Assembly: GCA_016212295.1 (NCBI GenBank)
Contig: JACRGO010000073.1
Span: 1 to 57,760 of the forward strand
Reading direction: 5' to 3'
Length of the DNA stretch: 57,760 bases
DNA from: Nitrospinota bacterium
GTDB lineage: Bacteria > Nitrospinota > Nitrospinia > JACRGO01
Part shown: positions 1-57,760 of the stretch, piece after piece
Numbering within the stretch: the first letter of the stretch is position 1
How the letters are laid out: every line of letters begins with the position of its first letter
The notes under the pieces: model-generated
Told to the model about the DNA's origin: nothing
Seen by the model: the letters and a program-made list of their open reading frames with translations, nothing else
Database searches by the model: none
Made by a program: the position numbers and the translations under genes

Positions 1-95
1 AACAAAATTTAATTTTAAAACGGTTGAGCTTCAATATTAACGGGAAACCTAACGTATTTTAGAGCTTAACCCCAAAAAACGCCTCATAAAAATTC

Positions 96-113
96 CTTAA
101 CTTAATGGCAGTG
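96..113. mobile_element. Probable terminal inverted repeat of an IS4-family element whose body lies left of the window
   Basis: CTTAACTTAATGGCAGTG (rc CACTGCCATTAAGTTAAG) resembles IS4-family (IS231/ISH8-like) ends as I recall them. It abuts a REP-like element that looks truncated on this side. Confidence 0.45.
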
Positions 114-215
114 AGGCTCCTGCCTGGGAATGCCGGACCACAAGGCTCCGCCTCGTGCCATCAGGAGGCAGAGCCTCCAGAATTAGCGCTCTCAAGGAGG
201 ACCCTTGGAGCGAGA
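113..215. repeat. REP-like compound palindrome (AGGCTC(C/T)GCCT type), truncated on the left
   Basis: aggctcctgcctgggaatgc, then hairpin aggctccgcctc-N10-gaggcagagcct, then hairpin cgctctcaagg-N4-ccttggagcg. Confidence 0.55.
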
Positions 216-411
216 GGACGCTTGCTTCTGTGAATTTTTATTATATTATGAGATTTTTAATATGTAGCGTTATTTATGCAACTTTATATAGTAAAGTTTA
301 CAGCGGAAATTTTAAATAAACTTAGCGAAGAACGGACCAAAAGACCGGGGAGCATAGGGTTCCGGTAAAGCCGGGAAATATTTGCTTTAAAAGTCCAGTG
401 AAAAGGAAATC

Positions 412-555
412 ATGGAAATATTTTTGATCATCACGGGTCTTGTTTTGGTTGTTGGCTTCGGCCTTTGGAAACGGTCCTCAAAAATCGGGCCTATTAAAAT
501 CACAGACGAGGGAATGAAGGAAATTCACCGCCTGGAGCACGAGGAGCGGGACTGA
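412..555 (+). CDS. Small single-pass membrane protein, 47 aa (MEIFLIITGLVLVVGFGLWKRSSK...)
   Basis: Translated by hand. AAAGGA RBS upstream; hydrophobic N-terminal helix followed by basic residues. Below the ORF-track cutoff. Confidence 0.5.
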   Translation: MEIFLIITGLVLVVGFGLWKRSSKIGPIKITDEGMKEIHRLEHEERD

Positions 556-594
556 TTCATAATTTTAAAAACTTGTTTAGTGAAGGAGAGAAAT

Positions 595-792
595 ATGGAC
601 CATGAATTTTTTGAAGGGAAATTGGGCCGGAAACTCACAGACTCGGAGGGGTATGCTGTCCACTACTGGAATATTAACGGCTATGGGATTACTCCTGAAA
701 AATGGGAAGAGGTCAAGATGGATTATAAAGCGCTATGCGCTAAGGCAGGAATAAAACCGGATGGAACGCCTATTGACGGGGAAAAGGGTTGA
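595..792 (+). CDS. Small hypothetical protein, 65 aa
   Basis: ORF 580..792; AAGGAG RBS favours ATG 595. Confidence 0.55.
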   Translation: MDHEFFEGKLGRKLTDSEGYAVHYWNINGYGITPEKWEEVKMDYKALCAKAGIKPDGTPIDGEKG

Positions 793-884
793 TGAGAAAA
801 GCTAAATGGCTCATTTTGTTCATGCCCACCTGGATAGTGGCATGGGTTATATATTTATTGCGTTCAAAAATTTGCGTTTTCCTT

Positions 885-3233
885 CTATTTCCCCGCCTTG
901 AAGATATCCACGAGTAAATCGCGCAATTCCTGCTGCCTGAAGGGTTTTTGGATATAGGGGTTTCCCGTCCTCTGCGAGAATTCACTCACTTCGTTCTCTA
1001 TGGACCCGGTGATGAGAATGAACCGCTTCGCCAACTCCGGTTTGATCTTGACCAGCCGGCCATGGAAAGATATCCCGTCCATTCCCGGCATTTTGAGATC
1101 GGATATGACAAGGTCGAACGGCCCGGATTTTACTTGTTCGATGGCCTCCTGGCCCCTGCTCACGGCAACCACACGGTGTCCGTCCTTTTTCAATACCCTT
1201 TGCAAAAGGTCCCTGATCCCTTCCTCGTCCTCCACTACCAGGATGTCCTTTCCCTGGACGGACCGCTCCTCTTTCCTTGGGGGCCCGGAGGGGGGATAGG
1301 GACACGAACTTATGGGGAACGTGATGGTGAAAAGGACGCCGTCAGGAAGATTTTTCACGCTGAGTTCCCCCTCGTGATCCGCAATGATGCCGTGGGCGAT
1401 GGAAAGGCCCAGGCCGGTCCCTTTTCCGGCGTCCTTTGTGGTGAAAAAGGGATCGAAGATTTTCCCCAAGGCGTCGTCTCTGATTCTGGGGCCGTCATTT
1501 TTTAACTCCGCGAAAATCCTGCCTCCCTCCAGCCTTCCAGTCCTGATCCACAGATTTCCTTCCCTTTTGGCATCACTGATGGCGTGCACGGCGTTATTGA
1601 TTATATTCAAAAGCACTTGCTGTATTTGATGAAAATTTCCGAAGATGCCCGGGAGATTTTGTTCAAGCTCCATGCCCAAGGCGATATTGCCGTTCTTGAG
1701 CTGATAGCCTACCAATTCCACCGTGTTCTGAATTACTTCGTTGAGGCCCACCAAGCCCTTTTCCAATTTATATTTCCTGGCGAAGGTAAGAAGACTCTGG
1801 ACTATTTTTTCGCAACGCTGCGCTTCCCCGCAGATCCTTTTTAAATCACTTTTGTTCGACTCCGATAGGGAGAGGTCCTCCATCAGGAGTTCCGAAAAAC
1901 CCACTATGCCGGTCAGGGGATTGTTCAGCTCATGCGCTATGCCGGATATGAGGGTGCCGATGGATGAGAGCTTTTGCGTTTGCATCAACTGCTCTTGTAT
2001 TCTTTTCCTTTCGGTCAGGTCGCGGGCGATTCCCATGGCGCCAAGAAAAATTCTTTTTCCGGAACTGTCCTCCGAGTATAAATTCTGGAGGCTTATTTCA
2101 ACATCCACGGTTTTCCGGCCAGGATCATTGGAAGCGCCACTGGGATTGACCAACGTGATTTCAAATTGCCTCTTTAACCGCTCCCCATCCCCGTTGACCG
2201 CCAGCTCTTTTCCTGCCCTCTCCTTGTGCTCCTCCATTATAAAATCGGAAAAGGGCTTCCCCTCGATTGCCTCCGGTTTGTGTCCCAAAAACCTCTCGGA
2301 TTCCTTGTTGGCGAAACTGAAATTGCCCTGCCGGTCGACGATAAAAATGAAGTCAGAGCTGTTGTCCACTATCCCGCGGTATTTTTCCTCGGAGATTTTC
2401 AGCTCCAGGGCCTTTTCCTTTAACTTTTTGTCCACCATCCGCACGTTGTATTTTGTAAACGCCCTGTCGCAAACAGCGGAAATCGTCTTGACCTCGAACG
2501 GCTTACGGACATAGTCGTCAGCCCCCTCCTTCATGAAACTCACGGCTGTAAGTTCCGAGCCATAGGCCGTTAAAATGACGGAACCGGTTTCGGGATGGTT
2601 TTTCTTCAGCCATTTCAAAACGTCCAGGCCGTTCCTTCCTGGCATTTGGTAATCCAGCATGGCCACATGGGGCCTGTGTTTTTCAATGGCCGCCATGGCC
2701 TCTTCCCCGTCCCTGGCCGTTATAATTTCCCAATTCTCCTCCGATAGTATTATCGTGATGACCCTGAGAATATTCTCATCGTCGTCGGCGAGCACTATTT
2801 TTTTCCTGAACCCCTCCTCTGTGATTTCCTTTATTTCCTTGCCTTTTTCCCTGGAGACCAGATGGGAAAAGACCAGGGTCGTCAGCTCTTCATAATCATA
2901 AGGCGCTTGAAGAAAGGATGATGCCCCGACTTCATAGGCCAGTTGCTGGGCATTGGCGTCCTTATAGGTGGCGGAAAGGAGAATAATGGGGACCTTGTTG
3001 AACTCGCGGTATTCCGTGGACCTCAGTATCCTGCACAACTGCCAGCCGTCGATGTCCGGCATGTCGATATCGGTGATGATGAGGTCGGGATAGGCGGAGG
3101 AAAGGGCTTCAAGGGCCTCGGAGGCGCTTGGAAACAGCGATATGTTTTCGAAACCGGCCATCCGGAGCTGTTCACAGACGCTCCTGGCGGCCGATTCGTT
3201 GTCGTTGATGACGATTATTTTTTCTTTAGGCAT
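885..3233 (-). CDS. Hybrid sensor histidine kinase (REC-REC-PAS-HisKA-HATPase-REC)
   Basis: Receiver motifs IITDIDMP, MLDYQMP and VISDLKMP; H-box IAHELNNPL; N-box NIINNA; FDPFFTTK...GTGLGL. Confidence 0.95.
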   Translation of the reverse strand: MPKEKIIVINDNESAARSVCEQLRMAGFENISLFPSASEALEALSSAYPDLIITDIDMPDIDGWQLCRILRSTEYREFNKVPIILLSATYKDANAQQLAYEVGASSFLQAPYDYEELTTLVFSHLVSREKGKEIKEITEEGFRKKIVLADDDENILRVITIILSEENWEIITARDGEEAMAAIEKHRPHVAMLDYQMPGRNGLDVLKWLKKNHPETGSVILTAYGSELTAVSFMKEGADDYVRKPFEVKTISAVCDRAFTKYNVRMVDKKLKEKALELKISEEKYRGIVDNSSDFIFIVDRQGNFSFANKESERFLGHKPEAIEGKPFSDFIMEEHKERAGKELAVNGDGERLKRQFEITLVNPSGASNDPGRKTVDVEISLQNLYSEDSSGKRIFLGAMGIARDLTERKRIQEQLMQTQKLSSIGTLISGIAHELNNPLTGIVGFSELLMEDLSLSESNKSDLKRICGEAQRCEKIVQSLLTFARKYKLEKGLVGLNEVIQNTVELVGYQLKNGNIALGMELEQNLPGIFGNFHQIQQVLLNIINNAVHAISDAKREGNLWIRTGRLEGGRIFAELKNDGPRIRDDALGKIFDPFFTTKDAGKGTGLGLSIAHGIIADHEGELSVKNLPDGVLFTITFPISSCPYPPSGPPRKEERSVQGKDILVVEDEEGIRDLLQRVLKKDGHRVVAVSRGQEAIEQVKSGPFDLVISDLKMPGMDGISFHGRLVKIKPELAKRFILITGSIENEVSEFSQRTGNPYIQKPFRQQELRDLLVDIFKAGK

Positions 3234-3261
3234 GTTTAATATTTAAATCACTACTAAAATA

Positions 3262-3446
3262 AAAACAAAATCTCAAATTACAAATAGCAAATTGCAAATA
3301 AATCTCAATAACCAAAATTGCAAAGAACAAACAAGAAAAGGAAATCAAATTGTTTTGGACATTCGGTAATTGGAATTTGTCATTTATTTGGGATTTGTCA
3401 TTTGGGATTTTGTTTTACTCTTGGCTGCGGAGAAGCAGCTCCGTGT
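3262..3446. repeat. Repeat family A, copy 1: ~155-bp AT-rich imperfect palindrome of CAAAT/ATTTG-based heptamers plus a GC tail hairpin
   Basis: aaaacaaaatctcaaat...atttgggattttgtttt (3262-3416), then ggctgcggagaagcagc. Homologous to copies at about 4263, 6295, 7696 and 32318. Confidence 0.85.
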
Positions 3447-3470
3447 CGCCAGCGCTCTTTTCCTGTTTCC

Positions 3471-4244
3471 TCAAATCAATTCCACGAAATTCCTCGCGAC
3501 CCATCCCCTTTTATTGTCCTTCAATTCTATCTCTATCCAGTCCCCTCTCCTGTCCAAGACCCGGAATTCCGTCCCGTCATGGAGTTGGAAGAGGACCACG
3601 GAATTGATGTCGTTGGAGGAATGGACCGAAACCTCCCTGTGGGTAACGGTCCCCTCCACTATATAATAATCCTGGTAGCACTTAAAACCCGCTGAGGACG
3701 CGAAAAGGATAAAGACCGCAGCAAGGGTGGAGAGAAGGAGATTGCGCCGCTCGAACTTCCTGAAGAGGCAAACCACGGCCGATAGCATTAAGACGGCATA
3801 AAGAAGGGCCGAGGCAAGAAGGATTTCCCTTAAGGCCATATCATCATTCCAAAAGAAAAGATAGTCAAGTATCCTCAGGCCGGATTTATATTCAATCTCG
3901 TCCTTTGCCTCTTGCCTTGCGTACTGAAGATTGGCCAGGAGGTCGCTGTCCCTGGGCTCATGGCGAAGGGCACGGCGATAGTTTGCCAGGGAATTCCCTA
4001 TCTGGCCCAGGCGGAAATAACAATTACCTATATTGTAAAAAAGAGGGCCCGTCGGCTTTGCATCCGCCACTTCCTTATATAAAGCCAATGCCTTTTCGAA
4101 TTCCCCCTTTTCATAATGGCGGTTGGCCTCCAGGAAAAGGTTAATGCTATTTTTTTCCTCCCCGAAGGCATGGGAGAATCCCGCAAGAAAAAAGCAGATG
4201 GCTAATGGCAAGAATATTATTTTTTTCATTGTATGCTTACTCAT
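3471..4244 (-). CDS. batE: BatE-like TPR + SH3 domain protein
   Basis: Signal peptide (start may be 4229), TPRs (YNIGNCYFRLGQIG), two TM helices, C-terminal SH3b (LHDGTEFRV...WIEI...GWV); directly downstream of batD. Confidence 0.8.
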   Translation of the reverse strand: MSKHTMKKIIFLPLAICFFLAGFSHAFGEEKNSINLFLEANRHYEKGEFEKALALYKEVADAKPTGPLFYNIGNCYFRLGQIGNSLANYRRALRHEPRDSDLLANLQYARQEAKDEIEYKSGLRILDYLFFWNDDMALREILLASALLYAVLMLSAVVCLFRKFERRNLLLSTLAAVFILFASSAGFKCYQDYYIVEGTVTHREVSVHSSNDINSVVLFQLHDGTEFRVLDRRGDWIEIELKDNKRGWVARNFVELI

Positions 4245-4262
4245 TCATTTTAAGATATAGAA

Positions 4263-4445
4263 CACGGCGCGGCTTCGACACAGCCAAAGGGAAAACAAAA
4301 TCCCAAATGACAAATAGCAAATTGCAAATAAATTACAAATTACAATTACGGAATGTCCAAAACAACTACATTTCCTTGTTTGTCATTTGTAATTTTGGTT
4401 ATTAAGATTTATTTGTTATTTGACAATTGAGGTTTGGAGTTTAAA
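4263..4445. repeat. Repeat family A, copy 2
   Basis: cacggcgcggcttcgacacagcc tail plus aaaacaaaatcccaaatgacaaatagcaaattgcaaataaa...tttatttgttatttg. Confidence 0.85.
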
Positions 4446-4461
4446 TTTAAAATATCCTTGG

Positions 4462-6282
4462 CTATATTATTTTCTCTAATTCCTTAATAAGCGACTGAAT
4501 CTCGTTTAAAAAACCGTATGTATCCCTTTCAGCGTTTAAGGGCGAGGCAAATTGTCCTGCCTCGCACCTCTCCAAAAGTTCCACGGCCGCCTTACATGTC
4601 CGGCCGTCCACGCCTCTTTCCCTTAATAACCCGCCGATCTCGGACGGTGTCAGGGACCTGCCGGAGACATTCAGCTTGTCGCCTATATAATCCTTTAAAA
4701 TTTTCAAGGCCCCAGAAAAAAACTCGCGTCCGTTATTCGTTCCCGACGCCGGGGAAAGGGCCTTAAGCTTCCTGCATGCGCTGGAAAAGGCCGTTCTGGC
4801 CTTGTATATATCCGCCCCTGACTCTCTCTTCTCCCTCCACCGTACAAGAAAAAAAGAGGCCAGGAACACCACGGTGGGTAGAACAAACAGCATTTCCGCG
4901 ATCAGCATAATGGCCCTGGAAGGCCGTTCATCCAGGGAATCCGCCCCGGTGTGTATAGGAAATATGTCCTTTCCTAGTACCTTGACCTTTTCCCGCTCCG
5001 GCGCATCTGGTTCCTTGCCCACGAATTTCATCTCTTCCTTTTCACTGGAAGGCAAGACCCGCATGGGCTTCAGTGACGCCTTTAAAATTCTGTACTCCTT
5101 GGCGTCCGGATCAAAATAAGGGACTTGAATATCCGGCAGGGAGAGCTGCCCCTCCTTTAATGGGACCAGGGCCTTTTTAAAAACCTTCCGGCCCGCCACG
5201 CCGTCCTTTGAAGGATTGACTTGCACCTCAGGCTTGTCATCGTAAATCTTGAAGTCCCCGGAATCCGCTAAAAACTGGGGCGCGGCGTCCCTGATGTTTC
5301 CATTCCCCTCCACCACGACCGTGGCGGTGTTGGCCCCCCCTACCTCCAATTCCTCCTTTTCCAGGGACGCGCTCAAGGAAAACCGGCCCACCAGTTTCTC
5401 GAAGCCCTTCGGCCTCCCGTCGGCGGGAAGGGGCTGTACATCCAGTTCCAGTTCATTGGAGCGGATATTTTTCCTTACCGCCTTTTGGCGTCCCATGAAC
5501 TGGTTGAAAAAGGGGTCATCGAAGAACTGGCCGAAAGGGTCTCTCTGCCTTCTGCCGCGGTCCTGGACAATGACGTCGCATTGCAGCATGGCTGGTCCGA
5601 TGCCCAATTTCCCTGGTTTCAGCGGGAAAAGGGCCTTTCTGATTTCCGTGACATGGTATTCCGCCCCGTCGATATTTTGATTGAATTCGGTTTGCCGGCC
5701 CAAATCCTCGGTCCAAAAACCATCAAAGCGCGGCAGGTCAAGATTGGCGTTAGCCACATCCACCCTTCTGAACAACTGGAAGGTGTAAATTATCTGCTCG
5801 TTTTCGTAAGGATTTTTTTTGGAGACCAGGGCCTTGGCGAAAATATACCGCTGGTCCTGGTTCCCTTGCGTCGCGTTGTCCCTGGAAACAGCGCTCCCCG
5901 GCTCCTGGACTATAAGCTCCAAGGGTTCGTTTTTCAGCGTTTGCCCGTTGCAGTTCATGGTGGCCGGCCCTATTGAAAACTTTCCCGCCTTTTTTGGGAC
6001 AAGGACGTAATTGTATTGCACGCTTTTGGAAAAGGACCCGTTGATAATGCTTACCTGGCTGGAGGTCCCGGCCTCTTGCACATGAAAATCCAGCAGGGGG
6101 GGAAGGATCGGAGAACCCGCGTCGCCCGCGTCCTTTAACGTAAGGGTGTAAACGGCCTGGTCCTCAAGGGTGATTTGCTCACGGTCCAGGGAGGCGGTCA
6201 ACGACGCCGCTTCAACCCGGCCAGTGGCAGCCGACGTGAAAAGGATAAGGAACAGGAAAAGAATGATACTAATATTCTTCAT
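4462..6282 (-). CDS. batD: BatD family protein (oxygen-tolerance/Bat operon)
   Basis: Signal peptide from ATG 6282, repeated Ig-like BatD modules (SSQVSIING, VGRFSL, YFDP), C-terminal TM helix. Confidence 0.88.
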   Translation of the reverse strand: MKNISIILFLFLILFTSAATGRVEAASLTASLDREQITLEDQAVYTLTLKDAGDAGSPILPPLLDFHVQEAGTSSQVSIINGSFSKSVQYNYVLVPKKAGKFSIGPATMNCNGQTLKNEPLELIVQEPGSAVSRDNATQGNQDQRYIFAKALVSKKNPYENEQIIYTFQLFRRVDVANANLDLPRFDGFWTEDLGRQTEFNQNIDGAEYHVTEIRKALFPLKPGKLGIGPAMLQCDVIVQDRGRRQRDPFGQFFDDPFFNQFMGRQKAVRKNIRSNELELDVQPLPADGRPKGFEKLVGRFSLSASLEKEELEVGGANTATVVVEGNGNIRDAAPQFLADSGDFKIYDDKPEVQVNPSKDGVAGRKVFKKALVPLKEGQLSLPDIQVPYFDPDAKEYRILKASLKPMRVLPSSEKEEMKFVGKEPDAPEREKVKVLGKDIFPIHTGADSLDERPSRAIMLIAEMLFVLPTVVFLASFFLVRWREKRESGADIYKARTAFSSACRKLKALSPASGTNNGREFFSGALKILKDYIGDKLNVSGRSLTPSEIGGLLRERGVDGRTCKAAVELLERCEAGQFASPLNAERDTYGFLNEIQSLIKELEKII

Positions 6283-6294
6283 AAGTTTATAAGG

Positions 6295-6708
6295 CAAACA
6301 AAATCCCAAATGACAAATAGCAAATTACAAATAAATTACAATTACCAAATGTCCAAACAATTCCAGTAACCGTTCACGGGTTCAAGGTTCAGGGTTCCAG
6401 GTTTTAGAAAACCCTGTATCCATACGGATTTTCATTGAGCGGTGCTAAAAACAGGTAAACAGGCAGATCCAATGTGGAGCGCCCTAAAAATCCCTTGCAA
6501 CATAGCCGTGTTTCACGCACTTTCAACCCTGAACCCTGAACCCGTGAACGGATACCAATTCCATTTCCTTGTTTGTCATTTATAATTTTGGTTGTTGAGA
6601 TTTATTTGTTATTTGGCAATTGCGATTTGGAGTTTCATAACACTTTGTTATTTTTAACTTTAGATCACTTTAGTCACTTTTAATTTGGTTGCGGCGAAGC
6701 CGCGCCAT
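6295..6708. repeat. Repeat family A, copy 3, split by a family-B MITE
   Basis: Left half 6295-6365, right half 6556-6636, tail ggttgcggcgaagccgcgccatg at 6687-6709. Confidence 0.85.
6366..6555. mobile_element. MITE family B, copy 1 (190 bp, 12-bp TIR, 8-bp TSD)
   Basis: TIRs GTAACCGTTCAC / GTGAACGGATAC; direct repeat CAATTCCA at 6358-6365 and 6556-6563; interior homologous to 51380-51626. Confidence 0.9.
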
Positions 6709-6757
6709 GTTATCCGCGTTCTATTTTTTATTTAGCCAGAAGGCGTTAAGCCCCATC

Positions 6758-7663
6758 TCACCAATCCCTCTCAGGCGCGGGGCTCTTTCCGAACCGGCCC
6801 TTGATTTGATCCCGGAGGATTTTTGATCCGTCCTCCTTCAGCGAATTGAGCCACAGATCGGTTTCTTCCCGGCCCATCTTTTCCTTGCTGTCATTTGCAG
6901 ACCCAGCGCCAGCTTGGGCCTCCCGCAGGGTCTCACCGGATCGGCCTTGCTGTTTTTTTTGCCCGCCCGCTTGTTGTTCCTTGCCTTGCTCTTCCTTGGC
7001 GGCGTCTTTACTGGCGTCTTCCTTGTTCGCGCCCTGGCCTTCCTCGGGCTTTTGCTGTTCTTCGTTTTTCGCCGTTTCCTTCTGGTCCTTTCCAGCCTCT
7101 TTTTGCTCCTTGTCCTGTTCTCCCCGCTCCCCATCCTTTTGCCCGTCTTGCTGTTTTTCGTCTTGGGGCTGTTCTTTTTTCTGTTCCTTTTGCCGCTGTT
7201 CCTTTTCCTTGCGCTCCTGCTCCTGCTTCATCCGCTTCTTGATCTCGTCCCGCGTAAATTCAAGATTTTGCTTGGCTGCCAGATCATTGGGGTCGAGTTC
7301 CAGCGCCTTTTCATAAGCTGATACGGCGTCCTCCAGTTTTCCTTGCCGGTAAAAGGAATTCCCAAGATTGAAATAGGATTTTTGCCTTAAGGCCGGGTCC
7401 CCGGCTTTCAGGGAGGCGCTCAGGAAACTCTTTTCCGCCTCCTGGTATTTTTTCAGTCGATAGTAGGTATTGGCGAGATTGTATTGGACCCTTGTATCAT
7501 CGGGAAAGTCCAGGTTGAGTTGAATGTATTTTTTCAGAGCCTCATCATAGTTTTTTTCATCATAAAACCGCGCGGCCTCTCCTCCGACGGCGGCCCGCGA
7601 GTCGGCAAGACACCTTTCCGCATTCATGGCAATGAGAAATAAGAGACAAAGGAGAAGCTTCAT
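6758..7663 (-). CDS. BatC-like TPR protein with Q/E/K-rich tail
   Basis: Signal peptide from ATG 7663; TPRs (YNLANTYY, FNLGNSFY, AKQNLE); low-complexity tail ending in ERDW as in BatB/BatC. Confidence 0.8.
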   Translation of the reverse strand: MKLLLCLLFLIAMNAERCLADSRAAVGGEAARFYDEKNYDEALKKYIQLNLDFPDDTRVQYNLANTYYRLKKYQEAEKSFLSASLKAGDPALRQKSYFNLGNSFYRQGKLEDAVSAYEKALELDPNDLAAKQNLEFTRDEIKKRMKQEQERKEKEQRQKEQKKEQPQDEKQQDGQKDGERGEQDKEQKEAGKDQKETAKNEEQQKPEEGQGANKEDASKDAAKEEQGKEQQAGGQKKQQGRSGETLREAQAGAGSANDSKEKMGREETDLWLNSLKEDGSKILRDQIKGRFGKSPAPERDW

Positions 7664-7695
7664 AAGATGCAAGGCAGCCTTGACGCGACTAAAAA

Positions 7696-7870
7696 AGAAA
7701 ACAAAATTCCAAAAAAACAAATAGCAAATTACAAATAAATTACAAATTAAAATTACTGAATATACAAAACAATTCCTTTTCCTGGTATATTTTTCTTTTT
7801 TCTTGTTTTTTTCTTGTAATTTTGTCTATTGAGATTTATTTGTTATTTTGACCATTGGGATTTGCGTTTT
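7696..7870. repeat. Repeat family A, copy 4 (degenerate)
   Basis: aaaacaaaattccaaaaaaacaaatagcaaattacaaataaattac...gagatttatttgttattt...tgggatttg. Confidence 0.8.
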
Positions 7871-7971
7871 CCGCGCAAGTTTTTCAACCGCTTCCTGGAG
7901 CAAGGCACGGACGCGCCATGTATAAAAAAAGCATAGAAAAATCAATTTCCGTTGTCAAGAAAACTCCATGT

Positions 7972-8886
7972 TTATTTCCCAACAATGCTTAATTGGGCGC
8001 CATAAGCATCCAGGAAACCCAAAAACGCCTGGCACACGGGCGACATGCTCCTCTTGGGGCAGGAGACGATATAGAAAGTCCGAAGAAGTTTTTTTCCCTT
8101 GAAGTGAATGGACTTGAGGGTCTTGAAGCGGAGGTCCTCAGCCAAGGCCAGGGACGACACAATTGATATCCCGAACCCTGACTTAACGGCCTGCTTCACC
8201 GCCTCCGTGCTTCCCATCTCGGCCACGATGTTGAGTCCGGTTGGATCCACTCCCATTTCCGCAAGCCATCTTTCCATGGCCATACGCGAGCCGGACCCCC
8301 TCTCCCTGATAACAAAGGGCGAGGCGAGGATCTCCTTGGCCCCCATCTTTCCGCCTGGGGGCGCGGGATAATCCGGCCCGGCGATTATTACCAGTTCGTC
8401 CTTGACGAACTCCCGGTGCTCCAAGCGGTTGTCCGCTAATTTGGAGCCGATGATACCGAGCTCGCATTCTCCGTTCATGACTTTCTCCGCTATGGCGGAT
8501 GTGTCCCCTATTATCAATGCCACGGTGATTCCAGGGTTCTTCCTTCCGAACCTTCCAACCAGATCCGGCAGGAGATACTCCCCTGGGATGGTGCTTCCGC
8601 CTATCACCACCCTGCCGGAGGTCTTTCCCTTGAATCGCGCGATGTCCTGTCTCGCCTGGTCCATTACGGCGGTCAGTTTTTTAGCGTATTCAAAGAGGAC
8701 CTTTCCCCCGGCGGTGGGGACCACCTCCCTGCCGAGCCGGTCCAGGAGCCTCAGGCCCAGTTCCGCCTCCAGCGATTGAATATGGCTGCTAACGGTAGGC
8801 TGGGTGAGGTAGACCGCCTCGGCGGCCCTCGAAAAGCTCTTGAGCTCCACTATTTTCATGAATATTTCCAACTGCTTGAAATCCAT
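7972..8886 (-). CDS. LysR family regulator, CysL/selenium-metabolism-associated type
   Basis: HTH SFSRAAEAVYLTQPTVSSHI; IGGSTIPGEYLLP; RERGSGSR; GSTEAVKQAV. Confidence 0.92.
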   Translation of the reverse strand: MDFKQLEIFMKIVELKSFSRAAEAVYLTQPTVSSHIQSLEAELGLRLLDRLGREVVPTAGGKVLFEYAKKLTAVMDQARQDIARFKGKTSGRVVIGGSTIPGEYLLPDLVGRFGRKNPGITVALIIGDTSAIAEKVMNGECELGIIGSKLADNRLEHREFVKDELVIIAGPDYPAPPGGKMGAKEILASPFVIRERGSGSRMAMERWLAEMGVDPTGLNIVAEMGSTEAVKQAVKSGFGISIVSSLALAEDLRFKTLKSIHFKGKKLLRTFYIVSCPKRSMSPVCQAFLGFLDAYGAQLSIVGK

Positions 8887-8910
8887 GCTTCAATTCCCCG
8901 GAAATCCGTT

Positions 8911-8979
8911 TATAGAAAAACGCTATAATTAAAAGTTTCCGTATTGACATTTCCAATTTGTAGTATCGGGAAAACTTAT
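8911..8979. promoter_or_regulatory. Putative LysR binding sites (three T-N11-A boxes) in the divergent lysR/ydjY region
   Basis: TATAG-N7-CTATA (8911-8927), ATTG-N7-CAAT (8943-8957), ATCG-N7-TTAT (8965-8979). Confidence 0.6.
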
Positions 8980-9055
8980 TATATCATTAATTTTCACCAC
9001 AAGGGCAACAAGGAAAAATTAAACATCGAACATTGAATTTTAAGGAGGTGATTTT

Positions 9056-9240
9056 GAACTTTGCGCCCTGAGGGCGGACTGCGAATAGAGCACTAAGCGG
9101 GCTTTGCCGCAACTACTTGTCTGTGTGCTGACACGCGCGGGCAGTAAAGAATTGACATCCCCCAGGCAAGGGGGGATCAAGGGGGGTGTGATTCATAGGT
9201 CTATTTGATCTTTAAAGATTAAAAAGGGAAATTCCTATAC
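9056..9240 (+). mobile_element. Family D element, copy 1 (hairpin end ... GGAAATTCCTATAC end) with partial CCCCC/GGGGG palindrome
   Basis: gaactttgCGCCCtgaGGGCGgact ... taaagaattgacatccccc ... ctatttgatctttaaagattaaaaagggaaattcctatac; homologous to 36231-36394. Left boundary uncertain (9056 or about 9131). Confidence 0.7.
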
Positions 9241-9268
9241 ATTTTAACCATCTCAAGGAGGAAATTTC

Positions 9269-9919
9269 ATGAAACGACATTCAAAAATTTTAATTTCAGC
9301 CGTCCTTGCGTTTTTTGGCCTTATCATTGGCCAGGCGCAAGCAGCAAGCAATGTGACCGTGGACGCCGCAAACAAAAGTATTTCTTTTCAAGCAACGGTT
9401 AACGGCGCCTATATGAAGGAAGGGTCCTGGCACCTTGCTGTCTACGAAGGCGGGACCAACAAAGGAAAATCCCTGTTCAGCGTGGCCAAGGCGACGCCGG
9501 AAGAAGTCCACAAGGCTTTAGAAGACATAGGTGGAAAGCCGGGCGACAACATGACCTCCACTAACGTCGGGCAACCGAATGTCAAGGTCAAAGGGACCTC
9601 CCTGGACGTTTATGTAAGTTGGGACGGACAATCGGAACCGCTGAAATTGCAAAATGTTCTTAAAGAGTTGAAACCCAATAAAAAAGCAACTGGAATTGAT
9701 ATCAAGTTCGGGGGCAACCTAAGTGACGCGGGAAAGTCCGCCGGGACCGGATGCATTATATGCATGTATAGCTGCCCGGCTGGAATTACCAGCAACGCCA
9801 AAATGAACTCTCACAAATTAACAAATCAAGATAAGGGCGCTTACCGCTATTTAGGCAACAGCGCCAAGCTACCTAAAGACGGCACGGAAGTGACCATCAC
9901 CTTGAAGATTAAAAAGTAA
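9269..9919 (+). CDS. ydjY: YdjY-domain exported protein
   Basis: AAGGAGG RBS, signal peptide (AQA), ALEDIGGKPGDN, FGGN, and GCIICMYSCPAGITSN (CxxCxxSC). Confidence 0.8.
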   Translation: MKRHSKILISAVLAFFGLIIGQAQAASNVTVDAANKSISFQATVNGAYMKEGSWHLAVYEGGTNKGKSLFSVAKATPEEVHKALEDIGGKPGDNMTSTNVGQPNVKVKGTSLDVYVSWDGQSEPLKLQNVLKELKPNKKATGIDIKFGGNLSDAGKSAGTGCIICMYSCPAGITSNAKMNSHKLTNQDKGAYRYLGNSAKLPKDGTEVTITLKIKK

Positions 9920-9957
9920 AAAACAAACGGCTGATGTTTTCAGCCGGTATCGTGTAA

Positions 9958-9998
9958 AATAAAAAGCCCGCCTTATTCCAACAGGCGGGCTTTTTATT
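9958..9998 (+). terminator. Intrinsic (bidirectional-type) terminator after ydjY
   Basis: aataaaaagcccgcct-N9-aggcgggctttttatt. Confidence 0.85.
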
Positions 9999-10010
9999 CA
10001 TAGGAGATAG

Positions 10011-10073
10011 CCTCACACAAAGACACAAAGGCCACAAAGGAAAATCTTAGTGGCTTAGCGGCTTTGTGTGAGG
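10011..10073. repeat. Short imperfect palindrome with tandem CACAAAG units
   Basis: cctcacacaaagacacaaaggccacaaag...cttagtggcttagcggctttgtgtgagg. Confidence 0.7.
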
Positions 10074-10104
10074 AATTTTTTAAAATCAAAAGGCTATCAT
10101 TAAA

Positions 10105-10938
10105 ATGCCACAAACAATTAATTTTTTTCTTGTCACCCTTTTACTCATAGTATTTCTTCCAGCAGCGGCCCTCGGCGGCGCGTGGACCGAGAGGAAGGGA
10201 CGCGGATACAATAAACTCGCCTTCAACTACTATCACTCGGACAAAAATTACGACACGGCGGGCAATAAGGCGGACGCGCCTTTCAACGGCGATTTCAGGG
10301 ACGCCAACGTCTCCATTTACGCCGATTACGGAATCACGGACGAATTGACAGTCCTCCTCTCCGCCTTTTACAAGTCCATGCGCTACATGGACGATAACCT
10401 CACTGAACATACGGACGCTTTCGGCGACCCTGAACTAGCGCTTAAATATAAACTGGGCCAATACAAAAACCTTTTCGCCTCCTTTCAGGCAGGGGCGAAA
10501 TTTCCCGGCTTGTACGGCAAACGCGGCCCGCTCCCTTCTGGAAATCACCAAATCGACATAGAGCCAAGGCTCCTGCTGGGCGTTTCCCTCTATCCCATCA
10601 CCGGTTACCTCAACCTGGAGGCCGCTTACCGCTACAGGGCGGAGGAGCCCGCCGACGAATTCCGCTATCTCCTTGAGGCCGGCTACAGCTTCACCCAGGA
10701 CATAGGCGTCAGGTGCAAACTGGACATAATCGAAAGCGCAAGAAACGGGGCCGTCCTGGCGGTGGAGGGCATGAACAAGACCATCACCTATCAATACGAC
10801 CTCTACAGGGTTGAACTGTCAGGCATTTACAGGCTTGCCGGGGGCTGGAGCCTGGAACTCACCTGCAATCCCACCTTCCATGGAAAAAACACCTCTCACG
10901 GCACGGCGTATTCAATGGGACTGGTCTGGGTGTATTGA
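10105..10938 (+). CDS. Outer-membrane beta-barrel protein of unknown function
   Basis: Signal peptide then GAWT; alternating aromatic strands; C-terminal aromatic (VWVY). Confidence 0.7.
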   Translation: MPQTINFFLVTLLLIVFLPAAALGGAWTERKGRGYNKLAFNYYHSDKNYDTAGNKADAPFNGDFRDANVSIYADYGITDELTVLLSAFYKSMRYMDDNLTEHTDAFGDPELALKYKLGQYKNLFASFQAGAKFPGLYGKRGPLPSGNHQIDIEPRLLLGVSLYPITGYLNLEAAYRYRAEEPADEFRYLLEAGYSFTQDIGVRCKLDIIESARNGAVLAVEGMNKTITYQYDLYRVELSGIYRLAGGWSLELTCNPTFHGKNTSHGTAYSMGLVWVY

Positions 10939-10980
10939 CCTTCCTTGAAGCAGCTATGAAGCCTGTGTTAATTTTATCGG

Positions 10981-12492
10981 ATGGACCTGCATGAATTGAT
11001 CAGCGGCTTGGAGGGCGTTTCCCTGCGGCTTGAGGGGGTTTCCGGCCCCTTGGACGTCACTGGCATCACCTTTGATTACAAAAGGTTGAAGCCTGGAAAT
11101 ATCTACGCCTGCCTCCATTGGGAGGAGTTTCTGGAACCTTATGTCCTCTCCAACGGATACGCCTACATCAAAGAGGCGCTGGAGAACGGCGCATCCTGCC
11201 TGCTGACGCAGGAAGGGGTCCCTTTTGACGAAAAAATTTCCTGTCCAAGGATCGTCGCCGGCCACGCCAACAAGGCAATGGCGCTGATAGCGGACCGCTT
11301 CCACGGCCACCCGATGAATAAAATGAAGGTTGTGGGGGTCACCGGCACAAACGGTAAAACCACCATAAATTTCGTCCTCCGCTCCATCCTCTCCCACGCG
11401 GGCCGCAAGCCTGGAATTATCGGGACAATGGGGACCCGCTCCGAGGTCTATAATGTCCCGCCCGGACTCTACACCACGCCGCTTTCAACCGATCTCTACC
11501 ATTCCGCCTCGGTGATGCTGGAAAGGGGGGTCGACACCATCGTCATGGAGTCCACTTCCCACGGAATTTCCCTGTTCAGGGAATACGGGACCGAGTACGA
11601 CGCGGTCATCTTCACCAATTTCTCACAGGACCATCTGGATTTCCATAAGGACCTGGACGATTACAAGAACGTGAAGCTGGGCCTCTTCCGGCGTCTGGAG
11701 CGACAGGCCGTGAAGAGGTCCCCGGAGGCGATTATCAACATTGATGATCCGGTGAGCGGGGAATTCCTGGAGGCGGCTAAAGTGCGCCGGATCACCTACG
11801 GAATAAAAAAACCGGCGGACGTTACAGCGCGCGATATTGAACTCTCGCTTGCCGGCAGCCGGTTCACCATCCAATACGATCAAGGGGAGGTCCTTCCTGT
11901 CCATTTCCGTCTGAGGGGGGAGTTCAACGTCTATAACGCCCTGGCTTGCTTCGCGGCGGCCCGATGCCTTGGCCTGGACGCCTTGAAAATAAAAGAAGGT
12001 CTTGAGGCGCTCACTGAAATTCCAGGCAGGTTCCAGACAATTGAGACCGGGACTGATATCACGGTGGTGGTGGATTACGCGCACACGCCTGATTCCCTGG
12101 AAAAGATTTTAAGGTCGGCCAAGGGCCTCCGCCCAAGAAGGCTCATAGCTGTCTTCGGGTGCGGCGGGGACCGCGACCCCAAGAAGCGTCCGGTGATGGG
12201 AGGGCTTGCGGTTCAAATTTCGGATGTGGTGATCGTCACATCCGACAATCCCAGAACGGAAGATCCTTCAATAATAGTCGACGAGATTTTGCAAGGAATC
12301 CCCAAGGAGGAAATGGGGAAGGTGGAGGCCATAGTGGACCGGAGGGAGGCCATCCGCCGCGCCCTGTCCATGGCGGAGCCGGGTGACCTGGTGGTGATCG
12401 CCGGCAAGGGCCACGAGGACTATCAGATCATCGGCAAGGAAAAGGTCCACTTCGACGACCGGGAAGAGGTGAGTAAGTTTTTCATGAAATAG
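10981..12492 (+). CDS. murE: UDP-MurNAc-L-Ala-D-Glu--meso-DAP ligase
   Basis: GVTGTNGKTT, ESTSHG, NFSQDHLDFH, VDYAHTPD, FGCGGDRD, DNPR (DAP specificity), AGKGHE. Confidence 0.93.
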   Translation: MDLHELISGLEGVSLRLEGVSGPLDVTGITFDYKRLKPGNIYACLHWEEFLEPYVLSNGYAYIKEALENGASCLLTQEGVPFDEKISCPRIVAGHANKAMALIADRFHGHPMNKMKVVGVTGTNGKTTINFVLRSILSHAGRKPGIIGTMGTRSEVYNVPPGLYTTPLSTDLYHSASVMLERGVDTIVMESTSHGISLFREYGTEYDAVIFTNFSQDHLDFHKDLDDYKNVKLGLFRRLERQAVKRSPEAIINIDDPVSGEFLEAAKVRRITYGIKKPADVTARDIELSLAGSRFTIQYDQGEVLPVHFRLRGEFNVYNALACFAAARCLGLDALKIKEGLEALTEIPGRFQTIETGTDITVVVDYAHTPDSLEKILRSAKGLRPRRLIAVFGCGGDRDPKKRPVMGGLAVQISDVVIVTSDNPRTEDPSIIVDEILQGIPKEEMGKVEAIVDRREAIRRALSMAEPGDLVVIAGKGHEDYQIIGKEKVHFDDREEVSKFFMK

Positions 12493-12511
12493 GAAGGAAC
12501 TTGATTTGTGT

Positions 12512-12540
12512 TTGACTTTAAAAAGCCGCTTTGTTACCCT
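12512..12540 (+). promoter_or_regulatory. Putative sigma70 promoter
   Basis: TTGACT-N17-TACCCT with a TGn extension. Confidence 0.35.
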
Positions 12541-12567
12541 CTTTTGGCGAGTTCAGGAGAGCAATCA

Positions 12568-12729
12568 ATGAAAGCATGCCATTATCTGTCCATTCTAAGC
12601 CTGGTTGTGTGGTATTTGCTGGGCCTGCGTGTCGCCCGCAAGCGCCAAAAACCTTCAGAGGAAAAAATTCCCGCCTTGGGCCAAGAGACCGCTGAACTAG
12701 CTAAAAACCTAACGACTCCGGCGAACTGA
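12568..12729 (+). CDS. Small single-pass membrane protein, 53 aa
   Basis: AGGAG RBS, ATG 12568, hydrophobic helix followed by RVARKRQK. Confidence 0.5.
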   Translation: MKACHYLSILSLVVWYLLGLRVARKRQKPSEEKIPALGQETAELAKNLTTPAN

Positions 12730-12730
12730 A

Positions 12731-12804
12731 AAATAGAACGCGGATGATGCTGATGACACGGATTATCGCGGATGAAATTTCTTTTAATCCGCGCTTCTCT
12801 ATTT
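12731..12804. repeat. Repeat family E (CGCGGAT/CACGGAT palindrome, GxxExxY-flank type)
   Basis: aaatagaacgcggatgatgctgatgacacggattatcgcggat...aatccgcg; left arm near-identical to 41108-41206. Confidence 0.8.
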
Positions 12805-12862
12805 ATAGCTTTAGCCACCTTAGCCCTATTAGGCGCCTTTTATAAAAGCGTTGACAATAAAT

Positions 12863-13222
12863 ATGATTATCCAACAGACCATGATCAAGGACCATAGGCC
12901 CTGGGGCTTTTATGAAGTCCTTTCGGATGCGGCGGACCACAAGGTAAAACGGATCACCGTCCACCCGGGCCATAGGCTGAGTTATCAGCGGCATTTCCGG
13001 CGGTCAGAGCATTGGTACGTGGTAAGCGGCAAGGCGGTGTTGACCAAGGACAGTGAGGAAATCGAGCTGGCGGCCGGCCAGGCCATGGATTTGCCCGCGC
13101 GCGCATGGCACCGCATCCGGAACAGCGGCGCTGAAAATCTGGTGTTTATCGAAGTCCAGACCGGTGATTATTTCGGAGAGGATGATATCGAGAGGTCGGA
13201 GGATGACTATGGCAGGGCCTGA
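12863..13222 (+). CDS. Cupin, mannose-6-phosphate isomerase type II C-terminal domain
   Basis: RPWG...VKRITVHPGHRLSYQRHFRRSEHW...HRIRN...IEVQTG.YFGEDDIER; start could be 12881. Confidence 0.9.
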   Translation: MIIQQTMIKDHRPWGFYEVLSDAADHKVKRITVHPGHRLSYQRHFRRSEHWYVVSGKAVLTKDSEEIELAAGQAMDLPARAWHRIRNSGAENLVFIEVQTGDYFGEDDIERSEDDYGRA

Positions 13223-13338
13223 GGAACCGGCCATCAAGCGTTGCGGCCATGCCGCGCACGCTTATTTATTTAATAAGGCTTTTTGGGGTTTGCCGGCTAT
13301 TTTAAAGGAAAGGACTTCGGATTAATCAATTCGCTAAG

Positions 13339-14763
13339 CTATGTTCTTTGAAATAGTTGCCCTACACTATAATTTTTAATTAATTTGGAAAAATATTGGT
13401 CTTTTTCCAGCTTAAGCCTCAGAGCAGGGTCTAAATCCACAGCTCTGTTCAGTTCCTCAATGGCCGATTGCTCTTCCCCTTTCACATAGTACGCCTTGGC
13501 GAGGTTATAGTGCAGGTTGGCGTCATCCGGTTTGAGTTTCATCGCCTTTAGGAAATTTTCTATTGCCTGGTCGAATTTTTCCTGCCGCCTGAGCGCTATG
13601 CCCATCTTGTTATAGAGGTGGGTGTGGTTCTCGTTCAAGGCAATGGCCTCGCCGAATATGCCCTCCGCTTCCGCGTCAAGATTGTACTTCAGACAGAAAT
13701 CGCCCATTAGAAGATACAGGAAGTTCTGGGTGGGGTTATACTCAAGGGCCTTCCTGTATATTTCCAGGGCTTTTTTGGGATTGTCCTGGGCCTCGAAAAC
13801 CTTGGCAAGGCCAAGATAGTTCTTTACGAATTTTTTATTCCGCTGTATTCCTTCCCTGAAGTAAAATCCGGCCTTTTCAAAATCCCCTTCATCCTGATAA
13901 AGCGCCCCTATATGGTATAGCACCTGGACATTGTCCGGTTCCAAATCCATGACTTTAAGGTAATTCTTTTTGGCCTCTTTGTAATTGCCCAATTGTTCGT
14001 ACGCTTTTCCCATGCCCTGGTGCGCCCTTGGGAAATTGGCCTCGAACTCCGTGATCTGCTTGAATATCCTGATTGCCTGGTCCACCTCGTTCATTTTCAA
14101 AAGAGTATTGGCCTTTTCCGCTAAATTAGCGGCGTTTTCGCCTCCCATCTTTAGGGCTCTATTGTAAAAAATAATGGCTTGGTCGAAAAGCCCCATTTCC
14201 TGAAGCATGTTTCCTTCCATAAGCAGCCTGGAAACTTCCCTATGCAGCAACGACTCTTCCGGCTTCTCCAGGACCTCCATGAGTTTTTGTCCGAAAGATA
14301 CCGGGTCGGATGGAAGAATTAAGAATTGAGAAGCGCCTGCCTTGCATGCCGAGATAATGATTTGCCTGTCAAATACTTTTTCCACGAAGATAAAGGGAAC
14401 CAATTTTTCTGAACCCGCGGTCAGGAGCATGTTCTTTACGATATGCAGTAATTGCAATCCTGTTTTGGTGGAAACGCTGCCGTCCAGGACTTTGAGGTTG
14501 CAAATAATGAGGTCTATATTTTCGGGGTTTTTTTTGATCTGGCTTATAACCACGGTGGAGGTATTGGAGGCCCTGATTTTATCGGGAGAAAAACCCAGGA
14601 TCTCCAAATAGCTTTTTATCGTATCGCGCGCGGCCGGATCGCCGCAGATGACGAAAATTCTTTTCTTGAGGAATTTCGAGACCTTCTCCCTGAGTTCCAC
14701 CAAGGATTTCTGCTGTTCCAAAAACTCCTGGACCTCGTCCTGCTGTTTATGCTTGCCTTTCAT
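13339..14763 (-). CDS. Atypical receiver-domain + TPR repeat protein
   Basis: Receiver-like fold (DLIICN, AGASQFLILP) lacking the phospho-Asp; about 8 TPRs (YNKMGIALRRQ, LHYNLAKAY). Confidence 0.8.
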   Translation of the reverse strand: MKGKHKQQDEVQEFLEQQKSLVELREKVSKFLKKRIFVICGDPAARDTIKSYLEILGFSPDKIRASNTSTVVISQIKKNPENIDLIICNLKVLDGSVSTKTGLQLLHIVKNMLLTAGSEKLVPFIFVEKVFDRQIIISACKAGASQFLILPSDPVSFGQKLMEVLEKPEESLLHREVSRLLMEGNMLQEMGLFDQAIIFYNRALKMGGENAANLAEKANTLLKMNEVDQAIRIFKQITEFEANFPRAHQGMGKAYEQLGNYKEAKKNYLKVMDLEPDNVQVLYHIGALYQDEGDFEKAGFYFREGIQRNKKFVKNYLGLAKVFEAQDNPKKALEIYRKALEYNPTQNFLYLLMGDFCLKYNLDAEAEGIFGEAIALNENHTHLYNKMGIALRRQEKFDQAIENFLKAMKLKPDDANLHYNLAKAYYVKGEEQSAIEELNRAVDLDPALRLKLEKDQYFSKLIKNYSVGQLFQRT

Positions 14764-14835
14764 TTACTTCCACCTGAATTTTTATAATTTTTTCAATAAA
14801 AGCAGCTATGTTTTTCCACCCCAAAATTATTTCTC

Positions 14836-14905
14836 TTTTTTCTCCTGGTTTCCCGGATTCCTTATAAATATTCGTATATTAGGAAGCCAGGAAAGCAGGA
14901 AAAAA
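14836..14905. repeat. Short palindrome with tandem (C)AGGAA units
   Basis: ttctcctggtttcccggattcctta ... taggaagccaggaaagcaggaaaa. Confidence 0.6.
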
Positions 14906-14969
14906 CTTTCTAAATGAAAAATACAGGCTTTATTTTAATAGTACCGCCAGCAATAATCATATCCAAAGG

Positions 14970-16844
14970 CTACAATTTCTTGCCGCTTGCCTCTGTATCC
15001 GCTGGCTCTAACCGTCCCATTTTCAATTTGAAGGAATCTAACCGTGGCAAGGATTGAACTATTTTTTGGGCAATCGGGGCGGAGGTGCTTCCGCCGTGTC
15101 CTCCATGTTCAACGATAATGGACATGGCCAAAAGGGGTTTTTCGTAAGGGGCGAAAGCTATGAAAAGGGCATGGTCCCTGTATTTGTAAGGAATTTCTTC
15201 CTGACTGTCCTCGTCCCAGCCTTCCTTCATGCGCACCACTTGCGCGGTGCCGGTCTTTCCCGCCACTTCCACCCCTGGAACACGCGCCCTCAATCCTGTT
15301 CCCCCTTGCTCCGTCGTGACTCCAAGAAGCCCCTCACGGATTATCCTTAACGTCTCCCGGCTCACAGGCAGGCGCCCTATTATTTCCGGCTTGGTTTCCT
15401 GGATTATTTCGCCGTTTGGCTTCTGGATGGATTTTATGATGTTGGGTTTGTAAAGCGTTCCCCCGTTCCCCACCGCAGCGATCAGATTGGCAAGCTGCAA
15501 TGGAGTGGCGATGTTATATCCCTGGCCGATGGAAGCGGATATGGTTTCCCCTGGATGCCACTGCTCCTTTTTTGCTCTCAATTTCCATGCCTGGGTCGGC
15601 ACCAACCCGCTCTTTTCATTTTCCGGATCAAAACCGGTCGGCGCCCCAAGCCCGAATCCCATGGCATATTGCGCGATGGCGTCGATCCCCAAATGATATC
15701 CCACTTGATAGAAAAACACGTCGCACGATTGCACAATGGCCCTGTGGATGCTCACAAGGCCGTGTCCTCCCTTTTTCCAGCATCTGTAATTTCTTGTTCC
15801 TAACTGGAAATAACCTGGACAGAAATAGGTCGTGTTTTCCGTTATGACTCCTTTCTCCAGCCCCGCGGCCGCCATGATGACTTTATAGGTCGATCCAGGT
15901 GGATATAATCCCTTTATCGCCCTGTTTTCCAGGGGATGGCTTTCGTCTTGGATTAGTTGTTTCCAATAGGAAGGCGCCACGCCCTTTGCGAATATATTTG
16001 GATCAAAAGAAGGCTTGCTTACGATGGCTAGTATATTCCCGTTTTGAGGATCCAAGACAACCACTGAACCCTGCTTTCCCTCCATCTCCTTTTCCACCAG
16101 CAATTGCAGGTCCTTATCGATGGTAAGGACTATATTGTTTCCTGGAACGGGATTATCTTTTCTTAAAATCTTCAGTTCACGTCCCGCCGCGTCCACCTCC
16201 ACGCTTTTGACGCCTTTTTCACCTTTCAAAAAAGTTTCAAACCGGCTTTCCAGTCCATACTGTCCTATGAAATCGCCTAGCCGGTAAGGACCATCCTTGA
16301 AACTTTCCAACTGGCTCCGTCTGATTTCGCCGAGATAACCCACAATCTGGGCGGCAAGCTCCTGGTATTTATAGTCACGCATCGGTTCGACCTTTATTGA
16401 AAAACCGGAAAGATCAACGCCGTTTTCCTCAATGAAGGCCACCTCTTTTCTGTTTAAATCCCTTTTCAGCAACAACTCCTTGTGCGCCGGATGGATCTTG
16501 ATTTTATCCAAATCAGGGCTTTCGCCCAGGTCAACGGATTTTCTTAAAAAATCCAGCTCATTCTTCAATTCCTTCGCGTCTTCCTTCGTCAGATAGAGAT
16601 TAAAGGACGGACGCAGGGAAACTATAACATCGCCGTTTCCGTCCAGAATATTTCCGCGATAATTGGCTATGGACTTTACCCGGATGCGGTTGTTTTCCGC
16701 CAGGCTTCTAAGGTCCTCGCCCTGGATTATTTGGAGGTACCACAGCCGCAGGATAAGGAGAAAAAACAAAAGGACGTTAAATACCAGGATATAGAGGGAT
16801 TTGGTTTTTAAACCCTCGGTCTTATAAAGATTGGAAAGTTCCAT
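14970..16844 (-). CDS. mrdA: Penicillin-binding protein 2
   Basis: RLWYLQ, YPPGSTYK (SxxK), SCD, KTGTAQ, DHALF, EHGGHG. Confidence 0.95.
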   Translation of the reverse strand: MELSNLYKTEGLKTKSLYILVFNVLLFFLLILRLWYLQIIQGEDLRSLAENNRIRVKSIANYRGNILDGNGDVIVSLRPSFNLYLTKEDAKELKNELDFLRKSVDLGESPDLDKIKIHPAHKELLLKRDLNRKEVAFIEENGVDLSGFSIKVEPMRDYKYQELAAQIVGYLGEIRRSQLESFKDGPYRLGDFIGQYGLESRFETFLKGEKGVKSVEVDAAGRELKILRKDNPVPGNNIVLTIDKDLQLLVEKEMEGKQGSVVVLDPQNGNILAIVSKPSFDPNIFAKGVAPSYWKQLIQDESHPLENRAIKGLYPPGSTYKVIMAAAGLEKGVITENTTYFCPGYFQLGTRNYRCWKKGGHGLVSIHRAIVQSCDVFFYQVGYHLGIDAIAQYAMGFGLGAPTGFDPENEKSGLVPTQAWKLRAKKEQWHPGETISASIGQGYNIATPLQLANLIAAVGNGGTLYKPNIIKSIQKPNGEIIQETKPEIIGRLPVSRETLRIIREGLLGVTTEQGGTGLRARVPGVEVAGKTGTAQVVRMKEGWDEDSQEEIPYKYRDHALFIAFAPYEKPLLAMSIIVEHGGHGGSTSAPIAQKIVQSLPRLDSFKLKMGRLEPADTEASGKKL

Positions 16845-16850
16845 TTTAAT

Positions 16851-17366
16851 TCAAGAGGGGACATCTTCTATATGGAAAAGCTTGGATCCGGCTGGACCCG
16901 CGATTTTTCTTCTTAGAATGAAAAATCCGATTGGCCCCGCCGACCCGTTATATAGGGCTGAAATAGCCACATCCTTCCAAAAACCGTCGGCCAAGTGTAT
17001 CATTGGAAACGCGTCGCTTAGGAATTGAAAGGCCAGCCCTTCCAAAACCGTCGCGCCCGCAATTAAAAAAAACTGGGAAAAAAAGTTTTCCAGAATGATG
17101 GACTCTTTCAGGAAAACCACGCAAAATCCGATCAATCCCTTGGAAAGCATATTCATGCCTATGATGCCCCCGGACAAGGCGTCCTGCGCCAGGCCCAGCA
17201 GCCCTCCGGCCAGAATGCTGTTGCCACGCGGGAAGTGGTAACCTATGAAGACAATGGCGATGGTTATCAAGTCCGGCCTCACTCCCCCGATTTCAATAAG
17301 CCTGAGGACGGTAGTTTGCAGGGAGAAAACCAGTATCAATAAGATAATTATTCCTAAGGCGCGCAT
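16851..17366 (-). CDS. mreD: Rod shape-determining protein MreD
   Basis: Hydrophobic; RPDL and GLAQDALSG motifs; directly upstream of mrdA; start uncertain (17366-17423). Confidence 0.88.
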   Translation of the reverse strand: MRALGIIILLILVFSLQTTVLRLIEIGGVRPDLITIAIVFIGYHFPRGNSILAGGLLGLAQDALSGGIIGMNMLSKGLIGFCVVFLKESIILENFFSQFFLIAGATVLEGLAFQFLSDAFPMIHLADGFWKDVAISALYNGSAGPIGFFILRRKIAGPAGSKLFHIEDVPS

Positions 17367-17628
17367 GCCCCTACTATACAACAGGCGGCGCATCCCGGCA
17401 AGGTTTTCGGTTATCCTCCGCATCTTGTAAGGGAGAAGGACTTAACGTCATGTGGTTAGCGCATGAGCAATTCAAGTTTTCATGGAAAGTACCGATCAAC
17501 ATTAGAGATGGGATTGTGAAAAGATTCTTGTGAAAAAACCTGCATGAGTGAGATAATTGCCATATCAATGAAAATCTACTATTAAAATTAAACTATAGTT
17601 TAACAATCGGAAAATGGAGGCCCCCACA

Positions 17629-20316
17629 ATGAAAAAGTATTCCTTTCGCGCTTTTGCTCTCATCCTTATAATTTTTTCTTTTGCCGGCGCAGGCTTTCCC
17701 AGCCGCGCCTTCGGCGCGGACGCCTTCACAGCCATGAATATTTCCGCTGGAAATTCTTTTACCCTTATCATTACCGATGGCGGGAAAGTCCTGGCCTGGG
17801 GGCGAAATTCCGAAGGCCAACTAGGGGACGGGACAAAGAAGACAAGTTTTTCTTCAGTGGAGGTGAAAAATCTTGCGGATGTGAGTTCCATTTCCGCTGG
17901 AGGAAAATTTTCCATGGCCCTGAAAAAGAACGGGACCGTATGGGTTTGGGGGGACAATACCTATGGCCAGTTGGGGGATGGAACCACGGAAATGAAGAAT
18001 AGCCCGGTCCAAGTGCCGGGCCTTTCTGATGTGATTGCTATTGACGCTGGAGGCGCGCATGCCCTTGCCCTGAAAAAAGACGGGACTCTTTGGGCCTGGG
18101 GACAAAATTCTTATGCCCAGTTGGGGAATGGGACCACTGAGCACAGCTCAAGCCCGGTGCAGATGCTGGGTCTTGCCAACATAAAGATAAAAGCCATTGG
18201 CGCAGGAGAGTACAATTCCTACGCCCTCACGGAAAGTGGCGATGTTTGGGCTGTGGGGAGGTACAATGACGGCGAATTGGGAAACGGCGCCATGAGGCAG
18301 GATGTTGGTGGTTTTTATGAAAGCGTCCCTGTACAGGCCAATATCTCCGGGGTAAAGGACTTTTCCGTTGGGGGCCAACACGTTCTCGCCTTGATGAATG
18401 ATTTAACCGTCTTCCAGTGGGGAAGAAACATCAGCCCTGATCCGGTCAAGGTGACAAACCTTTCCAAGGTAAAGGCCATTGCCGCCGGCGGCCTTCATTC
18501 CCTGGCTATAAAGCAGGATGGGACTCTTTGGGCCTGGGGAGACAACCAGTCCGGCCAGTTGGGGAACGGCGGATATGTGAAGCAGGATGAGCCTGTTCAG
18601 GTCAAGCAATCCAAGTCTCCTGAAACATTTTTTTCCAAGGCAGCCGCCATTGCGGGAGGCTGGCAGCATACTATTGCAATTGCGGGAAGCGGGGCCCTTT
18701 GGGCCTGGGGAGACAATCACGAAGGGGAGTTGGGGACAAAGCTTGAAAGTGGATACAACAGCACTTATCCAGTCTCCATAGGCTCCAAGGCTGGTACTGG
18801 AGGCGGAACGACCGGCGGAGGAGGAACAACCGGAGGAGGTACTAGCGGAGGCACTGGCGGTAGTGGTGGAACAAGCGGAGGGGGGACCAAGGGAGACTGC
18901 GCGAAAGGATCGGGAAAGACTGGCAATATTTTCCAGGACGTAGCCACTTCTATATGCGAAGGTCCAAAGGATAAAACCGTTACCCCAAGAGATAAAGAAA
19001 AACCCTGGAGCGGCGTGGGGGAAGACATTTATGAAAAGGAAGGAAAAAAGGGTGGGGGGGGAACGGGCGGGTCCACTGGAGGCGGGTCCACAGGTGGCGG
19101 CTCCACAAGTGGCGGCTCAGGAACTGGAGGCACAACCAGCGGCGGGTCAACGGGAGGTGGATCTGGCACGAGAGGGCCCGCCATCAGCGCCATTAAAGTC
19201 GCCGCAGGCCTTGGGCATACCGTTGCCCTTAAAAAGGACGGATCGGTTTGGGCATGGGGAAGCAATCGGTATGGCATGTTGGGGGTGGGGAAAGATGATT
19301 TAAAATTGGGCAAATATCAAAATTATAACTTTACAAGCGTCCCATCCAAGGTGATTAATCTTACAGATGTGGAAGACATCGCGGCCGGGCGTTACCATAC
19401 TATTGCCCTCCGGAAGGACGGCACGGTTTGGACTTGGGGATATAATACATTCGGCCAGCTTGGGGATGGGACCAACAATGACGGCAACAAGCCCGTCAAG
19501 GTGAAAAATCTTACGCAGGTGAAGGCCATAGCGGCCGGAGATTATTTCAGCCTGGCGCTTAAAAAGGACGGCACTGTTTGGGCCTGGGGAATAAACAAAG
19601 AGTCCCAATTGGGAACAGACGCTAAAATAACCGGCGATGGGAGCAATGTGCCGGTCCAGGTGGAAAACATTTCAAACGCCAAGGCCATTGCCGCTGGGGC
19701 CGCAACCGGTTTCGCCATCCTTGGTGACGGCTCCGTTTGGGGATGGGGCTATAATCGTTCCGGCGAGATAGGAAACGGAGAAAAATTAAAAAATGCACAG
19801 GCGCCTGTACAGGTTAAAAATGTTTCAAATGTGGGGTCCATCGCTGTGGGCGAAAGCTCTTCCCTTGCCCTCATGAAGGACGGGACTGTATGGGGATGGG
19901 GATGTTCCTCAGTGGTCACGAAATGCCAGTTTGATCCTTACCAATTGGATTTATCAGATCTTTCCAACGTGGCGGCCGTGGACGCCGGAGGCGCTCATGC
20001 ACTTATATTAAAAGATAACGGGACCGTTTACGCATGGGGAAGCGGCGTTTCCGGCCAGTTGGGGGATGGGAAACATGGGTGGATCGGACCAGGCAGAACG
20101 GCGCATGAAAGCGAGGTCCTCGAAAAAACGCAGGGCCTGGCGAACATTAAGGCCATAGCTTGCGGCTTGCAGCATTCACTGGCCATAAAACAGGATGGGA
20201 CCATTTGGGCGTGGGGGGACAACAATTCCGGCCAATGTGGAGTAGACCCGGTAAAACCGGGCCTTTCCACCAATGACAATGACGAACTTAAACCCGTTAA
20301 GGTGTATGGGCCATAG
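17629..20316 (+). CDS. Secreted RCC1/BLIP-II repeat protein with two propellers and Gly/Thr/Ser linkers
   Basis: GGAGG RBS, signal peptide, about 14 repeats of IAAG..HSLAL..DGTVWAWG.N..GQLG; two GGT/GGS tracts around a short two-Cys segment. Confidence 0.9.
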   Translation: MKKYSFRAFALILIIFSFAGAGFPSRAFGADAFTAMNISAGNSFTLIITDGGKVLAWGRNSEGQLGDGTKKTSFSSVEVKNLADVSSISAGGKFSMALKKNGTVWVWGDNTYGQLGDGTTEMKNSPVQVPGLSDVIAIDAGGAHALALKKDGTLWAWGQNSYAQLGNGTTEHSSSPVQMLGLANIKIKAIGAGEYNSYALTESGDVWAVGRYNDGELGNGAMRQDVGGFYESVPVQANISGVKDFSVGGQHVLALMNDLTVFQWGRNISPDPVKVTNLSKVKAIAAGGLHSLAIKQDGTLWAWGDNQSGQLGNGGYVKQDEPVQVKQSKSPETFFSKAAAIAGGWQHTIAIAGSGALWAWGDNHEGELGTKLESGYNSTYPVSIGSKAGTGGGTTGGGGTTGGGTSGGTGGSGGTSGGGTKGDCAKGSGKTGNIFQDVATSICEGPKDKTVTPRDKEKPWSGVGEDIYEKEGKKGGGGTGGSTGGGSTGGGSTSGGSGTGGTTSGGSTGGGSGTRGPAISAIKVAAGLGHTVALKKDGSVWAWGSNRYGMLGVGKDDLKLGKYQNYNFTSVPSKVINLTDVEDIAAGRYHTIALRKDGTVWTWGYNTFGQLGDGTNNDGNKPVKVKNLTQVKAIAAGDYFSLALKKDGTVWAWGINKESQLGTDAKITGDGSNVPVQVENISNAKAIAAGAATGFAILGDGSVWGWGYNRSGEIGNGEKLKNAQAPVQVKNVSNVGSIAVGESSSLALMKDGTVWGWGCSSVVTKCQFDPYQLDLSDLSNVAAVDAGGAHALILKDNGTVYAWGSGVSGQLGDGKHGWIGPGRTAHESEVLEKTQGLANIKAIACGLQHSLAIKQDGTIWAWGDNNSGQCGVDPVKPGLSTNDNDELKPVKVYGP

Positions 20317-20364
20317 GCGGCCACAACGGCCAATAGCCATTGGTCATTGACTGATAAAAAAACA

Positions 20365-20593
20365 GTAACAGCTCACGGGTGCCATGAAAAACCAGATAAA
20401 GCCTCATTAGCTATTTTTTTAAATCCCCCTTAATCCCCCTTGCAAGGGGGAATTAAAGCAGAGCCGATCTAGGGGAGTTATCCATTTTAGGGGCCTTTTC
20501 CGTATTCCCCCTTACCAAAGGGGGACCAGGGGGGATGCGGTTTCCCCTGCAATTGGGCGTGAAGCAGTTTTCCCTGACACCGTGAACTATTAC
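20365..20593. mobile_element. MITE family B, copy 2, carrying CCCCCT/AGGGGG palindromes
   Basis: TIRs GTAACAGCTCAC / GTGAACTATTAC; flanks A7CA and A8CA (TSD with homopolymer slip). Confidence 0.75.
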
Positions 20594-20667
20594 AAAAAAA
20601 ACATTAAAGAATTATATTCCAGCGGCCGATAATGAAAGCATCTTAAACCATTTTCAGGAGAAAAATA

Positions 20668-21435
20668 ATGAGGGGAATAATTTTAATTTTAGTTCTTGTT
20701 TTTTCCATGATGTCCCAAACCATACATGGGAAGGAATCGCAAGAGAACAGCCATTTTGATAAAAAAAATTCCTTTTCCGCGAAAGGGGGATACCATATTT
20801 TCATGGACAGCGGTTTCACGGACGCCTGGAACCCTTCCCGGCAAGCCATAAACGAATCGAATATCAATGACAGCGGCGACATGAACGGCGGCGTTGGGGA
20901 ATTGGCCTACGAAAGAATACTCTACGAAAATATCCTCGGTGCGGAGATTGCCATCGGATATTTCATCGCTGGCAAGAATTATAATTATTTGATTACAAGC
21001 GGGGGATCAACCACTACTTCCTCAACCGACATAAAAATAGAAAGCCTGTACATTTCCCCGTCTTTCAAACTCCATTTGCCGGTCCTGGATTCCTTTGCAT
21101 TCTACGCCGGAGGAGGCCCTGATTATTATAAAACCTGGATAAGGCATGGCATTCAGTCAGGAAGCGCTTCTGTTAACAGGGAGGGGACTTTCAATACCTT
21201 CGGATTTCACGGCCTGGGAGGAGTGGACTGGTTCGTCTTCAAGAAACCTTCGGAGGGTGAATACGACATACCCCTAAGCCTCTTCGCGGAATATAAATAT
21301 ACAAGGGTAAAAGTAAACGACGCCGATAAGGCAATCATTGATTACACCAACATGAGCACCGGAAGCGCTTATTCAAAAAATGATTTAGAGATTGGCGGCC
21401 ACTCATTGCTCTTCGGCGTGAGGTGGCATTTTTAA
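20668..21435 (+). CDS. Outer-membrane beta-barrel protein (OmpW/porin-like)
   Basis: Signal peptide; FYAGGG, FGFHGLGG, LFAEYKY; C-terminal GVRWHF. Confidence 0.8.
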   Translation: MRGIILILVLVFSMMSQTIHGKESQENSHFDKKNSFSAKGGYHIFMDSGFTDAWNPSRQAINESNINDSGDMNGGVGELAYERILYENILGAEIAIGYFIAGKNYNYLITSGGSTTTSSTDIKIESLYISPSFKLHLPVLDSFAFYAGGGPDYYKTWIRHGIQSGSASVNREGTFNTFGFHGLGGVDWFVFKKPSEGEYDIPLSLFAEYKYTRVKVNDADKAIIDYTNMSTGSAYSKNDLEIGGHSLLFGVRWHF

Positions 21436-21531
21436 AATCAGGGAACTGCACACATCGAACGTCGAAATGAGTCATGTGCCATGAGCCTATGACCCGCCAC
21501 GCATGACTCATGACGCGCTCCCTTCCTCGAT

Positions 21532-23451
21532 TCATCCCTGCGTGGAATCCCTTTCCAAAATCCTTGGGGTGATGAATATCAGCAATTCCTCCTCCCCCTC
21601 CACATCGTCCTTATTCTTGAACAGCCATCCCAGGGCAGGGACCCTTGACAGCCATGGCACTCCTTTATTGGTATTCGTCGCCGTTTTCTTGAAAAGCCCC
21701 CCCAGCACGATGGTATCGCCGTTTCTCACTATAATCTCGGTGGTCACGGTCCTGGTGGATATTGAAGGCACTCCGCTCGTCGATTTTATGGAAGAATCCG
21801 GCTCGTCCTTTGCCGCATTGATTACAAGAGAAACATAACCGTCGGGCGTGATATGCGGCGTGGTGGCAAGCTTGATGGTGGCGTTCTTCCATTCCGTCGC
21901 GGTGCCGTCCTGCGAAACAGTCTCATATGGTATGGAGTTCCCGCTTTCAATGGACGCCTGAACATTGTCCTTGGTGGTAATCCTAGGATTGGAGATGATT
22001 TTCCCTTTTCCCGCGCTCTCAAGGGCGCTCAATTGGATGTCCAGATAATTACCATCAACAACATGCCCCAGAACCACTCCTAAAGCCCCTCCAGCGCCGG
22101 CGCCGGCCGCTGCAGGGAGGTCCACCACGTAATTTCCCCCTGCACCGCCATTCAGCCCAATGTTATTAGGAAAGGTGCTATTGGTCAGCATGTCCGCGTT
22201 GCCGCCCCAACGGATTCCAAGTTGCTTGGAGTAATTCCTTTTGACCTCAACTATTCTGGCCTCTATGGAAACCTGTTTTGGAGGGGTGTCAAGGATATGT
22301 ATGAGGTCTTGCATTTTTTTCAGGCTTTCCTTGACGTCCACGAGGATCAGGGTAAAAGTCCTTTGGTCCACGGTTATCTTGCCCCTCTCGCTTTTCAGGC
22401 CGTCAAGATTCGCCGATAGTTTATCTATATCGGCGTAATTAATCTTCACTGTTTCCGTGATCAATGGCTCGGCCTGGATCTTGGCGGTTTTTTCCTCAAT
22501 GAGCTTCTTTCTCGATTCCAGCCTGGCCTGCTTCTCCTGGTCAACCTGCGCCTTGGTGGCCACGCGGATGATATTCCCCTCCCTTGTCATGCCAAGGTTA
22601 TTGTTTTTCAGGACGATATCCAATGCCTGGTCCCACGGAACGTTCATCAGCCGCATGGTCACGGTCCCCTGGACCTCCGGGGTGGTAATCACATTCAATC
22701 CGCTCACCTCGGCCAGAAGGCGCAGGATGTTTTTCACGTCAGCGTTTTGAAAATCCAGGGACACCCGCTGTCCTGTATAAGTCTTGGGACCGGTTTCACT
22801 GAAAATAAATTCCTCGTCCAGCGCCCCCTCTTCCTTGGCCGCGCCATTGGTTTTATTTGGAGATTCCTGGGCAAGGATGGCCTTTGGCGCGCTTTCCTGC
22901 TTGCCAGCCACAGGCTGATTCCCGGCCTTTTGCGCGGCCGTTTTTTCAACCGGAACCACCTCCGCGCCTCCAGCGGCTTTCTCGGTGGAAGGATTTTTAA
23001 TCTCAATGGCTATGCTGTTTTCATCCCTTTTGTCGATATTATATTCCGTGGGCTTATCAAGAGCCACTTCGACGCGGGTTGAATTGCTCTCGGGAAAATA
23101 CATAGGGGTGACCTTTCTTACGCCCCCCTGGTCCACGATCAAGGGGTTCTGAAAATTCCCAGGCTCCGTATTTTCCAATTCCACCATCAACCGTTCCGGA
23201 TCGGGCAGTTTATAGGCGCTATATTGAATCTTCTTGTCCGACCGCAACAGGATATTGACCTGTCCGGTTGAAATTTCCGATTCCAAGGAAACTATTTTCC
23301 CAGCCTCCTTCGGCGCCGCAACCGCGGACGGCTTGGCGCTCTCCTCTTGTTTTTCCGAGGGAGAGAATATTTTATCCTTTAGGACGCATCCGTTGAATAT
23401 CTGGAAGGTAAGGATAAAACAAAGGGCCAATGGTATTATCTTTGGAGTCAT
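21532..23451 (-). CDS. pilQ: Type IV pilus secretin with AMIN domain
   Basis: Lipobox-like FNGC, AMIN (PERLMVEL), YTGQRVSLDFQNADV, VPWDQALD, QVSIEARIVE, ELLIFITPRI. Confidence 0.95.
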   Translation of the reverse strand: MTPKIIPLALCFILTFQIFNGCVLKDKIFSPSEKQEESAKPSAVAAPKEAGKIVSLESEISTGQVNILLRSDKKIQYSAYKLPDPERLMVELENTEPGNFQNPLIVDQGGVRKVTPMYFPESNSTRVEVALDKPTEYNIDKRDENSIAIEIKNPSTEKAAGGAEVVPVEKTAAQKAGNQPVAGKQESAPKAILAQESPNKTNGAAKEEGALDEEFIFSETGPKTYTGQRVSLDFQNADVKNILRLLAEVSGLNVITTPEVQGTVTMRLMNVPWDQALDIVLKNNNLGMTREGNIIRVATKAQVDQEKQARLESRKKLIEEKTAKIQAEPLITETVKINYADIDKLSANLDGLKSERGKITVDQRTFTLILVDVKESLKKMQDLIHILDTPPKQVSIEARIVEVKRNYSKQLGIRWGGNADMLTNSTFPNNIGLNGGAGGNYVVDLPAAAGAGAGGALGVVLGHVVDGNYLDIQLSALESAGKGKIISNPRITTKDNVQASIESGNSIPYETVSQDGTATEWKNATIKLATTPHITPDGYVSLVINAAKDEPDSSIKSTSGVPSISTRTVTTEIIVRNGDTIVLGGLFKKTATNTNKGVPWLSRVPALGWLFKNKDDVEGEEELLIFITPRILERDSTQG

Positions 23452-23454
23452 GAT

Positions 23455-26127
23455 CTATTCCTCCTCTTTCTTTAGCTTGAATTTTTTTGTTTTAGTTGAT
23501 ATTTTGCCCACGTAATCCCTGATATTTTCCTCAACCATTACCTGGTCCTTGGTTATTGAGGCCACTTTCCCATAGTTAGTCCCTACTATGTCCCCGGCCT
23601 TGATGGTATATCCCTTCTGGTCCGAGCCCTGCACTAGGGCGAAATTCTGCTTCTCTCCAACCACAATGCCGACTATCGTCAAGGAATCAAGGTCTATGTT
23701 CAAGGGACTGATTACCTTGGCTTTATATTCGGAATTCAGCTTGGAGACCATCGCGGAATACTCAGCCAACCTTTGATTTACCTCCTCTTCCGGCCTTTTT
23801 TCCAGTTTTTTTGAGTCCTTGAAGTATTCCGTCAAATCCTCAATCTTGCCTGTAAGTTTAGGGTCTTCCTTTTGGGCGCGTGAATAAAGATACATGTTGA
23901 TCGGCTCAACCTTCGATAGTTCCTTCCAAAGGCTGGAGATGTCCACGGTCGGCGCCGACTGGATTATTTCCATGTCTATCAGAGAGGCAAAGGGATCGCG
24001 CAATTGTTGTCCCATGTAAGTCGCGCTATAAATAAATTCTTCTGGCTCCTCTTTTTTCTCCTGGGGCGTTTCCTGGGACCCTTCCTTGGCTTCCTTTTTC
24101 TCCTCCTTGGAGTCTGCTTTTATTTCCCCCCCTTTTTCAGGGGCCATGATGCCTTTTTCCCCGCCGGCGGCCTCCTGGACGGTTTTTCCTTCCTCCGCCG
24201 TGGGCGGCGGTTGTGGAAGGGAAGTTTCCTTCTTTGTTGGAGGAGGCTCTATTTTTTTCTCTTCCTGAGAGGCCGCTGTTTTCTCTTTTTCCTTTTCAGC
24301 CGGTGGAACAACCGCTGGTTTTTGCGGTTCCGACTCGGCAACCTTGGCCGTCGACGGCGGTCCAGGCTCGACAGCCTTCGCGCCCGCCGGTTGCTCCATC
24401 CTTGCCGTTGCCGCGGGTTTAGGGGCCGCGGCCCCCTTTTTCCTGACCGTGGGGAGATCCTTCAACCCGATAAAAGTTGTTTGTTTTATTTTTTCAGGAG
24501 TGAATACCGTTTCCATAGCCAGGGATTCCATCACGCCCGCAAGATAGAGGATTTCCCCTGGCTCGGGACTTGTCTTGGCGAAACCAGACAGCAACTCCCG
24601 GGGGATATTTTTCAGACCGGATTCAGCCAAGGCGATCAGCTTGGTTGTGTCAAAAAAAAACAGGAGATGATTATTTGGAGAAACCCCGGAAGAAGCATAC
24701 ACTTTATTTTTTTCCAGGGAGGGTTTTTCTTGCCGGATGGCGTCTATAATATTATCCGCCAAGTTTTCTCCAATGGCTAAAAACAAAAAATTTTCATGGA
24801 AAAAATAATCAAACGGCGGGGCAGGGTCGTTTTTTACCCGGTTTATTTCAAATTCCTTGTAACTCCTTTTTTCTATCGCGGAGTTGAGTGATTTTTCCAC
24901 TAGCTTGGCCGCTTGCTGGACATCTTTTACCTCCAATGCCGCCGCAATGCCTGGTAAAAATTTTTCCACATCTCCGCTTCCAACGACTGCCAGACACCAT
25001 TCCTGGCCCAGAAGCGGCAAAACCTCCTCTTCCCATAAAATAACATTCCCTTCCTTTCCAACGCCCCCGAATAAAGAAAAAGCTTGAAGCATCGGTCCGG
25101 CTTGCGCCATTTTTTCCTTGAAATACTGGACTATCTCTCCAGCGTTCATCCTCTGAACACCGAGGTACAGCATGGCTTCTGACGGCATTAAATGAAGGGT
25201 TTGTAAAACCTCGGGCACGGCGGAAACCCAATTCCCGCTGAAACCGGCTGTTTTTCCCGGGCCAGCGGAAAAATCCGTTTGAACCTTGATCCCCTTCTCC
25301 ATGGAGACCCTGGAAAAGAAGGCCTCAACAATGGTTTCCTTCTCCACGGCTTCTTGCGGCGGCCCTTCCGCCAAATGAAACAATTCTTCCAGTTTTGCGT
25401 TGTCAACATACATCCCATATCTGGTCGCGGCCATGGATTTTCCTACGTTTTTCACATATAGCGGAGAGTCAACAATCCTCTGGATGTCCCCCCCCTCCGC
25501 TATGCCAAGCGAAAGCTTGAGCGTGTCCAGGGAGTTGGACATGACCATCGCGCCGTTAACCAACGCGTAATGGATAGGAATCCCAAATAGACCTTCCGGG
25601 ACGCTCGTGACCGCGAAATTCCCGAACCGTTGCTTCACGAAATCCCCCTTCCCGGAGTAAGACATGTATTTTTGGCCGAGGAATTCCTCTATGTAAAAGA
25701 GAGGTCCGGTCTTGGTCGTGATGAGAAAGGAAATTTTTTCCTTTTTGGAGGGAAAAAACGCCAGGGCCACATCCTGCCCGAAAGCCCCAAGGAAGACCTC
25801 TTCCGACAATAACGATTGAAGCCTTTCCCTGGTTCCCAGGCTCTCCGGCGGCTGGACTATTGACGTAATGAGAGGAGACACCTGATATTCAGCCAGTTGA
25901 AGGAAAAATTTTGAACGGCTGAATCCTTCCCAGGTTTCCCCTAGGCCTTTAATGAAAAATACCAGCGCCGCTCCACCAGGGACGAGTTGTTCCACGTTTT
26001 TCTCGCCTTGAGAATAAGCGGGGGGATAGGAGCGAACGGCCTGTTTATTCCTCTGGTAAAGAAAAAACCCCGCGCCAGCGGACCCTATGATACCGGTAAT
26101 TATAAGAGCCGAAAGAAATTTTCTCAT
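23455..26127 (-). CDS. pilP: PilP-domain protein fused to a large membrane-anchored N-terminal (DUF3352-like) region
   Basis: C-terminal RDPF...LTIVGIV...ALVQ...GYTIKAGDIVGTNYGKVASIT..VMVEE; occupies the pilP position; N-terminal TM, ~550-aa domain, Pro/Ala/Glu/Lys linker. Confidence 0.8.
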   Translation of the reverse strand: MRKFLSALIITGIIGSAGAGFFLYQRNKQAVRSYPPAYSQGEKNVEQLVPGGAALVFFIKGLGETWEGFSRSKFFLQLAEYQVSPLITSIVQPPESLGTRERLQSLLSEEVFLGAFGQDVALAFFPSKKEKISFLITTKTGPLFYIEEFLGQKYMSYSGKGDFVKQRFGNFAVTSVPEGLFGIPIHYALVNGAMVMSNSLDTLKLSLGIAEGGDIQRIVDSPLYVKNVGKSMAATRYGMYVDNAKLEELFHLAEGPPQEAVEKETIVEAFFSRVSMEKGIKVQTDFSAGPGKTAGFSGNWVSAVPEVLQTLHLMPSEAMLYLGVQRMNAGEIVQYFKEKMAQAGPMLQAFSLFGGVGKEGNVILWEEEVLPLLGQEWCLAVVGSGDVEKFLPGIAAALEVKDVQQAAKLVEKSLNSAIEKRSYKEFEINRVKNDPAPPFDYFFHENFLFLAIGENLADNIIDAIRQEKPSLEKNKVYASSGVSPNNHLLFFFDTTKLIALAESGLKNIPRELLSGFAKTSPEPGEILYLAGVMESLAMETVFTPEKIKQTTFIGLKDLPTVRKKGAAAPKPAATARMEQPAGAKAVEPGPPSTAKVAESEPQKPAVVPPAEKEKEKTAASQEEKKIEPPPTKKETSLPQPPPTAEEGKTVQEAAGGEKGIMAPEKGGEIKADSKEEKKEAKEGSQETPQEKKEEPEEFIYSATYMGQQLRDPFASLIDMEIIQSAPTVDISSLWKELSKVEPINMYLYSRAQKEDPKLTGKIEDLTEYFKDSKKLEKRPEEEVNQRLAEYSAMVSKLNSEYKAKVISPLNIDLDSLTIVGIVVGEKQNFALVQGSDQKGYTIKAGDIVGTNYGKVASITKDQVMVEENIRDYVGKISTKTKKFKLKKEEE

Positions 26128-26173
26128 TTTTGCATGTCAAAATTTTTACGCTTTAATGCGTTGATTTATGAAA

Positions 26174-26189
26174 AGCAAAAACCGTACCC
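26174..26189 (-). promoter_or_regulatory. Putative sigma54 promoter upstream of pilP-pilQ
   Basis: Minus strand GGGTACGGTTTTTGCT fits GG-N10-GC (consensus TGGCACG-N4-TTGCW). Confidence 0.5.
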
Positions 26190-26267
26190 GAACCTTTTGT
26201 GTTAAAAAAATCCTATAATAATTAACAAGGAGCCTTTATCAAAAATAGCGCCTGAAGCGGGATTGTA

Positions 26268-26296
26268 TTGACTTGCGTGATGAACTAATTTATCAT
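26268..26296 (+). promoter_or_regulatory. Sigma70 promoter of the TA operon with overlapping imperfect palindrome
   Basis: TTGACT-N17-TATCAT; TGATGAA-N4-TTTATCA overlaps the -10; ATG only 10 nt further on. Confidence 0.65.
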
Positions 26297-26306
26297 TTTC
26301 CTGATC

Positions 26307-26582
26307 ATGGCCGTTTTCTATAAATCCGCATTCAGAAAATTCGTTAAAAAACAGACAAGGCCTTTTCAACTTGCCATTGAAGATGAAATTGATAGAATTA
26401 AAAATAATCCATCTGTTGGGGAAGATAAAAAGGGAGATTTAGCGGCATTCAAAGTCAGCAAGTTTAAATTCCACCATCAACAATATCTTATTGCATACGA
26501 AATAAATGGTAATGACATAACAATTTATATGATGGGGACTCATGAAAACTTTTATAGGGACCTTAAACGCTATACGGAGTAA
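26307..26582 (+). CDS. Type II toxin, RelE/ParE family
   Basis: FRKFVKKQ...NPSVGEDKKGDL...YLIAY...GTHENFYRDLKRY. Confidence 0.88.
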   Translation: MAVFYKSAFRKFVKKQTRPFQLAIEDEIDRIKNNPSVGEDKKGDLAAFKVSKFKFHHQQYLIAYEINGNDITIYMMGTHENFYRDLKRYTE

Positions 26583-26588
26583 ATAAAT

Positions 26589-26897
26589 ATGATAACAGCA
26601 ATAACAGCGGAAAAAGTTTATAGGGAAATCCTGGAAATGCCGGTAAAGGAAAGGGAGAAACTTTTTATAGTTATAGCAAGGCATGGCTTTGAAAAAGACG
26701 TATACACGCATGATGAGGTGTTTGACGATGTAAGGCGGTCGCCTTTTACAATAAAAGAGGCGGCGGAATATCTTGAGGTAGCGGAGATAACTGTCAGAAG
26801 GTGGACAACACAAGGAGTTTTAAAATCCAAAAGAATCGGCAAAAATATAGTATTTCACGCGGATGAACTTAAATCCTTCAAAAGCAGGAAAATATGA
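26589..26897 (+). CDS. Excisionase/MerR-like HTH protein, probable antitoxin
   Basis: FTIKEAAEYLEVAEITVRRWTTQGVLKSKRIG; 6 nt after the toxin; AT-rich like the toxin. Confidence 0.8.
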   Translation: MITAITAEKVYREILEMPVKEREKLFIVIARHGFEKDVYTHDEVFDDVRRSPFTIKEAAEYLEVAEITVRRWTTQGVLKSKRIGKNIVFHADELKSFKSRKI

Positions 26898-26981
26898 GCA
26901 ACACTGGCCGCTAGGTCATGGCGCGCCAGTTGCCGGGGAAGTTTGCCATTGGCTCCTCGTCACTGGCCACTGAATATATTG

Positions 26982-27608
26982 TTACTTCTTCGCCGGGGCG
27001 GGAGGAGGCGCGGGCTGCTTCTCCGCGCCTTCAATGAATTTGTAGGTGGTGGCGAAACACGATGTTTTAAGGGTAAAGGCGCCCTTTTGCCCTCTTTGGA
27101 CCTGGATATTGATATTCTCAACGTCCACAATTCTCGGCAAGCGCCGGACGCGGTCAAAAAAAGCCATGACCTCATGAAAATTGCCCTGGACTTCCACCCT
27201 TACCGGAACCCTGGCGTAGAAATCCAATACAACCTCTTGTTCCGGTTGAAAAAGCAGAAAGTCGAGGCCTGATTTTTTCCCTTCCTCGCTGATGGTTTTA
27301 AGGAAACTTGGTATTTCCTTTTCTCCAGGCAGTTCTTTTCTCGCTTCAAGCAGATTCTTTTCCAGGGCGCTTATCTTTTCCTTTAACTCAGGGAGTTTTT
27401 TCGCCAACTGCCTTGTTTTTTCCAGATTGGTTTCCACGGTTTTCAAGTCCGCCGAGAGGGACGATATCTGATTTACTCCCTCCATATAGAAAAAGTAGAA
27501 ATACGCGCCGAATATCAAGGCCAATACCCCCCCGACAGCGGCCCAACGCTGCCATTTAGGGAGGCTGTTTAATTGATCGTAAGGTATCTTGTCCAAAATC
27601 TGGTTCAT
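26982..27608 (-). CDS. pilO: Type IV pilus protein PilO
   Basis: TM + coiled coil, LPGEKEIPSFL, FYARVPV, FFDRVRRLPRIV. Confidence 0.93.
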   Translation of the reverse strand: MNQILDKIPYDQLNSLPKWQRWAAVGGVLALIFGAYFYFFYMEGVNQISSLSADLKTVETNLEKTRQLAKKLPELKEKISALEKNLLEARKELPGEKEIPSFLKTISEEGKKSGLDFLLFQPEQEVVLDFYARVPVRVEVQGNFHEVMAFFDRVRRLPRIVDVENINIQVQRGQKGAFTLKTSCFATTYKFIEGAEKQPAPPPAPAKK

Positions 27609-28378
27609 GGCTTTCCTGATTGCTTTTGCTCTTCCGCTTCCTGTCTTTCCCTGGACTTGTTGCGGGCCTCCACAAAGGGGTTCCGCGGCAGTTGTTTCAC
27701 TTCGTTGCTCAGCAGCCGGCCATATTTAATGGCGGCCTCCCGGGATAAGGATTCTTCAACTACGCCTCCCATGCCATAAATGCCTCCGGGGGTTTTACCC
27801 GATAGCGCGTCCCAATTTTTTTTGGAGTAACCTTCCTTTGAGGCAAGACAAGTTATCTTGAATTTCTTCACTTTCCTTTTTTCGATTTCTGTTTGCCTGA
27901 CATATTCAAGGACCACGTCAGGGAACATTTCCATATTCTGCAGCGACTCCATGAACGCCGAGATGGCGCTGTCCCTGAATGAGTAGCCCTCCATCACGAT
28001 ACCCGCCGGCTCCTCGGCCAACCGGTCCAGCCACATCTCGCCGGATGGAAGCCGCCGGTTGAGTATTTCATGGTAGAGCCTGGCCGGCTCTTTTTGGTTC
28101 TCCTTGAGTCCTGATATGGTCTTCACCATGGTCTCGAGCCTCTTTTGCATCTTCTCTGATTCCGCTACCTTGGACTCCACATATTTCAGGCTTTCAAGCT
28201 CCTTTTTGATCGCGGCTATCTGGTCCGTCAAGCCCGCGATTTTTTTTCCCTGCATGGAGGAGATGAACCCTGTCAGCCCCAGGGCCAGGACCACCAGCAG
28301 GATGGCCGCGCCGATCTCCATTTGCATATTGGCGCGGACCCTTTCCTTCCTGTAATCCAATAAGTTTATTTTAATCAT
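27605..28378 (-). CDS. pilN: Type IV pilus protein PilN with C-terminal extension
   Basis: MIKINLL motif, TM, coiled coil, MWL, ISAFMESL; stop overlaps the pilO start (ATGA). Confidence 0.9.
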   Translation of the reverse strand: MIKINLLDYRKERVRANMQMEIGAAILLVVLALGLTGFISSMQGKKIAGLTDQIAAIKKELESLKYVESKVAESEKMQKRLETMVKTISGLKENQKEPARLYHEILNRRLPSGEMWLDRLAEEPAGIVMEGYSFRDSAISAFMESLQNMEMFPDVVLEYVRQTEIEKRKVKKFKITCLASKEGYSKKNWDALSGKTPGGIYGMGGVVEESLSREAAIKYGRLLSNEVKQLPRNPFVEARNKSRERQEAEEQKQSGKP

Positions 28379-28389
28379 TGCTTGTCATT

Positions 28390-29469
28390 TCATTGCTTGT
28401 CATTGAACCTGCGGGAGGCCAGCCCGATGCTCACCGCCGCCATTGGACCGATGGTCTCCAGGTAATCGGAATCAAAATTCTTATAGTTGACCTTGATGTT
28501 TAAAAAGGGGTTCAGGATTTCGGTCTTTTTTTCCAGTTTTTCGGAAACCTGCCTGTCGAGGCCGGGCATTATGGCCGCCCCGCCGCTTAAAACAATGTTA
28601 TCCACCTCCCTGTTCCTGGCGGTGCTGAAAAATTCGAAGGACTTGAAAATCTCCTTGGTGATGTCGGCCAATGCGTTAATGACGATCGGGGCGACCTGGT
28701 TCTGGGTTATGCCTTCCACCTCTATCCCGAGTTTCAATTGTTCGGCGACCTCCGGGCCGACGTTCAGCTCTTTTTGAATGGCGCGGTTGAATGCGTCGGA
28801 CCCGATGGAAATGTCCCTGGTGAAGGCCGTGATTCCTCCTTCCACTATATTGATGTTCGTGGAGGAGGCCCCGATGTTCACGAGGGCGGTAACGGTCCTG
28901 GGATCGAATTCGCCGTTCAATTCAAAGCAATTTTCTATGGCGAAGACGTCCAGGTCGACCACTACGGGATATAAACCCGCGGATTTCAATACCTGGAGCC
29001 GCGATTCGATAACGTCTTTTTTTATGGCCGCCAGGATCACGTCCATTTGCCGCTCCCCCTCGCCTTGTGGGCCTTCCTCCGCCGAGTCAGCGCGCAGGAT
29101 AAAGGAGTCAACGTTGACCTCTTCTATGTCGTAAGGAATGTACTGTTCCGCTTCCGCCTTGATGGATTCAGCCAATTTTTCCTCGGCCATGACCGGGACG
29201 CTAATCTTCTTTATTATGACCGACTCGCCGGAAACCGAGGTAACCGCGTATTTGGTCTTGATTTTTTCACAAAGAAGCAATCGTTTGAGGGCGTCCGCGA
29301 CCCCCTCCACGTTTTCCACTACTCCGTCAACTATGAATTCCGGATTGATGGGCATAACGCCGAAGTTCATCAGCTCAAAGGAATTTTTTTTCTTTTTCAA
29401 TTGGGCCAGTTTTATGGAATGCGACCCAATATCAATCCCTATCACTTGTGTGTTCTTTGATAGAAACAT
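28390..29469 (-). CDS. pilM: Type IV pilus protein PilM
   Basis: IGIDIGSHSIK, EAEQYIPY, ALVNIGA, VLSGG, AVSIGLASR. Confidence 0.95.
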   Translation of the reverse strand: MFLSKNTQVIGIDIGSHSIKLAQLKKKKNSFELMNFGVMPINPEFIVDGVVENVEGVADALKRLLLCEKIKTKYAVTSVSGESVIIKKISVPVMAEEKLAESIKAEAEQYIPYDIEEVNVDSFILRADSAEEGPQGEGERQMDVILAAIKKDVIESRLQVLKSAGLYPVVVDLDVFAIENCFELNGEFDPRTVTALVNIGASSTNINIVEGGITAFTRDISIGSDAFNRAIQKELNVGPEVAEQLKLGIEVEGITQNQVAPIVINALADITKEIFKSFEFFSTARNREVDNIVLSGGAAIMPGLDRQVSEKLEKKTEILNPFLNIKVNYKNFDSDYLETIGPMAAVSIGLASRRFNDKQ

Positions 29470-29487
29470 CGTCTTTTAAAAAAAATC

Positions 29488-29735
29488 GTAACTATTCAGC
29501 GAAATGTTATATAACCACGATAGTCGCCGTTAAATGCCTTTTTACATCCCCCTCAATCCCCCTTTGTTAAGGGGGAATGAATGGGTTGTGCCGTCCATCG
29601 TGGTATATTTCCCATACATCGCCTGATTCCCCCTTGTAAAAGGGGGCCAGGGGGATGTAAAAAGGCCGAAGGCTCATTTAACTATAAAAATTCAGTTTTA
29701 AGAAAGACAAAAATAAAAACACACTGAATAGTTAC
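29488..29735. mobile_element. MITE family B, copy 3, carrying CCCCCT/AGGGGG palindromes
   Basis: Perfect TIRs GTAACTATTCAG / CTGAATAGTTAC; 8-bp TSD AAAAAATC (29480-29487 and 29736-29743). Confidence 0.9.
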
Positions 29736-29869
29736 AAAAAATCAACTGTTAACGGTTATAAAAAATAATCCCTGTTGTTGATAAATTTCCCTAAGTATAC
29801 CGGAAAATTATACCAATTATATATAAAAAATCAATAATTTTTTAATAATTTTAATAAATAAGCTACTAA

Positions 29870-30724
29870 TTAATCACCGTGTAGATCCTTAAAATCAAAG
29901 GAAGAGGCTATTCCGGCATACTCCAGCCCCTGCTCCACATGCCCCCTTTTACTGCTTCCACTGGAAAGTATCAGGCACTTTTCTCTGTACACCCGTACAG
30001 CCTCCTCCCTTTGCTCCAAGGTAAGTTTTCCCTCACTAAGCAATTTGGCCAGGGAGCGGACCCTGAACCGGTCCATCCCCCAGAATTTCCTGGAAAGCTG
30101 GTCCTCGTGTCCCCCACGCTTGATGGTTAGCTTTTCGTCTATATAATCCACCTCATAATCCTTGGCCACACGTAGCCACAGATCATAGTCCTCGCAGGCT
30201 GTAAGGGACTCATCAAACAGTCCCACCCTCTCAAACAATTCACGCCTTACAATAACCGAGGAGGGGCTTATCATGCAAAGTAAAAGGCATTTGGAAAAAA
30301 TCAGTCCACCGGACTTCTGGTGCTTTTTCATTGGATTCACGCGGACGCCCCTTCTAACCCATATCTCGTCCGTGTGTCCAAGAAAAATATCGGGAAGAGA
30401 TTCCATACGCTCCACTTGGCGTTGAATCTTCCTCTTGTCCCAAAGGTCGTCGGAGTCCAGGAAGGCGATATACCCGCCTTCTGTCTCCATGATTCCACGG
30501 TTCCTTGCAGCGGAAACCCCTCTCTGTTCCTGCCTGATCAACCGGTAGGAGCCTTTGAACGCGCCAAGGAATTCTTCCTGGTCCTCAGTGGAGCCGTCGT
30601 CTATGATCAAGACCTCCAGATTGGAATACGTCTGCTGAAGGACCGACTCAACCGCCTCTTTAAGAAAGGCGGCCCTGTTGTGCGTGGGGATTATAACGGA
30701 GACCTTTGGACTGGCGGAGGACAT
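29870..30724 (-). CDS. Glycosyltransferase family 2
   Basis: VSVIIPTHNR, IDDGST, GVSAARNRG, FLDSDD, EDYDLWLR. Confidence 0.93.
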   Translation of the reverse strand: MSSASPKVSVIIPTHNRAAFLKEAVESVLQQTYSNLEVLIIDDGSTEDQEEFLGAFKGSYRLIRQEQRGVSAARNRGIMETEGGYIAFLDSDDLWDKRKIQRQVERMESLPDIFLGHTDEIWVRRGVRVNPMKKHQKSGGLIFSKCLLLCMISPSSVIVRRELFERVGLFDESLTACEDYDLWLRVAKDYEVDYIDEKLTIKRGGHEDQLSRKFWGMDRFRVRSLAKLLSEGKLTLEQREEAVRVYREKCLILSSGSSKRGHVEQGLEYAGIASSFDFKDLHGD

Positions 30725-30781
30725 GGGGCAATCTTATCAAAATTCGGCCGGAGAGAAAAGGTTGTTGGGAAAGCAAACTGC

Positions 30782-31148
30782 AATTATAAATTACGAATTA
30801 CGAATTACGAATTGGCATATTGGTGTCCTTTTGTGGTTTTCTGAATAGATGCGATAATGCGACAGAGTTCTTCGGCATCGGCGTGGATGCTCTCGAATTC
30901 GGATTGAGTCAGGTAATTGGTATCCTTTAGGAGGCGGAGCCAGTAGGAAGTTTCACGGGCTTCTTTGTAGGCGATGGACATTTTTGAAACAAAGTCGGCG
31001 CGAGATTGTCCACCGATGGCCTCTTCAACGTTCGCACCGATGCTTGTTCCGCACCGCGAACGCATAGCTCTTGGCCTGAATAACATTATCAGCCTTCACC
31101 CCATTTCCTCCCAACTATTCGTAATTCGTAATTTTTAATTCCTAATTG
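30782..31148. repeat. Inverted tandem AATTACG/CGTAATT heptamer arrays bracketing the four-helix-bundle gene
   Basis: (aattacg)n at 30782-30813; (attcgta)n at 31117-31148. Confidence 0.85.
30805..31099 (-). pseudogene. Four-helix-bundle protein (IVS-protein/bAvd-like) with internal deletion and frameshift
   Basis: GTG 31099 gives MKADNVIQAKSYAFAVR; another frame gives CGTSIGANVEEAIGGQSRADF...KEARETSYWL; the usual ~20 residues between them are missing. Confidence 0.8.
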
Positions 31149-31275
31149 CTTCCAGCACTTCCGGCATTCTCATTCTTCTCCAGTTGGTCCTGGCTTGGTG
31201 TTTGGTTTGGTATTATAATATCACCAAACGTATTGATACACGGAAAATTTATTTTGGTCGCGGCCCTATCTCGCT

Positions 31276-32064
31276 ATGAAAAACAAAAAAACTCTTGAGG
31301 ATTTGATAGCCCTGGCGGCCAGGCTGCGCGGGGACAAGGGGTGCCAGTGGGACAAGGAGCAGACCAGGGAATCCATCAAGCCATATCTTGTCGAGGAGAC
31401 GTACGAGGTCCTGGAGGCCATTGACCACAAGGACCCTGAGAAGATAAAAGAAGAACTGGGCGACCTCCTCTTTCAGATCATTTTCCACGCCAGGATATCG
31501 GAAGAACGAGGGGAGTTTGGAATTTACGACGTCATCGGCGGCATCTGCTCCAAGCTGGTGCGTAGGCACCCGCACGTATTTGAGGACGCCAAGGTCAAGG
31601 GCACAAAGGATATCCTTCGCCAATGGGAGGAAATCAAGCGCTCCGAGAGGGAAGACAAACATAAAAATAAGGCCCTGCATGGGGTCCCTCCCCATCTCCC
31701 TGGACTGGTCCGCGCCCAAAGGCTGCAGGAAAAAGCGGCCAGGGCCGGGTTTAACTGGGATGACGCCAACGAAATCCTCGCTAAAATCCAGGAGGAAATG
31801 GAGGAACTCCTGAAGGCGCTGAATCAGGGAGACCCCGCCGCCATCCAGAACGAAATAGGCGACCTCCTGTTCGCGGTTGTAAACTTTTCCAGGTTCATGG
31901 GGGTCCACGCGGAGGAGGCCCTTAAGACAACCATAAAGCGCTTCATATCCAGGTTCGAGTACATGGAAGAGAAGATTATAAGCGGCGGAAGGGAACTCAA
32001 GAACGTCTCCCTGAAGGAGATGGACCGCTATTGGGACGAGGCCAAGGAGATAGAACGTGGATAG
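31276..32064 (+). CDS. mazG: Nucleoside triphosphate pyrophosphohydrolase
   Basis: GCQWDKEQT, EETYEV, EELGDLL, KLVRRHPHVF, EIGDLLF. Confidence 0.95.
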   Translation: MKNKKTLEDLIALAARLRGDKGCQWDKEQTRESIKPYLVEETYEVLEAIDHKDPEKIKEELGDLLFQIIFHARISEERGEFGIYDVIGGICSKLVRRHPHVFEDAKVKGTKDILRQWEEIKRSEREDKHKNKALHGVPPHLPGLVRAQRLQEKAARAGFNWDDANEILAKIQEEMEELLKALNQGDPAAIQNEIGDLLFAVVNFSRFMGVHAEEALKTTIKRFISRFEYMEEKIISGGRELKNVSLKEMDRYWDEAKEIERG

Positions 32065-32116
32065 CGATGGCGGCGCGGAGCGGCTTGGCCGAGGCCAATT
32101 TGTTTTATGAAACTCT

Positions 32117-32317
32117 AGCCAAAAATATTTGAAATTTTCAAAAAAGGCGCAATGTTTTTTCACGGTTGGAGATACTTGCTCGCCTATTCCGAAAATTTAT
32201 CTCTTTTTGCCATAAAACGTTTCACTTTTTGCCGCCTTTTTGAAATTTCAAATATTTTTGGCTCATTGCCGAAATGAAATGTGCGCGATAAATTCTCAGA
32301 ATAGGCGAGTAAGTATC
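32117..32317. repeat. Two interleaved inverted-repeat pairs (A-B-A'-B')
   Basis: A 32117-32149 / A' 32233-32263; B 32171-32201 / B' 32287-32317 (28/31 match). Confidence 0.85.
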
Positions 32318-32491
32318 CAAATCTCAATTGTCAAATAACAAATAAACCCCAATAACCAAAATTACAAATGACAAACAAGGGAATGGAATTGTTTTGGACA
32401 TTCGGTAATTGCAATTTGTAATTTATTTGTAATTTGCTATTTGTCATTTGGGATTTTTTTTCACTTTTGCTTGCGGCGAAGCCGCGCAATG
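32318..32491. repeat. Repeat family A, copy 5
   Basis: caaatctcaattgtcaaataacaaataaa...atttgtcatttgggatttt plus tail gcttgcggcgaagccgcgc. Confidence 0.85.
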
Positions 32492-32527
32492 TCATCCGTG
32501 TTCCACTAAAAATAGAATCCCAACGCC

Positions 32528-33475
32528 ATGAAACCAGAACTTGGCTTCATCTATTCCGAAAAATACCTCCTGCACGAAACCGGCAACCACCCCGAAAATA
32601 AAGGCCGCCTGACCGCCATACTGGAAGCGGTGGAAAAGAGCGGCCTGAGCCCAAGACTGCTCCGGATCGACCCGGTCCCCGCCACGGAGGAACAGATCGC
32701 CCTGATCCACGGCAAGGACTATATCCGTTCAGTCGAACGGGCGTGGGATGAAGGGCATAGGCGGCTCGACCCTGACACTGTCATCTGCCGGGAATCCTTT
32801 TCCGTTGCCCTTCTCGCGGCGGGCGCGGCTATTGGCGCGGTTGACATGGTCCTGAATGGCGATATTAAAAGGGCCTTCTGCGCGGTGCGGCCTCCAGGGC
32901 ATCACGCTGAACGTGGCCGCGCCATGGGGTTCTGTCTATTCAACAACGCGGCCATTGGCGCTGAATACGCACTCAGGTCGCGCGGACTCAAAAAAGTCTT
33001 CATCCTGGATTGGGACATCCACCACGGAAACGGGACCCAAAATTCCTTCTACCACAGAGGCGACGTCTATTACGCCAGCATCCACCAATGGCCGAATTAT
33101 CCAGGCACCGGCCTAGCGGAAGAGACCGGGGAAGGCGAGGGCCTTGGAGCGAACCGCAACCTTCCAGTAAACCCTTTCCAAGGCGATGACGCCTATCTGG
33201 ATATTTTCAGGGAATCAGTCATACCGGAAATCCTACGGTTTTCCCCGGAGTTGGTGGTGATTTCCGCGGGATTCGACGCGCATCAATCAGATTTCCTTGC
33301 CTCCATGAACGTTTCCACTGAGGGTTTTGGGAGGATGACGGAGATGGTGGCGGAGGCTGCTGACAAGGTGTGCGGCGGGCGTATAGTATCAGTGCTGGAA
33401 GGGGGATACCATTTGAAGGCGCTTGGGGACTCCGTGGCCGTTCATCTGGAAAAGATGATGGGTAAGGAAAGGTGA
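32528..33475 (+). CDS. Histone deacetylase family (Zn-dependent amidohydrolase)
   Basis: HPE, RPPGHHA, MGFC.FNN, DWDIHHGNGTQ, SAGFDAH, LEGGY. Confidence 0.95.
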   Translation: MKPELGFIYSEKYLLHETGNHPENKGRLTAILEAVEKSGLSPRLLRIDPVPATEEQIALIHGKDYIRSVERAWDEGHRRLDPDTVICRESFSVALLAAGAAIGAVDMVLNGDIKRAFCAVRPPGHHAERGRAMGFCLFNNAAIGAEYALRSRGLKKVFILDWDIHHGNGTQNSFYHRGDVYYASIHQWPNYPGTGLAEETGEGEGLGANRNLPVNPFQGDDAYLDIFRESVIPEILRFSPELVVISAGFDAHQSDFLASMNVSTEGFGRMTEMVAEAADKVCGGRIVSVLEGGYHLKALGDSVAVHLEKMMGKER

Positions 33476-33611
33476 AAGGAAGGCGAAGGGCGAAGAGGCG
33501 GAAGACTGAAGGCGGAGGCCAGAGGACGGAAGGCAATTGTCGATTGTCAATTGTAAATGGTCAACTACTAACCCCTAACCGCTATCCGCTAACCCCTAAT
33601 CGCTATCCGCT
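33473..33611. repeat. Stack of three different heptamer tandem arrays between convergent genes
   Basis: GAAGGC/AGAGGAC-type units; (CAATTGT)-type x4 at 33534-33564; (CTAACCC/CTATCCG) x6 at 33568-33611. Confidence 0.75.
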
Positions 33612-33615
33612 GCTA

Positions 33616-36204
33616 TCAGGCATTTACCAGCGAGGCGCCGCAGCACTTCTTGTACTTCTTTCCGCTTCCGCACGGGCATGGGTCGTTCCTGCCGACCTTT
33701 GGGGCTTCCCGCTTCACGGTGTGCGGCTCAGGGGCGCCGCCTCCCTCGAATTCTCCCCTGTGCTCAATCATCCTGGCCGGCTTTCTTGGGGCCTCCCTCA
33801 CCCGGATTTCCTCCGGGGTGGAGATATGAACGTGGAAGATGGTCTGTGTAATAGTCTCCTTGGCGCGGGCCACCATATCGCTGAACAGGTCGAACCCTTC
33901 CTTCTTATATTCATTGAGTGGGTTTTTCTGGGCGTAGCCCCTCAGTCCCACGGACTCCTTAAGGTGGTCCATTGTGAGGAGATGGTCCTTCCACTGCGAA
34001 TCAATGGTCTGCAGCATGACGTTCGTAAGGAGCATGTCCGTGATCTCCTTGGGAATATTGCTCATCCGCTCCTCAAAGGACCTTTGAATTATTCCGTGGA
34101 GTTTTTCCTTCAGCCCTTCCCTGTCCACGCCGGCGATGTCCGCCGCGTCACTCCCGTCAAGCCTCGAAATTTTGCCAGCCCCCACGTCGATCTTGAGGTG
34201 GAGGTTGAAGAGCCGCAGGAGCGCCTCTTCCAGGCCGCGAAGGTCCCACTCCTCCGCGTATAATTTGGGGTCCACGTAGGCGTCGATGTTCTCCTCCAAT
34301 ACGTCGTCCACCATCTCCATGAGGGTGTTCTTGAGGCTTTCCCCGGTTAGGATCTGGCGTCTGAGGTCGTACACAACCGTCCTCTGCTTGTTCATGACGT
34401 CATCATATTCCAGGAGATGCTTCCGCATGTCGAAGTTGTGGGCCTCCACCTTCTTTTGCGCGTTCTCAACGGCCCTGGTGATGAACTTGTGCTCAATGGG
34501 CTCTCCCTCTTCCATGCCCAGTTTTTCCATGATCCCGGAGATCCTTTCGGAGCCGAAGATCCTCAGGAGGTCGTCCTCAAGCGAGAGATAGAACCTTGAT
34601 GAGCCAGGGTCGCCTTGCCTGCCGGAGCGGCCCCGCAACTGGTTGTCGATCCGCCTGCTTTCGTGCCGCTCGGTGCCTATGATGTGGAGTCCGCCGAGGT
34701 CCGGCACGCCCTCCTCCAGCACTATGTCCGTTCCCCTCCCCGCCATGTTGGTGGCGATGGTGACGCCCGCCTTTCTTCCGGCCTTTGCCACTATCTCCGC
34801 CTCGCGCTCGTGGTGCTTGGCGTTCAAGACATTGTGCGGCACCCCTTTTTTCTTCAGCAGGGCGCTCAACCTTTCCGACTTCTCGATGGAGATGGTCCCG
34901 ACCAGCACGGGCTGGCCTTTCTTGTGGAGTTCCTGTATCTCGTCCGCCGCGGCGTTGAATTTTTCCCGCACCGTGCGGTAGATCACGTCGGAAAATTCCT
35001 TGCGTATCATTGGCCTGTTTGGAGGAATGACCAGCACCTCCAGCTTGTAGATGGCGGAGAATTCAGCGGCCTCGGTGTCGGCGGTGCCGGTCATCCCGGC
35101 CAGTTTTTTATATAGCCGGAAATAATTCTGGAAGGTGATGGTTGCCAGGGTCTGGTTCTCGCTCTCGATCTTCACGTCCTCCTTTGCCTCAAGAGCTTGG
35201 TGAAGGCCGTCGCTGTACCTTCTCCCGGGCATGAGCCTTCCCGTGAATTCATCCACTATCAGCACCTCGTCCTCCTTGACCACGTAGTCAACGTCCCTCT
35301 TGAAAATCTTGTGCGCCTTGAGGGCCTGGTTCACGTGGTGCAGGAGTTCGATGTTGCTGGGATCATAAAGATTTTCCACCGGGATGGCCTTTTCCACCTT
35401 GGCCACGCCCTCCTCGGTGAGAAACACCGTGCGGGTCTTCTCCTCGATCTGATAGTCCTCCTTGTTCAACCTGGGGATGATTTTGTTGATCATGTAATAC
35501 TTGTCGGTTGAGTCCTCGGAAGGCCCTGAGATTATAAGCGGGGTCCTTGCCTCGTCGATGAGTATGCTGTCCACCTCATCCACTATGGCGTAGTTGAGTT
35601 CCCTCTGGACATAGTCCTTGAAGGAGTATTTCATGTTGTCGCGCAGGTAGTCGAAGCCGTACTCGTTATTGGTCCCGTAGGTGATGTCCGACCCGTACGC
35701 CTGCTGGCGCTCGGAGTCGTTCATTCCGTGCTGGATGACTCCAACGGACAGGCCCAGGAATTTGTAAACGGCGCCCATCCATTCGCTGTCGCGCCTGGCG
35801 AGGTAGTCGTTGACCGTCACCACATGCACCCCTTTCCCGGCCAGGGAGTTAAGGTACACGGGAAGGGTGGCCACAAGGGTCTTCCCCTCCCCGGTCTTCA
35901 TCTCCGCTATCTTCCCCTCGTGGAGGACCACTCCCCCTATGAGTTGGACGTCGAAATGCCGCATGTTCAGGGTCCTTCTGGCCGCCTCCCTCACAACAGC
36001 GAAGGTCTCAGGAAGCATTTCCTCCAGGGTCGCGCCTCTTTCTATTTTGCCCTTGAACTCAACGGTTTTTTGCCTTAAATCATCGTCGGAGAGGCTCCGG
36101 GTCTGTTCCTCCAAGGAGTTGATCTGGACAACGTAGGGCTGGAGCCTCTTCAATTCACGGTCGTTTCTGGTCCCGAATATTTTTTTGAATATATGGTTGA
36201 TCAT
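33616..36204 (-). CDS. secA: Preprotein translocase subunit SecA
   Basis: [65 protein letters not shown]. Confidence 0.99.
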
Positions 36205-36230
36205 GGATGCCTGCGCCTTTTTAAAGAATT

Positions 36231-36394
36231 GAACTTAACGCCCTTCGGGCGGACTTTAAAGAATTGACATCCCCCTAGCCCCCTTTTTTAAGGGGGAATA
36301 TCTCAAAAATTCCCCCCTGGCAAGGGGGGATCAAGGGGGGTGTGCTTCATGTATCTATTTGATTTTAAAAGATTAAAAATGGAAATTCCTATAC
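36231..36394 (+). mobile_element. Family D element, copy 2, carrying CCCCCT/AGGGGG palindromes
   Basis: gaacttaaCGCCCttcGGGCGgactttaaagaattgacatc ... atttgattttaaaagattaaaaatggaaattcctatac. Confidence 0.75.
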
Positions 36395-36410
36395 GTTTTA
36401 AATATTTTTT

Positions 36411-36538
36411 TTACTGCTATTGGGAAAATAATCGCTGCTCAAAAAGTTGCGTGTTACGTGTTGCGGGGCGTCTTTTCAACCCGCGACTCGCAACCCGCAA
36501 CAAGTTGGTAATCAAAAATATTTTACGATAGCCGTTTA
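36411..36538. repeat. Inverted GTTGCG/CGCAAC heptamer palindrome inside an imperfect outer IR
   Basis: gttgcgtgttacgtgttgcgg...cccgcgactcgcaacccgcaac (36446-36501); outer actgctattgggaaaata / tattttacgatagccgt. Confidence 0.6.
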
Positions 36539-36540
36539 AT

Positions 36541-36580
36541 AAAAAAAAACCCCAGCGGTAAAATTCCATTCCGCCGGGGT
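36541..36580 (-). terminator. Intrinsic terminator after the M23 gene
   Basis: Minus strand ACCCCGGCGG-N12-CCGCTGGGGT followed by a T tract. Confidence 0.75.
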
Positions 36581-36644
36581 ATATACCCTTATATTTTATT
36601 ATAATGGAAAATTCTTTTAAAAAAAACCGGTTCCAATCCGGTCC

Positions 36645-37586
36645 TTATAACTCGCCGGTGCCCTCTTCGAAGATGTACCGCATAGGATTAACCGGGACCC
36701 CGTTCAACATGACTTCATAATGGCTGTGAGGTCCGGTGCTCCTTCCGGTGTTCCCGACCTCGGCTATGACCTGTCCCCTTTTCACCCTGTCGCCCACCTT
36801 CACGAAATGCTTGGAATTATGCCCGTACCTGGTCCTGACCCCATAGCCGTGGTCTATTTCCACCATCTTGCCGAAACTGCTGTCCCTGTCCGAGCTGACC
36901 ACGACTCCGTTGGCCGTTGCCACTACCGGCGAACCCACGCGGGTGGCGATATCGACCCCGGCATGGAGTTCCCTTAGCCCGGTAAAGGGGGAACTGCGAT
37001 ACCCGAAGGTGGAAGTTACCCATCCCCTTGCGGGCCAGATGGAAGGCGTTGAGGTAAGCAGTGAGGATTGGTTTTTAAAGAATTCGTCAAGTTCCAGGAA
37101 GCTCATTTCCTGCAGCTCGGAGCGGACCCGCAGATTTTTTAGGTCCTCATGTATACGCGAGCTGAGGGCGCTGTTGGGAGAATCCAGGGAGCCTTCCTCA
37201 TCAATGCGCTCCTCGGAACCACCGATGCCAAGCCCTCCCCCGCCTTGTTGGCCCTTGGGAAGGTCCAGGGCGGTGATGACCCGGAGTTTTCTGTCGAACT
37301 TTTCCAGGCGGACCATTTGGGACTCGAAGTCCTGTATTTTCCTGGAAAACTTATGGAGTTGGACTTGCTGGTCCTGGTTTTCCTTTCTTAGCGAGTCCAG
37401 TTCAACCACTTCCCGGCTGATTTCAAAATAGCGATTATAAAAATAGTATGACGCTACGAAAAAAATAACGGAAGAGACCAGGACAAAGGAAAGCAGGAAC
37501 TTAACAACTTTTTTGTGAAGTTGAAATCGCCGGGGATTAGCCGAGGTATTGGAAAAAATTAAAAGATTGTAGTAATTGTTCGCCAT
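36645..37586 (-). CDS. M23 family metallopeptidase (TM + coiled coil)
   Basis: TPSIWP, HAGVD, YGH, GNTGRSTGPHSHYEV. Confidence 0.93.
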   Translation of the reverse strand: MANNYYNLLIFSNTSANPRRFQLHKKVVKFLLSFVLVSSVIFFVASYYFYNRYFEISREVVELDSLRKENQDQQVQLHKFSRKIQDFESQMVRLEKFDRKLRVITALDLPKGQQGGGGLGIGGSEERIDEEGSLDSPNSALSSRIHEDLKNLRVRSELQEMSFLELDEFFKNQSSLLTSTPSIWPARGWVTSTFGYRSSPFTGLRELHAGVDIATRVGSPVVATANGVVVSSDRDSSFGKMVEIDHGYGVRTRYGHNSKHFVKVGDRVKRGQVIAEVGNTGRSTGPHSHYEVMLNGVPVNPMRYIFEEGTGEL

Positions 37587-37652
37587 TCGGAATTTGAACC
37601 TTAGGAAACATTACTCCAAAAAGAATGAAAAAGCCGTACATACTGGGGGTTT

Positions 37653-37681
37653 ACTTTATAGAATTTTGCCCTTTTTGTCAA
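37653..37681 (-). promoter_or_regulatory. Putative sigma70 promoter for the M23 gene
   Basis: Minus strand TTGACA-N17-TAAAGT. Confidence 0.5.
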
Positions 37682-37791
37682 GTAAATTTTAAAAATTAAA
37701 ATTACTTTTCCTTGGAAATCCGTGTCATCAGCGTTATCCTCTGCCGGTTGCATAGCCCAGACGGGACTATGGAGCCGGCAAGGATTTTTTT

Positions 37792-40700
37792 TCATATTCT
37801 GACTTCTGGCTTCTGGCCTTCGATACCCGGCGCCTGCCCCCTGTCTTCATTTATACCCCGCGCGCGCCAGATATAAAAAATGGCTGGATACACAGCGAGT
37901 TCCATTATAGTGGAAGTGACGACGCCGCCGACCATCGGCGTTGCGATGCGCTTCATCACGTCAGCCCCGGCCCCGCTGCTCCATAGAATGGGAAGCAGGC
38001 CCGCGATGATCACCGCCGCGGTCATGGCCTTTGGACGCACCCTCTTCACCGCGCCGTGGTAAATGGCGTCACGCAGGTCCGCCGGACCCCGCATCTTGCC
38101 CTTGCTGCTCCATTCCCCGTAAGCCAGGTCCAGATAGAGGAGCATCACCACGCCCGTTTCCGCGTCCAGGCCGGCCAGGGCTATCAGCCCCACCCAAACC
38201 GCCACGCTAAGGTTGTAGCCTGACAGGTACAGCATCCAGAAGGCGCCGACGAGCGAAAACGGCACAGCCAGGAGCACTATGGCGGTCTTCACCATTGACC
38301 GGGTGTTTAGATAGATGATCAGCACGATGATCATAAGCGTGAGCGGGACCACGATCAGGAGCCTCTGCTTGGCCCGGACCATGTACTCGTACTGCCCGGA
38401 CCAGAAGATGTTGTATCCAGCGGGCATGCGGATGGTCCCCTTGTCCAGGGCCTCCTTCACAACGGCCTGGGCCGACTCCACATACCGCCCGACGTCGATG
38501 TCCTTCACGTCCACGTAAATCCAGGCGTTGGGAACAGCGTCCTCGCTCTTTATTCCCATCGGGGCGCGGACCACTTCCACGCTCGCCAGTTGTCCAAGCG
38601 GAATGTGCGCCCCCACGGGAGTGGGAACGATGATTTCCCTCAACGACTCCAGGTCCTTGCGGAAATCGCGGTCATAGCGAAGGTTCACGGTGTAACGCTG
38701 AAGCCCCTCCACCGTGGTGGTGAGGGGCATGCCGCCAAGGGCCACTTCCAGCACCTCCTGGACCTCTCCAACGGTGAGGCCGTACCGCGCGATCTCGTCG
38801 CGGTTGATTGTGAACTCAACGTAATTTCCCCCCATCACGCGCTCCGCGAAGACGCTTGCCGTGCCCTGGACTTTTCGCATCACAGGCTCAATCTCGGAGG
38901 CGATCCGCTCAAGCTCCGCCAAGTCCGGCCCGGCCACCTTGATCCCGACCGGGGTTTTGATACCGGTCGCCAGCATGTCGATGCGCGTCTTGATGGGCAT
39001 GGTCCAGGCGTTGTTCAGTCCGGGGATTTGAACAGCGGCGTTCATGGCCTCCACCAGCTCGTCCGGGGTCCGGCGGCGGTGGGCCTTCACCTTTCCGCGT
39101 TCGTCCAAAATGTCCGCCTCCGGCCATTCGCTTTCGTCCTTTAGCATGATGGTGGTTTCGACCATGTCAAAGGGGGCCGGGTCGGTTGCGGTTTCAGCGC
39201 GGCCTATCTTGCCGAACACGTGGTGGACCTCCGGGAAGGTTTTTATTATCTTGTCAGTCTGCTGAAGGACCTCCCGCGCCTTTGTAGGGGAGATGCCTGG
39301 AAAGGTAGTCGGCATGTACAGGAGGTCTCCTTCATAAAGCGGCGGCATGAATTCGGAGCCGAGGTTTTGGAAGGGGAAGGTTTTCCCCGCGCCAAGGGAG
39401 ATTGTCTTCAACCATCCTTCCGGGAGCCGGTTGGCAATCAGCCGATTCCAGGGGAAGAAGACCCACGCCACCAGGATGGCGGCTCCAAAAATCACCGCGA
39501 CGCGGCGGCGTATGGCCCAGTCGATCACCGGATGATAGGCCCATATCAGGAACCGGTTTACCGGGCTCTTCTCCTCCGGGACCATCTTTCCCCTGATAAA
39601 ATATCCCATGAGGATAGGGGCCAGGGTCACGGAGAGTAGGGCCGCCGCGCCCATTGAGTAAGTCTTGGTAAAGGCAAGGGGCTTGAAGAGGCGTCCCTCC
39701 TGGGCCTGAAGGGTAAAGACTGGAATAAATGAAACGGTTATGACAAGCAGCGAATAAAAAAGGGTCGGCCCCACCTCGATGGAGGCGTCCCTGATGATCT
39801 CCCAATGCGGCTTCCTGCCGCCGTCGCGCTCAATGTGCTTGTGGGCGTTCTCTATCATGATGATGACGGCGTCCACCATTGCCCCTATGGCTATGGCTAT
39901 GCCGCCCAGGGACATGATGTTGGAGCTAAGCCCCTGGCCGTACATGATGAGAAAGGAGATGAGGACCGCTATGGGGAGGATGAGAATGGCCACGAGCGCG
40001 CTCCTGAAATGAAGCAGGAAGAGGAGGCAGACCAGCGCCACCACAAGGCTTTCCTCAATCAGCTTTTCCTCAAGGGTCTTCACGGCGCGATTGATGAGCG
40101 CGCTACGGTCATAGGCGATCTGGTAATGAACGTCGGGCGGGAGCGACTTCATGGCCTGGTCCAGACGTTTTTTAACGTCCTGGATCACCTGGCGGGCGTT
40201 TGCCCCGTACCGCACAACCACTATCCCTCCAACGGTCTCCCCTTCCCCGTTCCATTCAGCTATGCCCCGGCGCATGTCGGGTCCAAGCTGCACGGTCGCA
40301 GCCTGGTCCAGGAGGACCGGGACGCCGTTTGCGCCCACGGCCACCGCGATTTTTTTCAGGTCGCCCAGTCCCTTGATATAACCCCGCACACGCAGCACGA
40401 ACTCCTTTTCCGCCATTTCCATGGCGCGGCCCCCGACCTCTCCATTGCTCCTCTTGATCGCCATGGCGATCTCGGAGATGGAAAGACCGTATGCGCGGAG
40501 CTTGGTGGGGTCCACCGTGATCTGGTACTGCTTCACGAATCCGCCGATGGAGGCCACCTCCGACACGCCTTCAACCGAGGTGATCTGATATTTGAGATAC
40601 CAGTCCTGCATGGAGCGCAGCTCGGCCAGGTCGCGTTCCTTGGATTGAATGGAGTACATGAAGGCCCAGCCAACGCCCGTTGCGTCAGGACCTAGTGAGG

Positions 40701-41079
40701 GCGTGACGTTCTTGGGCAGGCTTGCGGCCAGTCCGCTTAGGTATTCGAGGACCCGGCTCCTGGCCCAATAGGGATCGGTCCCGTCCTCGAAGATCACGTA
40801 CACAAAGGAAAAACCGTAGAAGGAATAGCCGCGCACCACCTTGGCATAGGGGACGGATAGCATCTTGGTTGTGATGGGATAGGTTACCTGGTCCTGGACG
40901 ATTTGCGGGGCCTGGCCCGGCCATTCGGTGTAGACGATCACCTGGGTGTCGGAGAGGTCAGGTATGGCGTCAAGGGGGATGTTTTTGAGGGCGTATAAGC
41001 CGCCGAGCACGAGGACCGCCGTGGCCGTGAGCACGATGAATTTATTTTTCAGGGAAAAATCGATTATGGATTGGAGCAT
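37792..41079 (-). CDS. cusA: CusA/SilA heavy-metal efflux RND permease
   Basis: DAIPDLSDTQVI, YWARSRVLEYL, GSEFMPPL.EGDLLYMP, RIDMLATGIKTPVG, RVRPKAMT. Confidence 0.96.
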   Translation of the reverse strand: MLQSIIDFSLKNKFIVLTATAVLVLGGLYALKNIPLDAIPDLSDTQVIVYTEWPGQAPQIVQDQVTYPITTKMLSVPYAKVVRGYSFYGFSFVYVIFEDGTDPYWARSRVLEYLSGLAASLPKNVTPSLGPDATGVGWAFMYSIQSKERDLAELRSMQDWYLKYQITSVEGVSEVASIGGFVKQYQITVDPTKLRAYGLSISEIAMAIKRSNGEVGGRAMEMAEKEFVLRVRGYIKGLGDLKKIAVAVGANGVPVLLDQAATVQLGPDMRRGIAEWNGEGETVGGIVVVRYGANARQVIQDVKKRLDQAMKSLPPDVHYQIAYDRSALINRAVKTLEEKLIEESLVVALVCLLFLLHFRSALVAILILPIAVLISFLIMYGQGLSSNIMSLGGIAIAIGAMVDAVIIMIENAHKHIERDGGRKPHWEIIRDASIEVGPTLFYSLLVITVSFIPVFTLQAQEGRLFKPLAFTKTYSMGAAALLSVTLAPILMGYFIRGKMVPEEKSPVNRFLIWAYHPVIDWAIRRRVAVIFGAAILVAWVFFPWNRLIANRLPEGWLKTISLGAGKTFPFQNLGSEFMPPLYEGDLLYMPTTFPGISPTKAREVLQQTDKIIKTFPEVHHVFGKIGRAETATDPAPFDMVETTIMLKDESEWPEADILDERGKVKAHRRRTPDELVEAMNAAVQIPGLNNAWTMPIKTRIDMLATGIKTPVGIKVAGPDLAELERIASEIEPVMRKVQGTASVFAERVMGGNYVEFTINRDEIARYGLTVGEVQEVLEVALGGMPLTTTVEGLQRYTVNLRYDRDFRKDLESLREIIVPTPVGAHIPLGQLASVEVVRAPMGIKSEDAVPNAWIYVDVKDIDVGRYVESAQAVVKEALDKGTIRMPAGYNIFWSGQYEYMVRAKQRLLIVVPLTLMIIVLIIYLNTRSMVKTAIVLLAVPFSLVGAFWMLYLSGYNLSVAVWVGLIALAGLDAETGVVMLLYLDLAYGEWSSKGKMRGPADLRDAIYHGAVKRVRPKAMTAAVIIAGLLPILWSSGAGADVMKRIATPMVGGVVTSTIMELAVYPAIFYIWRARGINEDRGQAPGIEGQKPEVRI

Positions 41080-41107
41080 GTTTTTTCTCCATGAGACGGG
41101 TATTTAA

Positions 41108-41206
41108 AAATAGAACGCGGATAACGCTGATGGCACGGATTATCGCGGATAAAGTTTCTTTTAATCCGTGAAAATCAGAACAATCCGTGTCATCCGTGTT
41201 CTATTT
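41108..41206. repeat. Repeat family E, full palindrome upstream of cusA
   Basis: aaatagaacgcggataacgctgatggcacggatt ... aatccgtgtcatccgtgttctattt. Confidence 0.85.
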
Positions 41207-41220
41207 AAAAAAACTAATTT

Positions 41221-41258
41221 ATTTGATTGTTAAAGGTAAAAAATGTAAATTCCTATGC
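41221..41258 (+). mobile_element. Family D, isolated oriIS-like end
   Basis: atttgattgttaaaggtaaaaaatgtaaattcctatgc matches 36357-36394. Confidence 0.6.
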
Positions 41259-41632
41259 TATTGAATTTTTTTTGCAATCTGAAACACTGAAATCGTATTG
41301 ACGAATAGAAACAGCCCGTCGAATATTAAATTTTCCGCGCCCTTTAAGCCTGACAAGGCGAGTAAATATATCATTACATAAATAACAGCGCCACCCGCGA
41401 TAAGGCCGAATATGTATCCAAGATAATGTCCACGAAACAAAAGAACGGACGCGGCAAAATATACCGGTATGAAAAAGAGATCAGGGTATATGAGGGAATT
41501 GTACGCCTCCTGGGGAAAGGCTTCCGGTCTCTTCCAGCTTCCCGCGATAACTGAAAACACCGCGTAAGCCTGAAAAGCCCCCCAGGCAAAAAACCAAATT
41601 ATCGCTGTCCACGGTTTTTTCATTTTCATCAA
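41258..41632 (-). CDS. Four-TM hypothetical membrane protein
   Basis: 124-aa ORF with four hydrophobic segments; its 3' part is duplicated at 42328-42661. Confidence 0.7.
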   Translation of the reverse strand: MMKMKKPWTAIIWFFAWGAFQAYAVFSVIAGSWKRPEAFPQEAYNSLIYPDLFFIPVYFAASVLLFRGHYLGYIFGLIAGGAVIYVMIYLLALSGLKGAENLIFDGLFLFVNTISVFQIAKKIQ

Positions 41633-41714
41633 TGCCTACTATGAGGCTCGATCTTTACCCACTCCTCCGGGTGGCGTTATCGTCCAGCCATTCGGAATGT
41701 TTGCGTTGCCATGG

Positions 41715-42239
41715 TCATTTTTCTTCCTTGCAACCTTTAAACCCTATTTTGGGGCGAAGGGGTGCGGATGGGGTCATCAATTGCCTTATTGCGTCGAACA
41801 CAACCTTGAATTGGGCGTCGTATTTCTTCTCCATGACTTCCAACTTTTTTGCCAAGTCTTTGTGGGCCGCAAGCATTTGCCGCAACCGCACGAAGGTCCG
41901 CATGATCTCTATATTCACCTTGACGGCCCTTTCACTATTGAGCACAGTGGAGAGCATGGCCACGCCCTGCTCGGTGAAAACATACGGGAGATAGCGGCGC
42001 CCTCCACGGCCTCCTTTTTTTGACATTCCAATTTGGAATCTCAAAGAATCAGTTTCCTCTTTGGTGAGCTGAAACATGAAGTCTTGAGGGAAGCGTCCAA
42101 CATTTCTTTTCACCGCCTTATTGAGATTGAAAGTCTCTACTTCATAAAGTTCCGCTAAATCACTGTCCAGCATGACTTTCTCACCACGGATCAGAAAGAT
42201 TTTCTTTTCGATGATTTCAACCGGTATCAAAGCTTCCAT
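41715..42239 (-). CDS. ORF6N domain DNA-binding protein
   Basis: [50 protein letters not shown]. Confidence 0.93.
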
Positions 42240-42298
42240 TTACCCTCCAAATCAAAGCCAATATTGGAAAGCTGTTTTTCAATCTCCTCGTTCAATCG
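42227..42298 (-). pseudogene. Fragment resembling the C-terminus of a Type I R-M HsdM
   Basis: Hand translation [23 protein letters not shown], overlapping the ORF6N start. Confidence 0.5.
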
Positions 42299-42327
42299 AA
42301 TTTACAGCAGCATGGATGCGGGATTAA

Positions 42328-42661
42328 TGAATTCTTTTGACAATCTGAAGCACTGAAATCGTGTTGACGATTAGAAAAAGCCCGTCGAATATTAAATTTG
42401 TAGTATAGGAATTTCCATTTTTTTAGCTTATGAATCAACGAGATGCTAAATGCATAAGAGGAAAAAACTGAACATCCAACATCGAACGTCCAACATCGAA
42501 GTAAGAAAAATTCGTTTTACGTTTTAAATCCTTTCTTCCTTTTTCGACGTTCGACGTTCAATGTTGGATGTTCGATGTTCAATTCTTTAAAGCCCGCCCG
42601 AATGGCGTTAATTTATCCGCGCCCTTTAAGCCTGACAGGGCGAGTAAATATATCATTACAT
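42328..42661 (-). pseudogene. Diverged duplicate of the 3' ~115 bp of the 41258-41632 gene, split by a family D insertion
   Basis: 42328-42399 joined to 42616-42661 aligns with 41262-41379. Confidence 0.85.
42400..42615 (-). mobile_element. Family D element, copy 3, with AACATCG/CGATGTT heptamer palindrome cargo
   Basis: Minus strand taaattaaCGCCAttcGGGCGggctttaaagaattgaacatc ... ggaaattcctatactac; sits between AAATTT and TCCGCG of the duplicated fragment. Confidence 0.85.
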
Positions 42662-42706
42662 GGCGCACTCCAAGAAACAGCAAGTGCGGCCATGTGGAAC
42701 GCGCTG

Positions 42707-45394
42707 TTATCTTTTCACTTTGTGTCCGGTAAAGCTACCCATCAATTCCCGAAATGACGCGGGCTTGTATTTGTTAAAGTTCTCCTCATCCACATAGACA
42801 AAATCATATTTTGCTTCCACTTGCGCATGATTGATGTCTTCGCACCATTGCCGCAGCCGTTCCATCTTTAGAGGCACGTCCGGATCTTCCCGCCCCTTGG
42901 TCTCGACTATGAAAATTTCCTTGTCTGACGCCTTGACAAAAAAATCCGGATAATAGTTGGAAATATCACCGCCTGAATTCACATAATCCAGCTTAAAGTG
43001 AACCGCGAGATAGTTCTTGGCAAAGGAGACCACATCATCGCACCGTTCAAGGAACTGGGCGAACAATAGCTCAAAATGACTGTCTCCGATAATCCTGTTG
43101 AACACGCTTTTTTTAGGCATCAGATACCCTTGGTCCTTTGCCACAAACGGGCGCGTATGCCTCAACTTGATAGTGTCCCGAATCGCGGCATCGCCCTTGT
43201 CCCGCACAGTGAGCGCATTAATCGCCTTTTTTAACGTCTCAATCAACGTTTTGGTTGCGGCTAATTCAGAGAGGTTACGGAGGGTGTTAGGGTCTTCAAG
43301 GTCAACCTGCCGGTCGAACAACTGATTTTGCACGAAATCCTTGACCTTTCCGTAGAGTACATCGTAACCGCTGACCAACCGCAAGTCTTTCATGATGGCC
43401 CCCGCGAAATAGCCGATGACGCTTCGATAGTCAGCAACGCCCGCCGTATCCAGTATTGTCGTATGAGTGATTTCTCCGTTGGTAATATCCTTGAAGACAA
43501 TCTCACGCTGCTCCTCTTCGCTGAACTGCCGGAAGGCCACTCCGCCGCTCCCGAAAGCTTCCACGTCCAGATCGGAAAGATTTTTATATTCCCGGTAAAC
43601 GCGAGGCGTCATTATTGGAATTTGTATATCGAGGGCCTCAATGTCCTTCTTTTCGTTCTCGCTGTCGATCTCCACGACCAAAGGCGCCTTGGGCTTGGTC
43701 CCTTCTCCCATGGGTTTGCGCTCCAGCACGACGCCCTCGGCTTGAATGGATTCCACGAACTCCATGAAGGCGTCGGTTCCAACAACGCTGACATATTCCT
43801 CTAAGCCGCCGGGATACATCTTGCGCAAACCCCGTCCAAGAGTCTGTTCAGGCAGTATATTGCTCGGAGCCTTATAAGCGCGCAGGCCGACAATTGTGGT
43901 CACATTGCGCACATCCCAACCTTCCTTGAGCATGAGCACGGATACGATGGCTTTGAATGGACTCTCCATATCGTCAATCTCGTTGGCCTGCTTGCGCAGC
44001 CAATCCAGTTCTTCCTTGTTCTTACCCGTGACCGATTCGGAGATTTCCCCGTTGTTCTTGGTATGAATCACCAGCACGGAGCCTTGTAAATCCGGGTAGT
44101 TACTCTCCAGATATTCGGCCACGTCATCGCAGTTCCGGGTGTCATCGGTCATGACGAACAGTATGGCCTTTTTGCCCAGCTTCTCATGTTCCGCATAGGC
44201 CGCGCGCCACTCCACCACCCCCAGGTGAATATAATCGGCGTATTTCTCGGTATACTTGGCGCTCTGGCGCTCAACCAGCTTGGCCCGGCTTGGAGCGTCC
44301 GGCAAAACCGGATGCTTTACCACGTTCTGCTTAATGGCTTCCACAAGCGGGTAATCCGCCACGGTCTGAACAAAAATGGCTCCGCTGTTGTGCTTGGGTG
44401 TGGCGGTCACATCCACCTGTATGGACAGGGCATCGCCTTTTTGCGTCAGACGATTATGGATATCCTCAATGGACTTGAACCATGCCAGTTTCCTGTCGTG
44501 GATGTGGTGCGCCTCGTCGTTCAACACAGCCAACTCGTCAATGTCCCTCACAATCATCCCCAGGTCCACCTTGGAGTTGGTGGTCGCGCCGGCGGGACGC
44601 TTCCCCAGGAAGTAATCCATCGTGTCTTCGTCATCGGGCGAAGGCGGGATATCGTCACCGGCATAGATCCTGTGGATATTGGTCAGGAAAATATTGCCGG
44701 TGGGCCGGGTGATGCGCACATTGTCCTGCACGTGCAGGGTAAGTTGAAAATCATCACGCCAGTTGCGCCCGTCCACGCCGTTATCCGGCAGTACCGGGTC
44801 AGCAAAAAATATACGCAGTCCGGCGAAGTCCTTGTAGATGCGGTCCAGCACGATGATATTGGGCGCGATTACCAAAAAGTTACGCGCCAATTCCGAGTCC
44901 GGCTCATAAAGTTTGTGAAAATAGCTCCAGGCCAAAATAAGGCTCATCACCTTGGTCTTGCCGGTGCCTGTGGCCATTTTGACCACAAAGCGCCGCCAAG
45001 TCTCGTCAAACATGCCTGTGGAGACCGTACCTGAACCGTCGAAGCGCATCATGTCGTACTTGTCCTTCACTCCTGCCGCGTCATAAAGATAGATGATGGT
45101 TTCCACCGCCTCCCGCTGGGCAAAGTAATACTGGAACTCTACCATAGTCCAATCGGCCTGGGGCAGTAGATGCGGGGTGTTGAACCACCAGTTGAGAAGG
45201 GCCCGGCTTGTATCCGCGGCCTTGGCGTAACCGCTGTCCCGCCATGTCTTTACTTGCTTGCGCAGTTCGGGCACCAGCGGGGGCATCAGCTTTTCAAAGC
45301 TGGTTTCCCGTAACGCTTCATCCGCGGGAAACCAACGGATATCGGGGTTGAGAATTTCATGAGGCGATTCAGGAAATTTGGGATGGAGGGCCAT
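42707..45394 (-). CDS. Type III restriction enzyme Res subunit
   Basis: MATGTGKT, NDEAHH, TATP, LKEGWDV, EQTLGRGLR, YYPDF...IVETKG (PD-(D/E)xK). Confidence 0.92.
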   Translation of the reverse strand: MALHPKFPESPHEILNPDIRWFPADEALRETSFEKLMPPLVPELRKQVKTWRDSGYAKAADTSRALLNWWFNTPHLLPQADWTMVEFQYYFAQREAVETIIYLYDAAGVKDKYDMMRFDGSGTVSTGMFDETWRRFVVKMATGTGKTKVMSLILAWSYFHKLYEPDSELARNFLVIAPNIIVLDRIYKDFAGLRIFFADPVLPDNGVDGRNWRDDFQLTLHVQDNVRITRPTGNIFLTNIHRIYAGDDIPPSPDDEDTMDYFLGKRPAGATTNSKVDLGMIVRDIDELAVLNDEAHHIHDRKLAWFKSIEDIHNRLTQKGDALSIQVDVTATPKHNSGAIFVQTVADYPLVEAIKQNVVKHPVLPDAPSRAKLVERQSAKYTEKYADYIHLGVVEWRAAYAEHEKLGKKAILFVMTDDTRNCDDVAEYLESNYPDLQGSVLVIHTKNNGEISESVTGKNKEELDWLRKQANEIDDMESPFKAIVSVLMLKEGWDVRNVTTIVGLRAYKAPSNILPEQTLGRGLRKMYPGGLEEYVSVVGTDAFMEFVESIQAEGVVLERKPMGEGTKPKAPLVVEIDSENEKKDIEALDIQIPIMTPRVYREYKNLSDLDVEAFGSGGVAFRQFSEEEQREIVFKDITNGEITHTTILDTAGVADYRSVIGYFAGAIMKDLRLVSGYDVLYGKVKDFVQNQLFDRQVDLEDPNTLRNLSELAATKTLIETLKKAINALTVRDKGDAAIRDTIKLRHTRPFVAKDQGYLMPKKSVFNRIIGDSHFELLFAQFLERCDDVVSFAKNYLAVHFKLDYVNSGGDISNYYPDFFVKASDKEIFIVETKGREDPDVPLKMERLRQWCEDINHAQVEAKYDFVYVDEENFNKYKPASFRELMGSFTGHKVKR

Positions 45395-45404
45395 TGGCTT
45401 TTTT

Positions 45405-45605
45405 TTAGAATGTCCAGTTTTCTTTCTTTACCCATTGTGACAAGCGGTCGCCATAGCCCCCAATCTCGTTATAGACTTCGCGGACCGAGATGATGGTGCC
45501 ATCATTTACCAAACGATCAAACTTTTCCCATAATGAAGGAAAACGTTCCGGGTAAAAGTTGTTGAATAAATCAATCAAGGCACCGCTGTCAAAAACATAC
45601 CTCAT
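45405..45605 (-). pseudogene. Truncated DUF4411 (PIN-like) protein, 66 aa
   Basis: YVFDSGALI...YP..FPSLWE...ISVREVYNEI; stops well short of a full PIN fold; ATGA-coupled to the IrrE gene. Confidence 0.7.
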
Positions 45606-46774
45606 ACGGCAACTCCCTTACGGAACAGCATTGCTTCCATGCCAGGCACGCTCTTTACTTTCACTCCAAGATAATCCGCTAGTTGTTCCGTTGAAATTCG
45701 CTTCTGATAATACCGGCTGAAAGCCATCTCTAAATATGGTTCCCCAAGATAGGCGCCGGTGTTCCGGTAATAATCTCCGCCTGTGCGCGATTTTTTGCTG
45801 GCTATCGCTCGTTCCCATTCCCGGACTTTGTCTTCGTAATATTTCTGATTAACCATGCTTCGGTCAACCATTTTTCTAAGAATGGCTTCTCTGCTGACAT
45901 GATAGCAATCGGCAAGTTTCTGGATTGATGCGTCATCTATCCTCATACCTTTTGTTCTCCGGGCAAAATCGCGCGAGGGAACAAGGAATTCCCCGGCAAA
46001 ACGATTGCAAAGAATTTCTATCCGGCGATTGTCTCCATGCAGGTAGTTAAGATAGTCTTCTATGCGCGTATCCACGCCGCCGGTCCGGAACAACAAATGC
46101 GCCAATTCATGAAAAAGCGTGAAAATCTGCCGGCTTTTTGACTTGCTGTTGTTTACATAAATTACAGGGAATTGTTCGTCATACAAACAAATTCCTGAGA
46201 AATCGTCCGCCTTGAAAACGGCCTTAAAGACAAAAACTCCGTGCTCTTCCAAAGCATGGCGCCAGGATTTAAGCGCCTCTTCGCTGTCCTTCCATTTAGT
46301 TTGCATGGCAATATCTATTTGCAAATATTCACGAACAACCGTTGCCATCTTCTCGGCTGACACATCCGGAGCAAAAGACAGGTCCCGCGCAATTTGCCGC
46401 TCCGCGGGGTTGATATTGTCATACAGTTCGGCGAGATTCAGTTGCCGAACCTTCGCTTCCCGGATCAAGAAATGTATCCGTGGCGGCATCAAATCGATTT
46501 CATATTCCGGCAAGGTGCGGAAAGTTTGTTCAGGTGTCTCCTCCGAAGGCGGATCGGGAAAAAAGAACAAGGCCAGGGGACGCCTATAAATCCTGTAAGC
46601 CAGAGTTTCCAACTGGGGATATGTAGGAGCGCTCTCGCCCCGTTCCCAGGCGGCGATTGTTTCAGCGGTAATACTTTTTCTATCGAGTTTAAGGACCACT
46701 TCCTCAACGGAAAAACCCGCTGTTTGGCGTGCCCATTGTAAAATCGCCGGATTTACTGGAATTGGCTGTGTCAT
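45602..46774 (-). CDS. XRE HTH + ImmA/IrrE metallopeptidase
   Basis: NPAILQWAR...WERGESAPT HTH; FTLFHELAH (HExxH); E..CNRFAGEFLVP. Confidence 0.92.
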   Translation of the reverse strand: MTQPIPVNPAILQWARQTAGFSVEEVVLKLDRKSITAETIAAWERGESAPTYPQLETLAYRIYRRPLALFFFPDPPSEETPEQTFRTLPEYEIDLMPPRIHFLIREAKVRQLNLAELYDNINPAERQIARDLSFAPDVSAEKMATVVREYLQIDIAMQTKWKDSEEALKSWRHALEEHGVFVFKAVFKADDFSGICLYDEQFPVIYVNNSKSKSRQIFTLFHELAHLLFRTGGVDTRIEDYLNYLHGDNRRIEILCNRFAGEFLVPSRDFARRTKGMRIDDASIQKLADCYHVSREAILRKMVDRSMVNQKYYEDKVREWERAIASKKSRTGGDYYRNTGAYLGEPYLEMAFSRYYQKRISTEQLADYLGVKVKSVPGMEAMLFRKGVAV

Positions 46775-49044
46775 ATCCTCACCTCAACAATCTTCATGGT
46801 ATCATTGCCGAAAATATCAACAACTTTCACCGCTATTTTACGCCTTCCCGGCTTGCATTCCTGGAACACGCTTTTAAGCTCCAGTGAGCGGTCCTTCTTG
46901 GTGCGGAAGGATTGCCATTCGTTCTCAAAGACATAATCCCCGGTCCAGACCTCTCCCCACCCCTCGCTTTCGGCGTTCCTCACCCTTATTATCTCCCGCT
47001 TGCTCTCGAAATCAAAATCCACCGCCCAATAATCCACCCAATCCGTCCAATGCCTGGTCAATACCTCGCGGGTGACAATGCCGTCCTTGTCCTTGCTCAC
47101 CTTCACGATCCGGCCCTTTTCCACCACTATCTTGCTGGCCTTATCCTTCAACGCGGCCTCGGCCTTGGCGACGGAATCCTGGGAATAGAAGACGGAGAAG
47201 TCCGTAAGCTCAACCGCGACCTTGTGGGGCGCATGGCCATGCGCCCCTGCAACATGGGGTTTGACCTCCAGGAAGGCCACGTCGTGGAACACCACCTGGT
47301 TTTTCTCCACCGCCCGCTTGTCGAACACGTCGGCCGGGATGTATTTTGGCGCGATATCTATTCCCTTGGCCCTTGCCTCGTCCAGCGCGTTGGGGAAAAG
47401 CCCCATCTCGAACTCAAAGGCCAGGATGTCCACCTTGGTGACATGCTTCTTGCGGCACTCCAGGATGATCTCTTCAACGAAAAGCCGCGTCACCGGCAGG
47501 TTCACCGGCCCCACAGCCACCAGCCTCCCGGCCTTCTTGCCGTGGAAGGCGTGGAACCCTTCTGTCTTCTCGGCCCTGTAAGCTTTCAGGATCAAGTCGA
47601 GAAAATCCTTCTCCTTCGCTTCCAACTGTTTCTGCCTTTCCTCTTCACGCAGATCTGGGTTGACTCAAATATAGTGCTGGCGCTCGTACTTGCCGAGATT
47701 AAGAATTTCAAAGGCGCGGTAAGGTTTATTTTCTTTCTTGAGTTGGCGTTGAGCGCCGATCATCCGCTTGCGCGTGGTGTGGATGGCGAATTTTCCCAGG
47801 TCGGAGGTTATCCACTTTCTGCCCAGCTTTTCCGCCACGGCGGCCGTGGTGCCGGAGCCGCAGAAGAAATCGGCCACAAGATTGCCTTCATTGGAAGAGG
47901 CTTTGATGATGCGTTCGAGGAGGGCTTCGGGTTTTTGGGTGGGGTAATAAAGTTGCTCGTTGCCAGTCGCAACTGTGATATCGCTCCAGATATCTGGGAC
48001 TTTTTCACCTGGACTTTCATCCAAATAGTGTTTCAGGCCTGGATAGCCAGTTTTTGAATAAACTATCCTTCCCTGTTGATCTAACATCTCCATTTTTTCT
48101 TTCGCGTACACCCAGCAGCGCGAAGACGGTGGTCGTTTTCCCTTCCATTCGTATATTTGCCCTGATGCGGCTCTCGACATGGATGCAGTTAAATCATTTA
48201 TTCGATATCGTCTACCTGTTTTTTCTTCAATGTTCCTATACATATTGTCGACATATTCATCTCGTAAATCTCTATAAGGCTGATTCCAACTGGCATGATC
48301 CAAATTTTTATCATAGAGAAGAATCATGTCATGAATTGCTCCAAATTTTCTTTGAGCGTTACTTTTACTGGTGATCCGTTGCCAAATAATCTCATTTTTG
48401 AAACTATTTTTTCCAAATACTTCGTCTAGGGCGAGCCTCATGTATCCGTTTACATGCCAATCACAATGCACATAAATACTCCCTTCCTCCGCCAGCAAAT
48501 CCCGCATCAGGACCAGCCGCTCATGGATCATGGCGATAAAGGAGTCCGCGCCCTTGCCCCAGGTGTCGCGGTAGGCGATTTCTTCCAGGATATTGGGCTT
48601 CTTGGTGAAGGTGTCGCCGCCGATCTCGATGTCCATGGAGAAATCCGCGCCGACATCAAAGGGCGGGTCGATGTAGATGAGTTTGATGCCGCCCTGCTTT
48701 TCGATTTCTTCCCGAAGCGGGCCGTTCTTCAGGCTGGAGAGGACCAGCTTGTTGTCGCCCCAGATGAGCTTGTTGGTCCAGCCCTTGAGCTGGCGGCCGC
48801 GGGAATCGGTGTCAAACAGGCCGAATTGCAGAGAGGCGTCCTTCTCCGAGCGCGGTTCATCCACATGCTCGATCACCTGAAACGGCAAAACGATGTTGCA
48901 GACCTCGTTGGTCTTGCCGTTCCATATCAGTTCCACTTCCCGCTTTTCATCAAACAGCAGAAAGCGGTATTTGTCAGGCAATGGCTTGTCCGCCTCCAGA
49001 AAGCGGATTATGTCTTGCTTTTCCTGCTCCGTCAGTCGCGCCAT
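46771..49044 (-). pseudogene. Type III DNA methyltransferase (Mod) interrupted by an in-frame TGA at 47665-47667
   Basis: IYIDPPF, YPTQKPE, DFFCGSGTT; the frame continues HYI*VNPDLREEERQKQLEAKEKDF to KVVDIFGNDT. Confidence 0.88.
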
Positions 49045-49133
49045 AAAAGTTCTCTTCGGCCTTTCTACTTACGTTGTTTCACTCTTTACTCATGTCCGTC
49101 ATAATCCAATCGGGGCGTTAACCGTGTTTTATT

Positions 49134-50921
49134 TTAATGCTTCGAATGGCCGTCCGCCCTTTCAACTTGACCGTCCTTCAGCGGCCCTTTCATAACCGGT
49201 ATGAGGGTCATGCCGCAGCGCGGGCATTTGCCTGGTTTGTCCTCCCGGACCTCCGAATGCTCCGGCAGGGGGCAGGTGTAATACTCAACCGGGGCGCCTG
49301 GGCGGATCTGCGCCAACTGGTCCTGGCTCACCGGCGCAAGGGCCATTCCGCACAGGGGACATTTGCCCGGATGTTGGTATTGTATGGCCACGTGTTCCGG
49401 CATGGGGCAAATATAAACAAGGGCCTGGGACGCGGCCTTGTCCGCCCCCTCTCCGTGCTGGTGTTCCATCACATGGCCGGCGTGCTCTTCATGAGATTCC
49501 GGCGCCTTGGCCGTCTTCTCCGCGCCGGGCCGCAGCATCTTCTGGATTGCCTCGCGAAGCTGGCTCTCGGAATCGAGCATGAACTGGCCGGACGCCACCA
49601 CCCGCTCCCCTTCGGAAAGTCCGCTCAGGACCTGATACATGTCGTTTTCGGACTTGAGGCCGAGTGAGACCTCGCGCGGCTCGAAGCGTCCCCCGTCCAG
49701 CGCCACGAAGACCGTGTTTTTTTCGCCGCTTCGCAAGACTGAGGAATCCGGCGCCAGCAATACCGACGGCTCTATCTCGGCGCGCAACTCCACAGTAGCG
49801 AACATTCCAGGTTTCAGGAAAAAGCCTGGGTTGTGAAATTCCATCCGGACTTTCGCGGTGCGGGTTTTTTCGTCAACCGTGGGATAGATATAGGTAACGC
49901 GGCCCCGGAATTTCCGGTCCGGCAGATAGGAAAGGCTCACCACGGCCTCCTGCCCAAGGCGCACGAACCCGAGGTCCTGCTCATAGACCTGAGACTGGAC
50001 CCACACCAGGGCAAGGTCCGCCAGTCGGTAGAGTTTCTCTCCTGGCTCCGTCACTTGTCCCTTGACAACATGCTTCTCCACCACTATGCCGTCCATCGGG
50101 GCGTTTACGCTGAGGGTCTTCTTGACCTGTTTCGTTTTTCTCAACTCCTCGATCTGCTCGTCCGAGATATCGAAGAACTTAAGCTTGGTCAAGGCGCTGG
50201 ACCGCATGGATTCTCCTCCTCCGCCCTGATTCAAGGTAAGAAGGAACTCCCTTTGCGCGCTGTAGAGATCGGGGGAATATATCTCGAAGAGCGGCTCTCC
50301 GCGATGCACCTGTCGGCCGGTTGCGTCCACATGGAGTTCCTCTATCCAGCCCTTGAATTTGGTGGTCACGTCCACAAGCGTGGTTTCGTCGAAATCTATT
50401 GCTCCCACGGTGCGGACCACCTTGCGGAGCGGTCCCCTGGCGACCAGCGCTGTGCGGATACCCATATTCTGCGCGGTTACCGGGTCGATGGAGATAATGG
50501 AGGAGGCGTCGGCTTCGCCCTCATACACAGGGACCATGTCCATGCCCATGCTGTCCTTTCCGGGCGTGGGGCTTGCCTCCCCTGGACTCATGGTGGATTT
50601 ATAGAATTTGATCTTGCGTTCCTTGGCTGGGCCTTCGCCTTTGGCTGATTCACCGGGCTGCGCGTCCGGTCCATTTTTTTTATGGACGGGCATTAATTTC
50701 ATCCCGCAGATCGGGCAATTCCCCGGTTTGTTCTGGATCACTTGCGGGTGCATGCCGCAGGTGTAGAGCTGCTCTCCCCCGGCGATGGTAAGGGCTGGAT
50801 CGGTCTCCGGAGTCACGGTGATGAGAGGAACGTTCACAAAATATGCGGCGGCAAGGACCAAGCCGATAAAGGCCAGACCTAAAACTTTTCCTTTTATTGT
50901 TGTTGGAATTATTTTTTTCAT
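49134..50921 (-). CDS. cusB: CusB-type RND periplasmic adaptor with three heavy-metal-binding domains
   Basis: YTCGMHP..CPICGM, KDSMGMDMVP, YSPDL, LKPGMF, SGQFMLDSES, YICPMPEH..CPLCGM, YTCPLPEH..CPRCGM. Confidence 0.93.
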   Translation of the reverse strand: MKKIIPTTIKGKVLGLAFIGLVLAAAYFVNVPLITVTPETDPALTIAGGEQLYTCGMHPQVIQNKPGNCPICGMKLMPVHKKNGPDAQPGESAKGEGPAKERKIKFYKSTMSPGEASPTPGKDSMGMDMVPVYEGEADASSIISIDPVTAQNMGIRTALVARGPLRKVVRTVGAIDFDETTLVDVTTKFKGWIEELHVDATGRQVHRGEPLFEIYSPDLYSAQREFLLTLNQGGGGESMRSSALTKLKFFDISDEQIEELRKTKQVKKTLSVNAPMDGIVVEKHVVKGQVTEPGEKLYRLADLALVWVQSQVYEQDLGFVRLGQEAVVSLSYLPDRKFRGRVTYIYPTVDEKTRTAKVRMEFHNPGFFLKPGMFATVELRAEIEPSVLLAPDSSVLRSGEKNTVFVALDGGRFEPREVSLGLKSENDMYQVLSGLSEGERVVASGQFMLDSESQLREAIQKMLRPGAEKTAKAPESHEEHAGHVMEHQHGEGADKAASQALVYICPMPEHVAIQYQHPGKCPLCGMALAPVSQDQLAQIRPGAPVEYYTCPLPEHSEVREDKPGKCPRCGMTLIPVMKGPLKDGQVERADGHSKH

Positions 50922-50936
50922 ACGGGACCTCCAAAA

Positions 50937-51344
50937 TTATTTTGGGGCGTTGGATTTTATACTCTTTATAATGGAGTCCAGGCTCGCGACCTTTAGTCTG
51001 AACCCACCGAAATCCATCTCATAGGCTTCGGCTCTGAGGGAGGCAAAGGACTTTATCCCATGCACATCCGGCATGAACTCGAGTTGAATTCCGGAATTGT
51101 CGTTCACTACACGGTATAGTCCGGATAAAGGATAGTATGGCTTTAGAATATAAGCGTCGAGTTCCCGCGCCAGAACCTTGAGCTTTCGCAAATTCAATGG
51201 GGTCTTCCGGAACATAAAGCCAAAGTCCATTGTGGTGACCGGCGCCCCCTGTAAAGCGGCCGCCGCGTTGCCGATGAGCACCGTTTCAAGTCTGGCCTTT
51301 GTCAATGCTCCTGCTATTTTTTCTAATAAAGGTTCCGCGTTCAT
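50937..51344 (-). pseudogene. Nucleotidyltransferase-like protein, probably degenerate
   Basis: LIGNAAAALQGAPVTTMDFG (DxD reads DxG); ends right after ASLDSIIKS. Confidence 0.55.
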
Positions 51345-51379
51345 TTGGCCTTTCCCTCGTTTTCTGTCATAAAAAAATC

Positions 51380-51626
51380 GTAACCGTTCACGGTTTCAGG
51401 TTCAGGGTTCCAGGTTTTAGAAAACCCTGTATCCACGCTTATCTCCAAAACCCGCTTACCTATATGGATTTTCATTGAGCGCTGCTAAAAACAGGTTAAC
51501 CAACAGGTTCAATGTGGAGCGCCCTAAAAAAACCTTGTTGGGGCGAATAATCATTCGCCCTTACATTGCCGTGTTTGACGATCTTTCAACCCTGAACCCT
51601 GAACCTTAGACCCCGTGAACGGTTAC
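51380..51626. mobile_element. MITE family B, copy 4, no TSD, with an internal REP-like hairpin
   Basis: Perfect TIRs GTAACCGTTCAC / GTGAACGGTTAC; interior matches 6366-6555 plus inserts including gttggggcgaataatcattcgccctta (about 51537-51563). Confidence 0.88.
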
Positions 51627-51664
51627 ACCACCAGGACACAGAGAAAAATTGCGATCTTTGCGCC

Positions 51665-52669
51665 TCATTTCTTGTATCCAACTTGTTCCTCAAAAAGCGT
51701 TAATTGGCCAGCGCCCTCATGTTGGATTCGATATCCTCCTGTGTTTTCATTGGGAAGAGTTGCAGTGCTATCCGCAAAAACAGAAAGCGCCTCTCTCATA
51801 TTTGCCCTGCCTGTGGCTCGACTTTTGTGAAGCGGCCTTGCGCCTTGCTTAAGCAACTCCTGATTGCCTGTCGCGGTTTCCGGCATTCCTTCATAGACAG
51901 GCGCAAAAAGGGGAACTCCCATTTTCAAGGATTCACGGCCTGCCTCTATGCTTCCGCCCGTTGTTCTTGCCTCAATAAGAATCATCACATTTGACAATGC
52001 GCATATTGTTTTGTTGCGCTGCATGGCATTCCTTACGCTCCAGGGGATTCCCGGCAGGAATTCACTTACAACCGCGATTCTCCGCCAATCCCAAATATCC
52101 TTGAATTCCCGTTTAATATGGAATTTCAGTATCCCCTCGCAGAGGACAAGGGTGGTCGTTCCTACGCTTTCAAGCGCGGCGCGATGTGCCGCCATATCAA
52201 CGCCTGCCGCGTAACCGGAAATTATGTTTATCTCCCGCCGCGCAAGTTGTTCAGCGCAATCATAAGCCGTATCCAAACCCTTTTCCGATGCCTTGCGGGA
52301 ACCGCAAAATCCAGTGGAAGGCTTATTGAGCAAACCGGAGTTCCCAAGAACCATTAATAAAGGCGGCGCTTTTTTCCCAAACAGGGTCTTTAACCTTTGC
52401 GGATATTCATCATCAGTAACGGATATAACCTTGACGCCAATATCATTGAGCCGGTCCCAAAGTTCATCGACCTTGTTCTTATTCGCGGAATACTCCGATA
52501 CCTGCTTTTCATTAAGTATTCCTCTTAATAACCGTGGGTCACTGAAAAAATTGCCGGCAGATTTGCTTTTTTCCGTCAGGCGTTCGAGAATTGACATTGC
52601 CTTTGCAACCCCTACTCCTGGCGTTTCAAGAAGATGCAGCAGATGGTATGAAATATTGTCAGCAATCAT
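51665..52669 (-). CDS. DprA/Smf-like protein (ShosA-like)
   Basis: YPQRL...APPLLMVLGN, GFCGSRKAS, ISGYAAGVDMAAHRAAL, VSEF, AMQRNKTI, GGS; likely start 52669 overlaps the PRTase stop. Confidence 0.88.
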   Translation of the reverse strand: MIADNISYHLLHLLETPGVGVAKAMSILERLTEKSKSAGNFFSDPRLLRGILNEKQVSEYSANKNKVDELWDRLNDIGVKVISVTDDEYPQRLKTLFGKKAPPLLMVLGNSGLLNKPSTGFCGSRKASEKGLDTAYDCAEQLARREINIISGYAAGVDMAAHRAALESVGTTTLVLCEGILKFHIKREFKDIWDWRRIAVVSEFLPGIPWSVRNAMQRNKTICALSNVMILIEARTTGGSIEAGRESLKMGVPLFAPVYEGMPETATGNQELLKQGARPLHKSRATGRANMREALSVFADSTATLPNENTGGYRIQHEGAGQLTLFEEQVGYKK

Positions 52670-53567
52670 TTTGAACCCGTGGAATGTTGTCGTCATTCCT
52701 GCATGTCTTTTCACAGGCCAGTCCGAAAACTTTTTCAGCGCCGGCCTCAAGCATCCGCATAGCGACGTAATTTGTTGAAACACCTGATTGATAAAGGTCT
52801 TCTATAAGAAGGACCGTCTGGCCTTTGAGGGCTTCCGGATCAACCATAATAGTTCCTTCAATGGTTGGTAGCTTATTCTCAAGCTTCATATCCTTAAGAC
52901 CGGCCCTTGCCCTAATTGTACTTACATCATGGCTCAAATTCGGCATACCACGTTATTCCGCTATTTTTGCAGCCAGATAGCTCGGCAAATCATAGGCTTT
53001 GTCCGGGCTCGATGAGGGCATTGCGACCACGCAAGTAGCTGAACTATAGCAGGTCATTTCTTCGAGAAATGCGCGACAGAGGGAACTAATGTCATTCGCT
53101 GCCGCATAAGTGTCCTCTGTTGGATTGCCGCTGTAAGGTTTTGCCCGTGTCCTGAGCATTCCTATCTCAGTCTGTGGTTTGGCTGGATTCCCGTCTTCTC
53201 TGTCATAATCCAGTGCAAAAGAAAGGGCAAGACAATCTCTATTAGCGATATATTGACCGATAAGCTTCAACCAGTCTTGTACCTTCTCAAGCATATCAGG
53301 ATTCGTTTCTACATTTTTAAGAAAAGTATATCCTCTACCGTCCTTACTTTTTCTAATGCCAATATGAGGAACATCGCACATGGATTCAAATGCATTGCCA
53401 AGAGTTTCCGTGAAAGGGAGAACCAGGGACCAATCATCCGAAGACGCCGGTTCATGTAATGACTCAGGCCATTCTACCGACAACTTCATCCTACGCGGCC
53501 GCCATGTAATCATTTCCTGTACTCTGGCTTTAGTTATGGCTTCCTGCCGGGGTTTTGCTATCGGCAT
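52659..53567 (-). pseudogene. ComF-like phosphoribosyltransferase (ShosT-like) split by an in-frame TAA at 52953-52955
   Basis: VVAMPSS...LAAKIAE*RGMPNL...VLLIEDLYQSGVS (PRPP loop); the two track ORFs are in one frame. Confidence 0.82.
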
Positions 53568-53798
53568 ATTCTTCCCTCTGCACTATATGAAATCAATTTT
53601 CGATATTACAGTCATCAAGCCTTTCTGATATATTCATTCCTGAAAGAGACTCTCGAAAAAACTCCCCAAAAGAGGTCGCAGTCTGACACTCCTCCAGGGT
53701 GCAATCTTTATCACACGCTTCCCGTACTTTAGGCTCTAAAATTCCCAAAAAATGTGGGTAAAGATTAGCTCTCAAGAGGGGAATTATTAGTGTATGCT

Positions 53799-55364
53799 CT
53801 ATTTTGGACCTGTTAATAATTGCGTCCCAACCGTCCTTTCCAGATCGGCCATGGCCTGGTTCTGGTCTCTTACGTGCTCCCAATAATGAAGATTATATTC
53901 CAGCCAGATTTCCTGGGCGTCAAGGACATTCAGGAAATCGCCTTTCCCTGCCTGGTAGTCGGCCTTGGCCGCCTCCAAGCTGTTCCAGGCCAGGGGCAGC
54001 AAGGACTTTTGATACAGGGCGGCGTTCCTTTTCGCGGTGTCAAGACGGAACGTGAGGTCCTTCAACTCGAAACGAAGCTTGTCCTTTTGGGCCTCCAGTT
54101 CTTTTTGCATGGATTGATACATCTGCCGCGCCTCCCTCACGTAAGCGTCATTCATGCCGAACCAGAAGGGCGTCTCTGTTTCAGGCTTCATGGCCTTTAA
54201 CTCGGGCTTTTCGTCCATTTCAACCATTTCCACCTTCCTGCCCTCAATGTAGTTGTATCCCAGTGTGAAATCAGGAAAGAATTCCTTTTCCGCCATTGTG
54301 ATGGCTATGTTGGATTTTTCTATTTCCAATCGCAGGACCCTGAGCTCCTGCCGTCTCTTCAAACCAAGATCCGTCATATCCTGGAGCGATAGTGGCGTGT
54401 CATGCAATTCCGCCTCCTTCCTTGGACCCAATGCGGTTTGGGGAGGCAGGTTCAGGAATTTATTCAATCTGGCGGCCACGGTATCCCTGGATGCCCTCCA
54501 GGTAACCAGGTCGGTTTCCAGCTTGGCGGTCCTTGTCTGGACCTTCAACACATCGCTGTATCCCACGAGGCCGGAGTCGTATTTAATGTAAGCGATCTTT
54601 TCCAGTTGCTTGAGGAGTTGTAAATTTTCTTCCGCTGTCCTGATGGCGTGCCCGGAATAAAGGAGTTCATAATAGGCGTTCTTAATGTCGGCTATAAGGT
54701 CCCTCAAGGCGACAAAATAATTCTCGCTGGCGATCTCCACCTCCTTTGCCGCCATGTCCCCTTTCAAGGCAACGACGCCGGGGAAGGGGAATTTTTTTTG
54801 AATCGATTCCATGCCGCCGGACATGGACCCTTGGGCCATGCCGGTTTCATTTATGAATGCCTGGTATTGGCCGAGGAGATTATCCAGACGGGTGGCCTGC
54901 GAATATTCCTCCAGGGACGCTTCCATCTGTTTTTTGGCGCCAGCCAGTCCAGGGTTTCTTTCAAAGGCCGCGGCGATCAGGATATCCAGGTCGATTTGCC
55001 CCTTTAGGAGATCAAGTATCTGGTCCGTTTTGGCCGCTTCCCGTATCTTTTTAGCCGGAGGACTTTTGAAGTCGAAAAACTCTTGCTCACCCGCGCCGCT
55101 TGCTATGGAGTCCTCCCATCCTTTTTTTTCCGCGTTCAGTTTTTCCTCAAGGAGCTTTAGCTCAGGGGCCGCCTGCTCCTGCAGGGCCGCGCCGCTTTTG
55201 GCCGCCTCTTCCGGCGACCCGGCCACGTTCTGTTCGTAATAGTCAGGGGCCTTGTAGGACTCGAACTCCTTCCGCATGCCGCCATAATCCGCGCCTTGCG
55301 CAACGATAATGGGGAAAAACGCAAGAGCGGACATCACGGTTATTAATCTTCTATGAATTTTCAT
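53799..55364 (-). CDS. TolC family outer-membrane efflux protein (2)
   Basis: Signal peptide, AFERNPGL, QKKFPFPG, FPDFTLG, YQAGKGDFLNVLDAQ, LERTVG. Confidence 0.92.
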   Translation of the reverse strand: MKIHRRLITVMSALAFFPIIVAQGADYGGMRKEFESYKAPDYYEQNVAGSPEEAAKSGAALQEQAAPELKLLEEKLNAEKKGWEDSIASGAGEQEFFDFKSPPAKKIREAAKTDQILDLLKGQIDLDILIAAAFERNPGLAGAKKQMEASLEEYSQATRLDNLLGQYQAFINETGMAQGSMSGGMESIQKKFPFPGVVALKGDMAAKEVEIASENYFVALRDLIADIKNAYYELLYSGHAIRTAEENLQLLKQLEKIAYIKYDSGLVGYSDVLKVQTRTAKLETDLVTWRASRDTVAARLNKFLNLPPQTALGPRKEAELHDTPLSLQDMTDLGLKRRQELRVLRLEIEKSNIAITMAEKEFFPDFTLGYNYIEGRKVEMVEMDEKPELKAMKPETETPFWFGMNDAYVREARQMYQSMQKELEAQKDKLRFELKDLTFRLDTAKRNAALYQKSLLPLAWNSLEAAKADYQAGKGDFLNVLDAQEIWLEYNLHYWEHVRDQNQAMADLERTVGTQLLTGPK

Positions 55365-55402
55365 TCTTAATTCAGGCAGTGGCTTTAAAAAAGTTATTAT
55401 TT

Positions 55403-55849
55403 AGCCGCGGATTAACGCGGATTTTCACGGATAAATTCTTATTTTTTTCTGGAATTATCAAAGATAAATCTCTTGAATTCCGGTTTTTTCCCGAAGTTTA
55501 ATAATAGCCCAATTTCAATGGGAGTTGCTTTCAAATAATTTAACAATTGCGCTTCATGCATGGTGTCAATGGAACGAGCTGCTTTTAATTCAATTATTAC
55601 CGAATGGTTGACAATGAGGTCAGCTCTAAAATTTCCTATAATATTCCCGCGAAAAGATACTGAAATTTCTTTTTGGGTTTCCACGTCCAACCCATATTCC
55701 TTTAAAGCAATGCACATAGCCTTCTCATAGATGGATTCAAGAAAGCCATGGCCAAGTTCATTGTAAACTTCATAAAAGCACTTGAGAATTATTTCCGTTG
55801 TTTCCTTTTCTTGAAGTTTATCTGCGTTCATCTGCGTTAATCCGCGGCT
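55403..55849. mobile_element. IR-bounded GxxExxY cassette
   Basis: 33-bp inverted repeats at 55403-55435 and 55817-55849 (27/33; outer 16 bp perfect). Confidence 0.8.
55439..55831 (-). CDS. GxxExxY protein (PD-(D/E)xK nuclease-like)
   Basis: LGHGFLESIYEKA, RADLIV...IIELKA, HEAQLLNYLKAT, GLLLNFG. Confidence 0.93.
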   Translation of the reverse strand: MNADKLQEKETTEIILKCFYEVYNELGHGFLESIYEKAMCIALKEYGLDVETQKEISVSFRGNIIGNFRADLIVNHSVIIELKAARSIDTMHEAQLLNYLKATPIEIGLLLNFGKKPEFKRFIFDNSRKK

Positions 55850-57215
55850 CCTTAATTGAGTCTGCGTCAAGGCTGACGCCAACCAGCTTCTCCATCCGCG
55901 CTATCCCCTGGTGGAAATCCGCCAGGACGCGCTGCTGGGCCAGGTTGAAATTGAGCCACACGCTCTGGGTCTCCAAAAGGCCGGAAAAACTCCCCTTCTT
56001 GTCCTTGTACCAAGCCTCCGCGGTTTCCATTGACTGCGCAGCCTGTGGAATCAGCGAGTCCTTGTAAAGGCGCACCAGCCGGTCCGAGTTCTTCAATTTA
56101 AAATAAGCGGTCTTGATGGCGGAGAAGGTCTCGTTCTCCAGCGCCTTTTTGTCGTGGACCGCCGCCTCTTGCCTCAATTTCGCCTCATCGACCCTGGCCC
56201 GGTTCTTTCCAACCCATATCGGGAGGCTCACTCCGAAATTGAAGGTGTAGGCGTCCTTTGGGCCGCCTCCGCCCATTCCGCCCCCTGCTCCTGTGGTCTC
56301 ATTTCCCATGTCCATGTAATCAAATCCCAACTGGAAGTTAGGGAGATATTCCTTTTTGGCCAAGTCCAGTTCCTTTCCGGCCATTTCGATTTTTACTTCG
56401 GAACCGGCCAATTCCTGCTGATGCGCCTTGGCCAGATCGTAAAGCCGGGCCAACGAGTAATCAAAGGGCCTGAACTCCAATTCTCCCGGCCTTCCCAAGG
56501 GAGATTCCGTGGACCGGTTCAGGATTGAGTTGATCCTGGCGGCCTGCGTTTCCCTTAGCTCCGTGAGGAGGACCAGATCATAGGAAAGCTGCGCGAGTTG
56601 GGACTGGGCCTTGAACACGTCGTTCAGAGTCGTGCCGTCAACTGAATAATCCGTTTCGCCTATCCTAGCCAGATGCTCCGCCAAGTCCTTGTTCTTTCTG
56701 GTGATCTCAATCGCCTTGTCCACGTAACACAGTTCGTAATAAGCGTCTTTCAGCTCCACGATGACGTCGCGTGTTTCTTTCTCGAAATCGATTTGGGCCA
56801 TCCTGGCCTCCTTTTCCACGATGTCGCCCTTGAGAGAAAGCTTGCCGGGAAATGGGATTTCCTGCATGACCCCGAAACTCTGAGTTTCCCTTCCTTCCAT
56901 TTTTTTTATGAAGCGGGTGTACTGGAGCACGGGGTCCTCGTAGGCCGTTACTTGGGGATATTTCTCGATCACCGCCTCCCATCTTTTCTTGGCAGCCTTG
57001 AGCTTAGGATTGTTTTGAAACGCTACGGCGATCAACGTTTTAAGGTCCGCGCTTGAGGACAAATCCGGGGACGCGGAGCCTGTAGCCGCGGTGCTATCCT
57101 CCTTGGGAGCGGCCCAGGCCAAGGTCCCAAAGGACAGGGACAAGGCCGTCAGGAGAATAAGCGGATGAATAATGTACTTAACGCTCCGGCGATTTTTTTC
57201 CACCACGGATTTCAC
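55818..57215 (-). CDS. TolC family outer-membrane efflux protein (1)
   Basis: NNPKL, QEIPFPGKL, YLPNFQLG, VSLPIW, LIPQAAQS, MEKLVG. Confidence 0.92.
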   Translation of the reverse strand: MKSVVEKNRRSVKYIIHPLILLTALSLSFGTLAWAAPKEDSTAATGSASPDLSSSADLKTLIAVAFQNNPKLKAAKKRWEAVIEKYPQVTAYEDPVLQYTRFIKKMEGRETQSFGVMQEIPFPGKLSLKGDIVEKEARMAQIDFEKETRDVIVELKDAYYELCYVDKAIEITRKNKDLAEHLARIGETDYSVDGTTLNDVFKAQSQLAQLSYDLVLLTELRETQAARINSILNRSTESPLGRPGELEFRPFDYSLARLYDLAKAHQQELAGSEVKIEMAGKELDLAKKEYLPNFQLGFDYMDMGNETTGAGGGMGGGGPKDAYTFNFGVSLPIWVGKNRARVDEAKLRQEAAVHDKKALENETFSAIKTAYFKLKNSDRLVRLYKDSLIPQAAQSMETAEAWYKDKKGSFSGLLETQSVWLNFNLAQQRVLADFHQGIARMEKLVGVSLDADSIKEPRINADERR

Positions 57216-57289
57216 GGATCAAAAAATTAAAAGAGAGTAACATTTTATATGATATTCCCATTTTTCCCGGGAACCAATTTTTTTTTGAA

Positions 57290-57315
57290 CGCCGGGACCG
57301 TTGCCGGTCCCGGCG
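57290..57315. other. GC-rich hairpin between the hypothetical gene and TolC
   Basis: cgccgggacc-gttgcc-ggtcccggcg; followed by an A tract, not a T tract, on the coding strand. Confidence 0.55.
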
Positions 57316-57350
57316 CACTCGAACCTTTTTATCACGATCCGCGGGGCAAA

Positions 57351-57626
57351 TCAATGTTTGTGCCCCTGATGGCCGCCGCTTTCGCTTTCCGGATCAATCA
57401 GCTTGCCTCCCTTAAAGCCCTTTCCCGCCGCGCTTTTCCCGAGGCGGGTGATCTTTTGGACCTTAATGGTCTTGTCCTTTACCTTCCCCTCAATCCGGAC
57501 CGGGTAGGTAAATTGTTCACGAAGTTGTTTCTGGTCCACTCCCTGAAGCTCGTAAACCGATTTTCCGTCTTCAGTGATGAAGACGATATGCTCCTCCTTG
57601 CTGTCTATATGCTCAGGGAATAACAT
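57351..57626 (-). CDS. Hypothetical beta-rich protein with His-rich tail; 5' end uncertain
   Basis: FITEDGKSVYEL...VRIEGKV...IKVQKI...GGHQGHKH; frame is open to the window edge. Confidence 0.55.
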   Translation of the reverse strand: MLFPEHIDSKEEHIVFITEDGKSVYELQGVDQKQLREQFTYPVRIEGKVKDKTIKVQKITRLGKSAAGKGFKGGKLIDPESESGGHQGHKH

Positions 57627-57661
57627 ACGACATAATACACCTCCTCGCCACAGGGTTGATT

Positions 57662-57760
57662 TTATTGAAAAAGACTCATCTGGCCAGGGCCTACCCCCCT
57701 GAGAGCCTTGAGATAATGCCCGTCTTCCAGCCTTTTTATCGCCTTTTGGACTATTTCTTC
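57662..57760 (-). CDS. Possible C-terminus of an upstream gene (partial)
   Basis: Hand translation EEIVQKAIKRLEDGHYLKALRGVGPGQMSLFQ*. Confidence 0.35.
   Translation of the reverse strand, partial: EEIVQKAIKRLEDGHYLKALRGVGPGQMSLFQ

Follow-up and report, generated by a model that had tools for sequence, protein, structure and literature searches.

The window, a 57,760-nt stretch that forms contig C15 of the Nitrospinota draft genome G000 (3.74 Mb, 237 contigs, 49.7% G+C, 90.5% completeness), carries four short repeats that share their outermost bases and differ in their palindromic interiors. This raises the question of whether they are transposable elements, which enzyme could have moved them, and how such different interiors came to lie between the same ends. 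All four were located where an earlier note had placed them, namely copy 1 at 6366..6555, copy 2 at 20365..20593, copy 3 at 29488..29735, and copy 4 at 51380..51626 (features of the window are given without strand). They are 190-248 bp long, lack a transposase gene, and all lie between open reading frames. Copy 1 has the ends GTAACCGTTCAC... and ...GTGAACGGATAC and arms of GGTTCAG-type heptamers; it starts with GTAACCGTTCACGGGTTCAAGGTTCAGGGTT, and almost the same 31 nt return in reverse complement at its other end, giving an inverted repeat with arms at 6366-6396 and 6525-6555 (31 nt, 94% complementary). Copy 2, which has diverged (ends GTAACAGCTCAC and GTAATAGTTCAC), and copy 3, which has GTAACTATTCAG at both ends, each contain an inverted pair of G5/C5 hairpin modules. 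Copy 4 has GTAACCGTTCAC at both ends and an additional GGGCGAATAATCATTCGCCC hairpin in its interior; a REP-like hairpin belonging to a separate repeat family is nested at 51540..51560. The earlier description of the interiors holds: copies 1 and 4 have heptamers, copies 2 and 3 the CCCCCT/AGGGGG hairpins, and copy 4 an extra hairpin besides. Terminal inverted repeats (TIRs) of about 12 bp had also been described, and these are present as perfect 12-nt ends in copies 3 and 4, but the inverted repeat of copy 1 is longer, at 31 nt, and the ends of copy 2 have diverged. Folding as single-stranded DNA gave long hairpins for both copy 1 (z -7.3) and copy 3 (z -8.0), and an Rfam search of the whole window gave no match at the gathering score.

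The flanks of the copies were then compared. The exact 8-bp target duplications reported for copies 1 and 3 are both perfect: CAATTCCA occurs at 6358..6365 and again at 6556..6563, and AAAAAATC at 29480..29487 and again at 29736..29743. The flanks of copy 2 (AAAAAACA vs AAAAAAAA) agree in register at 7 of 8 positions. No target duplication was found at copy 4, whose flanks (AAAAAATC vs ACCACCAG) match at 2 of 8 positions.

Copy 1 lies within a heptamer-word hairpin repeat of another kind, family A (6291..6635), which it divides into halves at 6291-6357 and 6564-6635. In an alignment of the locus, two family-A siblings run uninterrupted across the site of copy 1 and contain the target only once. 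One of them is at 32316..32492 (32305-32475, reverse strand, in the alignment) and the second at 4262..4438 (4285-4445 in the alignment), and both represent paralogous empty sites. The claim that copy 1 had split a family-A repeat is therefore borne out by two intact siblings. Relatives were also searched for empty sites, as the earlier note had proposed, and such sites were found for copies 3 and 2. In G001, a sister species of the same genus, the genes flanking copy 3 are present (69% DNA identity), and the 341-bp spacer (G001:C350) lacks the element; in its alignable part, near the gene start, the spacer reads GAAAAAAGAG where G000 has AAAAAATC-element-AAAAAATC. Assembled contigs of a relative that is ~94% identical were available from two runs of another study, X2 and X3. 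In one X3 contig, position 20317 is joined to 20605 via 27 other letters, indicating that copy 2 is missing there. Joints skipping exactly 6358-6555 were present in X2 and X3 as well, but with sides of no more than 25-33 nt inside a repeat; these joints possibly represent paralogues and are given no weight here.

The elements are not confined to the window. The exact 12-mers GTAACCGTTCAC and GTAACTATTCAG occur 51 and 48 times in G000, with about 0.45 occurrences expected for each, and a reversed-pattern control gave no occurrence in the genome. When one mismatch was allowed, the ends formed 50 inverted pairs at distances of up to 450 bp, and 110 ends stayed unpaired. Many of the unpaired ends lie ~138 nt from a contig end, indicating that the assembly breaks within these repeats. 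A long-range pair on C138 (60059-63211, 3153 bp) was rejected as a chance pairing of a one-mismatch motif with a 111-bp element. The degenerate motif GTAACnnnTCA(C/G) occurs 157 times in G000, and clustering of the 28 nt behind it yielded at least eight subfamilies, all of which start with GTAAC. Three of them are represented in the window: B1 by copies 1 and 4, B2 by copy 2, and B3 by copy 3, with copy 4 belonging to a longer form of B1 (c4 type) that has four copies in the genome. In pairwise comparison, copies 1 and 2 have only the 16-nt ends in common, copies 1 and 3 nothing significant, and copies 2 and 3 only the G5/C5 hairpin modules. The four copies had been taken for members of one family; they belong instead to three subfamilies with unrelated bodies, in which only the terminal 12-16 nt are common.

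Full-length copies of each subfamily were aligned, leaving out contig-end fragments and degenerate copies. The median pairwise identity was 95.3% for B3 (11 copies, maximum 99.1%), 85.3% for B2 (13 copies, maximum 93.0%), and 85.6% for B1 (11 copies, maximum 98.8%). The identity of up to 99.1% in B3 and the contig breaks ~138 nt inside copies count in favour of recent activity.

Target duplications were scored at strict pairs, defined by the strict motif at both ends 60-450 bp apart (n = 30, 29 evaluable), which span 105-275 bp genome-wide. The 8-bp duplication was perfect in 14 of the 29, matched at 7/8 in 2, at 6/8 in 3, and at 5/8 or fewer in 10, so that a good duplication was missing (6/8 or fewer) in 13 of the 29. 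Shuffling the right flanks among the elements gave 2.1% perfect 8-bp matches, and exact duplications of 7, 9, 10, or 11 bp did not occur among the strict pairs. The 15 perfect duplications obtained when copy 1 is counted in are 85% A+T, with a tendency towards A on the left side and T on the right side. The earlier note had named, as the outcome that would speak against it, other copies without target duplications and a lack of empty alleles; what we found was a perfect duplication in 14 of 29 pairs and empty sites besides. Being short and multicopy, free of a transposase gene, and bounded by TIRs and a duplication of fixed length, with empty sites at hand, the copies are MITEs.

Subsequently, the source of the ends was sought among transposase-bearing elements. 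A Pfam IS66 search of relatives detected in G004 a 96-aa C-terminal transposase remnant, and 4 nt separate its stop codon from GTAACTATTCAGCGAA, the same 16 nt with which B3 begins. With this fragment as the query, 179 relatives were retrieved from public genomes and 80 were kept, and the coding regions of the kept relatives run into ...CTGA(A/G)(T/C)AGTTAC. Thirteen full-length elements of 1477-1737 bp with GTAACT(A/G)(T/C)TCAG-type ends could be delimited, eight of which have a perfect 8-bp duplication. A single ORF of 472-516 aa was present in each of ten ORF-checked elements; this check took in L016, which is without a left flank, and left out L037, L041, L043, and L048. The single-ORF IS66-type elements with the same ends are L020, L024, L027, L032, L044, L047, L059, L069, and L073. 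When the ORFs of L020, L027, L044, and L073 were scanned, all four matched NF033517 (transpos_IS66) with 284-299 bits against a cut-off of 180, and all four matched Pfam DDE_Tnp_IS66 (PF03050) and DUF6444; zf-IS66 was matched by two of the four, in one case (23.1 bits) below the Pfam cut-off. In a metagenome scan, both ends were found 1350-1900 bp apart, mostly as GTAACTATTCAG, at 45 of 80 loci. Perfect duplications were present at only 8 of the 42 evaluable loci with both ends, a low rate that may reflect chimeric assembly across repeats.

The ISfinder figures for the ISBst12 group are a length of 1350-1900 bp, direct repeats of 8-9 bp, and GTAA ends. ISDge4, a member of this group, combines the TIRs GTGACTACTCAGCA and GTAACTGCTCAGCA with one transposase of 449 aa and a direct repeat of 8 bp (PMC12898284), and GTAA-type ends with 8-bp repeats are given for the IS66 family in another source (PMC11946415). 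Because of the ends, the 8-bp repeat, and the single ORF of ISDge4, together with the GTAA ends of IS66, the source of the MITE ends can be assigned, as far as sequence comparison indicates, to the IS66 family and within it to the single-ORF ISBst12 group. The match to the ends of transposase-bearing elements is exact for B3, and the nearest for B1 and B2 has one mismatch. A non-autonomous DDE-type element whose IS family could not be assigned had been proposed for the window. The first part of this proposal agrees with the 8-bp duplications, the paralogous and orthologous empty sites, and the ends shared with transposase-bearing ISs, on the strength of which the elements are non-autonomous, of DDE type, and have transposed; the second part no longer holds, as the IS66 family and ISBst12 group can be named.

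G000 itself retains 46 aa of the transposase at C10:2963-3100, a remnant with 74% identity to the G004 fragment and a decayed end behind it. A tblastn search of G000 with 10 full-length transposases returned only this remnant and a ~20%-identical fusion protein encoded on C81, and an intact ISBst12-group transposase was not found in the draft; at 90.5% completeness in 237 contigs, absence of the partner cannot be concluded from this. In G001, the C-terminal ~42 aa of the transposase are encoded at four contig ends, each time leading into GCTGAATA(G/A)TTAC, and at four contig ends the left end GTAACTATTCAGCG is found together with the start of the ORF, which indicates a multicopy IS that was collapsed in assembly. 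The ends of the G001 IS were not found in G000, and a class-wide transposase search at E<=1e-20 gave a hit in 1 of 120 genomes, namely the G004 remnant. A transposase flanked by these TIRs, which the earlier note had suggested looking for, was thus not seen in intact form in G000 but was represented by the G004 remnant, the G001 contig ends, and the elements in public genomes. The partner transposase of G000 may have been lost, or it may have escaped assembly, as it did in the sister species.

Taken together, the elements carry no gene and were very probably mobilized in trans by a DDE transposase belonging to the single-ORF ISBst12 group of the IS66 family. Recognition by the transposase would take place at the outermost 12-16 nt of either end (GTAACnnnTCAs), and the element would be inserted into AT-rich intergenic DNA with duplication of 8 bp of the target. 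The hairpins and heptamer arrays inside would be other small repeats of the genome that were already present in a founder before that founder multiplied. The MITE bodies have no similarity to the IS interior, and descent by internal deletion is consequently not supported.

A single transposase lineage need not have moved all subfamilies. B1 and B2, with the end GTAACCGTTCAC, might have been moved by a second lineage of the IS66 family, distinct from the mover of B3 with the end GTAACTATTCAG, and we regard this as a serious possibility, although one that falls somewhat short of an even chance. Three of the 12 positions differ between the two end types, and each type is highly conserved in its own subfamilies. 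Enrichment of GTAACCGTTCAC was observed also in G001 (26), G004 (59), G012 (60), and G014 (8), the 16-mer GTAACCGTTCACGGTT was found in only 8 of 120 class genomes, which belong to three families, and in G014 this 16-mer bounds a gene cassette of 447 bp, not a transposase. No full-length IS with exactly GTAACCGTTCAC ends was present among 160 loci (80 genome, 80 metagenome); the nearest ISs have GTAACTGTTCAC (L073, L082, and L083) or GTAACCATTCAC (L196 and L198), one mismatch each from GTAACCGTTCAC, and the latter two, at 1.82 kb, form a distinct length class. On the other hand, searches of G000, G001, G002, G004, G008, G012, and G014 with Pfam PF03050 or a full-length query revealed no such transposase, the only collapsed multicopy IS in G001 has a B3-type end despite the 26 GTAACCGTTCAC ends of that genome, and comparable end variation occurs within single elements, for example in L209 (GTAACTATTCAG vs GTAACCATTCAG) and in ISDge4. 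With elements such as L073, L082, L083, L196, and L198 one base away from it, the end variant of B1 and B2 falls within the natural range of the ISBst12 group. As for other movers, the Pfam IS66 DDE model has one match in G000, a 706-aa fusion of a RecB-like nuclease/RNase_H_2 domain with an IS66 DDE domain on C81. This single-copy gene, which would be a resident domesticated transposase, encodes the only intact IS66-type DDE protein of the genome, scores 195.6 bits with NF033517 (above the cut-off of 180), and has a counterpart in G001; nevertheless, it is very unlikely to have moved the MITEs and was rejected as the partner, since it is about 20% identical to ISBst12-type transposases, no GTAAC-type end occurs within about 4 kb, no convincing inverted repeat brackets the gene, and nothing ties it to these ends. 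Least credible, indeed hardly to be entertained, is that the repeats are not DDE elements but hairpin repeats, either REP/REPIN-like or of the IS200/IS605 type, that were dispersed by a tyrosine (HUH) enzyme. Such an origin would suit the long hairpin folds, the REP-like modules inside the elements, and a genome full of hairpin repeats, but neither the fixed 8-bp length of the duplications nor the identity of the ends with those of DDE transposase-bearing ISs. To our knowledge, HUH-type elements (IS200/IS605, REPINs) have no target duplication and no terminal inverted repeats, and for the outer elements a HUH or REPIN nature is refuted by their TIRs and 8-bp duplications; the nested hairpins may be of that nature.

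Mobilization in trans by an IS66-family transposase leaves the interiors to be accounted for. The G5/C5 module has 62 sites in G000, of which 46 lie inside MITEs (B2/B3-like) and 16 outside, and the REP-like hairpin of copy 4 has about 17 sites, four of them inside (the c4-type B1 copies) and about 13 outside. GGTTCAG-type arrays number 113; 50 of them adjoin a MITE end and 63 are outside, although some of these 63 adjoin degenerate ends. In relatives, copy 3 matches only at its G5/C5 hairpin parts (query about 57-102 and 136-177), indicating that the module is a separate and widespread repeat. In another subfamily (e.g. C96:6916-7020), the ends are joined directly to CACAAAG-type heptamers. 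Within a subfamily the interior is constant: B3 is alike over its full length, and the four c4-type B1 copies share the extra hairpin. This constancy suggests capture before amplification rather than exchange, and the cargo would thus consist of independently dispersed repeats that were captured or nested before the founder was amplified. The cargo had been described as interchangeable and palindromic; it does consist of independent dispersed repeats, but each is fixed within its subfamily.

A gene can also lie between such ends. The cassette of G014 (C98:6556-7002) has GTAACCGTTCAC ends and heptamer arms, and its only ORF is a stop-truncated 23S-rRNA-IVS protein gene (PF05635, 78.9 bits); a decayed 432-bp copy of the cassette lies on C38 of G002. 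Homologous cassettes in G000, at C8:4115-4544 and C208:11641-12072 (74-75% identity), have decayed ends, and their genes look full-length, the C8 ORF having 118 aa and scoring 118.9 bits. Of the 18 PF05635 sites in G000, not one lies within 300 nt of a strict GTAACnnnTCAs end. B1 and B2 were also considered as gutted IVS-gene cassettes, which was rejected because blastn and tblastx similarity was found only in the terminal ~44 nt.

These arrangements bear on two further readings of the interiors. The elements might be a modular chassis, still mobile, in which the interior is continually swapped for palindromic repeats by recombination or nested insertion. The same ends around at least eight different bodies would be in keeping with this, as would the independence of the G5/C5 module, the REP-like hairpin, and the GGTTCAG arrays as repeats, the position of the G5/C5 pair at equal offsets in B2 and B3 though the arms are unrelated, and the gene cassette framed by the ends in relatives. 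Ongoing swapping is nonetheless unlikely, given the constancy of the interior within each subfamily (95.3% median over 11 copies in B3, and the c4-type hairpin), and near-identical copies differing only in cargo were not seen. Moreover, with only 12-16 nt in common and unrelated bodies, the subfamilies have no chassis to keep, and the common chassis of the earlier note has to be given up. A looser sense of that idea survives, in that the same ends frame a transposase, a 23S-IVS cassette, and at least eight non-coding bodies. One could go further and see in the 12-16-nt IS66/ISBst12 ends general mobilization handles that amplify whatever repeats or genes they enclose, with the heptamer-word arrays as their by-products; this is speculative and in our opinion quite improbable. 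Amplified contents of this sort would include the 23S-IVS four-helix-bundle gene as well as the G5/C5 doublets and REP-like hairpins. Directly behind the inner word of the end, both B1 and the IVS-gene cassette continue with heptamers in the same phase (GTAAC-CGTTCAC-GGTTnnn-GGTTnnn), and for this reason heptamer arrays could arise at a transposon end, via slippage or repair, and then spread.

Among known systems, the ISBst12 group (ISBst12 and ISDge4) has the same GTAAC..TCAGC ends, and the full-length relatives are of the same build and give IS66 scores; the elements of the window differ from it in having no transposase, a length of 190-248 bp, and bodies unrelated to the IS interior. In mobile insertion cassettes of the MIC231 type, a passenger gene lies between IS ends and there is no transposase. 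The G014 unit is similar in that its GTAACCGTTCAC ends bound a broken 23S-rRNA-IVS gene within 447 bp, but it differs in IS family and passenger, and the homologous cassettes of G000 (C8 and C208) have decayed ends. As for REP/REPIN elements (RAYT), the nested G5/C5 doublets and the GGGCGAAT...ATTCGCCC hairpin resemble REP doublets, whereas TIRs and 8-bp duplications, both absent from REPINs, set the outer element apart. Canonical IS66 elements (tnpA, tnpB, and tnpC) likewise have GTAA-type ends and 8-bp direct repeats (PMC11946415), and some of them have the inverted repeat GTAACCGTCCGGGCA, with the first 8 nt as in the B1/B2 end (PMC12888890). However, canonical IS66 elements have GTAAGCG... 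ends, a length of 2-3 kb, and accessory genes, and the partner elements found here, unlike these, have no room for tnpA or tnpB. Bacterial MITEs such as MITEPsy1/2 of Pseudomonas syringae and the Cardinium MITE are, according to their descriptions (PMC3189936, PMC9769881), similarly short, non-coding, multicopy, and intergenic, with TIRs and duplications, but they are linked with different IS families or with no IS family at all. In the accessible portions of the open-access literature on IS66 and MITEs, ISfinder being outside this scope, no MITE tied to IS66 ends was found.

The elements add a new, well-documented case to an ordinary kind of selfish DNA, the MITEs, and knowledge of how MITEs work is unchanged by them. 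Their assignment gives a probable transposase family for a large part of the repeats between genes in an uncultured bacterium from groundwater, in which one IS66-type end set serves many unrelated non-coding bodies, and in relatives also an IVS-gene cassette. It also explains why genomes of this kind come out of assembly in many contigs, with breaks about 138 nt inside these repeats, and the GTAACnnnTCAs ends with an 8-bp duplication can be used as a search key in annotation. Two minor observations may be added. A promoter scan around copy 3 gave 4 sites compared with 2.2 expected, and a small element of G000 at C120:5108-5192 retains the 3' end of the IVS gene.

Two loci on named Candidatus Kuenenia MAG contigs (L018 and L031) carried elements of 1068 and 1194 bp, respectively, with GTATCTATTCAGCG ends, in which the transposase gene was present only as its 3' part. 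These elements look like internal-deletion derivatives, intermediate between IS and MITE. A MITE of 146 bp with GTAACTATTCAGC ends was found in the same-genus sister species G001 (C277:1430-1575), and its inner sequence matched a fourth subfamily of the source draft genome G000 (C1:599, C49:1484, C93:6604, and C232:3280); no clear target duplication was seen at this copy.

A single-copy fusion ORF of 706 aa was located on contig C81 of G000 (8655-10775, corresponding to 1372-3492 of locus L001, minus strand). It joins a RecB-like nuclease of the TM0106 type, represented by its C-terminal half (RNase_H_2, 76.9 bits; TIGR03491, 132 bits), to an IS66-type DDE domain (NF033517, 195.6 bits). Inverted ends were looked for around this ORF in G000 and none were found, and a counterpart was observed on G001:C44 within a 925-aa open frame. 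The fusion ORF may be a domesticated transposase.

The hairpin of the G5/C5 type (CCCCCT/AGGGGG) was not confined to the MITEs. Direct repeats of 89 nt at window 9159-9247 and 36313-36401, which were 90% identical to each other, start with such a hairpin (CCCCCnGGCAAGGGGGGATCAAGGGGGG); this pair is a further setting of the hairpin class, outside MITEs.

In the relative of ~94% identity (sequencing runs X2 and X3), window 14787-14931, 13258-13372, 10002-10162, and 9088-9241 were missing or replaced, as indicated by contig joints. These stretches are further presence/absence repeats, other than the GTAAC type; that at 14787-14931 is a very high-copy hairpin repeat, whose depth reached up to 6096 in X3.

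At window 30771-31151, inverted arms of 33-35 nt composed of AATTACG-type heptamers enclose a 93-aa ORF (30805-31086, minus strand) with a match to the 23S-rRNA-IVS protein family (PF05635, 71.8 bits), and 18 sites of such genes were counted in G000. Finally, a 900-aa ORF (window 17614-20316) contains many internal repeats of ~150 nt, which end with GGxxxxGQLG-like coding (repeat families D1-D3); judging by resemblance, its product may be an RCC1-type repeat protein.

Follow-up and report, generated by a model that had tools for sequence, protein, structure and literature searches.

Miniature elements of probable IS91-family origin occur at high copy number in a Nitrospinota genome

Most work on IS91-family elements has treated them as vehicles of resistance and virulence genes, present once or at low copy number. 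The ISCRs, an IS91-related rolling-circle group whose ori end has a terminus resembling ...TTCCTATAC..., are known for having no recognisable terIS and for capturing adjacent resistance genes. Helitrons have their ori 5' of the gene sense strand and a subterminal hairpin a few nucleotides before the 3' terminus, have neither TIRs nor target-site duplications (TSDs), and occur together with numerous gene-less derivatives of which the termini alone remain. Hairpin ends and sequence-specific insertion without a TSD are also found in REP/RAYT and IS200/IS605 elements. For the IS91 family, PMC13181058 gives CTTG, GTTC and CTCG as target and cleavage tetranucleotides and, together with PMC3189936, describes mini-derivatives with only ~80-90 bp per end that transpose with TnpA in trans. 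PMC3189936 also reports IS801 fragments of 229-679 nt from one-ended transposition in Pseudomonas syringae. Our full-text literature search, which had most subscription journals and ISfinder outside its scope, returned no prior description of high-copy, two-ended miniature IS91 derivatives.

We propose, with a probability of roughly 0.88, that a family of short repeats in a Nitrospinota genome (GCA_016212295.1) derives from a rolling-circle insertion sequence of the IS91 family, its members being non-autonomous and having a replaced interior. The window analysed is a 57,760-nt stretch (contig JACRGO010000073.1, positions 1-57,760), in which a first-pass annotation had placed copies at 9056-9240, 36231-36394 and 42400-42615 (minus strand) and a lone end at 41221-41258. 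All four places exist as given, and for copy 1 GAAC indeed begins at 9056 and TATAC finishes at 9240. The extents needed adjustment: three further nucleotides are conserved past TATAC (TAT in 69 of 116 genome copies), and the copy ends are therefore 9243, 36397 and 42400. The copies are not accounted for by chance: the 19-mer AAAATGGAAATTCCTATAC occurs four times in the window at ≤3 mismatches (0.03 expected; four reached in 0 of 100 shuffles), and the 24-mer of the left end occurs once (0.00 expected).

Copy 1 (9056..9243, plus strand) is a complete miniature element of 188 bp, with the left (ter) end GAACTTTGCGCCCTGAGGGCGGAC, a middle of G/C palindromes and the right (ori) end ...TATTTGATCTTTAAAGATTAAAAAGGGAAATTCCTATACATT; its ter-end hairpin (9064..9076, plus strand), CGCCC-TGA-GGGCG, has the loop TGA against the family consensus TTC and an intact stem. 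The ATG of the ORF at 9269-9919 follows 25 nt past its end, and this ORF has no Pfam family match, so that its earlier label 'ydjY' is not confirmed. Copy 2 (36231..36397, plus strand; 167 bp, subfamily a) is also complete, with the hairpin CGCCC-TTC-GGGCG at 36239..36251 (plus strand), 8 nt inward of the left boundary, and the conserved ori-end core ATCTATTTGATTTTAAAAGATTAAAAATGGAAATTCCTATACGTT at 36353..36397 (plus strand); this core of ~45 nt is also the terminus of the autonomous elements described below. Its left end lies upstream of secA, 26 nt from the start codon on the opposite strand, and the gene (33616-36204, minus strand) was correctly named at the outset. Copy 3 (42400..42615, minus strand; 216 bp, subfamily b), complete and reading TAAATTAACGCCATTCGGGCGGGC...AAAAATGGAAATTCCTATACTAC on the minus strand, has an ORF6N-domain gene on one side and a ResIII helicase/endonuclease gene on the other, and an internal palindrome with 41-nt arms (GAACATCCAACATCGAACG...; 42470..42573, no strand assigned) occupies the position of the ori-end subterminal palindrome. 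The supposed lone end is real yet not alone, being part of a 5'-truncated copy (41106..41261, plus strand) that has a palindromic 'ATCCGTG' module, lacks the ter hairpin and has diverged at its ori end (AAAATGTAAATTCCTATGCTAT); the middle palindromic module of this copy is 92% identical to 12729-12791.

Across the genome there are 116 ori-type (right) ends at ≤3 mismatches and 110 ter-type (left) ends. A hairpin lies ≤330 nt upstream in 69 of the 116 ori ends, and 65-69 end pairs delimit elements of ~145-290 bp, with 25, 14 and 19 full copies in subfamilies a, b and c, a median pairwise identity of 87-89% and a maximum of 98-99%. Unpaired are 45 ter-type and about 47-51 ori-type ends, and at least eight solo ter ends bear a different module, so the family also owes its present form to recombination or to the shuffling of modules. 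The left end consists of GAACTTA and a CGCCC/GGGCG hairpin and the right end of ...TTTGAT..AAAAATGGAAATTCCTATACTAT, with a palindrome directly inward of the ori core; TAAAGAATTGA, regarded earlier as an end feature, holds for two of the three subfamilies, subfamily c having TTTAAAGAGTCATTGG instead. At the left boundary the information content steps up from ~0.1-0.2 to >1.2 bit precisely at the G that opens GAAC (56 of 67 copies have G at position 0) and, on the right, it drops once the TAT behind TATAC is passed. On the complementary strand the ter end reads as the hairpin CGCCC-GAA-GGGCG and then TTAAGTTC, where the element stops. All five stem pairs form in 44 of 69 copies and four of five in 21, and across metagenomes the stem covaries (CGCCC/GGGCG, CGCGC/GCGCG, CGCAC/GTGCG), i.e., compensatory change maintains the hairpin. 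The ends are asymmetric and lack TIRs, as had been noticed, in that the left 24-mer is by inspection unrelated to the right 23-mer and an inverted-repeat scan found only internal palindromes. The interior was described as variable cargo, and variable it is, but rather than captured flanks it is a set of alternative palindromic modules replacing the transposase gene, and no evidence was seen for the proposed capture of flanking DNA by terIS read-through. The same palindromic modules stand alone in many genomes of the class, and in L035 the HUH region of a transposase pseudogene has given way to one of them.

Insertion is precise and duplication-free at four sites. The boundary of copy 3, initially thought slightly ambiguous, is settled by a paralogous empty site in the window (41259..41379, no strand assigned; unbroken, with the junction between 41333 and 41334), whose counterpart at 42325-42399 and 42616-42661 is interrupted by copy 3 with zero bases gained or lost; the empty site ...tattaaattt/tccgcg... 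(41324-41339; slash at the junction) equals the joined flanks of copy 3 exactly, in agreement with the earlier view that there is no TSD. Two further copies, in contigs C10 and C147 of this genome, are inserted precisely in another repeat family, again without a TSD. An autonomous copy in metagenome contig L107 splits an ORF whose frame is restored by deleting exactly GAAC...CTAT; the site is colinear with the orthologue in a related genome (G004), no base having been gained or lost, and comparison with contig C63 of this genome likewise gives no TSD. In addition, a ~94%-identical strain lacks copy 2, its contig (record 9, run X2) spanning 36204 to 36536 with 45 nt and not 331. In contigs neither a circle junction nor an excision product could be demonstrated; the ori-ter joint is present in them but is ambiguous because head-to-tail genomic arrays exist and explain it equally well.

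The insertion site lies 5' of (T/C/G)A(A/G)(A/G/C)TTA. In this genome the tetranucleotides adjoining the ori end (n = 116) are led by TAAA (19), AAAT (10), TTAA (9) and GAAC (6), and in metagenomes (n = 82) by CAAG (24), TAAA (20), AAAT (6), CGAG (5) and GAAC (5). CAAG, GAAC and CGAG, the complements of the IS91-family tetranucleotides CTTG, GTTC and CTCG, make up 34 of the 82 metagenome copies; here GAAC, CAAG and GGAC total 10 of 116 against 38 of 116 for TAAA/AAAT/TTAA, and the preferred target is mainly the A/T-rich TAAATTA. In effect the target is seven nucleotides long and looks like the first 7 nt of the element itself.

The earlier proposal of an HUH transposase with matching ends was borne out in metagenome contigs and not in this assembly. 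A metagenome scan found elements of 1.53-1.56 kb with the same left end (GAACTTA-hairpin) and right end (AAATGGAAATTCCTATAC plus 3 nt), which encode an IS91-family transposase and so uphold the idea of non-autonomous elements of an IS91-type enzyme. This protein (P0002, 435 aa) matches Zn_Tnp_IS91 (PF14319, 5.5e-16) and Y2_Tnp (PF04986, 8.5e-30), with only these two IS91 domains in Pfam and no helicase domain, and scores 217 bits against the NCBIfam IS91 family transposase model NF033538 (cut-off 125). Genes of this type occur in seven contigs (L107, L114, L120, L125, L128, L172, L174; 49-100% mutual identity), and the exact 18-mer ori end adjoins the gene in all seven. In L107, L125, L128 (two copies) and L172, a GAACTTA-hairpin is present at a distance of 1.53-1.56 kb from the ori end, whereas L114, L120 and L174 either have a cut locus or yielded no ter end. 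The parent tnpA starts 66-90 nt inward of the ori end and reads toward the ter end in L107, L125, L128 and L172, and in the other three its start likewise adjoins the ori end. The order terIS-tnpA-oriIS, with tnpA reading toward ori, is therefore reversed in the parent elements, which is an organisational difference and not one of catalysis or cis-acting sites.

A P0002-type gene is absent from this assembly (90.5% complete, 237 contigs), and no close one was detected in 120 related genomes of the class and phylum, so that mobilisation in this lineage is something we infer. IS copies are often missed by assembly. The copies here are orphans, either because their parent escaped assembly or because it is gone and has left them as fossils. 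The autonomous-element contigs have no stretch of ≥300 nt in common with this genome, and their link to Nitrospinia is one flanking gene only, which is 73% identical to G004 in nucleotides and 59-86% identical to contig C63 in amino acids.

The IS91 relics in this genome and in related genomes represent another subgroup, ending in AAATTCCTAT/CAAG (slash at the boundary), whose P0001-type elements have the order ter-tnpA-ori with the gene reading toward ori. P0002 is 24-28% identical to this other IS91-type transposase of the genus; P0001 gives a sub-threshold match to NCBIfam ISCR clade Ia, and P0002 a much weaker one. AAATTCCTAT is common to the miniature ori end and to the ends of P0001-type elements (at least 18 of 43 loci), the miniatures carrying five further nucleotides (ACTAT) past the CCTAT at which those elements stop. 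The first-pass statement that oriIS contains AATTCCTAT was likewise supported, since at least 18 of 43 loci for relatives of this second transposase have ...AAAGC-AAATTCCTA(T/G)/CA.. downstream of the gene. At ≤1 mismatch, a 17-mer of the family has 79 matches in this genome, 5 in a same-genus genome and 2-10 in two other genera, a patchy distribution over 21 of 120 related genomes; the reversed-pattern control gave 0 in this genome and ≤1 elsewhere.

On this reading every copy keeps both cis-acting ends of a ~1.55-kb parent: a terIS-type end (GAACTTA, then a 5-bp G+C hairpin, read as hairpin-TTAAGTTC on the complementary strand) and an oriIS-type end (a ~45-nt core ...TTTGAT...AAAAATGGAAATTCCTATACTAT preceded by a palindrome). 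By homology with IS91, IS801 and IS1294, an IS91-family transposase with Zn-binding and HUH/Y2 domains, acting in trans, would nick the ori junction, on the transferred strand between 5'-(TAA)GTTC, TTTA or CTTG and ATAGTATAGGAATTTCC. The transferred strand would then be displaced as far as the end of the hairpin-TTAAGTTC site, presumably by rolling-circle or single-strand-circle steps, and the single strand would go in 3' of a target like the element's ter-proximal heptamer without duplicating it. More tentatively, the parents might form an undescribed IS91-superfamily subgroup with a Helitron-like layout (origin end 5' of the transposase sense strand, hairpin 8 nt before the 3' terminus, a nick site of ~7 nt common to terminus and target, and high-copy, gene-less, palindrome-swapping families), possibly a bacterial counterpart of non-autonomous Helitrons that is widespread in uncultured groundwater and sediment bacteria.

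A different account would make the copies inert fossils, multiplied chiefly through recombination or the shuffling of palindromic units as modules, that have ends in common with an IS by ancient origin only and were never trans-mobilised in this lineage. The missing cognate transposase in the assembly and its relatives, the many unpaired ends, the stand-alone modules across the class and the L035 pseudogene all fit such a history. Precise, TSD-less insertion at a consistent target is nevertheless hard to obtain by recombination, some copy pairs are 98-99% identical and a ~94%-identical strain lacks copy 2, all of which makes this account very unlikely. We regard it as extremely unlikely that the right-end core is a promoter or regulatory cassette (TATACT as -10 box, GGAAATTCC as operator) selected upstream of genes and not a transposon end: the transposase-bearing element has the same core as its end, the motif is absent in 99 of 120 related genomes, and orientation to the next gene is unbiased (37 co-directional, 43 opposed, with a crude ORF caller). 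Copy 1 does stop 25 nt short of an ORF that has a Shine-Dalgarno sequence, yet no outward promoter turned up in this copy in a simple sigma-70 scan. Co-directional ORFs begin 8-50 nt downstream of several other copies, and ISCR1 is reported in PMC6218425 to have outward promoters on its oriIS side; individual copies may have been co-opted as regulatory sequence.

Least probable is that the repeats are REP/BIME-like or PATE-like and moved by a Y1 HUH transposase (RAYT or IS200/IS605 TnpA), even though the genome has two Y1_Tnp-domain genes (C179:6934-7266 and C211:14616-14861) and the repeats are mosaic and hairpin-rich, as in BIMEs. The C211 gene has palindromes of its own on either side, of the GGATTTGCAATCC type and unlike those of the family, no solo ter-type end is listed near the Y1 gene on C179, no Y1 gene was seen between the family's two ends in the genome, and the sole full-length elements with these ends encode a Zn_Tnp_IS91 and Y2_Tnp protein.

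With about a hundred copies in one genome, these two-ended miniatures offer an extensive natural collection of ends and insertion sites, in which ter-site and target recognition appears to extend past the classic tetranucleotide to a heptamer common to both. The work also brings out a transposase clade whose gene is inverted with respect to the ends. The family accounts for much of the intergenic repeat load of this MAG and probably also for some of its fragmentation, and GAACTTA-hairpin ... GGAAATTCCTATAC can serve as an annotation signature for Nitrospinia and metagenomes.

In comparison with known systems, this family resembles MITEs, REP/BIME and IS200/IS605-derived PATEs in that all are small, non-autonomous and abundant, lie between genes and are rich in hairpins. 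The lack of TIRs and TSDs, both of which MITEs possess, rules out membership of that class sensu stricto; REP and PATE elements need a Y1 transposase, in contrast to the IS91-type partner enzyme found here, and assignment to REP/BIME with a RAYT fails on the other palindromes that flank the C211 gene. Non-autonomous Helitrons are similar in working (ori at the 5' side, near-3' hairpin, no TSD or TIR, gene-less derivatives) and not by membership, P0002 having no Rep-helicase fusion; they also differ in their helicase domain, non-bacterial hosts, far larger size and other terminal sequences. In contrast to ISCRs, the elements here have a well-defined ter hairpin and no genes. The miniature IS801 fragments of PMC3189936 are likewise short, IS91-derived and headed by a target-like tetranucleotide, with the ori end retained and mobilisation in trans, but they are simple 5'-truncations of low copy number without the ter hairpin, whereas here both ends are retained around an interior of unrelated palindromes at about 65-110 copies in one genome. 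As for the IS91 family itself, the parent has the Zn_Tnp_IS91 and Y2_Tnp architecture of IS91, IS801, IS1294 and IS1294b, both have asymmetric ends without a TSD, at the ter end both have a G+C-rich subterminal hairpin next to a cleavage tetranucleotide GTTC, and in both a palindrome-bearing ori end adjoins a target tetranucleotide, though CTTG/GTTC/CTCG on the transferred strand is found here at only part of the copies. IS91 has its tnpA reading from ter toward ori, and the parent elements described here run it from ori to ter, with five extra nucleotides (ACTAT) at the ori terminus and an effectively heptameric target that in this genome is mostly A/T-rich.

We conclude that the Family D repeats, short gene-less elements with a ter-type left end and an ori-type right end, are non-autonomous and derive from an IS91-family element that belongs to a divergent subgroup. 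This reading is supported by the presence of the same ends on elements that encode an IS91-type transposase, and the HUH-mobilised, non-autonomous nature suggested by the first-pass annotation is therefore retained, with corrections. Metagenome contigs were scanned for AAATGGAAATTCCTATAC, which gave more than 123 stretches, and among the 80 that were fetched a transposase gene adjoins the motif in seven distinct contigs. Loci L107, L125, L128 (two copies) and L172 have GAACTTA(A/G)CGCCCTTCGGGCGGAC or a variant of its stem as left end, 1.53–1.56 kb upstream of the right one, while in L114, L120 and L174 no such left end was recognised or the locus was cut; the order in L128 is mini, autonomous, mini, autonomous. 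The tnpA gene starts 66–90 nt from the ori terminus, within the element, and points toward the ter hairpin, and the transposase copies are 49–100% identical to one another, with the exact 18-mer end kept in all. The 435-residue representative P0002 matches Pfam Zn_Tnp_IS91 and Y2_Tnp as well as the NCBIfam 'IS91 family transposase', and its sequence, read by eye, contains an HLH(I) motif of the HUH type and RYLAKY with two tyrosines.

The predicted IS91-family (Y2 HUH) transposase with these ends was thus found on metagenome contigs; no P0002-type gene is present in the host assembly G000 and no close one in 120 genomes of the class and phylum. The search for a cognate transposase in G000, five chosen relatives and the 120 genomes yielded only genes or relics of a second IS91 subgroup, the P0001 type, with the ori end AAATTCCTAT|CAAG. 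For the nearest annotated plasmid relative, a transposase from Piscirickettsia salmonis that is 40% identical, comparable ends were not recognised, and it was therefore of no use for deciding the gene orientation. In this lineage the Family D parent may have escaped assembly or may have been lost.

The second subgroup is represented by P0001, an intact 450-residue gene product (Pfam Zn_Tnp_IS91 and Y2_Tnp) from a genome of the same genus, and G000 has its IS91-type gene only as fragments. A hairpin and ...AAAAAAGCAAATTCCTAT|CAAG lie about 230 nt downstream of the P0001 gene, and the terminus AAAGC-AAATTCCTA(T/G)|CA.. follows P0001 relatives at a minimum of 18 of 43 loci, which come from several phyla, so the oriIS motif cited in the first-pass annotation is real. 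Family D has a different end from this 'family 2' one, no Family D ends were found on P0001-type genes, and the terIS of the P0001-type elements in L028 and L034 was not definable, with no GAACTTA-hairpin upstream. In L028, from the same-genus genome, a tandem array of four ori ends follows the intact P0001 gene. G000 itself carries ori-end relics of about 190 nt (hairpin and AAAAAAGCAAATTCCTAT|CAAG) and five transposase fragments, these relics and fragments being located on C14, C86:12-202, C186:26679-26870, C194:1299-1491, C106 and C153.

Within the window, sequence reading and a window scan together confirmed Family D where it had been reported, as three complete copies at 9056-9243 (plus strand), 36231-36397 (plus) and 42400-42615 (minus), and one copy without a left end at 41106-41261 (plus). 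The right-end 19-mer occurs four times with up to three mismatches, against 0.03 expected from shuffling. The complete copies start with (G/T)AA(C/A)TT(A/T), continue with the hairpin CGCC(C/A)-NNN-GGGCG and terminate in ...TTTGAT..AAAAA(T/G)GGAAATTCCTATAC plus three extra bases. The proposed asymmetry and lack of TIRs hold, since the left and right ends are mutually unrelated and an inverted-repeat scan lists internal palindromes only. A degenerate left-end-like sequence at 12694-12795 is followed by the same palindromic module as at 41106-41168 (92% identical) and has no ori end, and is hence a probable 3'-truncated relative. Elsewhere in the window, a 900-residue ORF at 17614-20316 has tandem coding repeats of about 150 nt (...KDGTVWAWG...) and to the eye looks like an RCC1-type beta-propeller repeat.

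The window is one of 237 contigs (C15) of the 3.74-Mb assembly, in which a fuzzy search gave 116 right and 110 left ends, with the hairpin no more than 330 nt upstream of 69 of the 116 right ends (65 with a stricter 24-mer). Among the full copies, three main subfamilies are distinguished by the middle alone, namely a (25 copies, G5/C5 palindromes), b (14, GAACATCGAAC... palindromes) and c (19, GTCATTGGTCA... palindromes), together with 11 copies that belong to none of these; within a subfamily the median identity between pairs is 87–89%, and the best pairs reach 98–99%. At the left boundary, marked by the first base (G) of GAAC, the information content rises from about 0.1–0.2 bit to above 1.2 bit, and at the right it stays high through the TAT after TATAC and then drops, leaving a weaker yet clear signal across the seven bases that follow, (T/A)AAATTA, with background beyond. 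The 17-mer AATGGAAATTCCTATAC (up to one mismatch) occurs 79 times in G000, five times in the same-genus genome and 2–10 times in genomes of two other genera, with matches in 21 of 120 class genomes; the reversed-pattern control gave none in G000 and at most one elsewhere. The palindromic middle modules on their own are spread far more widely than this 17-mer. At least eight solo GAACTTA-hairpin ends in G000 (C8:1644, C16, C33:2057, C88, C95:10664, C97:39344, C200 and C221) are attached to another module (A-run, CAGGAGCCAGG repeats, TGGCTCCATAG...CTATGGAGCCA palindrome), lack the GGAAATTCCTATAC end, and constitute a further mosaic repeat family that shares the ter-type end. Separately, a REP/RAYT system is present at L003 (G000:C211:13116-16361), where a 180-residue Y1_Tnp (RAYT-like) gene is bracketed by its own short palindrome arrays (GGATTTGCAATCC and GTTACAAACCTGTAAC, L003 positions 1100-1400 and 1960-2300).

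Four independent site comparisons revealed precise insertion without duplication, in agreement with the earlier claim that there is no TSD. Copy 3 interrupts a sequence (42325-42399 and 42616-42661) that is unbroken at 41259-41379, where the empty site tattaaattt|tccgcg equals both flanks joined. On C10 and C147, Family D copies are embedded in members of another repeat family, which has the uninterrupted form ...CAAA|TAAATTAC..., and the autonomous element in L107 interrupts an ORF with an HKD motif, where excision of exactly GAAC...CTAT restores the reading frame of G000:C63 and leaves a sequence that is colinear at every base with the unbroken gene of a relative, G004. In a contig of sequencing run X2 from a strain about 94% identical, secA is 45 nt from the next gene versus 331 nt in the window, and hence this strain is without copy 2 and the neighbouring repeat; in the same-genus genome the secA intergenic region is also shorter and without the element, with boundaries unreadable at 72% identity. 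Of 67 copies, 41 are preceded by a T. The heptamer just beyond the right end is similar to the first seven bases of the element, which is why elements are also inserted immediately ahead of each other, as in head-to-tail pairs at four of the 116 right ends in G000 and arrays in L128 and L164. These heptamers were considered as a TSD and rejected, as GAACTTA matches the post-right-end heptamer only occasionally (e.g., on C7), and hence the left heptamer belongs to the element, whereas the one at the right is target. Where a convergent ORF lies within 300 nt in G000, the ori end is no more than 11 nt from its stop codon in 18 of 43 copies, and the TTA of the target heptamer is often that stop codon on the other strand. 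A CAAAT/ATTTG-rich palindrome family (up to 177 nt, 89% complementary between copies) is abundant and intergenic, with members at window positions 3256-3460, 4262-4442, 6291-6635, 7693-7869 and 32316-32503, and two Family D copies elsewhere in G000 sit in such members.

The possibility that the repeats are conserved promoters (TATACT) was considered and dropped. Relative to the next gene, the counts within 300 nt, which rest on a crude ORF caller, are 37 co-directional and 43 opposed, with 21 copies within ORFs; this unbiased orientation argues against a promoter cassette, as do the patchy distribution and a promoter scan. One-ended transposition would predict more solo ori than solo ter ends, and there is no such excess among the unpaired ends of G000 (about 47–51 ori-type versus 45 ter-type). 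Capture of flanking DNA by ter read-through, also raised in the first-pass annotation, is unsupported in Family D copies, as the variable 'cargo' consists of alternative palindromes that occupy the place of the parent's own subterminal palindrome. Modular palindrome shuffling has also shaped the family, and the modules may move or recombine on their own, because in a transposase pseudogene 81% identical to P0001 (L035:1190-1275) the HUH-motif stretch is replaced by GGCGGAC and a subfamily-c palindromic module.

We infer mobilisation of these IS91-derived repeats from their homology to IS91, IS801 and IS1294. A single-strand circle would carry the junction ...CCTATACTAT|GAACTTA..., and the transferred strand is predicted to be the tnpA sense strand, opposite to IS91. 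One contig joint (36394 to 36230, separated by TA) matches such an ori-ter junction in sequence, which is no proof of a circle because head-to-tail arrays exist in genomes (G000, L128 and L164) and contigs are unable to show rare circular forms.

According to one account of the IS91 family (PMC13181058), these elements generate no TSD and insert beside 5'-CTTG or 5'-GTTC abutting oriIS, the ter end has one subterminal palindrome, adjacent to a cleavage site of sequence GTTC (or CTCG), a bottom-strand circle is the functional intermediate, and mini-derivatives with about 80–90 bp per end transpose. A study of IS801 (PMC3189936) describes GAAC, GGAC, CAAG and CGAC as targets, a G+C-rich stem-loop at the left end, and natural miniature one-ended fragments mobilised in trans. 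Family D is IS91-like in that its complementary strand ends hairpin-TTAAGTTC|. The ter hairpin shows compensatory changes (CGCCC/GGGCG, CGCGC/GCGCG and CGCAC/GTGCG) and lies 8 nt from the 3' end in folded single strands, whose folding is much stronger than that of shuffled sequences (z = −3.4 and −5.3). Among 82 metagenome copies, 34 have CAAG, GAAC or CGAG as the ori-side flank; in G000 this flank is mostly TAAA, AAAT or TTAA. Family D differs from IS91 in its five additional terminal bases (ACTAT), in a heptamer-like target that is often A/T-rich, and in the reversed tnpA of its parent, whereas IS91 and the P0001-type elements are arranged ter-tnpA→ori. While P0002 differs from Helitrons in being without a helicase domain, the gene order of the Family D parent (ori-tnpA→ter) is like that of Helitrons.

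Follow-up and report, generated by a model that had tools for sequence, protein, structure and literature searches.

Why should many unrelated sequences in one stretch of DNA be built on the same plan, tandem units of 7 nt that are often mirrored, and what ties this plan to the four-helix-bundle gene enclosed by one mirrored pair? The question arises from the window, which here means the whole stretch of 57,760 nt that was analysed, where an earlier note had listed eight such sites and proposed a spreading system that recognises periodic hairpin structure, perhaps at the RNA level, rather than sequence.

Arrays and hairpins in the window

Tandem Repeats Finder (TRF) returned 65 rows for the window, 21 of them with period 7. 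The arrays and hairpins comprise the following features:

3274..7756: CAAATTA-word period-7 arrays at 3274, 4304, 6302 and 7717
6372-6403 and 6525-6549: mirrored pair of GGTTCAA and AACCCTG words
21451..21520: degenerate AACATCG fragment, then CATGAGT/CATGACG words; weak hairpin, z -1.8
32317..32457: AT-rich CAAATTA-word fold-back (I8, I19, I20; fold z -1.3), family A of the earlier note
33473..33611: three stacked orphan arrays, GGCGAAG, CAATTGT and CTAACCG (TRF 33481-33505, 33534-33564 and 33568-33611)
36446..36501: small hairpin, GTTGCGx words in arm 1 and CAACCCG in arm 2 (TRF 36477-36501)
37797..37817: TTCTGGC x3 (TRF), within the last codons of an AcrB-family ORF, 37792-41079, minus strand
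41100..41214: gene-less hairpin with 54-nt arms of 9-10-nt CGCGGATAA/CACGGATTA-type words (I1; fold z -5.8)
42410..42615: composite element with an AACATCG-word hairpin, arms 42470-42510 and 42533-42573, 83% (I2)
51386..51605: mirrored pair, GTTCACG/GTTCCAG words at 51386-51416 and AACCCTG at 51588-51605

Of the eight listed sites, 26900-26972 is unconfirmed: taken for a period-7 array, it has no TRF row and a fold z of -0.8. The site at 21451-21520 is degenerate and weak, is not called by TRF, and consists in part of CATGAGT/CATGACG words that also occupy the loops of AACATCG hairpins elsewhere. At 33473-33611 the three stacked word types are present as described, while a hairpin is ruled out by a fold z of -0.2, leaving stacked orphan arms, the third of which has words matching those around a PF05635 gene on contig C48. 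The small hairpin folds well (36440-36505, z -3.0, with 1 of 200 shuffles as good), and so does the AACATCG hairpin, whose arrays TRF recovers at 42471-42497 and 42543-42580 (42465-42585, z -5.1, equalled by none of 200 shuffles). On both sides the latter has conserved flanks that are not periodic, and a GCCCGAAGGGC-type stem-loop 'tail' makes up one of these.

Period 7 across the genome

The enrichment of period 7 over other periods, on which the earlier note staked its reading, is borne out by a genome-wide scan. Tandem arrays of at least four copies and at least 85% identity number 260 at period 7 and at most 21 at each of the other periods from 4 to 15. A genome of equal size simulated by a second-order Markov model yields a single period-7 array. 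Perfect arrays of at least three copies number 96 at period 7 and at most six at every other period from 1 to 24. The arrays do differ in sequence and are often mirrored, as had been claimed: 565 TRF clusters (score at least 36) contain 104 distinct canonical words, so that the genome holds at least 104, and same-word pairs no more than 120 nt apart are inverted in 111 cases and direct in 6. A same-word inverted partner within 500 nt accompanies 179 of the 654 strong arrays, and 475 have no detected mirrored partner. Although ORFs make up 85% of the genome, 494 of the 654 lie outside them. An alignment of 32 words has an information content of 3.34 bits, against 3.13 +/- 0.19 for shuffled words; the sequence of the word is free. 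Another word's array is found in the loop of 8 of 118 hairpins, and the loops of AACATCG hairpins are likewise filled with other words. The sequence flanking one AATTACG hairpin, on contig C216, resembles coding DNA. No Rfam family was matched by the hairpins.

The four-helix-bundle cassette

The mirrored pair that encloses a gene has three parts:

30771..30813: left arm, AATTACG words, 3.6 perfect copies plus degenerate words (TRF: AATTACG x3.6, 30789-30813)
30805..31086, minus strand: four-helix-bundle gene, PF05635 / TIGR02436, 93 aa
31117..31151: right arm, ATTCGTA words, reverse complement of the left arm (TRF: AATTACG complement, 31117-31147)

The arms measure 33-35 nt and are 86-88% complementary, with the ORF between them. 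That this ORF encodes a four-helix bundle, as the earlier note had supposed, is confirmed by its matches to PF05635 (E 2.2e-20) and TIGR02436 (E 1.6e-23). Its open frame of 96 aa lacks the first helix, because the match spans only profile positions 37-105 of 106, and the gene is probably decaying. The closest solved structure to a full-length PF05635 paralogue is 2gsc (E 7.8e-24, five chains). The PF05635/TIGR02436 family was first seen in 23S rRNA intervening sequences (IVS) that carry an ORF, and to our knowledge no catalytic activity has been assigned to it. In the predicted RNA fold of 30765-31160 (minus strand, z -2.0) the gene is enclosed by a terminal stem some 40 bp long, which is present in both the MFE and the centroid structures. 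The cassette is situated between a GT2 glycosyltransferase gene (29870-30724) and an ORF of unknown function (31249-32163).

The same bracket recurs at other PF05635 genes. Of 18 matches in the genome 16 could be scored, and the inverted-repeat score of their flanks reaches at least 26 at 15 of the 16 and at least 30 at 13; among 1288 control ORFs (70-200 aa) from this genome, 41 and 20 reach these two cut-offs (Fisher p about 1e-20). The arms consist of 7-nt words which are different at each locus, and truncations or in-frame stops give some 6 of the 18 copies a degraded appearance. A genome of the same genus has scores of at least 30 at 11 of 15 loci. Among external loci, which include Omnitrophota, Bacteroidota, CPR groups, Clostridia, Planctomycetota, Acidobacteria and Methanophagales archaea, 45 of the 73 testable score at least 30 and none of 144 displaced controls does. 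The best lag of these external arms is 7 at 34 loci, 8 at nine and 9 at two. Clear arms are missing from 28 of the 73 external loci and, depending on the cut-off, from 1 to 3 of the 16 here. The link between PF05635 and mirrored word arrays, which the earlier note had drawn from a single gene, is thus real and general.

A second cargo

The same type of bracket, built of 8-10-nt words, surrounds a second cargo, the PDDEXK_3/GxxExxY (PF13366) nucleases:

55403..55849, minus strand: PDDEXK_3 (GxxExxY) cassette, gene 55466-55804 (E 4.4e-41)

Its inverted arms (55403-55435 and 55817-55849) are made of words of about 10 nt, with a flank score of 36 and a best lag of 10, and TRF reports period 10 at 55816-55846. 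All four PDDEXK_3 genes of this genome are bracketed; in the phylum the proportion is 22 of 28, and among controls 2 of 54. The word periods in the phylum are 9 (nine loci), 10 (eight), 8 (four) and 12 (one), never 7. The gene-less hairpin at 41100..41214 carries words of the type that flanks these genes. The idea that the period is conserved while the sequence is not therefore survives in its second half, the freedom of the words, and fails as a universal period, given the lags of 8 and 9 at external PF05635 loci and of 8-10 around PDDEXK_3.

Word inheritance, handedness and strain turnover

Cassettes have arms in common only when their proteins are at least 75% identical (Mantel r 0.089, reached by none of 500 permutations), and around proteins that are about 50% identical the arms are wholly different with their left/right complementarity kept. 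A sister-species protein (L160) that is 71% identical to the AACATCG-flanked protein of this genome retains AACATCG arms, and matches to the AACATCG word number 190 here and 215 in the same-genus genome, although the secA DNA of the two is only 73% identical. Within a lineage the word sequence is not irrelevant, being conserved across the genus and staying with related proteins; if whole cassettes were simply inherited vertically, protein and word would stay together over such short ranges as well. The first arm is richer in G than in C in 46 cassettes and poorer in 7, and 27 gene-less word families are G-first and 7 C-first; gene-bearing and gene-less forms have a common handedness.

The arrays also differ between strains. 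In a strain about 91% identical, one contig has 16 nt in place of the 420 nt at 32107-32528, which include the CAAATTA fold-back, and 67 nt where 151 nt are found here at 33462-33614, the region of the stacked arrays. Arm mismatches are of the G:U type in 63 cases and of the A:C type in 68 across 58 cassettes (18 versus 25 when counted by cassette), and with no G:U excess nothing indicates selection on an RNA stem. Recognition of structure rather than sequence, perhaps at the RNA level, as first suggested, has partial support: the words are free, but they are conserved within the genus, and the mismatch counts give no sign of a constraint on RNA.

Composite elements

The hairpins of the two largest word families, AACATCG and AATGACC (35 arrays in the genome), are found mostly within a composite element with conserved non-periodic ends, of which 17 full copies were aligned. 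Hairpins of both families adjoin the stem-loop tail, a motif with 116 hits in the genome, 38 of them without an adjoining heptamer array, and the second conserved flank is also common to both. Because the ends of the composite are conserved and non-periodic, these families may spread by other machinery, and their copy number here may owe nothing to the four-helix-bundle protein. The notion of a spreading system thus gains from the strain differences and is qualified for its two most abundant families. Two transposase candidates were considered. For Y2_Tnp there is a single match, a fragment of 60 residues separated from the nearest tail by some 650 nt that contain another ORF. A Y1_Tnp ORF (C211:14526-15068) is flanked by ordinary palindromes of the GATTTGCAATC type, not by word arrays.

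Proposed explanation and alternatives

The explanation that we favour, with a probability of roughly 0.55, is that the arrays are arms of IVS-type fold-back cassettes and of gene-less forms of these, selfish and turning over between strains. Paired as hairpins, stacked or orphaned, they would belong to one genome-wide fold-back population, and a gene-less array would be the form of the cassette without cargo, the same mirrored words enclosing a PF05635 gene.

Plain replication slippage would dispense with any element or protein, 7 nt simply suiting the replicative polymerase and the link to the gene being incidental. This fit to the polymerase is Mrazek's proposal, and long simple-sequence repeats of many prokaryotes are most often heptamers, according to the introduction of PMC4679880; copy numbers that differ among copies and strains, and the 475 arrays without a detected partner, are also what slippage would leave. 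It is nonetheless highly improbable as a full account, because it does not produce the inverted copies that are so frequent here (111 inverted pairs to 6 direct), and it leaves out the conserved ends and dozens of dispersed copies of the families as well as the bracketing of 15 of 16 PF05635 genes. Nor can one polymerase preference account both for words of 7 nt and for the 8-10-nt words around PDDEXK_3 genes of the same genomes. It is also improbable, if less so, that the hairpins are RNA structures of use to the host (terminators, mRNA stabilisers, RNase III sites or REP-like sequences under selection) by which PF05635 genes are merely insulated. The hairpins are intergenic with stable stems, the predicted fold encloses the gene in a long stem, and RNase III cuts the stem of an S23p-bearing 23S rRNA IVS (PMC4990558). 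Against this stand the lack of a G:U excess on the sense strand, the presence or absence of repeats between strains about 91% identical, the nesting of hairpins in the loops of others, the AATTACG hairpin in coding-like sequence on C216 and the lack of an Rfam match.

A conventional transposase, whether an IS91-type rolling-circle enzyme or a RAYT/IS200-type Y1 enzyme, could instead mobilise the hairpins in trans as passengers or ends of miniature elements, with the PF05635 genes as cargo or as insertions into pre-existing hairpin loops. The tail and second flank common to AACATCG and AATGACC hairpins fit such an origin, different hairpin families behind the same tail suggest modular assembly, and a Y2_Tnp fragment and a Y1_Tnp gene with flanking palindromes are both present. 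We consider this unlikely on balance: the Y1_Tnp palindromes are not word arrays, the Y2_Tnp fragment is short and separated from the nearest tail by an ORF, a third of the tails (38/116) adjoin no heptamer array, word arms occur at 45 loci of unrelated phyla (the tail was searched for in this genome only), and the tracking of cargo family by word period is left unexplained.

Under the selfish-cassette explanation, cassettes and hairpins would be insertable and would turn over as DNA, both arms being renewed or homogenised together and array length shifting by slippage. Cargo families differ in the period of their words, and related proteins have related words; from this it is predicted that a cassette's protein most likely binds its own periodic arms, in which case recognition would be periodic and cognate, not purely structural. 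Gene-less hairpins may be derivatives or passengers, the two largest families travelling inside the larger composite element.

Comparison with known systems

No published description of the gene-repeat pairing as a class was found, and the cassette itself is barely described. Avd, the nucleic-acid-binding accessory protein of diversity-generating retroelements, has a homologous four-helix-bundle fold. The earlier note had pointed to a fold common to Avd and the IVS proteins. Identity with Avd at the family level is rejected, with a bAvd score of 20.2 bits against a cut-off of 40 and an NF033474 score of 32.6 against 80, and no reverse transcriptase was found among 20 ORFs scanned at 17.6-45.4 kb.

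The STRR heptanucleotide repeats of filamentous cyanobacteria were reportedly described by Mazel in 1990, and AATGACC is what we take to be the STRR2 word. We know of no protein partner proposed for STRR or for long simple-sequence heptamers. The latter were treated by Mrazek in 2007 (as summarised in PMC4679880). Like both, the arrays described here are dispersed, intergenic 7-nt tandem units of many words, enriched over other periods; both are described as direct arrays, whereas those here are for the most part mirrored and are linked to a family of genes. STRR hosts are cyanobacteria; the present organism has a PilM-N-O-P-Q operon. TAACTGA direct repeats of marine Beggiatoaceae, cyanobacteria and Bacteroidetes comprise 169 direct sets and one indirect, and are proposed as the site of a translational regulator (MacGregor 2015, PMC4679880). 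They too are intergenic heptamer arrays, often just upstream of start codons and patchy across phyla, but they consist of a single word, and the abstract and introduction of that paper describe no cassette or mirrored architecture.

REP/REPIN-RAYT systems resemble the present one in their dispersed intergenic hairpin families, in a gene that is itself repeat-flanked and in a lineage-specific pairing of gene and repeat (Bertels & Rainey 2011, PMC3116915). Where those systems have a Y1 transposase gene, the repeats here flank genes for a four-helix bundle or a PD-(D/E)XK protein, and periodic word arrays take the place of a fixed palindrome. Membership was rejected, as the Y1_Tnp gene lacks word arrays and arrays flank PF05635/PF13366 genes instead.

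The closest resemblance is to the 23S rRNA IVS, which are inserted at helix 25 or 45 and of which ORF-bearing examples were reportedly described in Leptospira by Ralph and McClelland in 1993. No 23S rRNA was found in the 90.5%-complete assembly. Unlike an IVS, the window cassette sits between a GT2 gene and ORF 31249-32163, not in an rRNA gene, and the genome holds 18 gene copies with different words plus hundreds of gene-less arms. As in ORF-bearing IVS, a PF05635-family ORF occupies the loop of a long terminal-inverted-repeat stem. In the IVS of PMC4990558 an S23p ORF is closed by a 28-bp terminal stem with two to three tandem heptamers (GACAGAT), the number of which differs between strains and the first of which is cut by RNase III; tandem heptamers in the stem and the decay of some ORF copies are thus common to both. 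Mirrored word arrays around PF05635 in many microbes point to a widespread selfish cassette related to the rRNA IVS.

Heptanucleotide arrays in the window and across the genome

Tandem Repeats Finder (TRF) returns 65 rows in the window, 21 of which have period 7, and these recover most of the period-7 sites that the earlier note had picked out:

30789-30813, AATTACG in 3.6 perfect copies, with its complement at 31117-31147
33481-33505, 33534-33564 and 33568-33611, three different words stacked
36477-36501, period-7 array
37797-37817, period-7 array
42471-42497 with 42543-42580, period-7 arrays

The array claimed for 21451-21520 is weaker than had been described, consisting of a degenerate AACATCG fragment and CATGAGT-type words (fold z -1.8), and the one claimed for 26900-26972 was not confirmed, as it has no TRF row and a fold z of -0.8. 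At 33473-33611 the stacking of three words is present but the hairpin is not (z -0.2), the site being a stack of orphan arms. Single-strand folding of mirrored pairs is good at 42465-42585 (z -5.1) and 36440-36505 (z -3.0), and an inverted-repeat scan of the window found 30771-30805 and 31117-31151 to be 86% complementary at a distance of 311 nt. A ParE-like toxin gene and an HTH gene lie on the opposite strand at 26307-26897, between a PilP-domain ORF and pilO, within a pilM-N-O-P-Q cluster. The 890-aa ORF at 23455-26127 has its PilP domain confined to the last ~80 residues, with no Pfam match in the rest.

In a scan of the whole assembly (3.74 Mb in 237 contigs, the window being contig C15), period 7 is enriched over all others. 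Period 7 accounts for 96 perfect arrays of at least three copies, and no other period between 1 and 24 for more than six. For arrays of at least four copies with 85% or better agreement, the period-7 count is 260, against at most 21 per period among periods 4-15 and a single period-7 array in a simulated second-order Markov genome of equal size. The 565 period-7 TRF clusters with a score of at least 36 carry 104 canonical words, and strong arrays have their midpoint outside ORFs in 494 of 654 cases (the greedy ORF set covers 85% of the genome). Same-word pairs no more than 120 nt apart are inverted in 111 cases and direct in six. The period-7 excess, the number of words and the mirroring therefore bear out the description of these repeats as 7-nt units of unrelated sequence that are often mirrored.

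A four-helix-bundle gene family between mirrored arms

Some arrays form the arms of a cassette, a small gene between mirrored word arrays, and others form gene-less hairpins. The window cassette comprises:

30771-31151, whole cassette with AATTACG arms
30805-31086, minus strand, ORF matching PF05635 (E 2.2e-20) and TIGR02436, "four helix bundle protein" (E 1.6e-23)

In the predicted RNA fold of 30765-31160 (minus strand) the gene is closed inside a terminal stem of ~40 bp. The profile match, in an open frame of 96 aa, is limited to positions 37-105, and this copy therefore lacks its first helix and is probably decaying. A full-length paralogue matches the solved protein 2gsc (E 7.8e-24), an entry with five chains.

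The genome contains 18 PF05635 matches, of which 17 exceed the family cut-off, and the proteins share 15-42% pairwise identity. The family also occurs in Bacteroides thetaiotaomicron. Each left flank was aligned to the reverse complement of the right flank to give a flank score, except at two loci that were too close to a contig end to be scored. A score of at least 26 was reached by 15 of the 16 scoreable loci and at least 30 by 13, against 41 and 20 of 1288 control ORFs of 70-200 aa (Fisher p ~1e-20), and the link between arrays and the four-helix-bundle family that had been proposed for the window cassette thus holds genome-wide. The arms consist of repeated 7-nt words which differ from locus to locus (TTAGCGA, GTTCACG, CAGGGGG, GGTCATT, AATTACG, CAAATTA, AACATCG and others), and of the 11 inverted same-word pairs separated by 300-460 nt, seven have a PF05635 match between them (six distinct loci). 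High flank scores were also obtained for EutN, HIRAN and several unknown ORFs, of which EutN and HIRAN were inspected and rejected as cargo, each having a separate whole hairpin on either side.

Several abundant gene-less families also have a gene-bearing copy, namely AAATTAC, AACATCG, AATGACC/T, ACGAGTG, AGGGGGC, AACCGTG, AAGTGAC and AATTACG. Abundant families lacking such a copy include AAATCTG, AAATCTC, AAAATCT and AATTGAC, and where a contig end truncates one gene copy, the single visible side carries AAATCTG/AAATCTC-type words. On contig C216 of this genome, an AATTACG-word hairpin at 35196-35277, which shares its words with the window cassette, has flanks resembling coding DNA; a four-helix-bundle gene carrying a suffix domain (TIGR04258) is ~600 nt away. 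Contigs of the source metagenome (run X1) have AATTACG arms joined at window positions 30807/31117 and 30813/31122, with 28 or 10 other letters replacing the gene, and look like gene-less hairpins of the window cassette's word family.

Outside this genome, a 4-sequence alignment was used to search a single genome of each species and gave 80 loci, from Omnitrophota, Bacteroidota, several candidate-phyla-radiation groups, Clostridia, Planctomycetota, Acidobacteria, Gemmatimonadetes, Nitrospirae, Gammaproteobacteria and Methanophagales archaea among others. Since the alignment represents one subfamily, the sample is biased towards it and should not be read as a neutral sampling of the whole family. 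A flank score of at least 30 was found at 45 of 73 testable external loci and at none of 144 displaced controls (control maximum 26), and the arms repeat best at a lag of 7 in 34 loci, of 8 in nine and of 9 in two. Of 15 PF05635 loci in the same-genus genome, 11 score at least 30.

A second cargo with a different word period

Small ORFs of other families whose flanks also form strong repeats included a PDDEXK_3 gene (PF13366, the "GxxExxY" nuclease family). In this genome PDDEXK_3 genes have inverted arms in four of four cases, made of 9-10-nt words such as CACGGATAA, and the window contains:

55466-55804, PDDEXK_3 gene with inverted arms of 9-10-nt words
41100-41214, gene-less hairpin of the PDDEXK_3 arm type (z -5.8)

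Among 120 genomes of the phylum, arms were found at 22 of 28 testable PDDEXK_3 loci against 2 of 54 controls, with word periods of 9 (nine loci), 10 (eight), 8 (four) and 12 (one), and 7 in none. The word period differs between PF05635 and PDDEXK_3 in the sampled genomes, a difference for which a single slippage preference of the polymerase cannot account. DUF559 was considered as a further cargo and set aside; its one good match is bracketed by a G5/C5-type inverted repeat instead of word arrays.

Conservation and handedness of the words

Words are stable inside a lineage. A doubled AACATCG word matches 190 times in this genome and 215 times in the one of the same genus (secA DNA 73% identical), against 1-10 in the four genomes of one sister family and 0 or 1 in the remaining 25; the reversed AACATCG control has no match in either this or the same-genus genome. 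A protein of the sister species is 71% identical to the AACATCG-flanked protein of this genome and its arms are also AACATCG. This retention of the word within the genus and with a related protein goes against the earlier proposal that recognition is blind to sequence. When 57 cassettes are compared, 6-mers are common to two sets of arms only at a protein identity of at least 75%, and near 50% the words are unrelated; arm similarity follows protein similarity with a Mantel r of 0.089 (0 of 500 permutations as high). Rotational alignment of 32 heptamer words revealed no hidden consensus (3.34 bits against 3.13 +/- 0.19 when shuffled).

The arms are also asymmetric in composition. In 58 cassettes, from this genome and the external loci L019-L098, the first arm is G-rich in 46 and C-rich in seven, with five ties, and the 111 gene-less hairpins are G-first in 27 word families and C-first in seven. 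Because an inverted repeat reads alike from both strands, the asymmetry is a property of the repeat, irrespective of gene orientation.

Composite elements and turnover between strains

The AACATCG hairpins have conserved, non-periodic flanks, as 17 full copies show, with ~60 nt ending in GAAAAAACT on one side and a "tail" with a GCCCGAAGGGC stem-loop on the opposite side. The tail has 116 matches in the genome, followed by AACATCG-type words in ~34, AATGACC-type words in ~24, nothing periodic in 38, and other arrays or a G5/C5 hairpin in the remainder. The tail and conserved flanks around the words thus make the largest word families modules of a larger composite element, with which they may spread together. 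At window 36227-36411 a GCCCGAAGGGC tail is followed by a G5/C5 hairpin element with no heptamers, and a copy on contig C201 is 96% identical. Some AACATCG hairpins have arrays of another word (CATGAGT type) in their loops, for example at 33902-34041 on contig C156 and 36109-36256 on contig C214, and elements therefore appear to be nested; TRF finds an array of another word in 8 of 118 loops, which is probably an undercount. That the tail might be an IS91 end was not confirmed, the only Y2_Tnp match being a 60-residue fragment that does not adjoin a tail. Within 14280-15330 on contig C211, a Y1_Tnp (IS200/RAYT-like) ORF has arrays of short palindromes (GATTTGCAATC type) on both sides, constituting a classical REP-like system of its own in this genome.

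For the comparison of strains, contigs from four groundwater DNA runs were placed on 23000-42900. One contig from a strain ~91% identical spans 32107-32528 with 16 nt in place of the 420 nt in the window, where the absent stretch includes a ~205-nt repeat and a CAAATTA-word fold-back, and the same contig has 67 nt across the stacked arrays at 33462-33614 in place of 151 nt. Repeats have therefore been gained or lost between strains. The ~205-nt repeat (32115-32322) contains the internal inverted repeats I5 and I7 and has at least eight more copies on other contigs, at 91-98% identity. Synteny around the cassette is broken in the nearest genome compared (secA DNA 73% identical).

Level of recognition and possible mechanism

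In 58 cassettes the sense strand of the gene has no excess of G:U-type mismatches (63 against 68 of A:C type), and a signature of selection on an RNA stem is therefore absent. A search of RNA runs for 29800-33700 listed none that contains it, no Rfam match passes gathering thresholds in the window, and the search for a 23S rRNA intervening sequence (IVS) in this genome met no 23S gene among the assembly contigs. From the earlier interpretation, the family link and the conserved period are retained; recognition at the RNA level and without regard to sequence is not supported. One tentative explanation, to which we give a probability of roughly 0.2, is that PF05635 and GxxExxY proteins are periodic binders of their own arms which set the word period and promote fold-back copying or insertion at the tips of other stem-loops. 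The arms would be gripped word by word, in 7-nt steps by PF05635 proteins and in 9-10-nt steps by the GxxExxY nucleases, and PF05635 proteins would act as periodic nucleic-acid binders, the solved relative being pentameric rings.

Relation to known systems

Bacterial heptanucleotide repeats (STRRs, which are known heptamer repeats, and long simple-sequence repeats), the "23S rRNA intervening-sequence protein" family and the origin of rRNA IVSs have been three unconnected puzzles. Mirrored arrays that almost always surround the gene family, a cargo-linked period and gene-less arms, which number hundreds in some genomes, tie these together in a manner open to experiment. If the proposed mechanism is true, rRNA IVSs, cyanobacterial STRRs and the prokaryotic heptamer excess would all be traces left by a single ancient class of protein-guided hairpin elements. 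The main value lies in a testable link between IVS elements and heptamer repeats, which are at present unannotated and disrupt metagenome assemblies. A literature search of main texts returned no paper tying PF05635 or PF13366 genes generally to mirrored word arrays. Work by Elhai from 2008 is said to concern small dispersed repeats in Nostoc and may bear on the link between gene and array.

The heptamer excess itself is already known (Mrazek 2007, as summarised in PMC4679880). The TAACTGA repeats of MacGregor differ from those described here in being direct arrays of a single word, according to the account in PMC4679880. REPIN-RAYT is the nearest working analogy, with the difference that the gene flanked here is not a RAYT. 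The closest known system is the ORF-bearing 23S rRNA IVS, which as described in PMC4990558 has a 28-bp terminal stem with the S23p ORF in its loop and tandem GACAGAT heptamers of strain-dependent number, at the first of which RNase III cuts, and for which the same source records a long-standing suggestion that the ORF has a role in mobility.

Follow-up and report, generated by a model that had tools for sequence, protein, structure and literature searches.

A mixed-origin copper/silver-type efflux operon with selfish and defence-related inserts at its three gene junctions in an uncultured groundwater bacterium

In an uncultured groundwater bacterium, all three gene junctions of a copper/silver-type efflux operon were found to be invaded by other DNA. 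We interpret the locus as a heavy-metal (CusA-type) RND operon of mixed origin, whose junctions probably gathered selfish and defence DNA passively and in separate steps, without dedicated cassette-capture machinery. On the minus strand of the window (the whole analysed stretch of 57,760 nt), OMP1 was followed by the GxxExxY gene, OMP2, the PRTase and DprA genes with a MITE and an NTase gene, cusB, and then mod, IrrE, a DUF4411 stub, res, a fragment with a MITE, ORF6N, a putative membrane ORF, and cusA. The inserts measured 453, 2,877, and 8,054 nt, 11,384 nt in sum. Gene identities were assigned from the ORF list and from Pfam, NCBIfam, and PADLOC profile searches (Table 1), which confirmed the gene order, strand, and identities given in the original prediction. 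Its statement that about 11 kb of inserts had left the host genes intact also held, since OMP1, OMP2, cusB, and cusA were all open and aligned over their full length with relatives. As it had likewise noted, integrase and transposase families were absent from the 42 window ORFs scanned; no tRNA was detected in the window. Three of its readings were corrected: orf284 (46771-47625) belongs to mod as its C-terminal part, severed by a single in-frame TGA, the PRTase gene contains a stop codon, and the supposed fragments belong to a split copy of the 124-aa ORF.

Table 1. Features of the efflux operon and its inserts, in the order of the minus strand.
Feature	Position	Strand	Evidence or remarks
OMP1, outer-membrane efflux protein, 465 aa	55818..57215	-	Pfam PF02321 1.3e-42, two stretches
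GxxExxY element	55396..55856	-	TIGR04256 8e-40; ORF flanked by inverted arms
OMP2, second outer-membrane efflux protein, 521 aa	53799..55364	-	PF02321 1.2e-35, two stretches
PRTase, ShosT/PsyrT-like phosphoribosyltransferase toxin gene, 301 codons	52662..53567	-	Three-frame translation
DprA-like antitoxin, Shosha/PsyrTA type	51665..52783 (as listed)	-	PF02481 3.5e-41; PADLOC PsyrA 5.7e-55, ShosA 1.1e-37
MITE A, ~254 nt	51380..51633	.	Terminal inverted repeats, tandem GGTTCAG-type units; 9 genome copies at ≥60% of full length
NTase, small stand-alone nucleotidyltransferase, 135 aa, located 15 nt ahead of cusB	50937..51344	-	Atlas lead only
cusB-type membrane fusion protein (MFP), 595 aa	49134..50921	-	HlyD_D23 3.1e-78; three HMBD stretches
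Type III mod, 757 codons	46771..49044	-	MTase_III 1.2e-97 (2.5e-110 read through the stop)
HTH + ImmA/IrrE metallopeptidase, 390 aa, intact	45602..46774	-	PF06114 5.6e-21, HTH_3; PADLOC RmrA, capP matches
DUF4411 (PIN-like) stub, 66 aa	45405..45605	-	PF14367 1.1e-13, covering 1-62 of the 159 profile positions
Type III res, 895 aa, open	42707..45394	-	ResIII 1.1e-14; REase_III 2.8e-19
3' fragment, second copy of the 124-aa ORF, split by MITE C	42325..42661	-	Direct/inverted repeats
MITE C	42401-42611		Splits the 124-aa ORF fragment; 26 copies
ORF6N-domain protein, 174 aa	41715..42239	-	PF10543 2.3e-34; PADLOC candidate system PDC-S05 7.7e-60
124-aa ORF, without family assignment, termed a membrane protein in the original prediction	41258..41632	-	Only full copy in the genome
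MITE D, gene-less hairpin	41106..41212	.	Arms of CACGGAT/ATCCGCG units; 21 genome copies at ≥60% of full length
cusA, CusA/CzcA-family RND pump, 1095 aa, intact	37792..41079	-	TIGR00914 1121.7 bits, cut-off 701

The outer-membrane part of the operon and its pump and adaptor part differ in origin. OMP1 was 67–68% identical (tblastn) to the first OMP in both operons of G001, the sole same-genus genome for comparison, and OMP2 was 53–55% identical to the second OMP of these operons and 34% identical to OMP1. The M23–SecA gene order next to the operon was conserved in G001, and SecA identity was 78% with this genome, 62–69% with class kin, and ~50% with four Verrucomicrobiota genomes. These comparisons indicate that the tandem OMP pair and the flanking M23 and SecA genes are native. 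The identity of cusA was 72–85% with fetched loci, mostly titled Verrucomicrobiota, 54–62% with class kin, and 38–41% with G001; cusB was 57–71% identical to homologues in 80 fetched loci with mostly the same title, vs 29–31% to the MFPs of G001. On the cusA tree, the gene was placed within a clade of 52 sequences, mostly titled Verrucomicrobiota, and several enclosing branches had SH-like support of at least 95. A search of the genome studied yielded no closer homologue of the MFP or RND of G001, and the native MFP–RND is missing. The obtained results indicate that cusB–cusA is xenologous and displaced the lineage’s own MFP–RND via horizontal transfer from a mainly Verrucomicrobiota pool. The GC3 of cusBA (0.70–0.77) lies inside the native core-gene range; therefore, composition itself is no mark of foreignness. 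The best solved relative of cusA was CusA of E. coli (1117 bits, vs 488 for ZneA), and three Met positions of the latter CusA were matched by Met in the alignment; we take these to be its Cu(I)/Ag(I) triad M573/M623/M672.

The insert between the two OMP genes encodes a PD-(D/E)XK_3 protein of 130 aa, with the probable ATG at 55831 and the stop at 55439. Its 40-nt inverted arms (55817-55856 and 55396-55435), built of CGCGGAT/ATCCGCG-type units, pair with each other in the predicted RNA structures, MFE as well as centroid (z -3.9), and a C-terminal comparison showed that the left arm encodes the last 14 residues of OMP1. The probable ATG lies 11 nt ahead of the OMP1 stop codon; owing to this overlap, the GxxExxY gene could exploit the expression of its host gene. 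GxxExxY and IVP genes occurred in short elements (~460 nt, with a span of ~410–600 nt) with inverted-repeat arms, which filled tight junctions in sense, and the copy described here is a compact hairpin-armed element of ~450 nt that occupies the OMP1 stop in the same mode as its relatives in other genomes. Co-orientation with both neighbours was observed for GxxExxY in 22 of 28 loci, for IVP in 11 of 14, and for ORF6N in 3 of 3 (36/45 combined), against a baseline of 50.7%. This supports a preference of small gene-carrying elements for the sense orientation, as had been predicted.

In the insert between OMP2 and cusB, the PRTase toxin gene is interrupted by an in-frame TAA at codon 205 (52953-52955), with a PRPP-loop-like stretch past the stop, and the same letters were present in an independent contig of run X1. 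Only on read-through was the gene recognised (PADLOC PsyrT 5.3e-9, ShosT 9e-8); its Pribosyltran match (0.0019) was below the cut-off, and a protein-atlas structure lead gave further support. The DprA-like gene probably starts at ATG 52696 or 52669, overlapping the end of the toxin gene. The NTase ORF had no Pfam, NCBIfam, or PADLOC match; an atlas feature search, which is a lead and not a test, placed it among DUF2204/DUF6036/AbiEii-type clusters with a score of 0.94–0.96.

The largest insert, between cusB and cusA, includes the type III restriction-modification (RM) genes. In mod, codon 460 (47665-47667) is an in-frame TGA, whereas five of five relatives encode Gly at this site. The IrrE protein, the antitoxin-like partner of DUF4411, had copies 60–69% identical in eight metagenome loci. 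Relatives of DUF4411 measure 155–160 aa and were full-length in 5/5 cases, and here res begins 10 nt past the stub. The res gene was 77–80% identical to those of loci L150 and L146. The order mod–IrrE–DUF4411–res was complete in L146, L147, L149, and L150 and partial in L148, L151, and L157, and neither cusB nor cusA was found near the block in these loci. The IrrE–PIN pair stands alone on two plasmids. Thus, these four genes arrived as a ready-made block, with the IrrE–PIN pair as a nested module. The fragment adjoining the res end consists of two pieces (42608-42661 and 42325-42399), which are 94 and 89% identical to 41326-41379 and 41259-41333, respectively, and the MITE C insertion point between them has a short AAAT-type duplication. 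ORF6N has no flanking inverted repeat, and the 124-aa ORF had no Pfam, NCBIfam, or PADLOC family match.

The MITEs were spread throughout the genome without orientation bias. MITE D, with a predicted RNA fold of -41.4 kcal/mol (z -6.5) and arms similar to those of GxxExxY, is the only one of them that resembles a gene-less GxxExxY element; a solo arm-like piece is also located 3' of cusA (37706-37739). The original prediction regarded the small elements as candidate vehicles; there was no sign that the MITEs carry larger cargo.

Nesting and composition suggest an undated order of events. The GC3 values were 0.36 for GxxExxY, 0.42–0.43 for the Shosha-like pair, 0.49–0.52 for IrrE/DUF4411, and 0.65 for mod/res. 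The toxin and effector parts evidently decayed after arrival, and the host-specific MITEs appear to have landed in and between the inserts after the cargo. Three components of multi-gene cargo are inactivated, namely by the nonsense codons in mod and the PRTase gene and by the DUF4411 truncation; the cluster is therefore in decay, with nothing to suggest that a cassette array is being maintained.

The original prediction explained the locus as an integron-like but integrase-free hotspot, where cassettes arrive in sense at gene boundaries and may be transcribed with the (possibly metal-induced) operon. Taken as a platform that actively captures cargo and expresses it from the (metal-induced) operon promoter, this would account for the uniform sense orientation of the cargo, the short spacers, the GxxExxY start within the end of OMP1, and the sense preference of the small elements. 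However, co-orientation by itself is weak evidence because 19 of the 26 other contig genes also lie on the minus strand; with ~6 independent modules and this 73% background, the chance of all-sense cargo is ~0.15. Comparison of the operon across relatives, proposed as a check, gave a divided answer. The cusB–cusA gap was at most 21 nt in 57 of 70 related cusBA operons and reached a maximum of 663 nt, vs 8,054 nt in the present locus. The junction was occupied (gap of at least 260 nt) in seven of the 70, all in other lineages; among the six occupants identified, four were small selfish genes in sense (ORF6N, IVP) and two were antisense toxin–antitoxin genes (ParE-like and HicA). This occupancy and the recurrence of ORF6N at the junction in locus L037 could mean a site preference rather than tolerance alone. 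On the other hand, the same-genus operons were empty: the two OMP1–OMP2–MFP(–RND) loci of G001 had gaps of 37/52/37 and 0/216 nt and no cargo. No repeat family or recombination site was common to the junctions, and no Rfam match was obtained. On their sense strand, the inserts contain terminator-like hairpins from MITE A and from MITE C, with no overall enrichment over shuffles in the hairpin scan. The comparisons thus support junction accretion as a real and derived state, and the sense preference and repeated hits at cusB|cusA stand; nevertheless, the antisense inserts, the lack of a common site, the pre-assembled, self-contained RM block, and the three pseudogenes make active capture quite improbable.

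For the passive accretion that we favour, survival of the insertions may be explained by a conditionally needed operon that tolerates polar effects, and landing between genes would spare the reading frames. The sense orientation may be kept by selection because small elements without a promoter would depend on translational coupling and read-through, and inserts placed antisense or head-on would disturb the host unit. Part or all of the present expression of cusB and cusA probably starts at promoters within the inserts.

Alternatively, the Shosha-like pair, cusA, and everything between them (~16 kb), already interleaved in a donor, could have landed as one island beside the native OMP pair, so that the operon with inserts would be only apparent. 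The foreign cusBA and the missing native MFP–RND fit this scenario. In addition, run X2 contigs of similar depth (3.8–8.2) matched cusA, IrrE, ORF6N, res, and the region of the DUF4411 stub at ~90–95% identity, and the association may therefore exist in another population; however, these contigs show no linkage. Such cargo was absent from all 70 related cusBA operons. Its GC3 values differ from those of cusBA and form at least three classes, and the RM block occurs elsewhere without cusBA. The ORF6N of the window is also nearer to its own-genome paralogue (64%) than to the L037 junction copy (57%). A single import is accordingly rather unlikely. An assembly chimera, in which MITE repeats joined unrelated pieces and produced the interleaving as an artefact, is very improbable. 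MITE families with 9–37 near-identical copies do occupy three sites in the region, many contigs of the genome end in them, and among the bridging contigs listed none crosses MITE A, MITE C, or cusB|mod. Nevertheless, independent contigs of run X1 (uniform depth of 9–13, no mismatches) bridge four other junction sets: cusA|MITE D|124-aa ORF, res|DUF4411 stub|IrrE|mod end, MITE A edge|DprA|PRTase|OMP2, and OMP2|GxxExxY. Moreover, cusB and cusA are correctly ordered and oriented, the sequences on either side of MITE C belong to one 124-aa ORF fragment with a target duplication, and native genes stand at both ends. Genome-specific MITEs adjoin the foreign cusA, which would be unexpected if it had been joined from another organism.

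Compared with CusCFBA and other HME-RND operons, the locus has the same CusA/CzcA pump, CusB-type adaptor with HMBD motifs, and OEP-family factors on one strand, but it differs in having two tandem OMP genes and no cusF, in the 0.45, 2.9, and 8.1 kb of unrelated DNA between genes, and in the phylogenetic origin of the pump and adaptor, which is not that of the OMPs. Families A, C, and D resemble MITEs in their size (105–255 nt), terminal inverted repeats, lack of an ORF, and multiple copies, and MITE C also in its short target duplication; unlike in MITEs, their arms are tandem 7–10-nt units in the style of GxxExxY/IVP arms, and the window yielded no partner transposase. Accessory genes are known from RM operons; PrrC is reportedly nested in type Ic RM loci. 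Similarly, IrrE–DUF4411 lies between mod and res as a conserved unit in four complete and three partial metagenome loci, although here the host is type III, the accessory is a peptidase–PIN pair, and this copy is degraded. Integrons likewise have genes in one orientation, closely packed and for the most part poor in promoters, that follow a host transcription start; in contrast to them, this locus has no intI or common attI/attC-like sites, its cargo is multi-gene and self-contained, and the junction in relatives holds antisense inserts. The intervening sequences of Coxiella 23S rRNA carry an S23p/IVP ORF (PMC4990558), and the GxxExxY/IVP elements are likewise short, with inverted repeats able to form a long stem and one small ORF in sense in the host unit. 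They differ in lying between protein-coding genes instead of in rRNA, in the PD-(D/E)XK nuclease fold of the GxxExxY ORF, and in the existence of gene-less multi-copy derivatives. Finally, as in defence islands and core defence hotspots such as cDHS1/2 of Pseudomonas aeruginosa (Johnson et al. 2023; PMC10250203), Shosha/PsyrTA-like, type III RM, IrrE–PIN, candidate ORF6N, and NTase genes cluster between conserved genes without a marker of any single mobile-element class; by comparison, the flanking “core genes” here form one operon, whose three internal junctions share a small (11 kb) and largely decayed cargo.

The genes of the efflux region were assigned by Pfam, NCBIfam, and PADLOC family searches of the window, which is the entire contig C15 of a genome bin of 237 contigs and 3.74 Mb (G000). 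The ORF listing showed that the minus strand carries every sizeable ORF from 57215 down to 37792, and the gene order and strand described in the original prediction were confirmed almost item by item by the ORFs and family matches. The TIGR00914 score demonstrated the presence of an HME-RND permease of the CusA/CzcA subfamily. The pump is CusA-like, with E. coli CusA as the best solved relative (1117 bits vs. 488 for ZneA), and three of its Met residues align with Met positions of E. coli CusA that we take to be the Cu/Ag triad. The candidate CusB/CzcB-type adaptor encoded by cusB matched PF16576 (3.1e-78) and TIGR01730 (133 bits), both above the cut-off; the CusB model NF007303 gave 224.7 against a cut-off of 390. 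Unlike the HME-RND norm, the operon genes are non-contiguous: the OMP1-OMP2, OMP2-cusB, and cusB-cusA junctions contain 453, 2,877, and 8,054 nt, respectively, in agreement with the predicted inserts of about 11 kb. As had also been predicted, no integrase (IntI included) or transposase family was found among the 42 window ORFs scanned with Pfam, and whole-window searches returned neither a tRNA nor any Rfam family. The numbers of promoter-like sites (23 vs. 16.8 ± 3.8 in shuffles) and terminator-like sites (23 vs. 25.9 ± 6.0) were silent on co-transcription. Elsewhere in the window, a 900-aa protein consisting almost entirely of RCC1 repeats adjoins mreD/PBP2, and a pilMNOPQ cluster is present.

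Features of the efflux region and of the rest of the contig, with the bridging contigs of run X1 (window coordinates, except for the last two rows, which refer to related loci)
Feature	Coordinates	Strand	Remarks
OMP1	55818-57215	-	first in order
GxxExxY / PD-(D/E)XK_3 gene		-	between OMP1 and OMP2
OMP2	53799-55364	-	
204-aa ORF		-	after OMP2, before DprA-like gene
DprA-like gene		-	after 204-aa ORF; PsyrA 5.7e-55, ShosA 1.1e-37 (PADLOC)
MITE A	51380-51633		between DprA-like gene and cusB; 9 copies of at least 60% length
135-aa ORF		-	after the repeat element, before cusB
cusB	49134-50921	-	
Type III mod, 284-aa ORF, HTH-IrrE peptidase, 66-aa DUF4411 stub, type III res		-	after cusB
Non-coding DNA, ~470 nt			between res and ORF6N
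MITE C	42401-42611		26 copies of at least 60% length
ORF6N, then 124-aa ORF		-	before cusA
MITE D	41106-41212		21 copies of at least 60% length
cusA	37792-41079	-	TIGR00914 1121.7 bits (cut-off 701.45)
MITE B	36230-36394		37 copies of at least 60% length
X1 bridge	40762-41649		cusA / MITE D / 124-aa ORF
X1 bridge	45042-46921		res / DUF4411 stub / IrrE / mod end
X1 bridge	51576-54008		MITE A edge / DprA / PRTase / OMP2
X1 bridge	54108-55451		OMP2 / GxxExxY
RCC1-repeat protein	17614-20316	+	900 aa
pilMNOPQ cluster	21532-29469		
Partial IVP gene (PF05635)	30805-31086	-	match 30850-31056
Further MITE copies or pieces (B, A, D)	36230-36394, 6366-6542, 12729-12791, 9159-9247		one between SecA and M23 peptidase gene
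Recurring 45-nt stretch	37751-37795		over cusA stop codon
Arm-like pieces	37706-37739, 41119-41152		inverted pair around cusA
ParE-like toxin, L034	11830-12084	-	cusB-cusA spacer, antisense
HicA toxin, L084	11917-12144	-	cusB-cusA spacer, antisense

The Logan contigs of X1, the best-matching public sequencing run (labelled groundwater metagenome and probably the source sample), provided an independent assembly. They bridge four junction sets at a depth of 9-13 with zero mismatches; the MITE A crossing, the MITE C crossing, and the cusB/mod junction are not among the X1 matches listed. Coverage holes in two further runs, X2 and X3, were considered as possible empty sites, and in X3 coverage of IrrE and the Shosha-like pair dropped to zero or nearly so; odd joints appeared as well. 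Since the holes and joints were traced to contigs of other populations or to repeats, they are not evidence of empty sites. One X3 contig (depth ~4, other groundwater sample) joined 37815 at the cusA 3' end to 55816 at the OMP1 stop with 12 letters between them; this joint is probably repeat-mediated or foreign.

A comparison of host genes revealed different relationships of SecA and cusA. SecA was 78% identical to that of G001, the only same-genus genome, 62-69% identical over its full length to those of 20 class-level kin, and ~50% identical to those of four Verrucomicrobiota genomes. The pattern of cusA was the reverse: 72-85% identity to the cusA genes of fetched loci (present in 72 of 80), most of which are titled Verrucomicrobiota, 54-62% to class kin, and only 38-41% to G001. 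On a FastTree phylogeny of 66 sequences, cusA nested in a 52-row clade with mostly Verrucomicrobiota titles, under several branches with SH-like support of at least 95, the supports being SH-like only. The small upstream ORF is native, as are OMP1 and OMP2. In two loci of G001, OMP1 (67-68%) is directly followed by OMP2 (53-55%) and then by an MFP that is 29-31% identical to cusB, with an RND pump next in one of the two; the M23-SecA synteny is common to the window and G001. No homologue of the MFP or RND of G001 closer than cusBA was found in G000. The simplest reading of these sequence comparisons is that foreign cusBA displaced a native MFP-RND behind the native tandem OMP pair. Composition was rejected as proof of foreign origin, because the GC3 of cusBA (0.70-0.77) does not depart from that of native genes (SecA 0.78, OMPs 0.65-0.69); the transfer claim is based on the identities and the tree.

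At least two defence systems are clustered in the cargo, as in a defence island. The PADLOC search suggested in the original prediction returned matches for several cargo genes, namely PsyrA/ShosA with ShosT/PsyrT (Shosha/PsyrTA-like), MTase_III with REase_III (type III RM), RmrA/capP-type IrrE, and PDC-S05. The 204-aa ORF extends in frame past a single TAA, codon 205 of 301 in the PRTase toxin gene, into a PRPP-loop-like motif; the toxin is not intact, and an independent contig has identical letters at the TAA. When the stop was read through with X, PADLOC matches to ShosT (9e-8) and PsyrT (5.3e-9) spanned it, with the Pfam Pribosyltran match below the cut-off. Thus, together with the adjoining DprA-like antitoxin gene, it forms a Shosha/PsyrTA-like module with a broken toxin. 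The type III RM genes, mod (MTase_III, 2.5e-110) and res (REase_III, 2.8e-19), form one unit. The 284-aa ORF belongs to mod as its C-terminal part, split off in the same frame by a single TGA at codon 460, where all five related mod genes have Gly, and Mod is therefore not full-length. DUF4411 is 66 aa long vs. 155-160 aa in five of five relatives, and res starts 10 nt past the stub. In the window copy, IrrE and res are open, and mod and DUF4411 are broken. Recoding was rejected because the two in-frame stops are unlike each other (TGA, TAA) and the host genes are open under table 11. The 135-aa ORF had no profile match; its position near DUF2204/DUF6036/AbiEii-type nucleotidyltransferases in the protein atlas (score 0.94-0.96) is a lead only. 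The fragments noted between res and ORF6N proved to be the 3'-terminal ~129 nt of a duplicate 124-aa ORF, with 89-94% identity to the full-length one; they are split by the 211-nt MITE C, which has a short AAAT-type target duplication.

Scanning metagenomes with the IrrE protein as a query yielded 15 loci. In four of these (L146, L147, L149, L150), mod, IrrE, DUF4411, and res occur in matching tight order, and three (L148, L151, L157) carry a partial block ended by contig edges; neither cusB nor cusA was found within up to 10 kb of flank of the seven block-bearing loci. On plasmids, the IrrE-PIN pair is also found by itself: one copy follows a co-oriented ABC-transporter operon, and another lies in a recombinase-rich region of a conjugative plasmid. 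Since both the block and the pair are found elsewhere, three levels of nesting can be distinguished: a two-gene module in a type III RM unit in an efflux operon. Judged by its sequence relatives, the large cusB-cusA insert is a ready-made block.

The junctions of related operons were compared, as the original prediction had proposed, and the interleaving of the window proved unusual. The G001 gaps are 37, 52, and 37 nt at one locus and 0 and 216 nt at the other, with no cargo. The OMP, cusB, and cusA matches lie close together in 12 of 13 class-kin loci, judged by match position only, and ~1.2 kb separates the cusB and cusA matches in class-kin locus L107. Seventy related operons carried both genes on one locus; the spacing between the cusB stop and the cusA start was at most 21 nt in 57 of them, 46-81 nt in four, 170-196 nt in two, and 260-663 nt in seven; nothing of the size of the window gap was present among them. 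ORFs on both strands were scanned in the seven occupied junctions. ORF6N in L037 (57% identical to that of the window), a full gene of the S23p-type four-helix-bundle (IVP) family in L088, and IVP fragments in L026 and L047 are in sense; the ParE-like toxin of L034 and the HicA toxin of L084 are antisense; and L071 contains one ORF without an assigned family. In this comparison with one same-genus genome and with distant operons, content between the flanking genes may vary, as the same-genus operons are empty and seven distant ones have small inserts. These inserts indicate that the cusB-cusA junction is repeatedly struck by small selfish genes, not always in sense. An apparent class of ~240-nt cusB-cusA gaps proved spurious: it reflected longer cusB C-termini and disappeared once the stops were located. 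The larger OMP-cusB gaps of relatives were likewise rejected as cargo, as they contain small co-oriented HMBD proteins that are part of the system. In L038, L042, L073, L076, and L078, these proteins have 125-144 aa and a single HMBD motif, and by analogy with CusF they may be a periplasmic metal chaperone; the window has no such gene.

Inverted arms, each composed of two or three tandem units, flank all four GxxExxY copies in the genome. These units vary by copy (CGCGGAT, CAGGGAT/ACAGGAT, CACGGAA, CACGAA), and the paired arms remain complementary. In a survey covering 17 genomes of the class (29 loci), with 270 mismatched-flank pairs as controls, the arm-pair score was at least 12.5 in 26 loci and exceeded the 95th percentile of the controls in 21 and the 99th in eight. 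The elements measure 413-603 nt arm to arm; their median distance is 16 nt to the upstream stop (23 loci) and 17 nt to the downstream start (21 loci). They are co-oriented with both neighbours in 22 of the 28 loci where both were called, against a genome baseline of 50.7% (2,560 crude gene calls); the nominal p of 0.002 overstates the case because the loci are related. In the window, the OMP1 stop and the 14 residues preceding it are encoded by the left arm, the ATG of GxxExxY precedes this stop by 11 nt, and pairing of the arms is seen in the MFE and the centroid RNA fold alike (z = -3.9). Two tandem GxxExxY elements with identical arms occur in one kin genome (L120/L137, G026:C17:22448-23417), and the element of L116 (G006:C55:1353-1703) in another is separated by 78 nt from the 3' end of a convergent SecA gene. 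IVP genes, with 18 matches in this genome, have arms of the GxxExxY style in 13 of 17 loci (score of at least 12) and are co-oriented with both neighbours in 11 of 14 (both called). ORF6N is co-oriented in all three copies, none of which is flanked by inverted repeats. The partial IVP gene of the window shares the architecture of the GxxExxY element: it has inverted arms of ATTACGA-type tandem units and points the same way as its two neighbours, a glycosyltransferase gene and a 304-aa ORF.

The four MITE families are spread over the genome, and all occur in or adjoining the region. They are short, multi-copy, and devoid of ORFs, with terminal inverted repeats; a target duplication was seen for MITE C only. 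The original prediction regarded the small elements as candidate vehicles, which was not upheld for the MITEs. Between co-directional genes, the sense:antisense counts were 5:2 (A), 5:11 (B), 7:3 (C), and 6:5 (D), none significant; copies also occur in convergent and divergent spacers, and nothing indicates that MITEs carry larger cargo. MITE D is a gene-less hairpin (RNA fold z = -6.5) of CACGGAT/ATCCGCG units, as in the GxxExxY arms. Many contigs of the genome end in MITE-type repeats, which probably accounts for the fragmented assembly. The 45-nt stretch over the cusA stop codon recurs with 91-96% identity on ~10 other contigs.

A tentative reading, which as a whole we consider possible and rather doubtful, is that the GxxExxY (PD-(D/E)XK_3) and IVP genes are cargo of one operon-parasitic element class. 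Such elements, ~460 nt long and bounded by inverted arms of tandem 7-10-nt units that differ from copy to copy with complementarity kept, would insert a median of 16-17 nt from the flanking stop and start codons of co-directional genes. They would be expressed by read-through or translational coupling, they might be cut out of the polycistronic RNA at the arm stem, like rRNA intervening sequences, and MITE-like families such as D would be gene-less offspring. If this were true, operon junctions in this lineage would be a real niche for selfish DNA, with the efflux operon as its most crowded example.

For the region as a whole, we moderately favour passive, multi-step accretion in the operon junctions. 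The operon may tolerate insertions between its genes because it has been remodelled by horizontal transfer and is only conditionally required. Hairpin-armed small elements would settle in its junctions, as they do genome-wide; self-contained defence modules would enter by illegitimate or homology-assisted recombination, MITEs would arrive after them, and the toxic parts of the cargo would decay last. The sense orientation of the cargo is best explained by selection. Of the 26 genes elsewhere on the contig, 19 share the minus strand, and with this background about six independent sense modules would arise by chance with a probability of ~0.15.

The observation behind the original prediction was thus confirmed and its interpretation partly supported. 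An integron-like platform that actively acquires cargo in sense agrees with the repeatedly hit cusB-cusA junction and with the co-oriented GxxExxY, IVP, and ORF6N genes. However, no repeat family is common to the junctions, antisense inserts occur in relatives, the same-genus operons are empty, and the cargo is decaying, which together make such a platform quite improbable. The import of the whole region as a single island deserves somewhat more weight, since sequences of X2 match cusA as well as cargo genes at ~90-95% identity and comparable depth, yet it is still unlikely in view of the several GC3 classes, the compactness of related operons, and the occurrence of the RM block without cusBA. 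The least credible alternative is a chimeric assembly, against which stand the four bridged junction sets, the correct order and orientation of cusB and cusA, the ORF fragment running on across both sides of MITE C, and the host-specific MITEs directly abutting the foreign cusA.

Descriptions of defence islands usually place them between core genes or on mobile elements. In the present case, several defence systems lie inside one operon, at every junction, with host genes unbroken and without any recombinase. The case shows the loading capacity of the intergenic spacers of a dispensable operon and provides an example, dated by nesting, of how defence modules arrive, become nested, and decay. 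A by-product that may carry greater weight is the placement of the widespread, function-less GxxExxY and IVP families in hairpin-armed units; as these occupy tight junctions in sense, their biology becomes testable. By title and abstract, the literature found has nothing on hairpin-armed, junction-filling GxxExxY/IVP units and does not treat GxxExxY as a main subject, and the function of PF13366 is entered as "Unknown" in the relevant part of a PD-(D/E)XK survey (PMC3424549).

Compared with known systems, core defence hotspots are described, in passages of PMC10250203, as lying between conserved genes and tied to no one mobile-element class. Integrons have IntI next to the array and an attC-like site at each cassette boundary, whereas the window has no IntI among the 42 ORFs scanned and the repeat comparison revealed no repeat family common to the junctions. 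The GxxExxY/IVP elements resemble rRNA intervening sequences, which, where they carry an S23p ORF, are termed selfish elements in part of PMC4990558: in both, a small ORF lies between inverted repeats that could pair into a stem. However, the rRNA elements reside in 23S rRNA and are excised by RNase III, whereas all GxxExxY/IVP copies examined sit between protein-coding ORFs. Against these systems, the present case is a small, decaying islet of defence genes within an operon.
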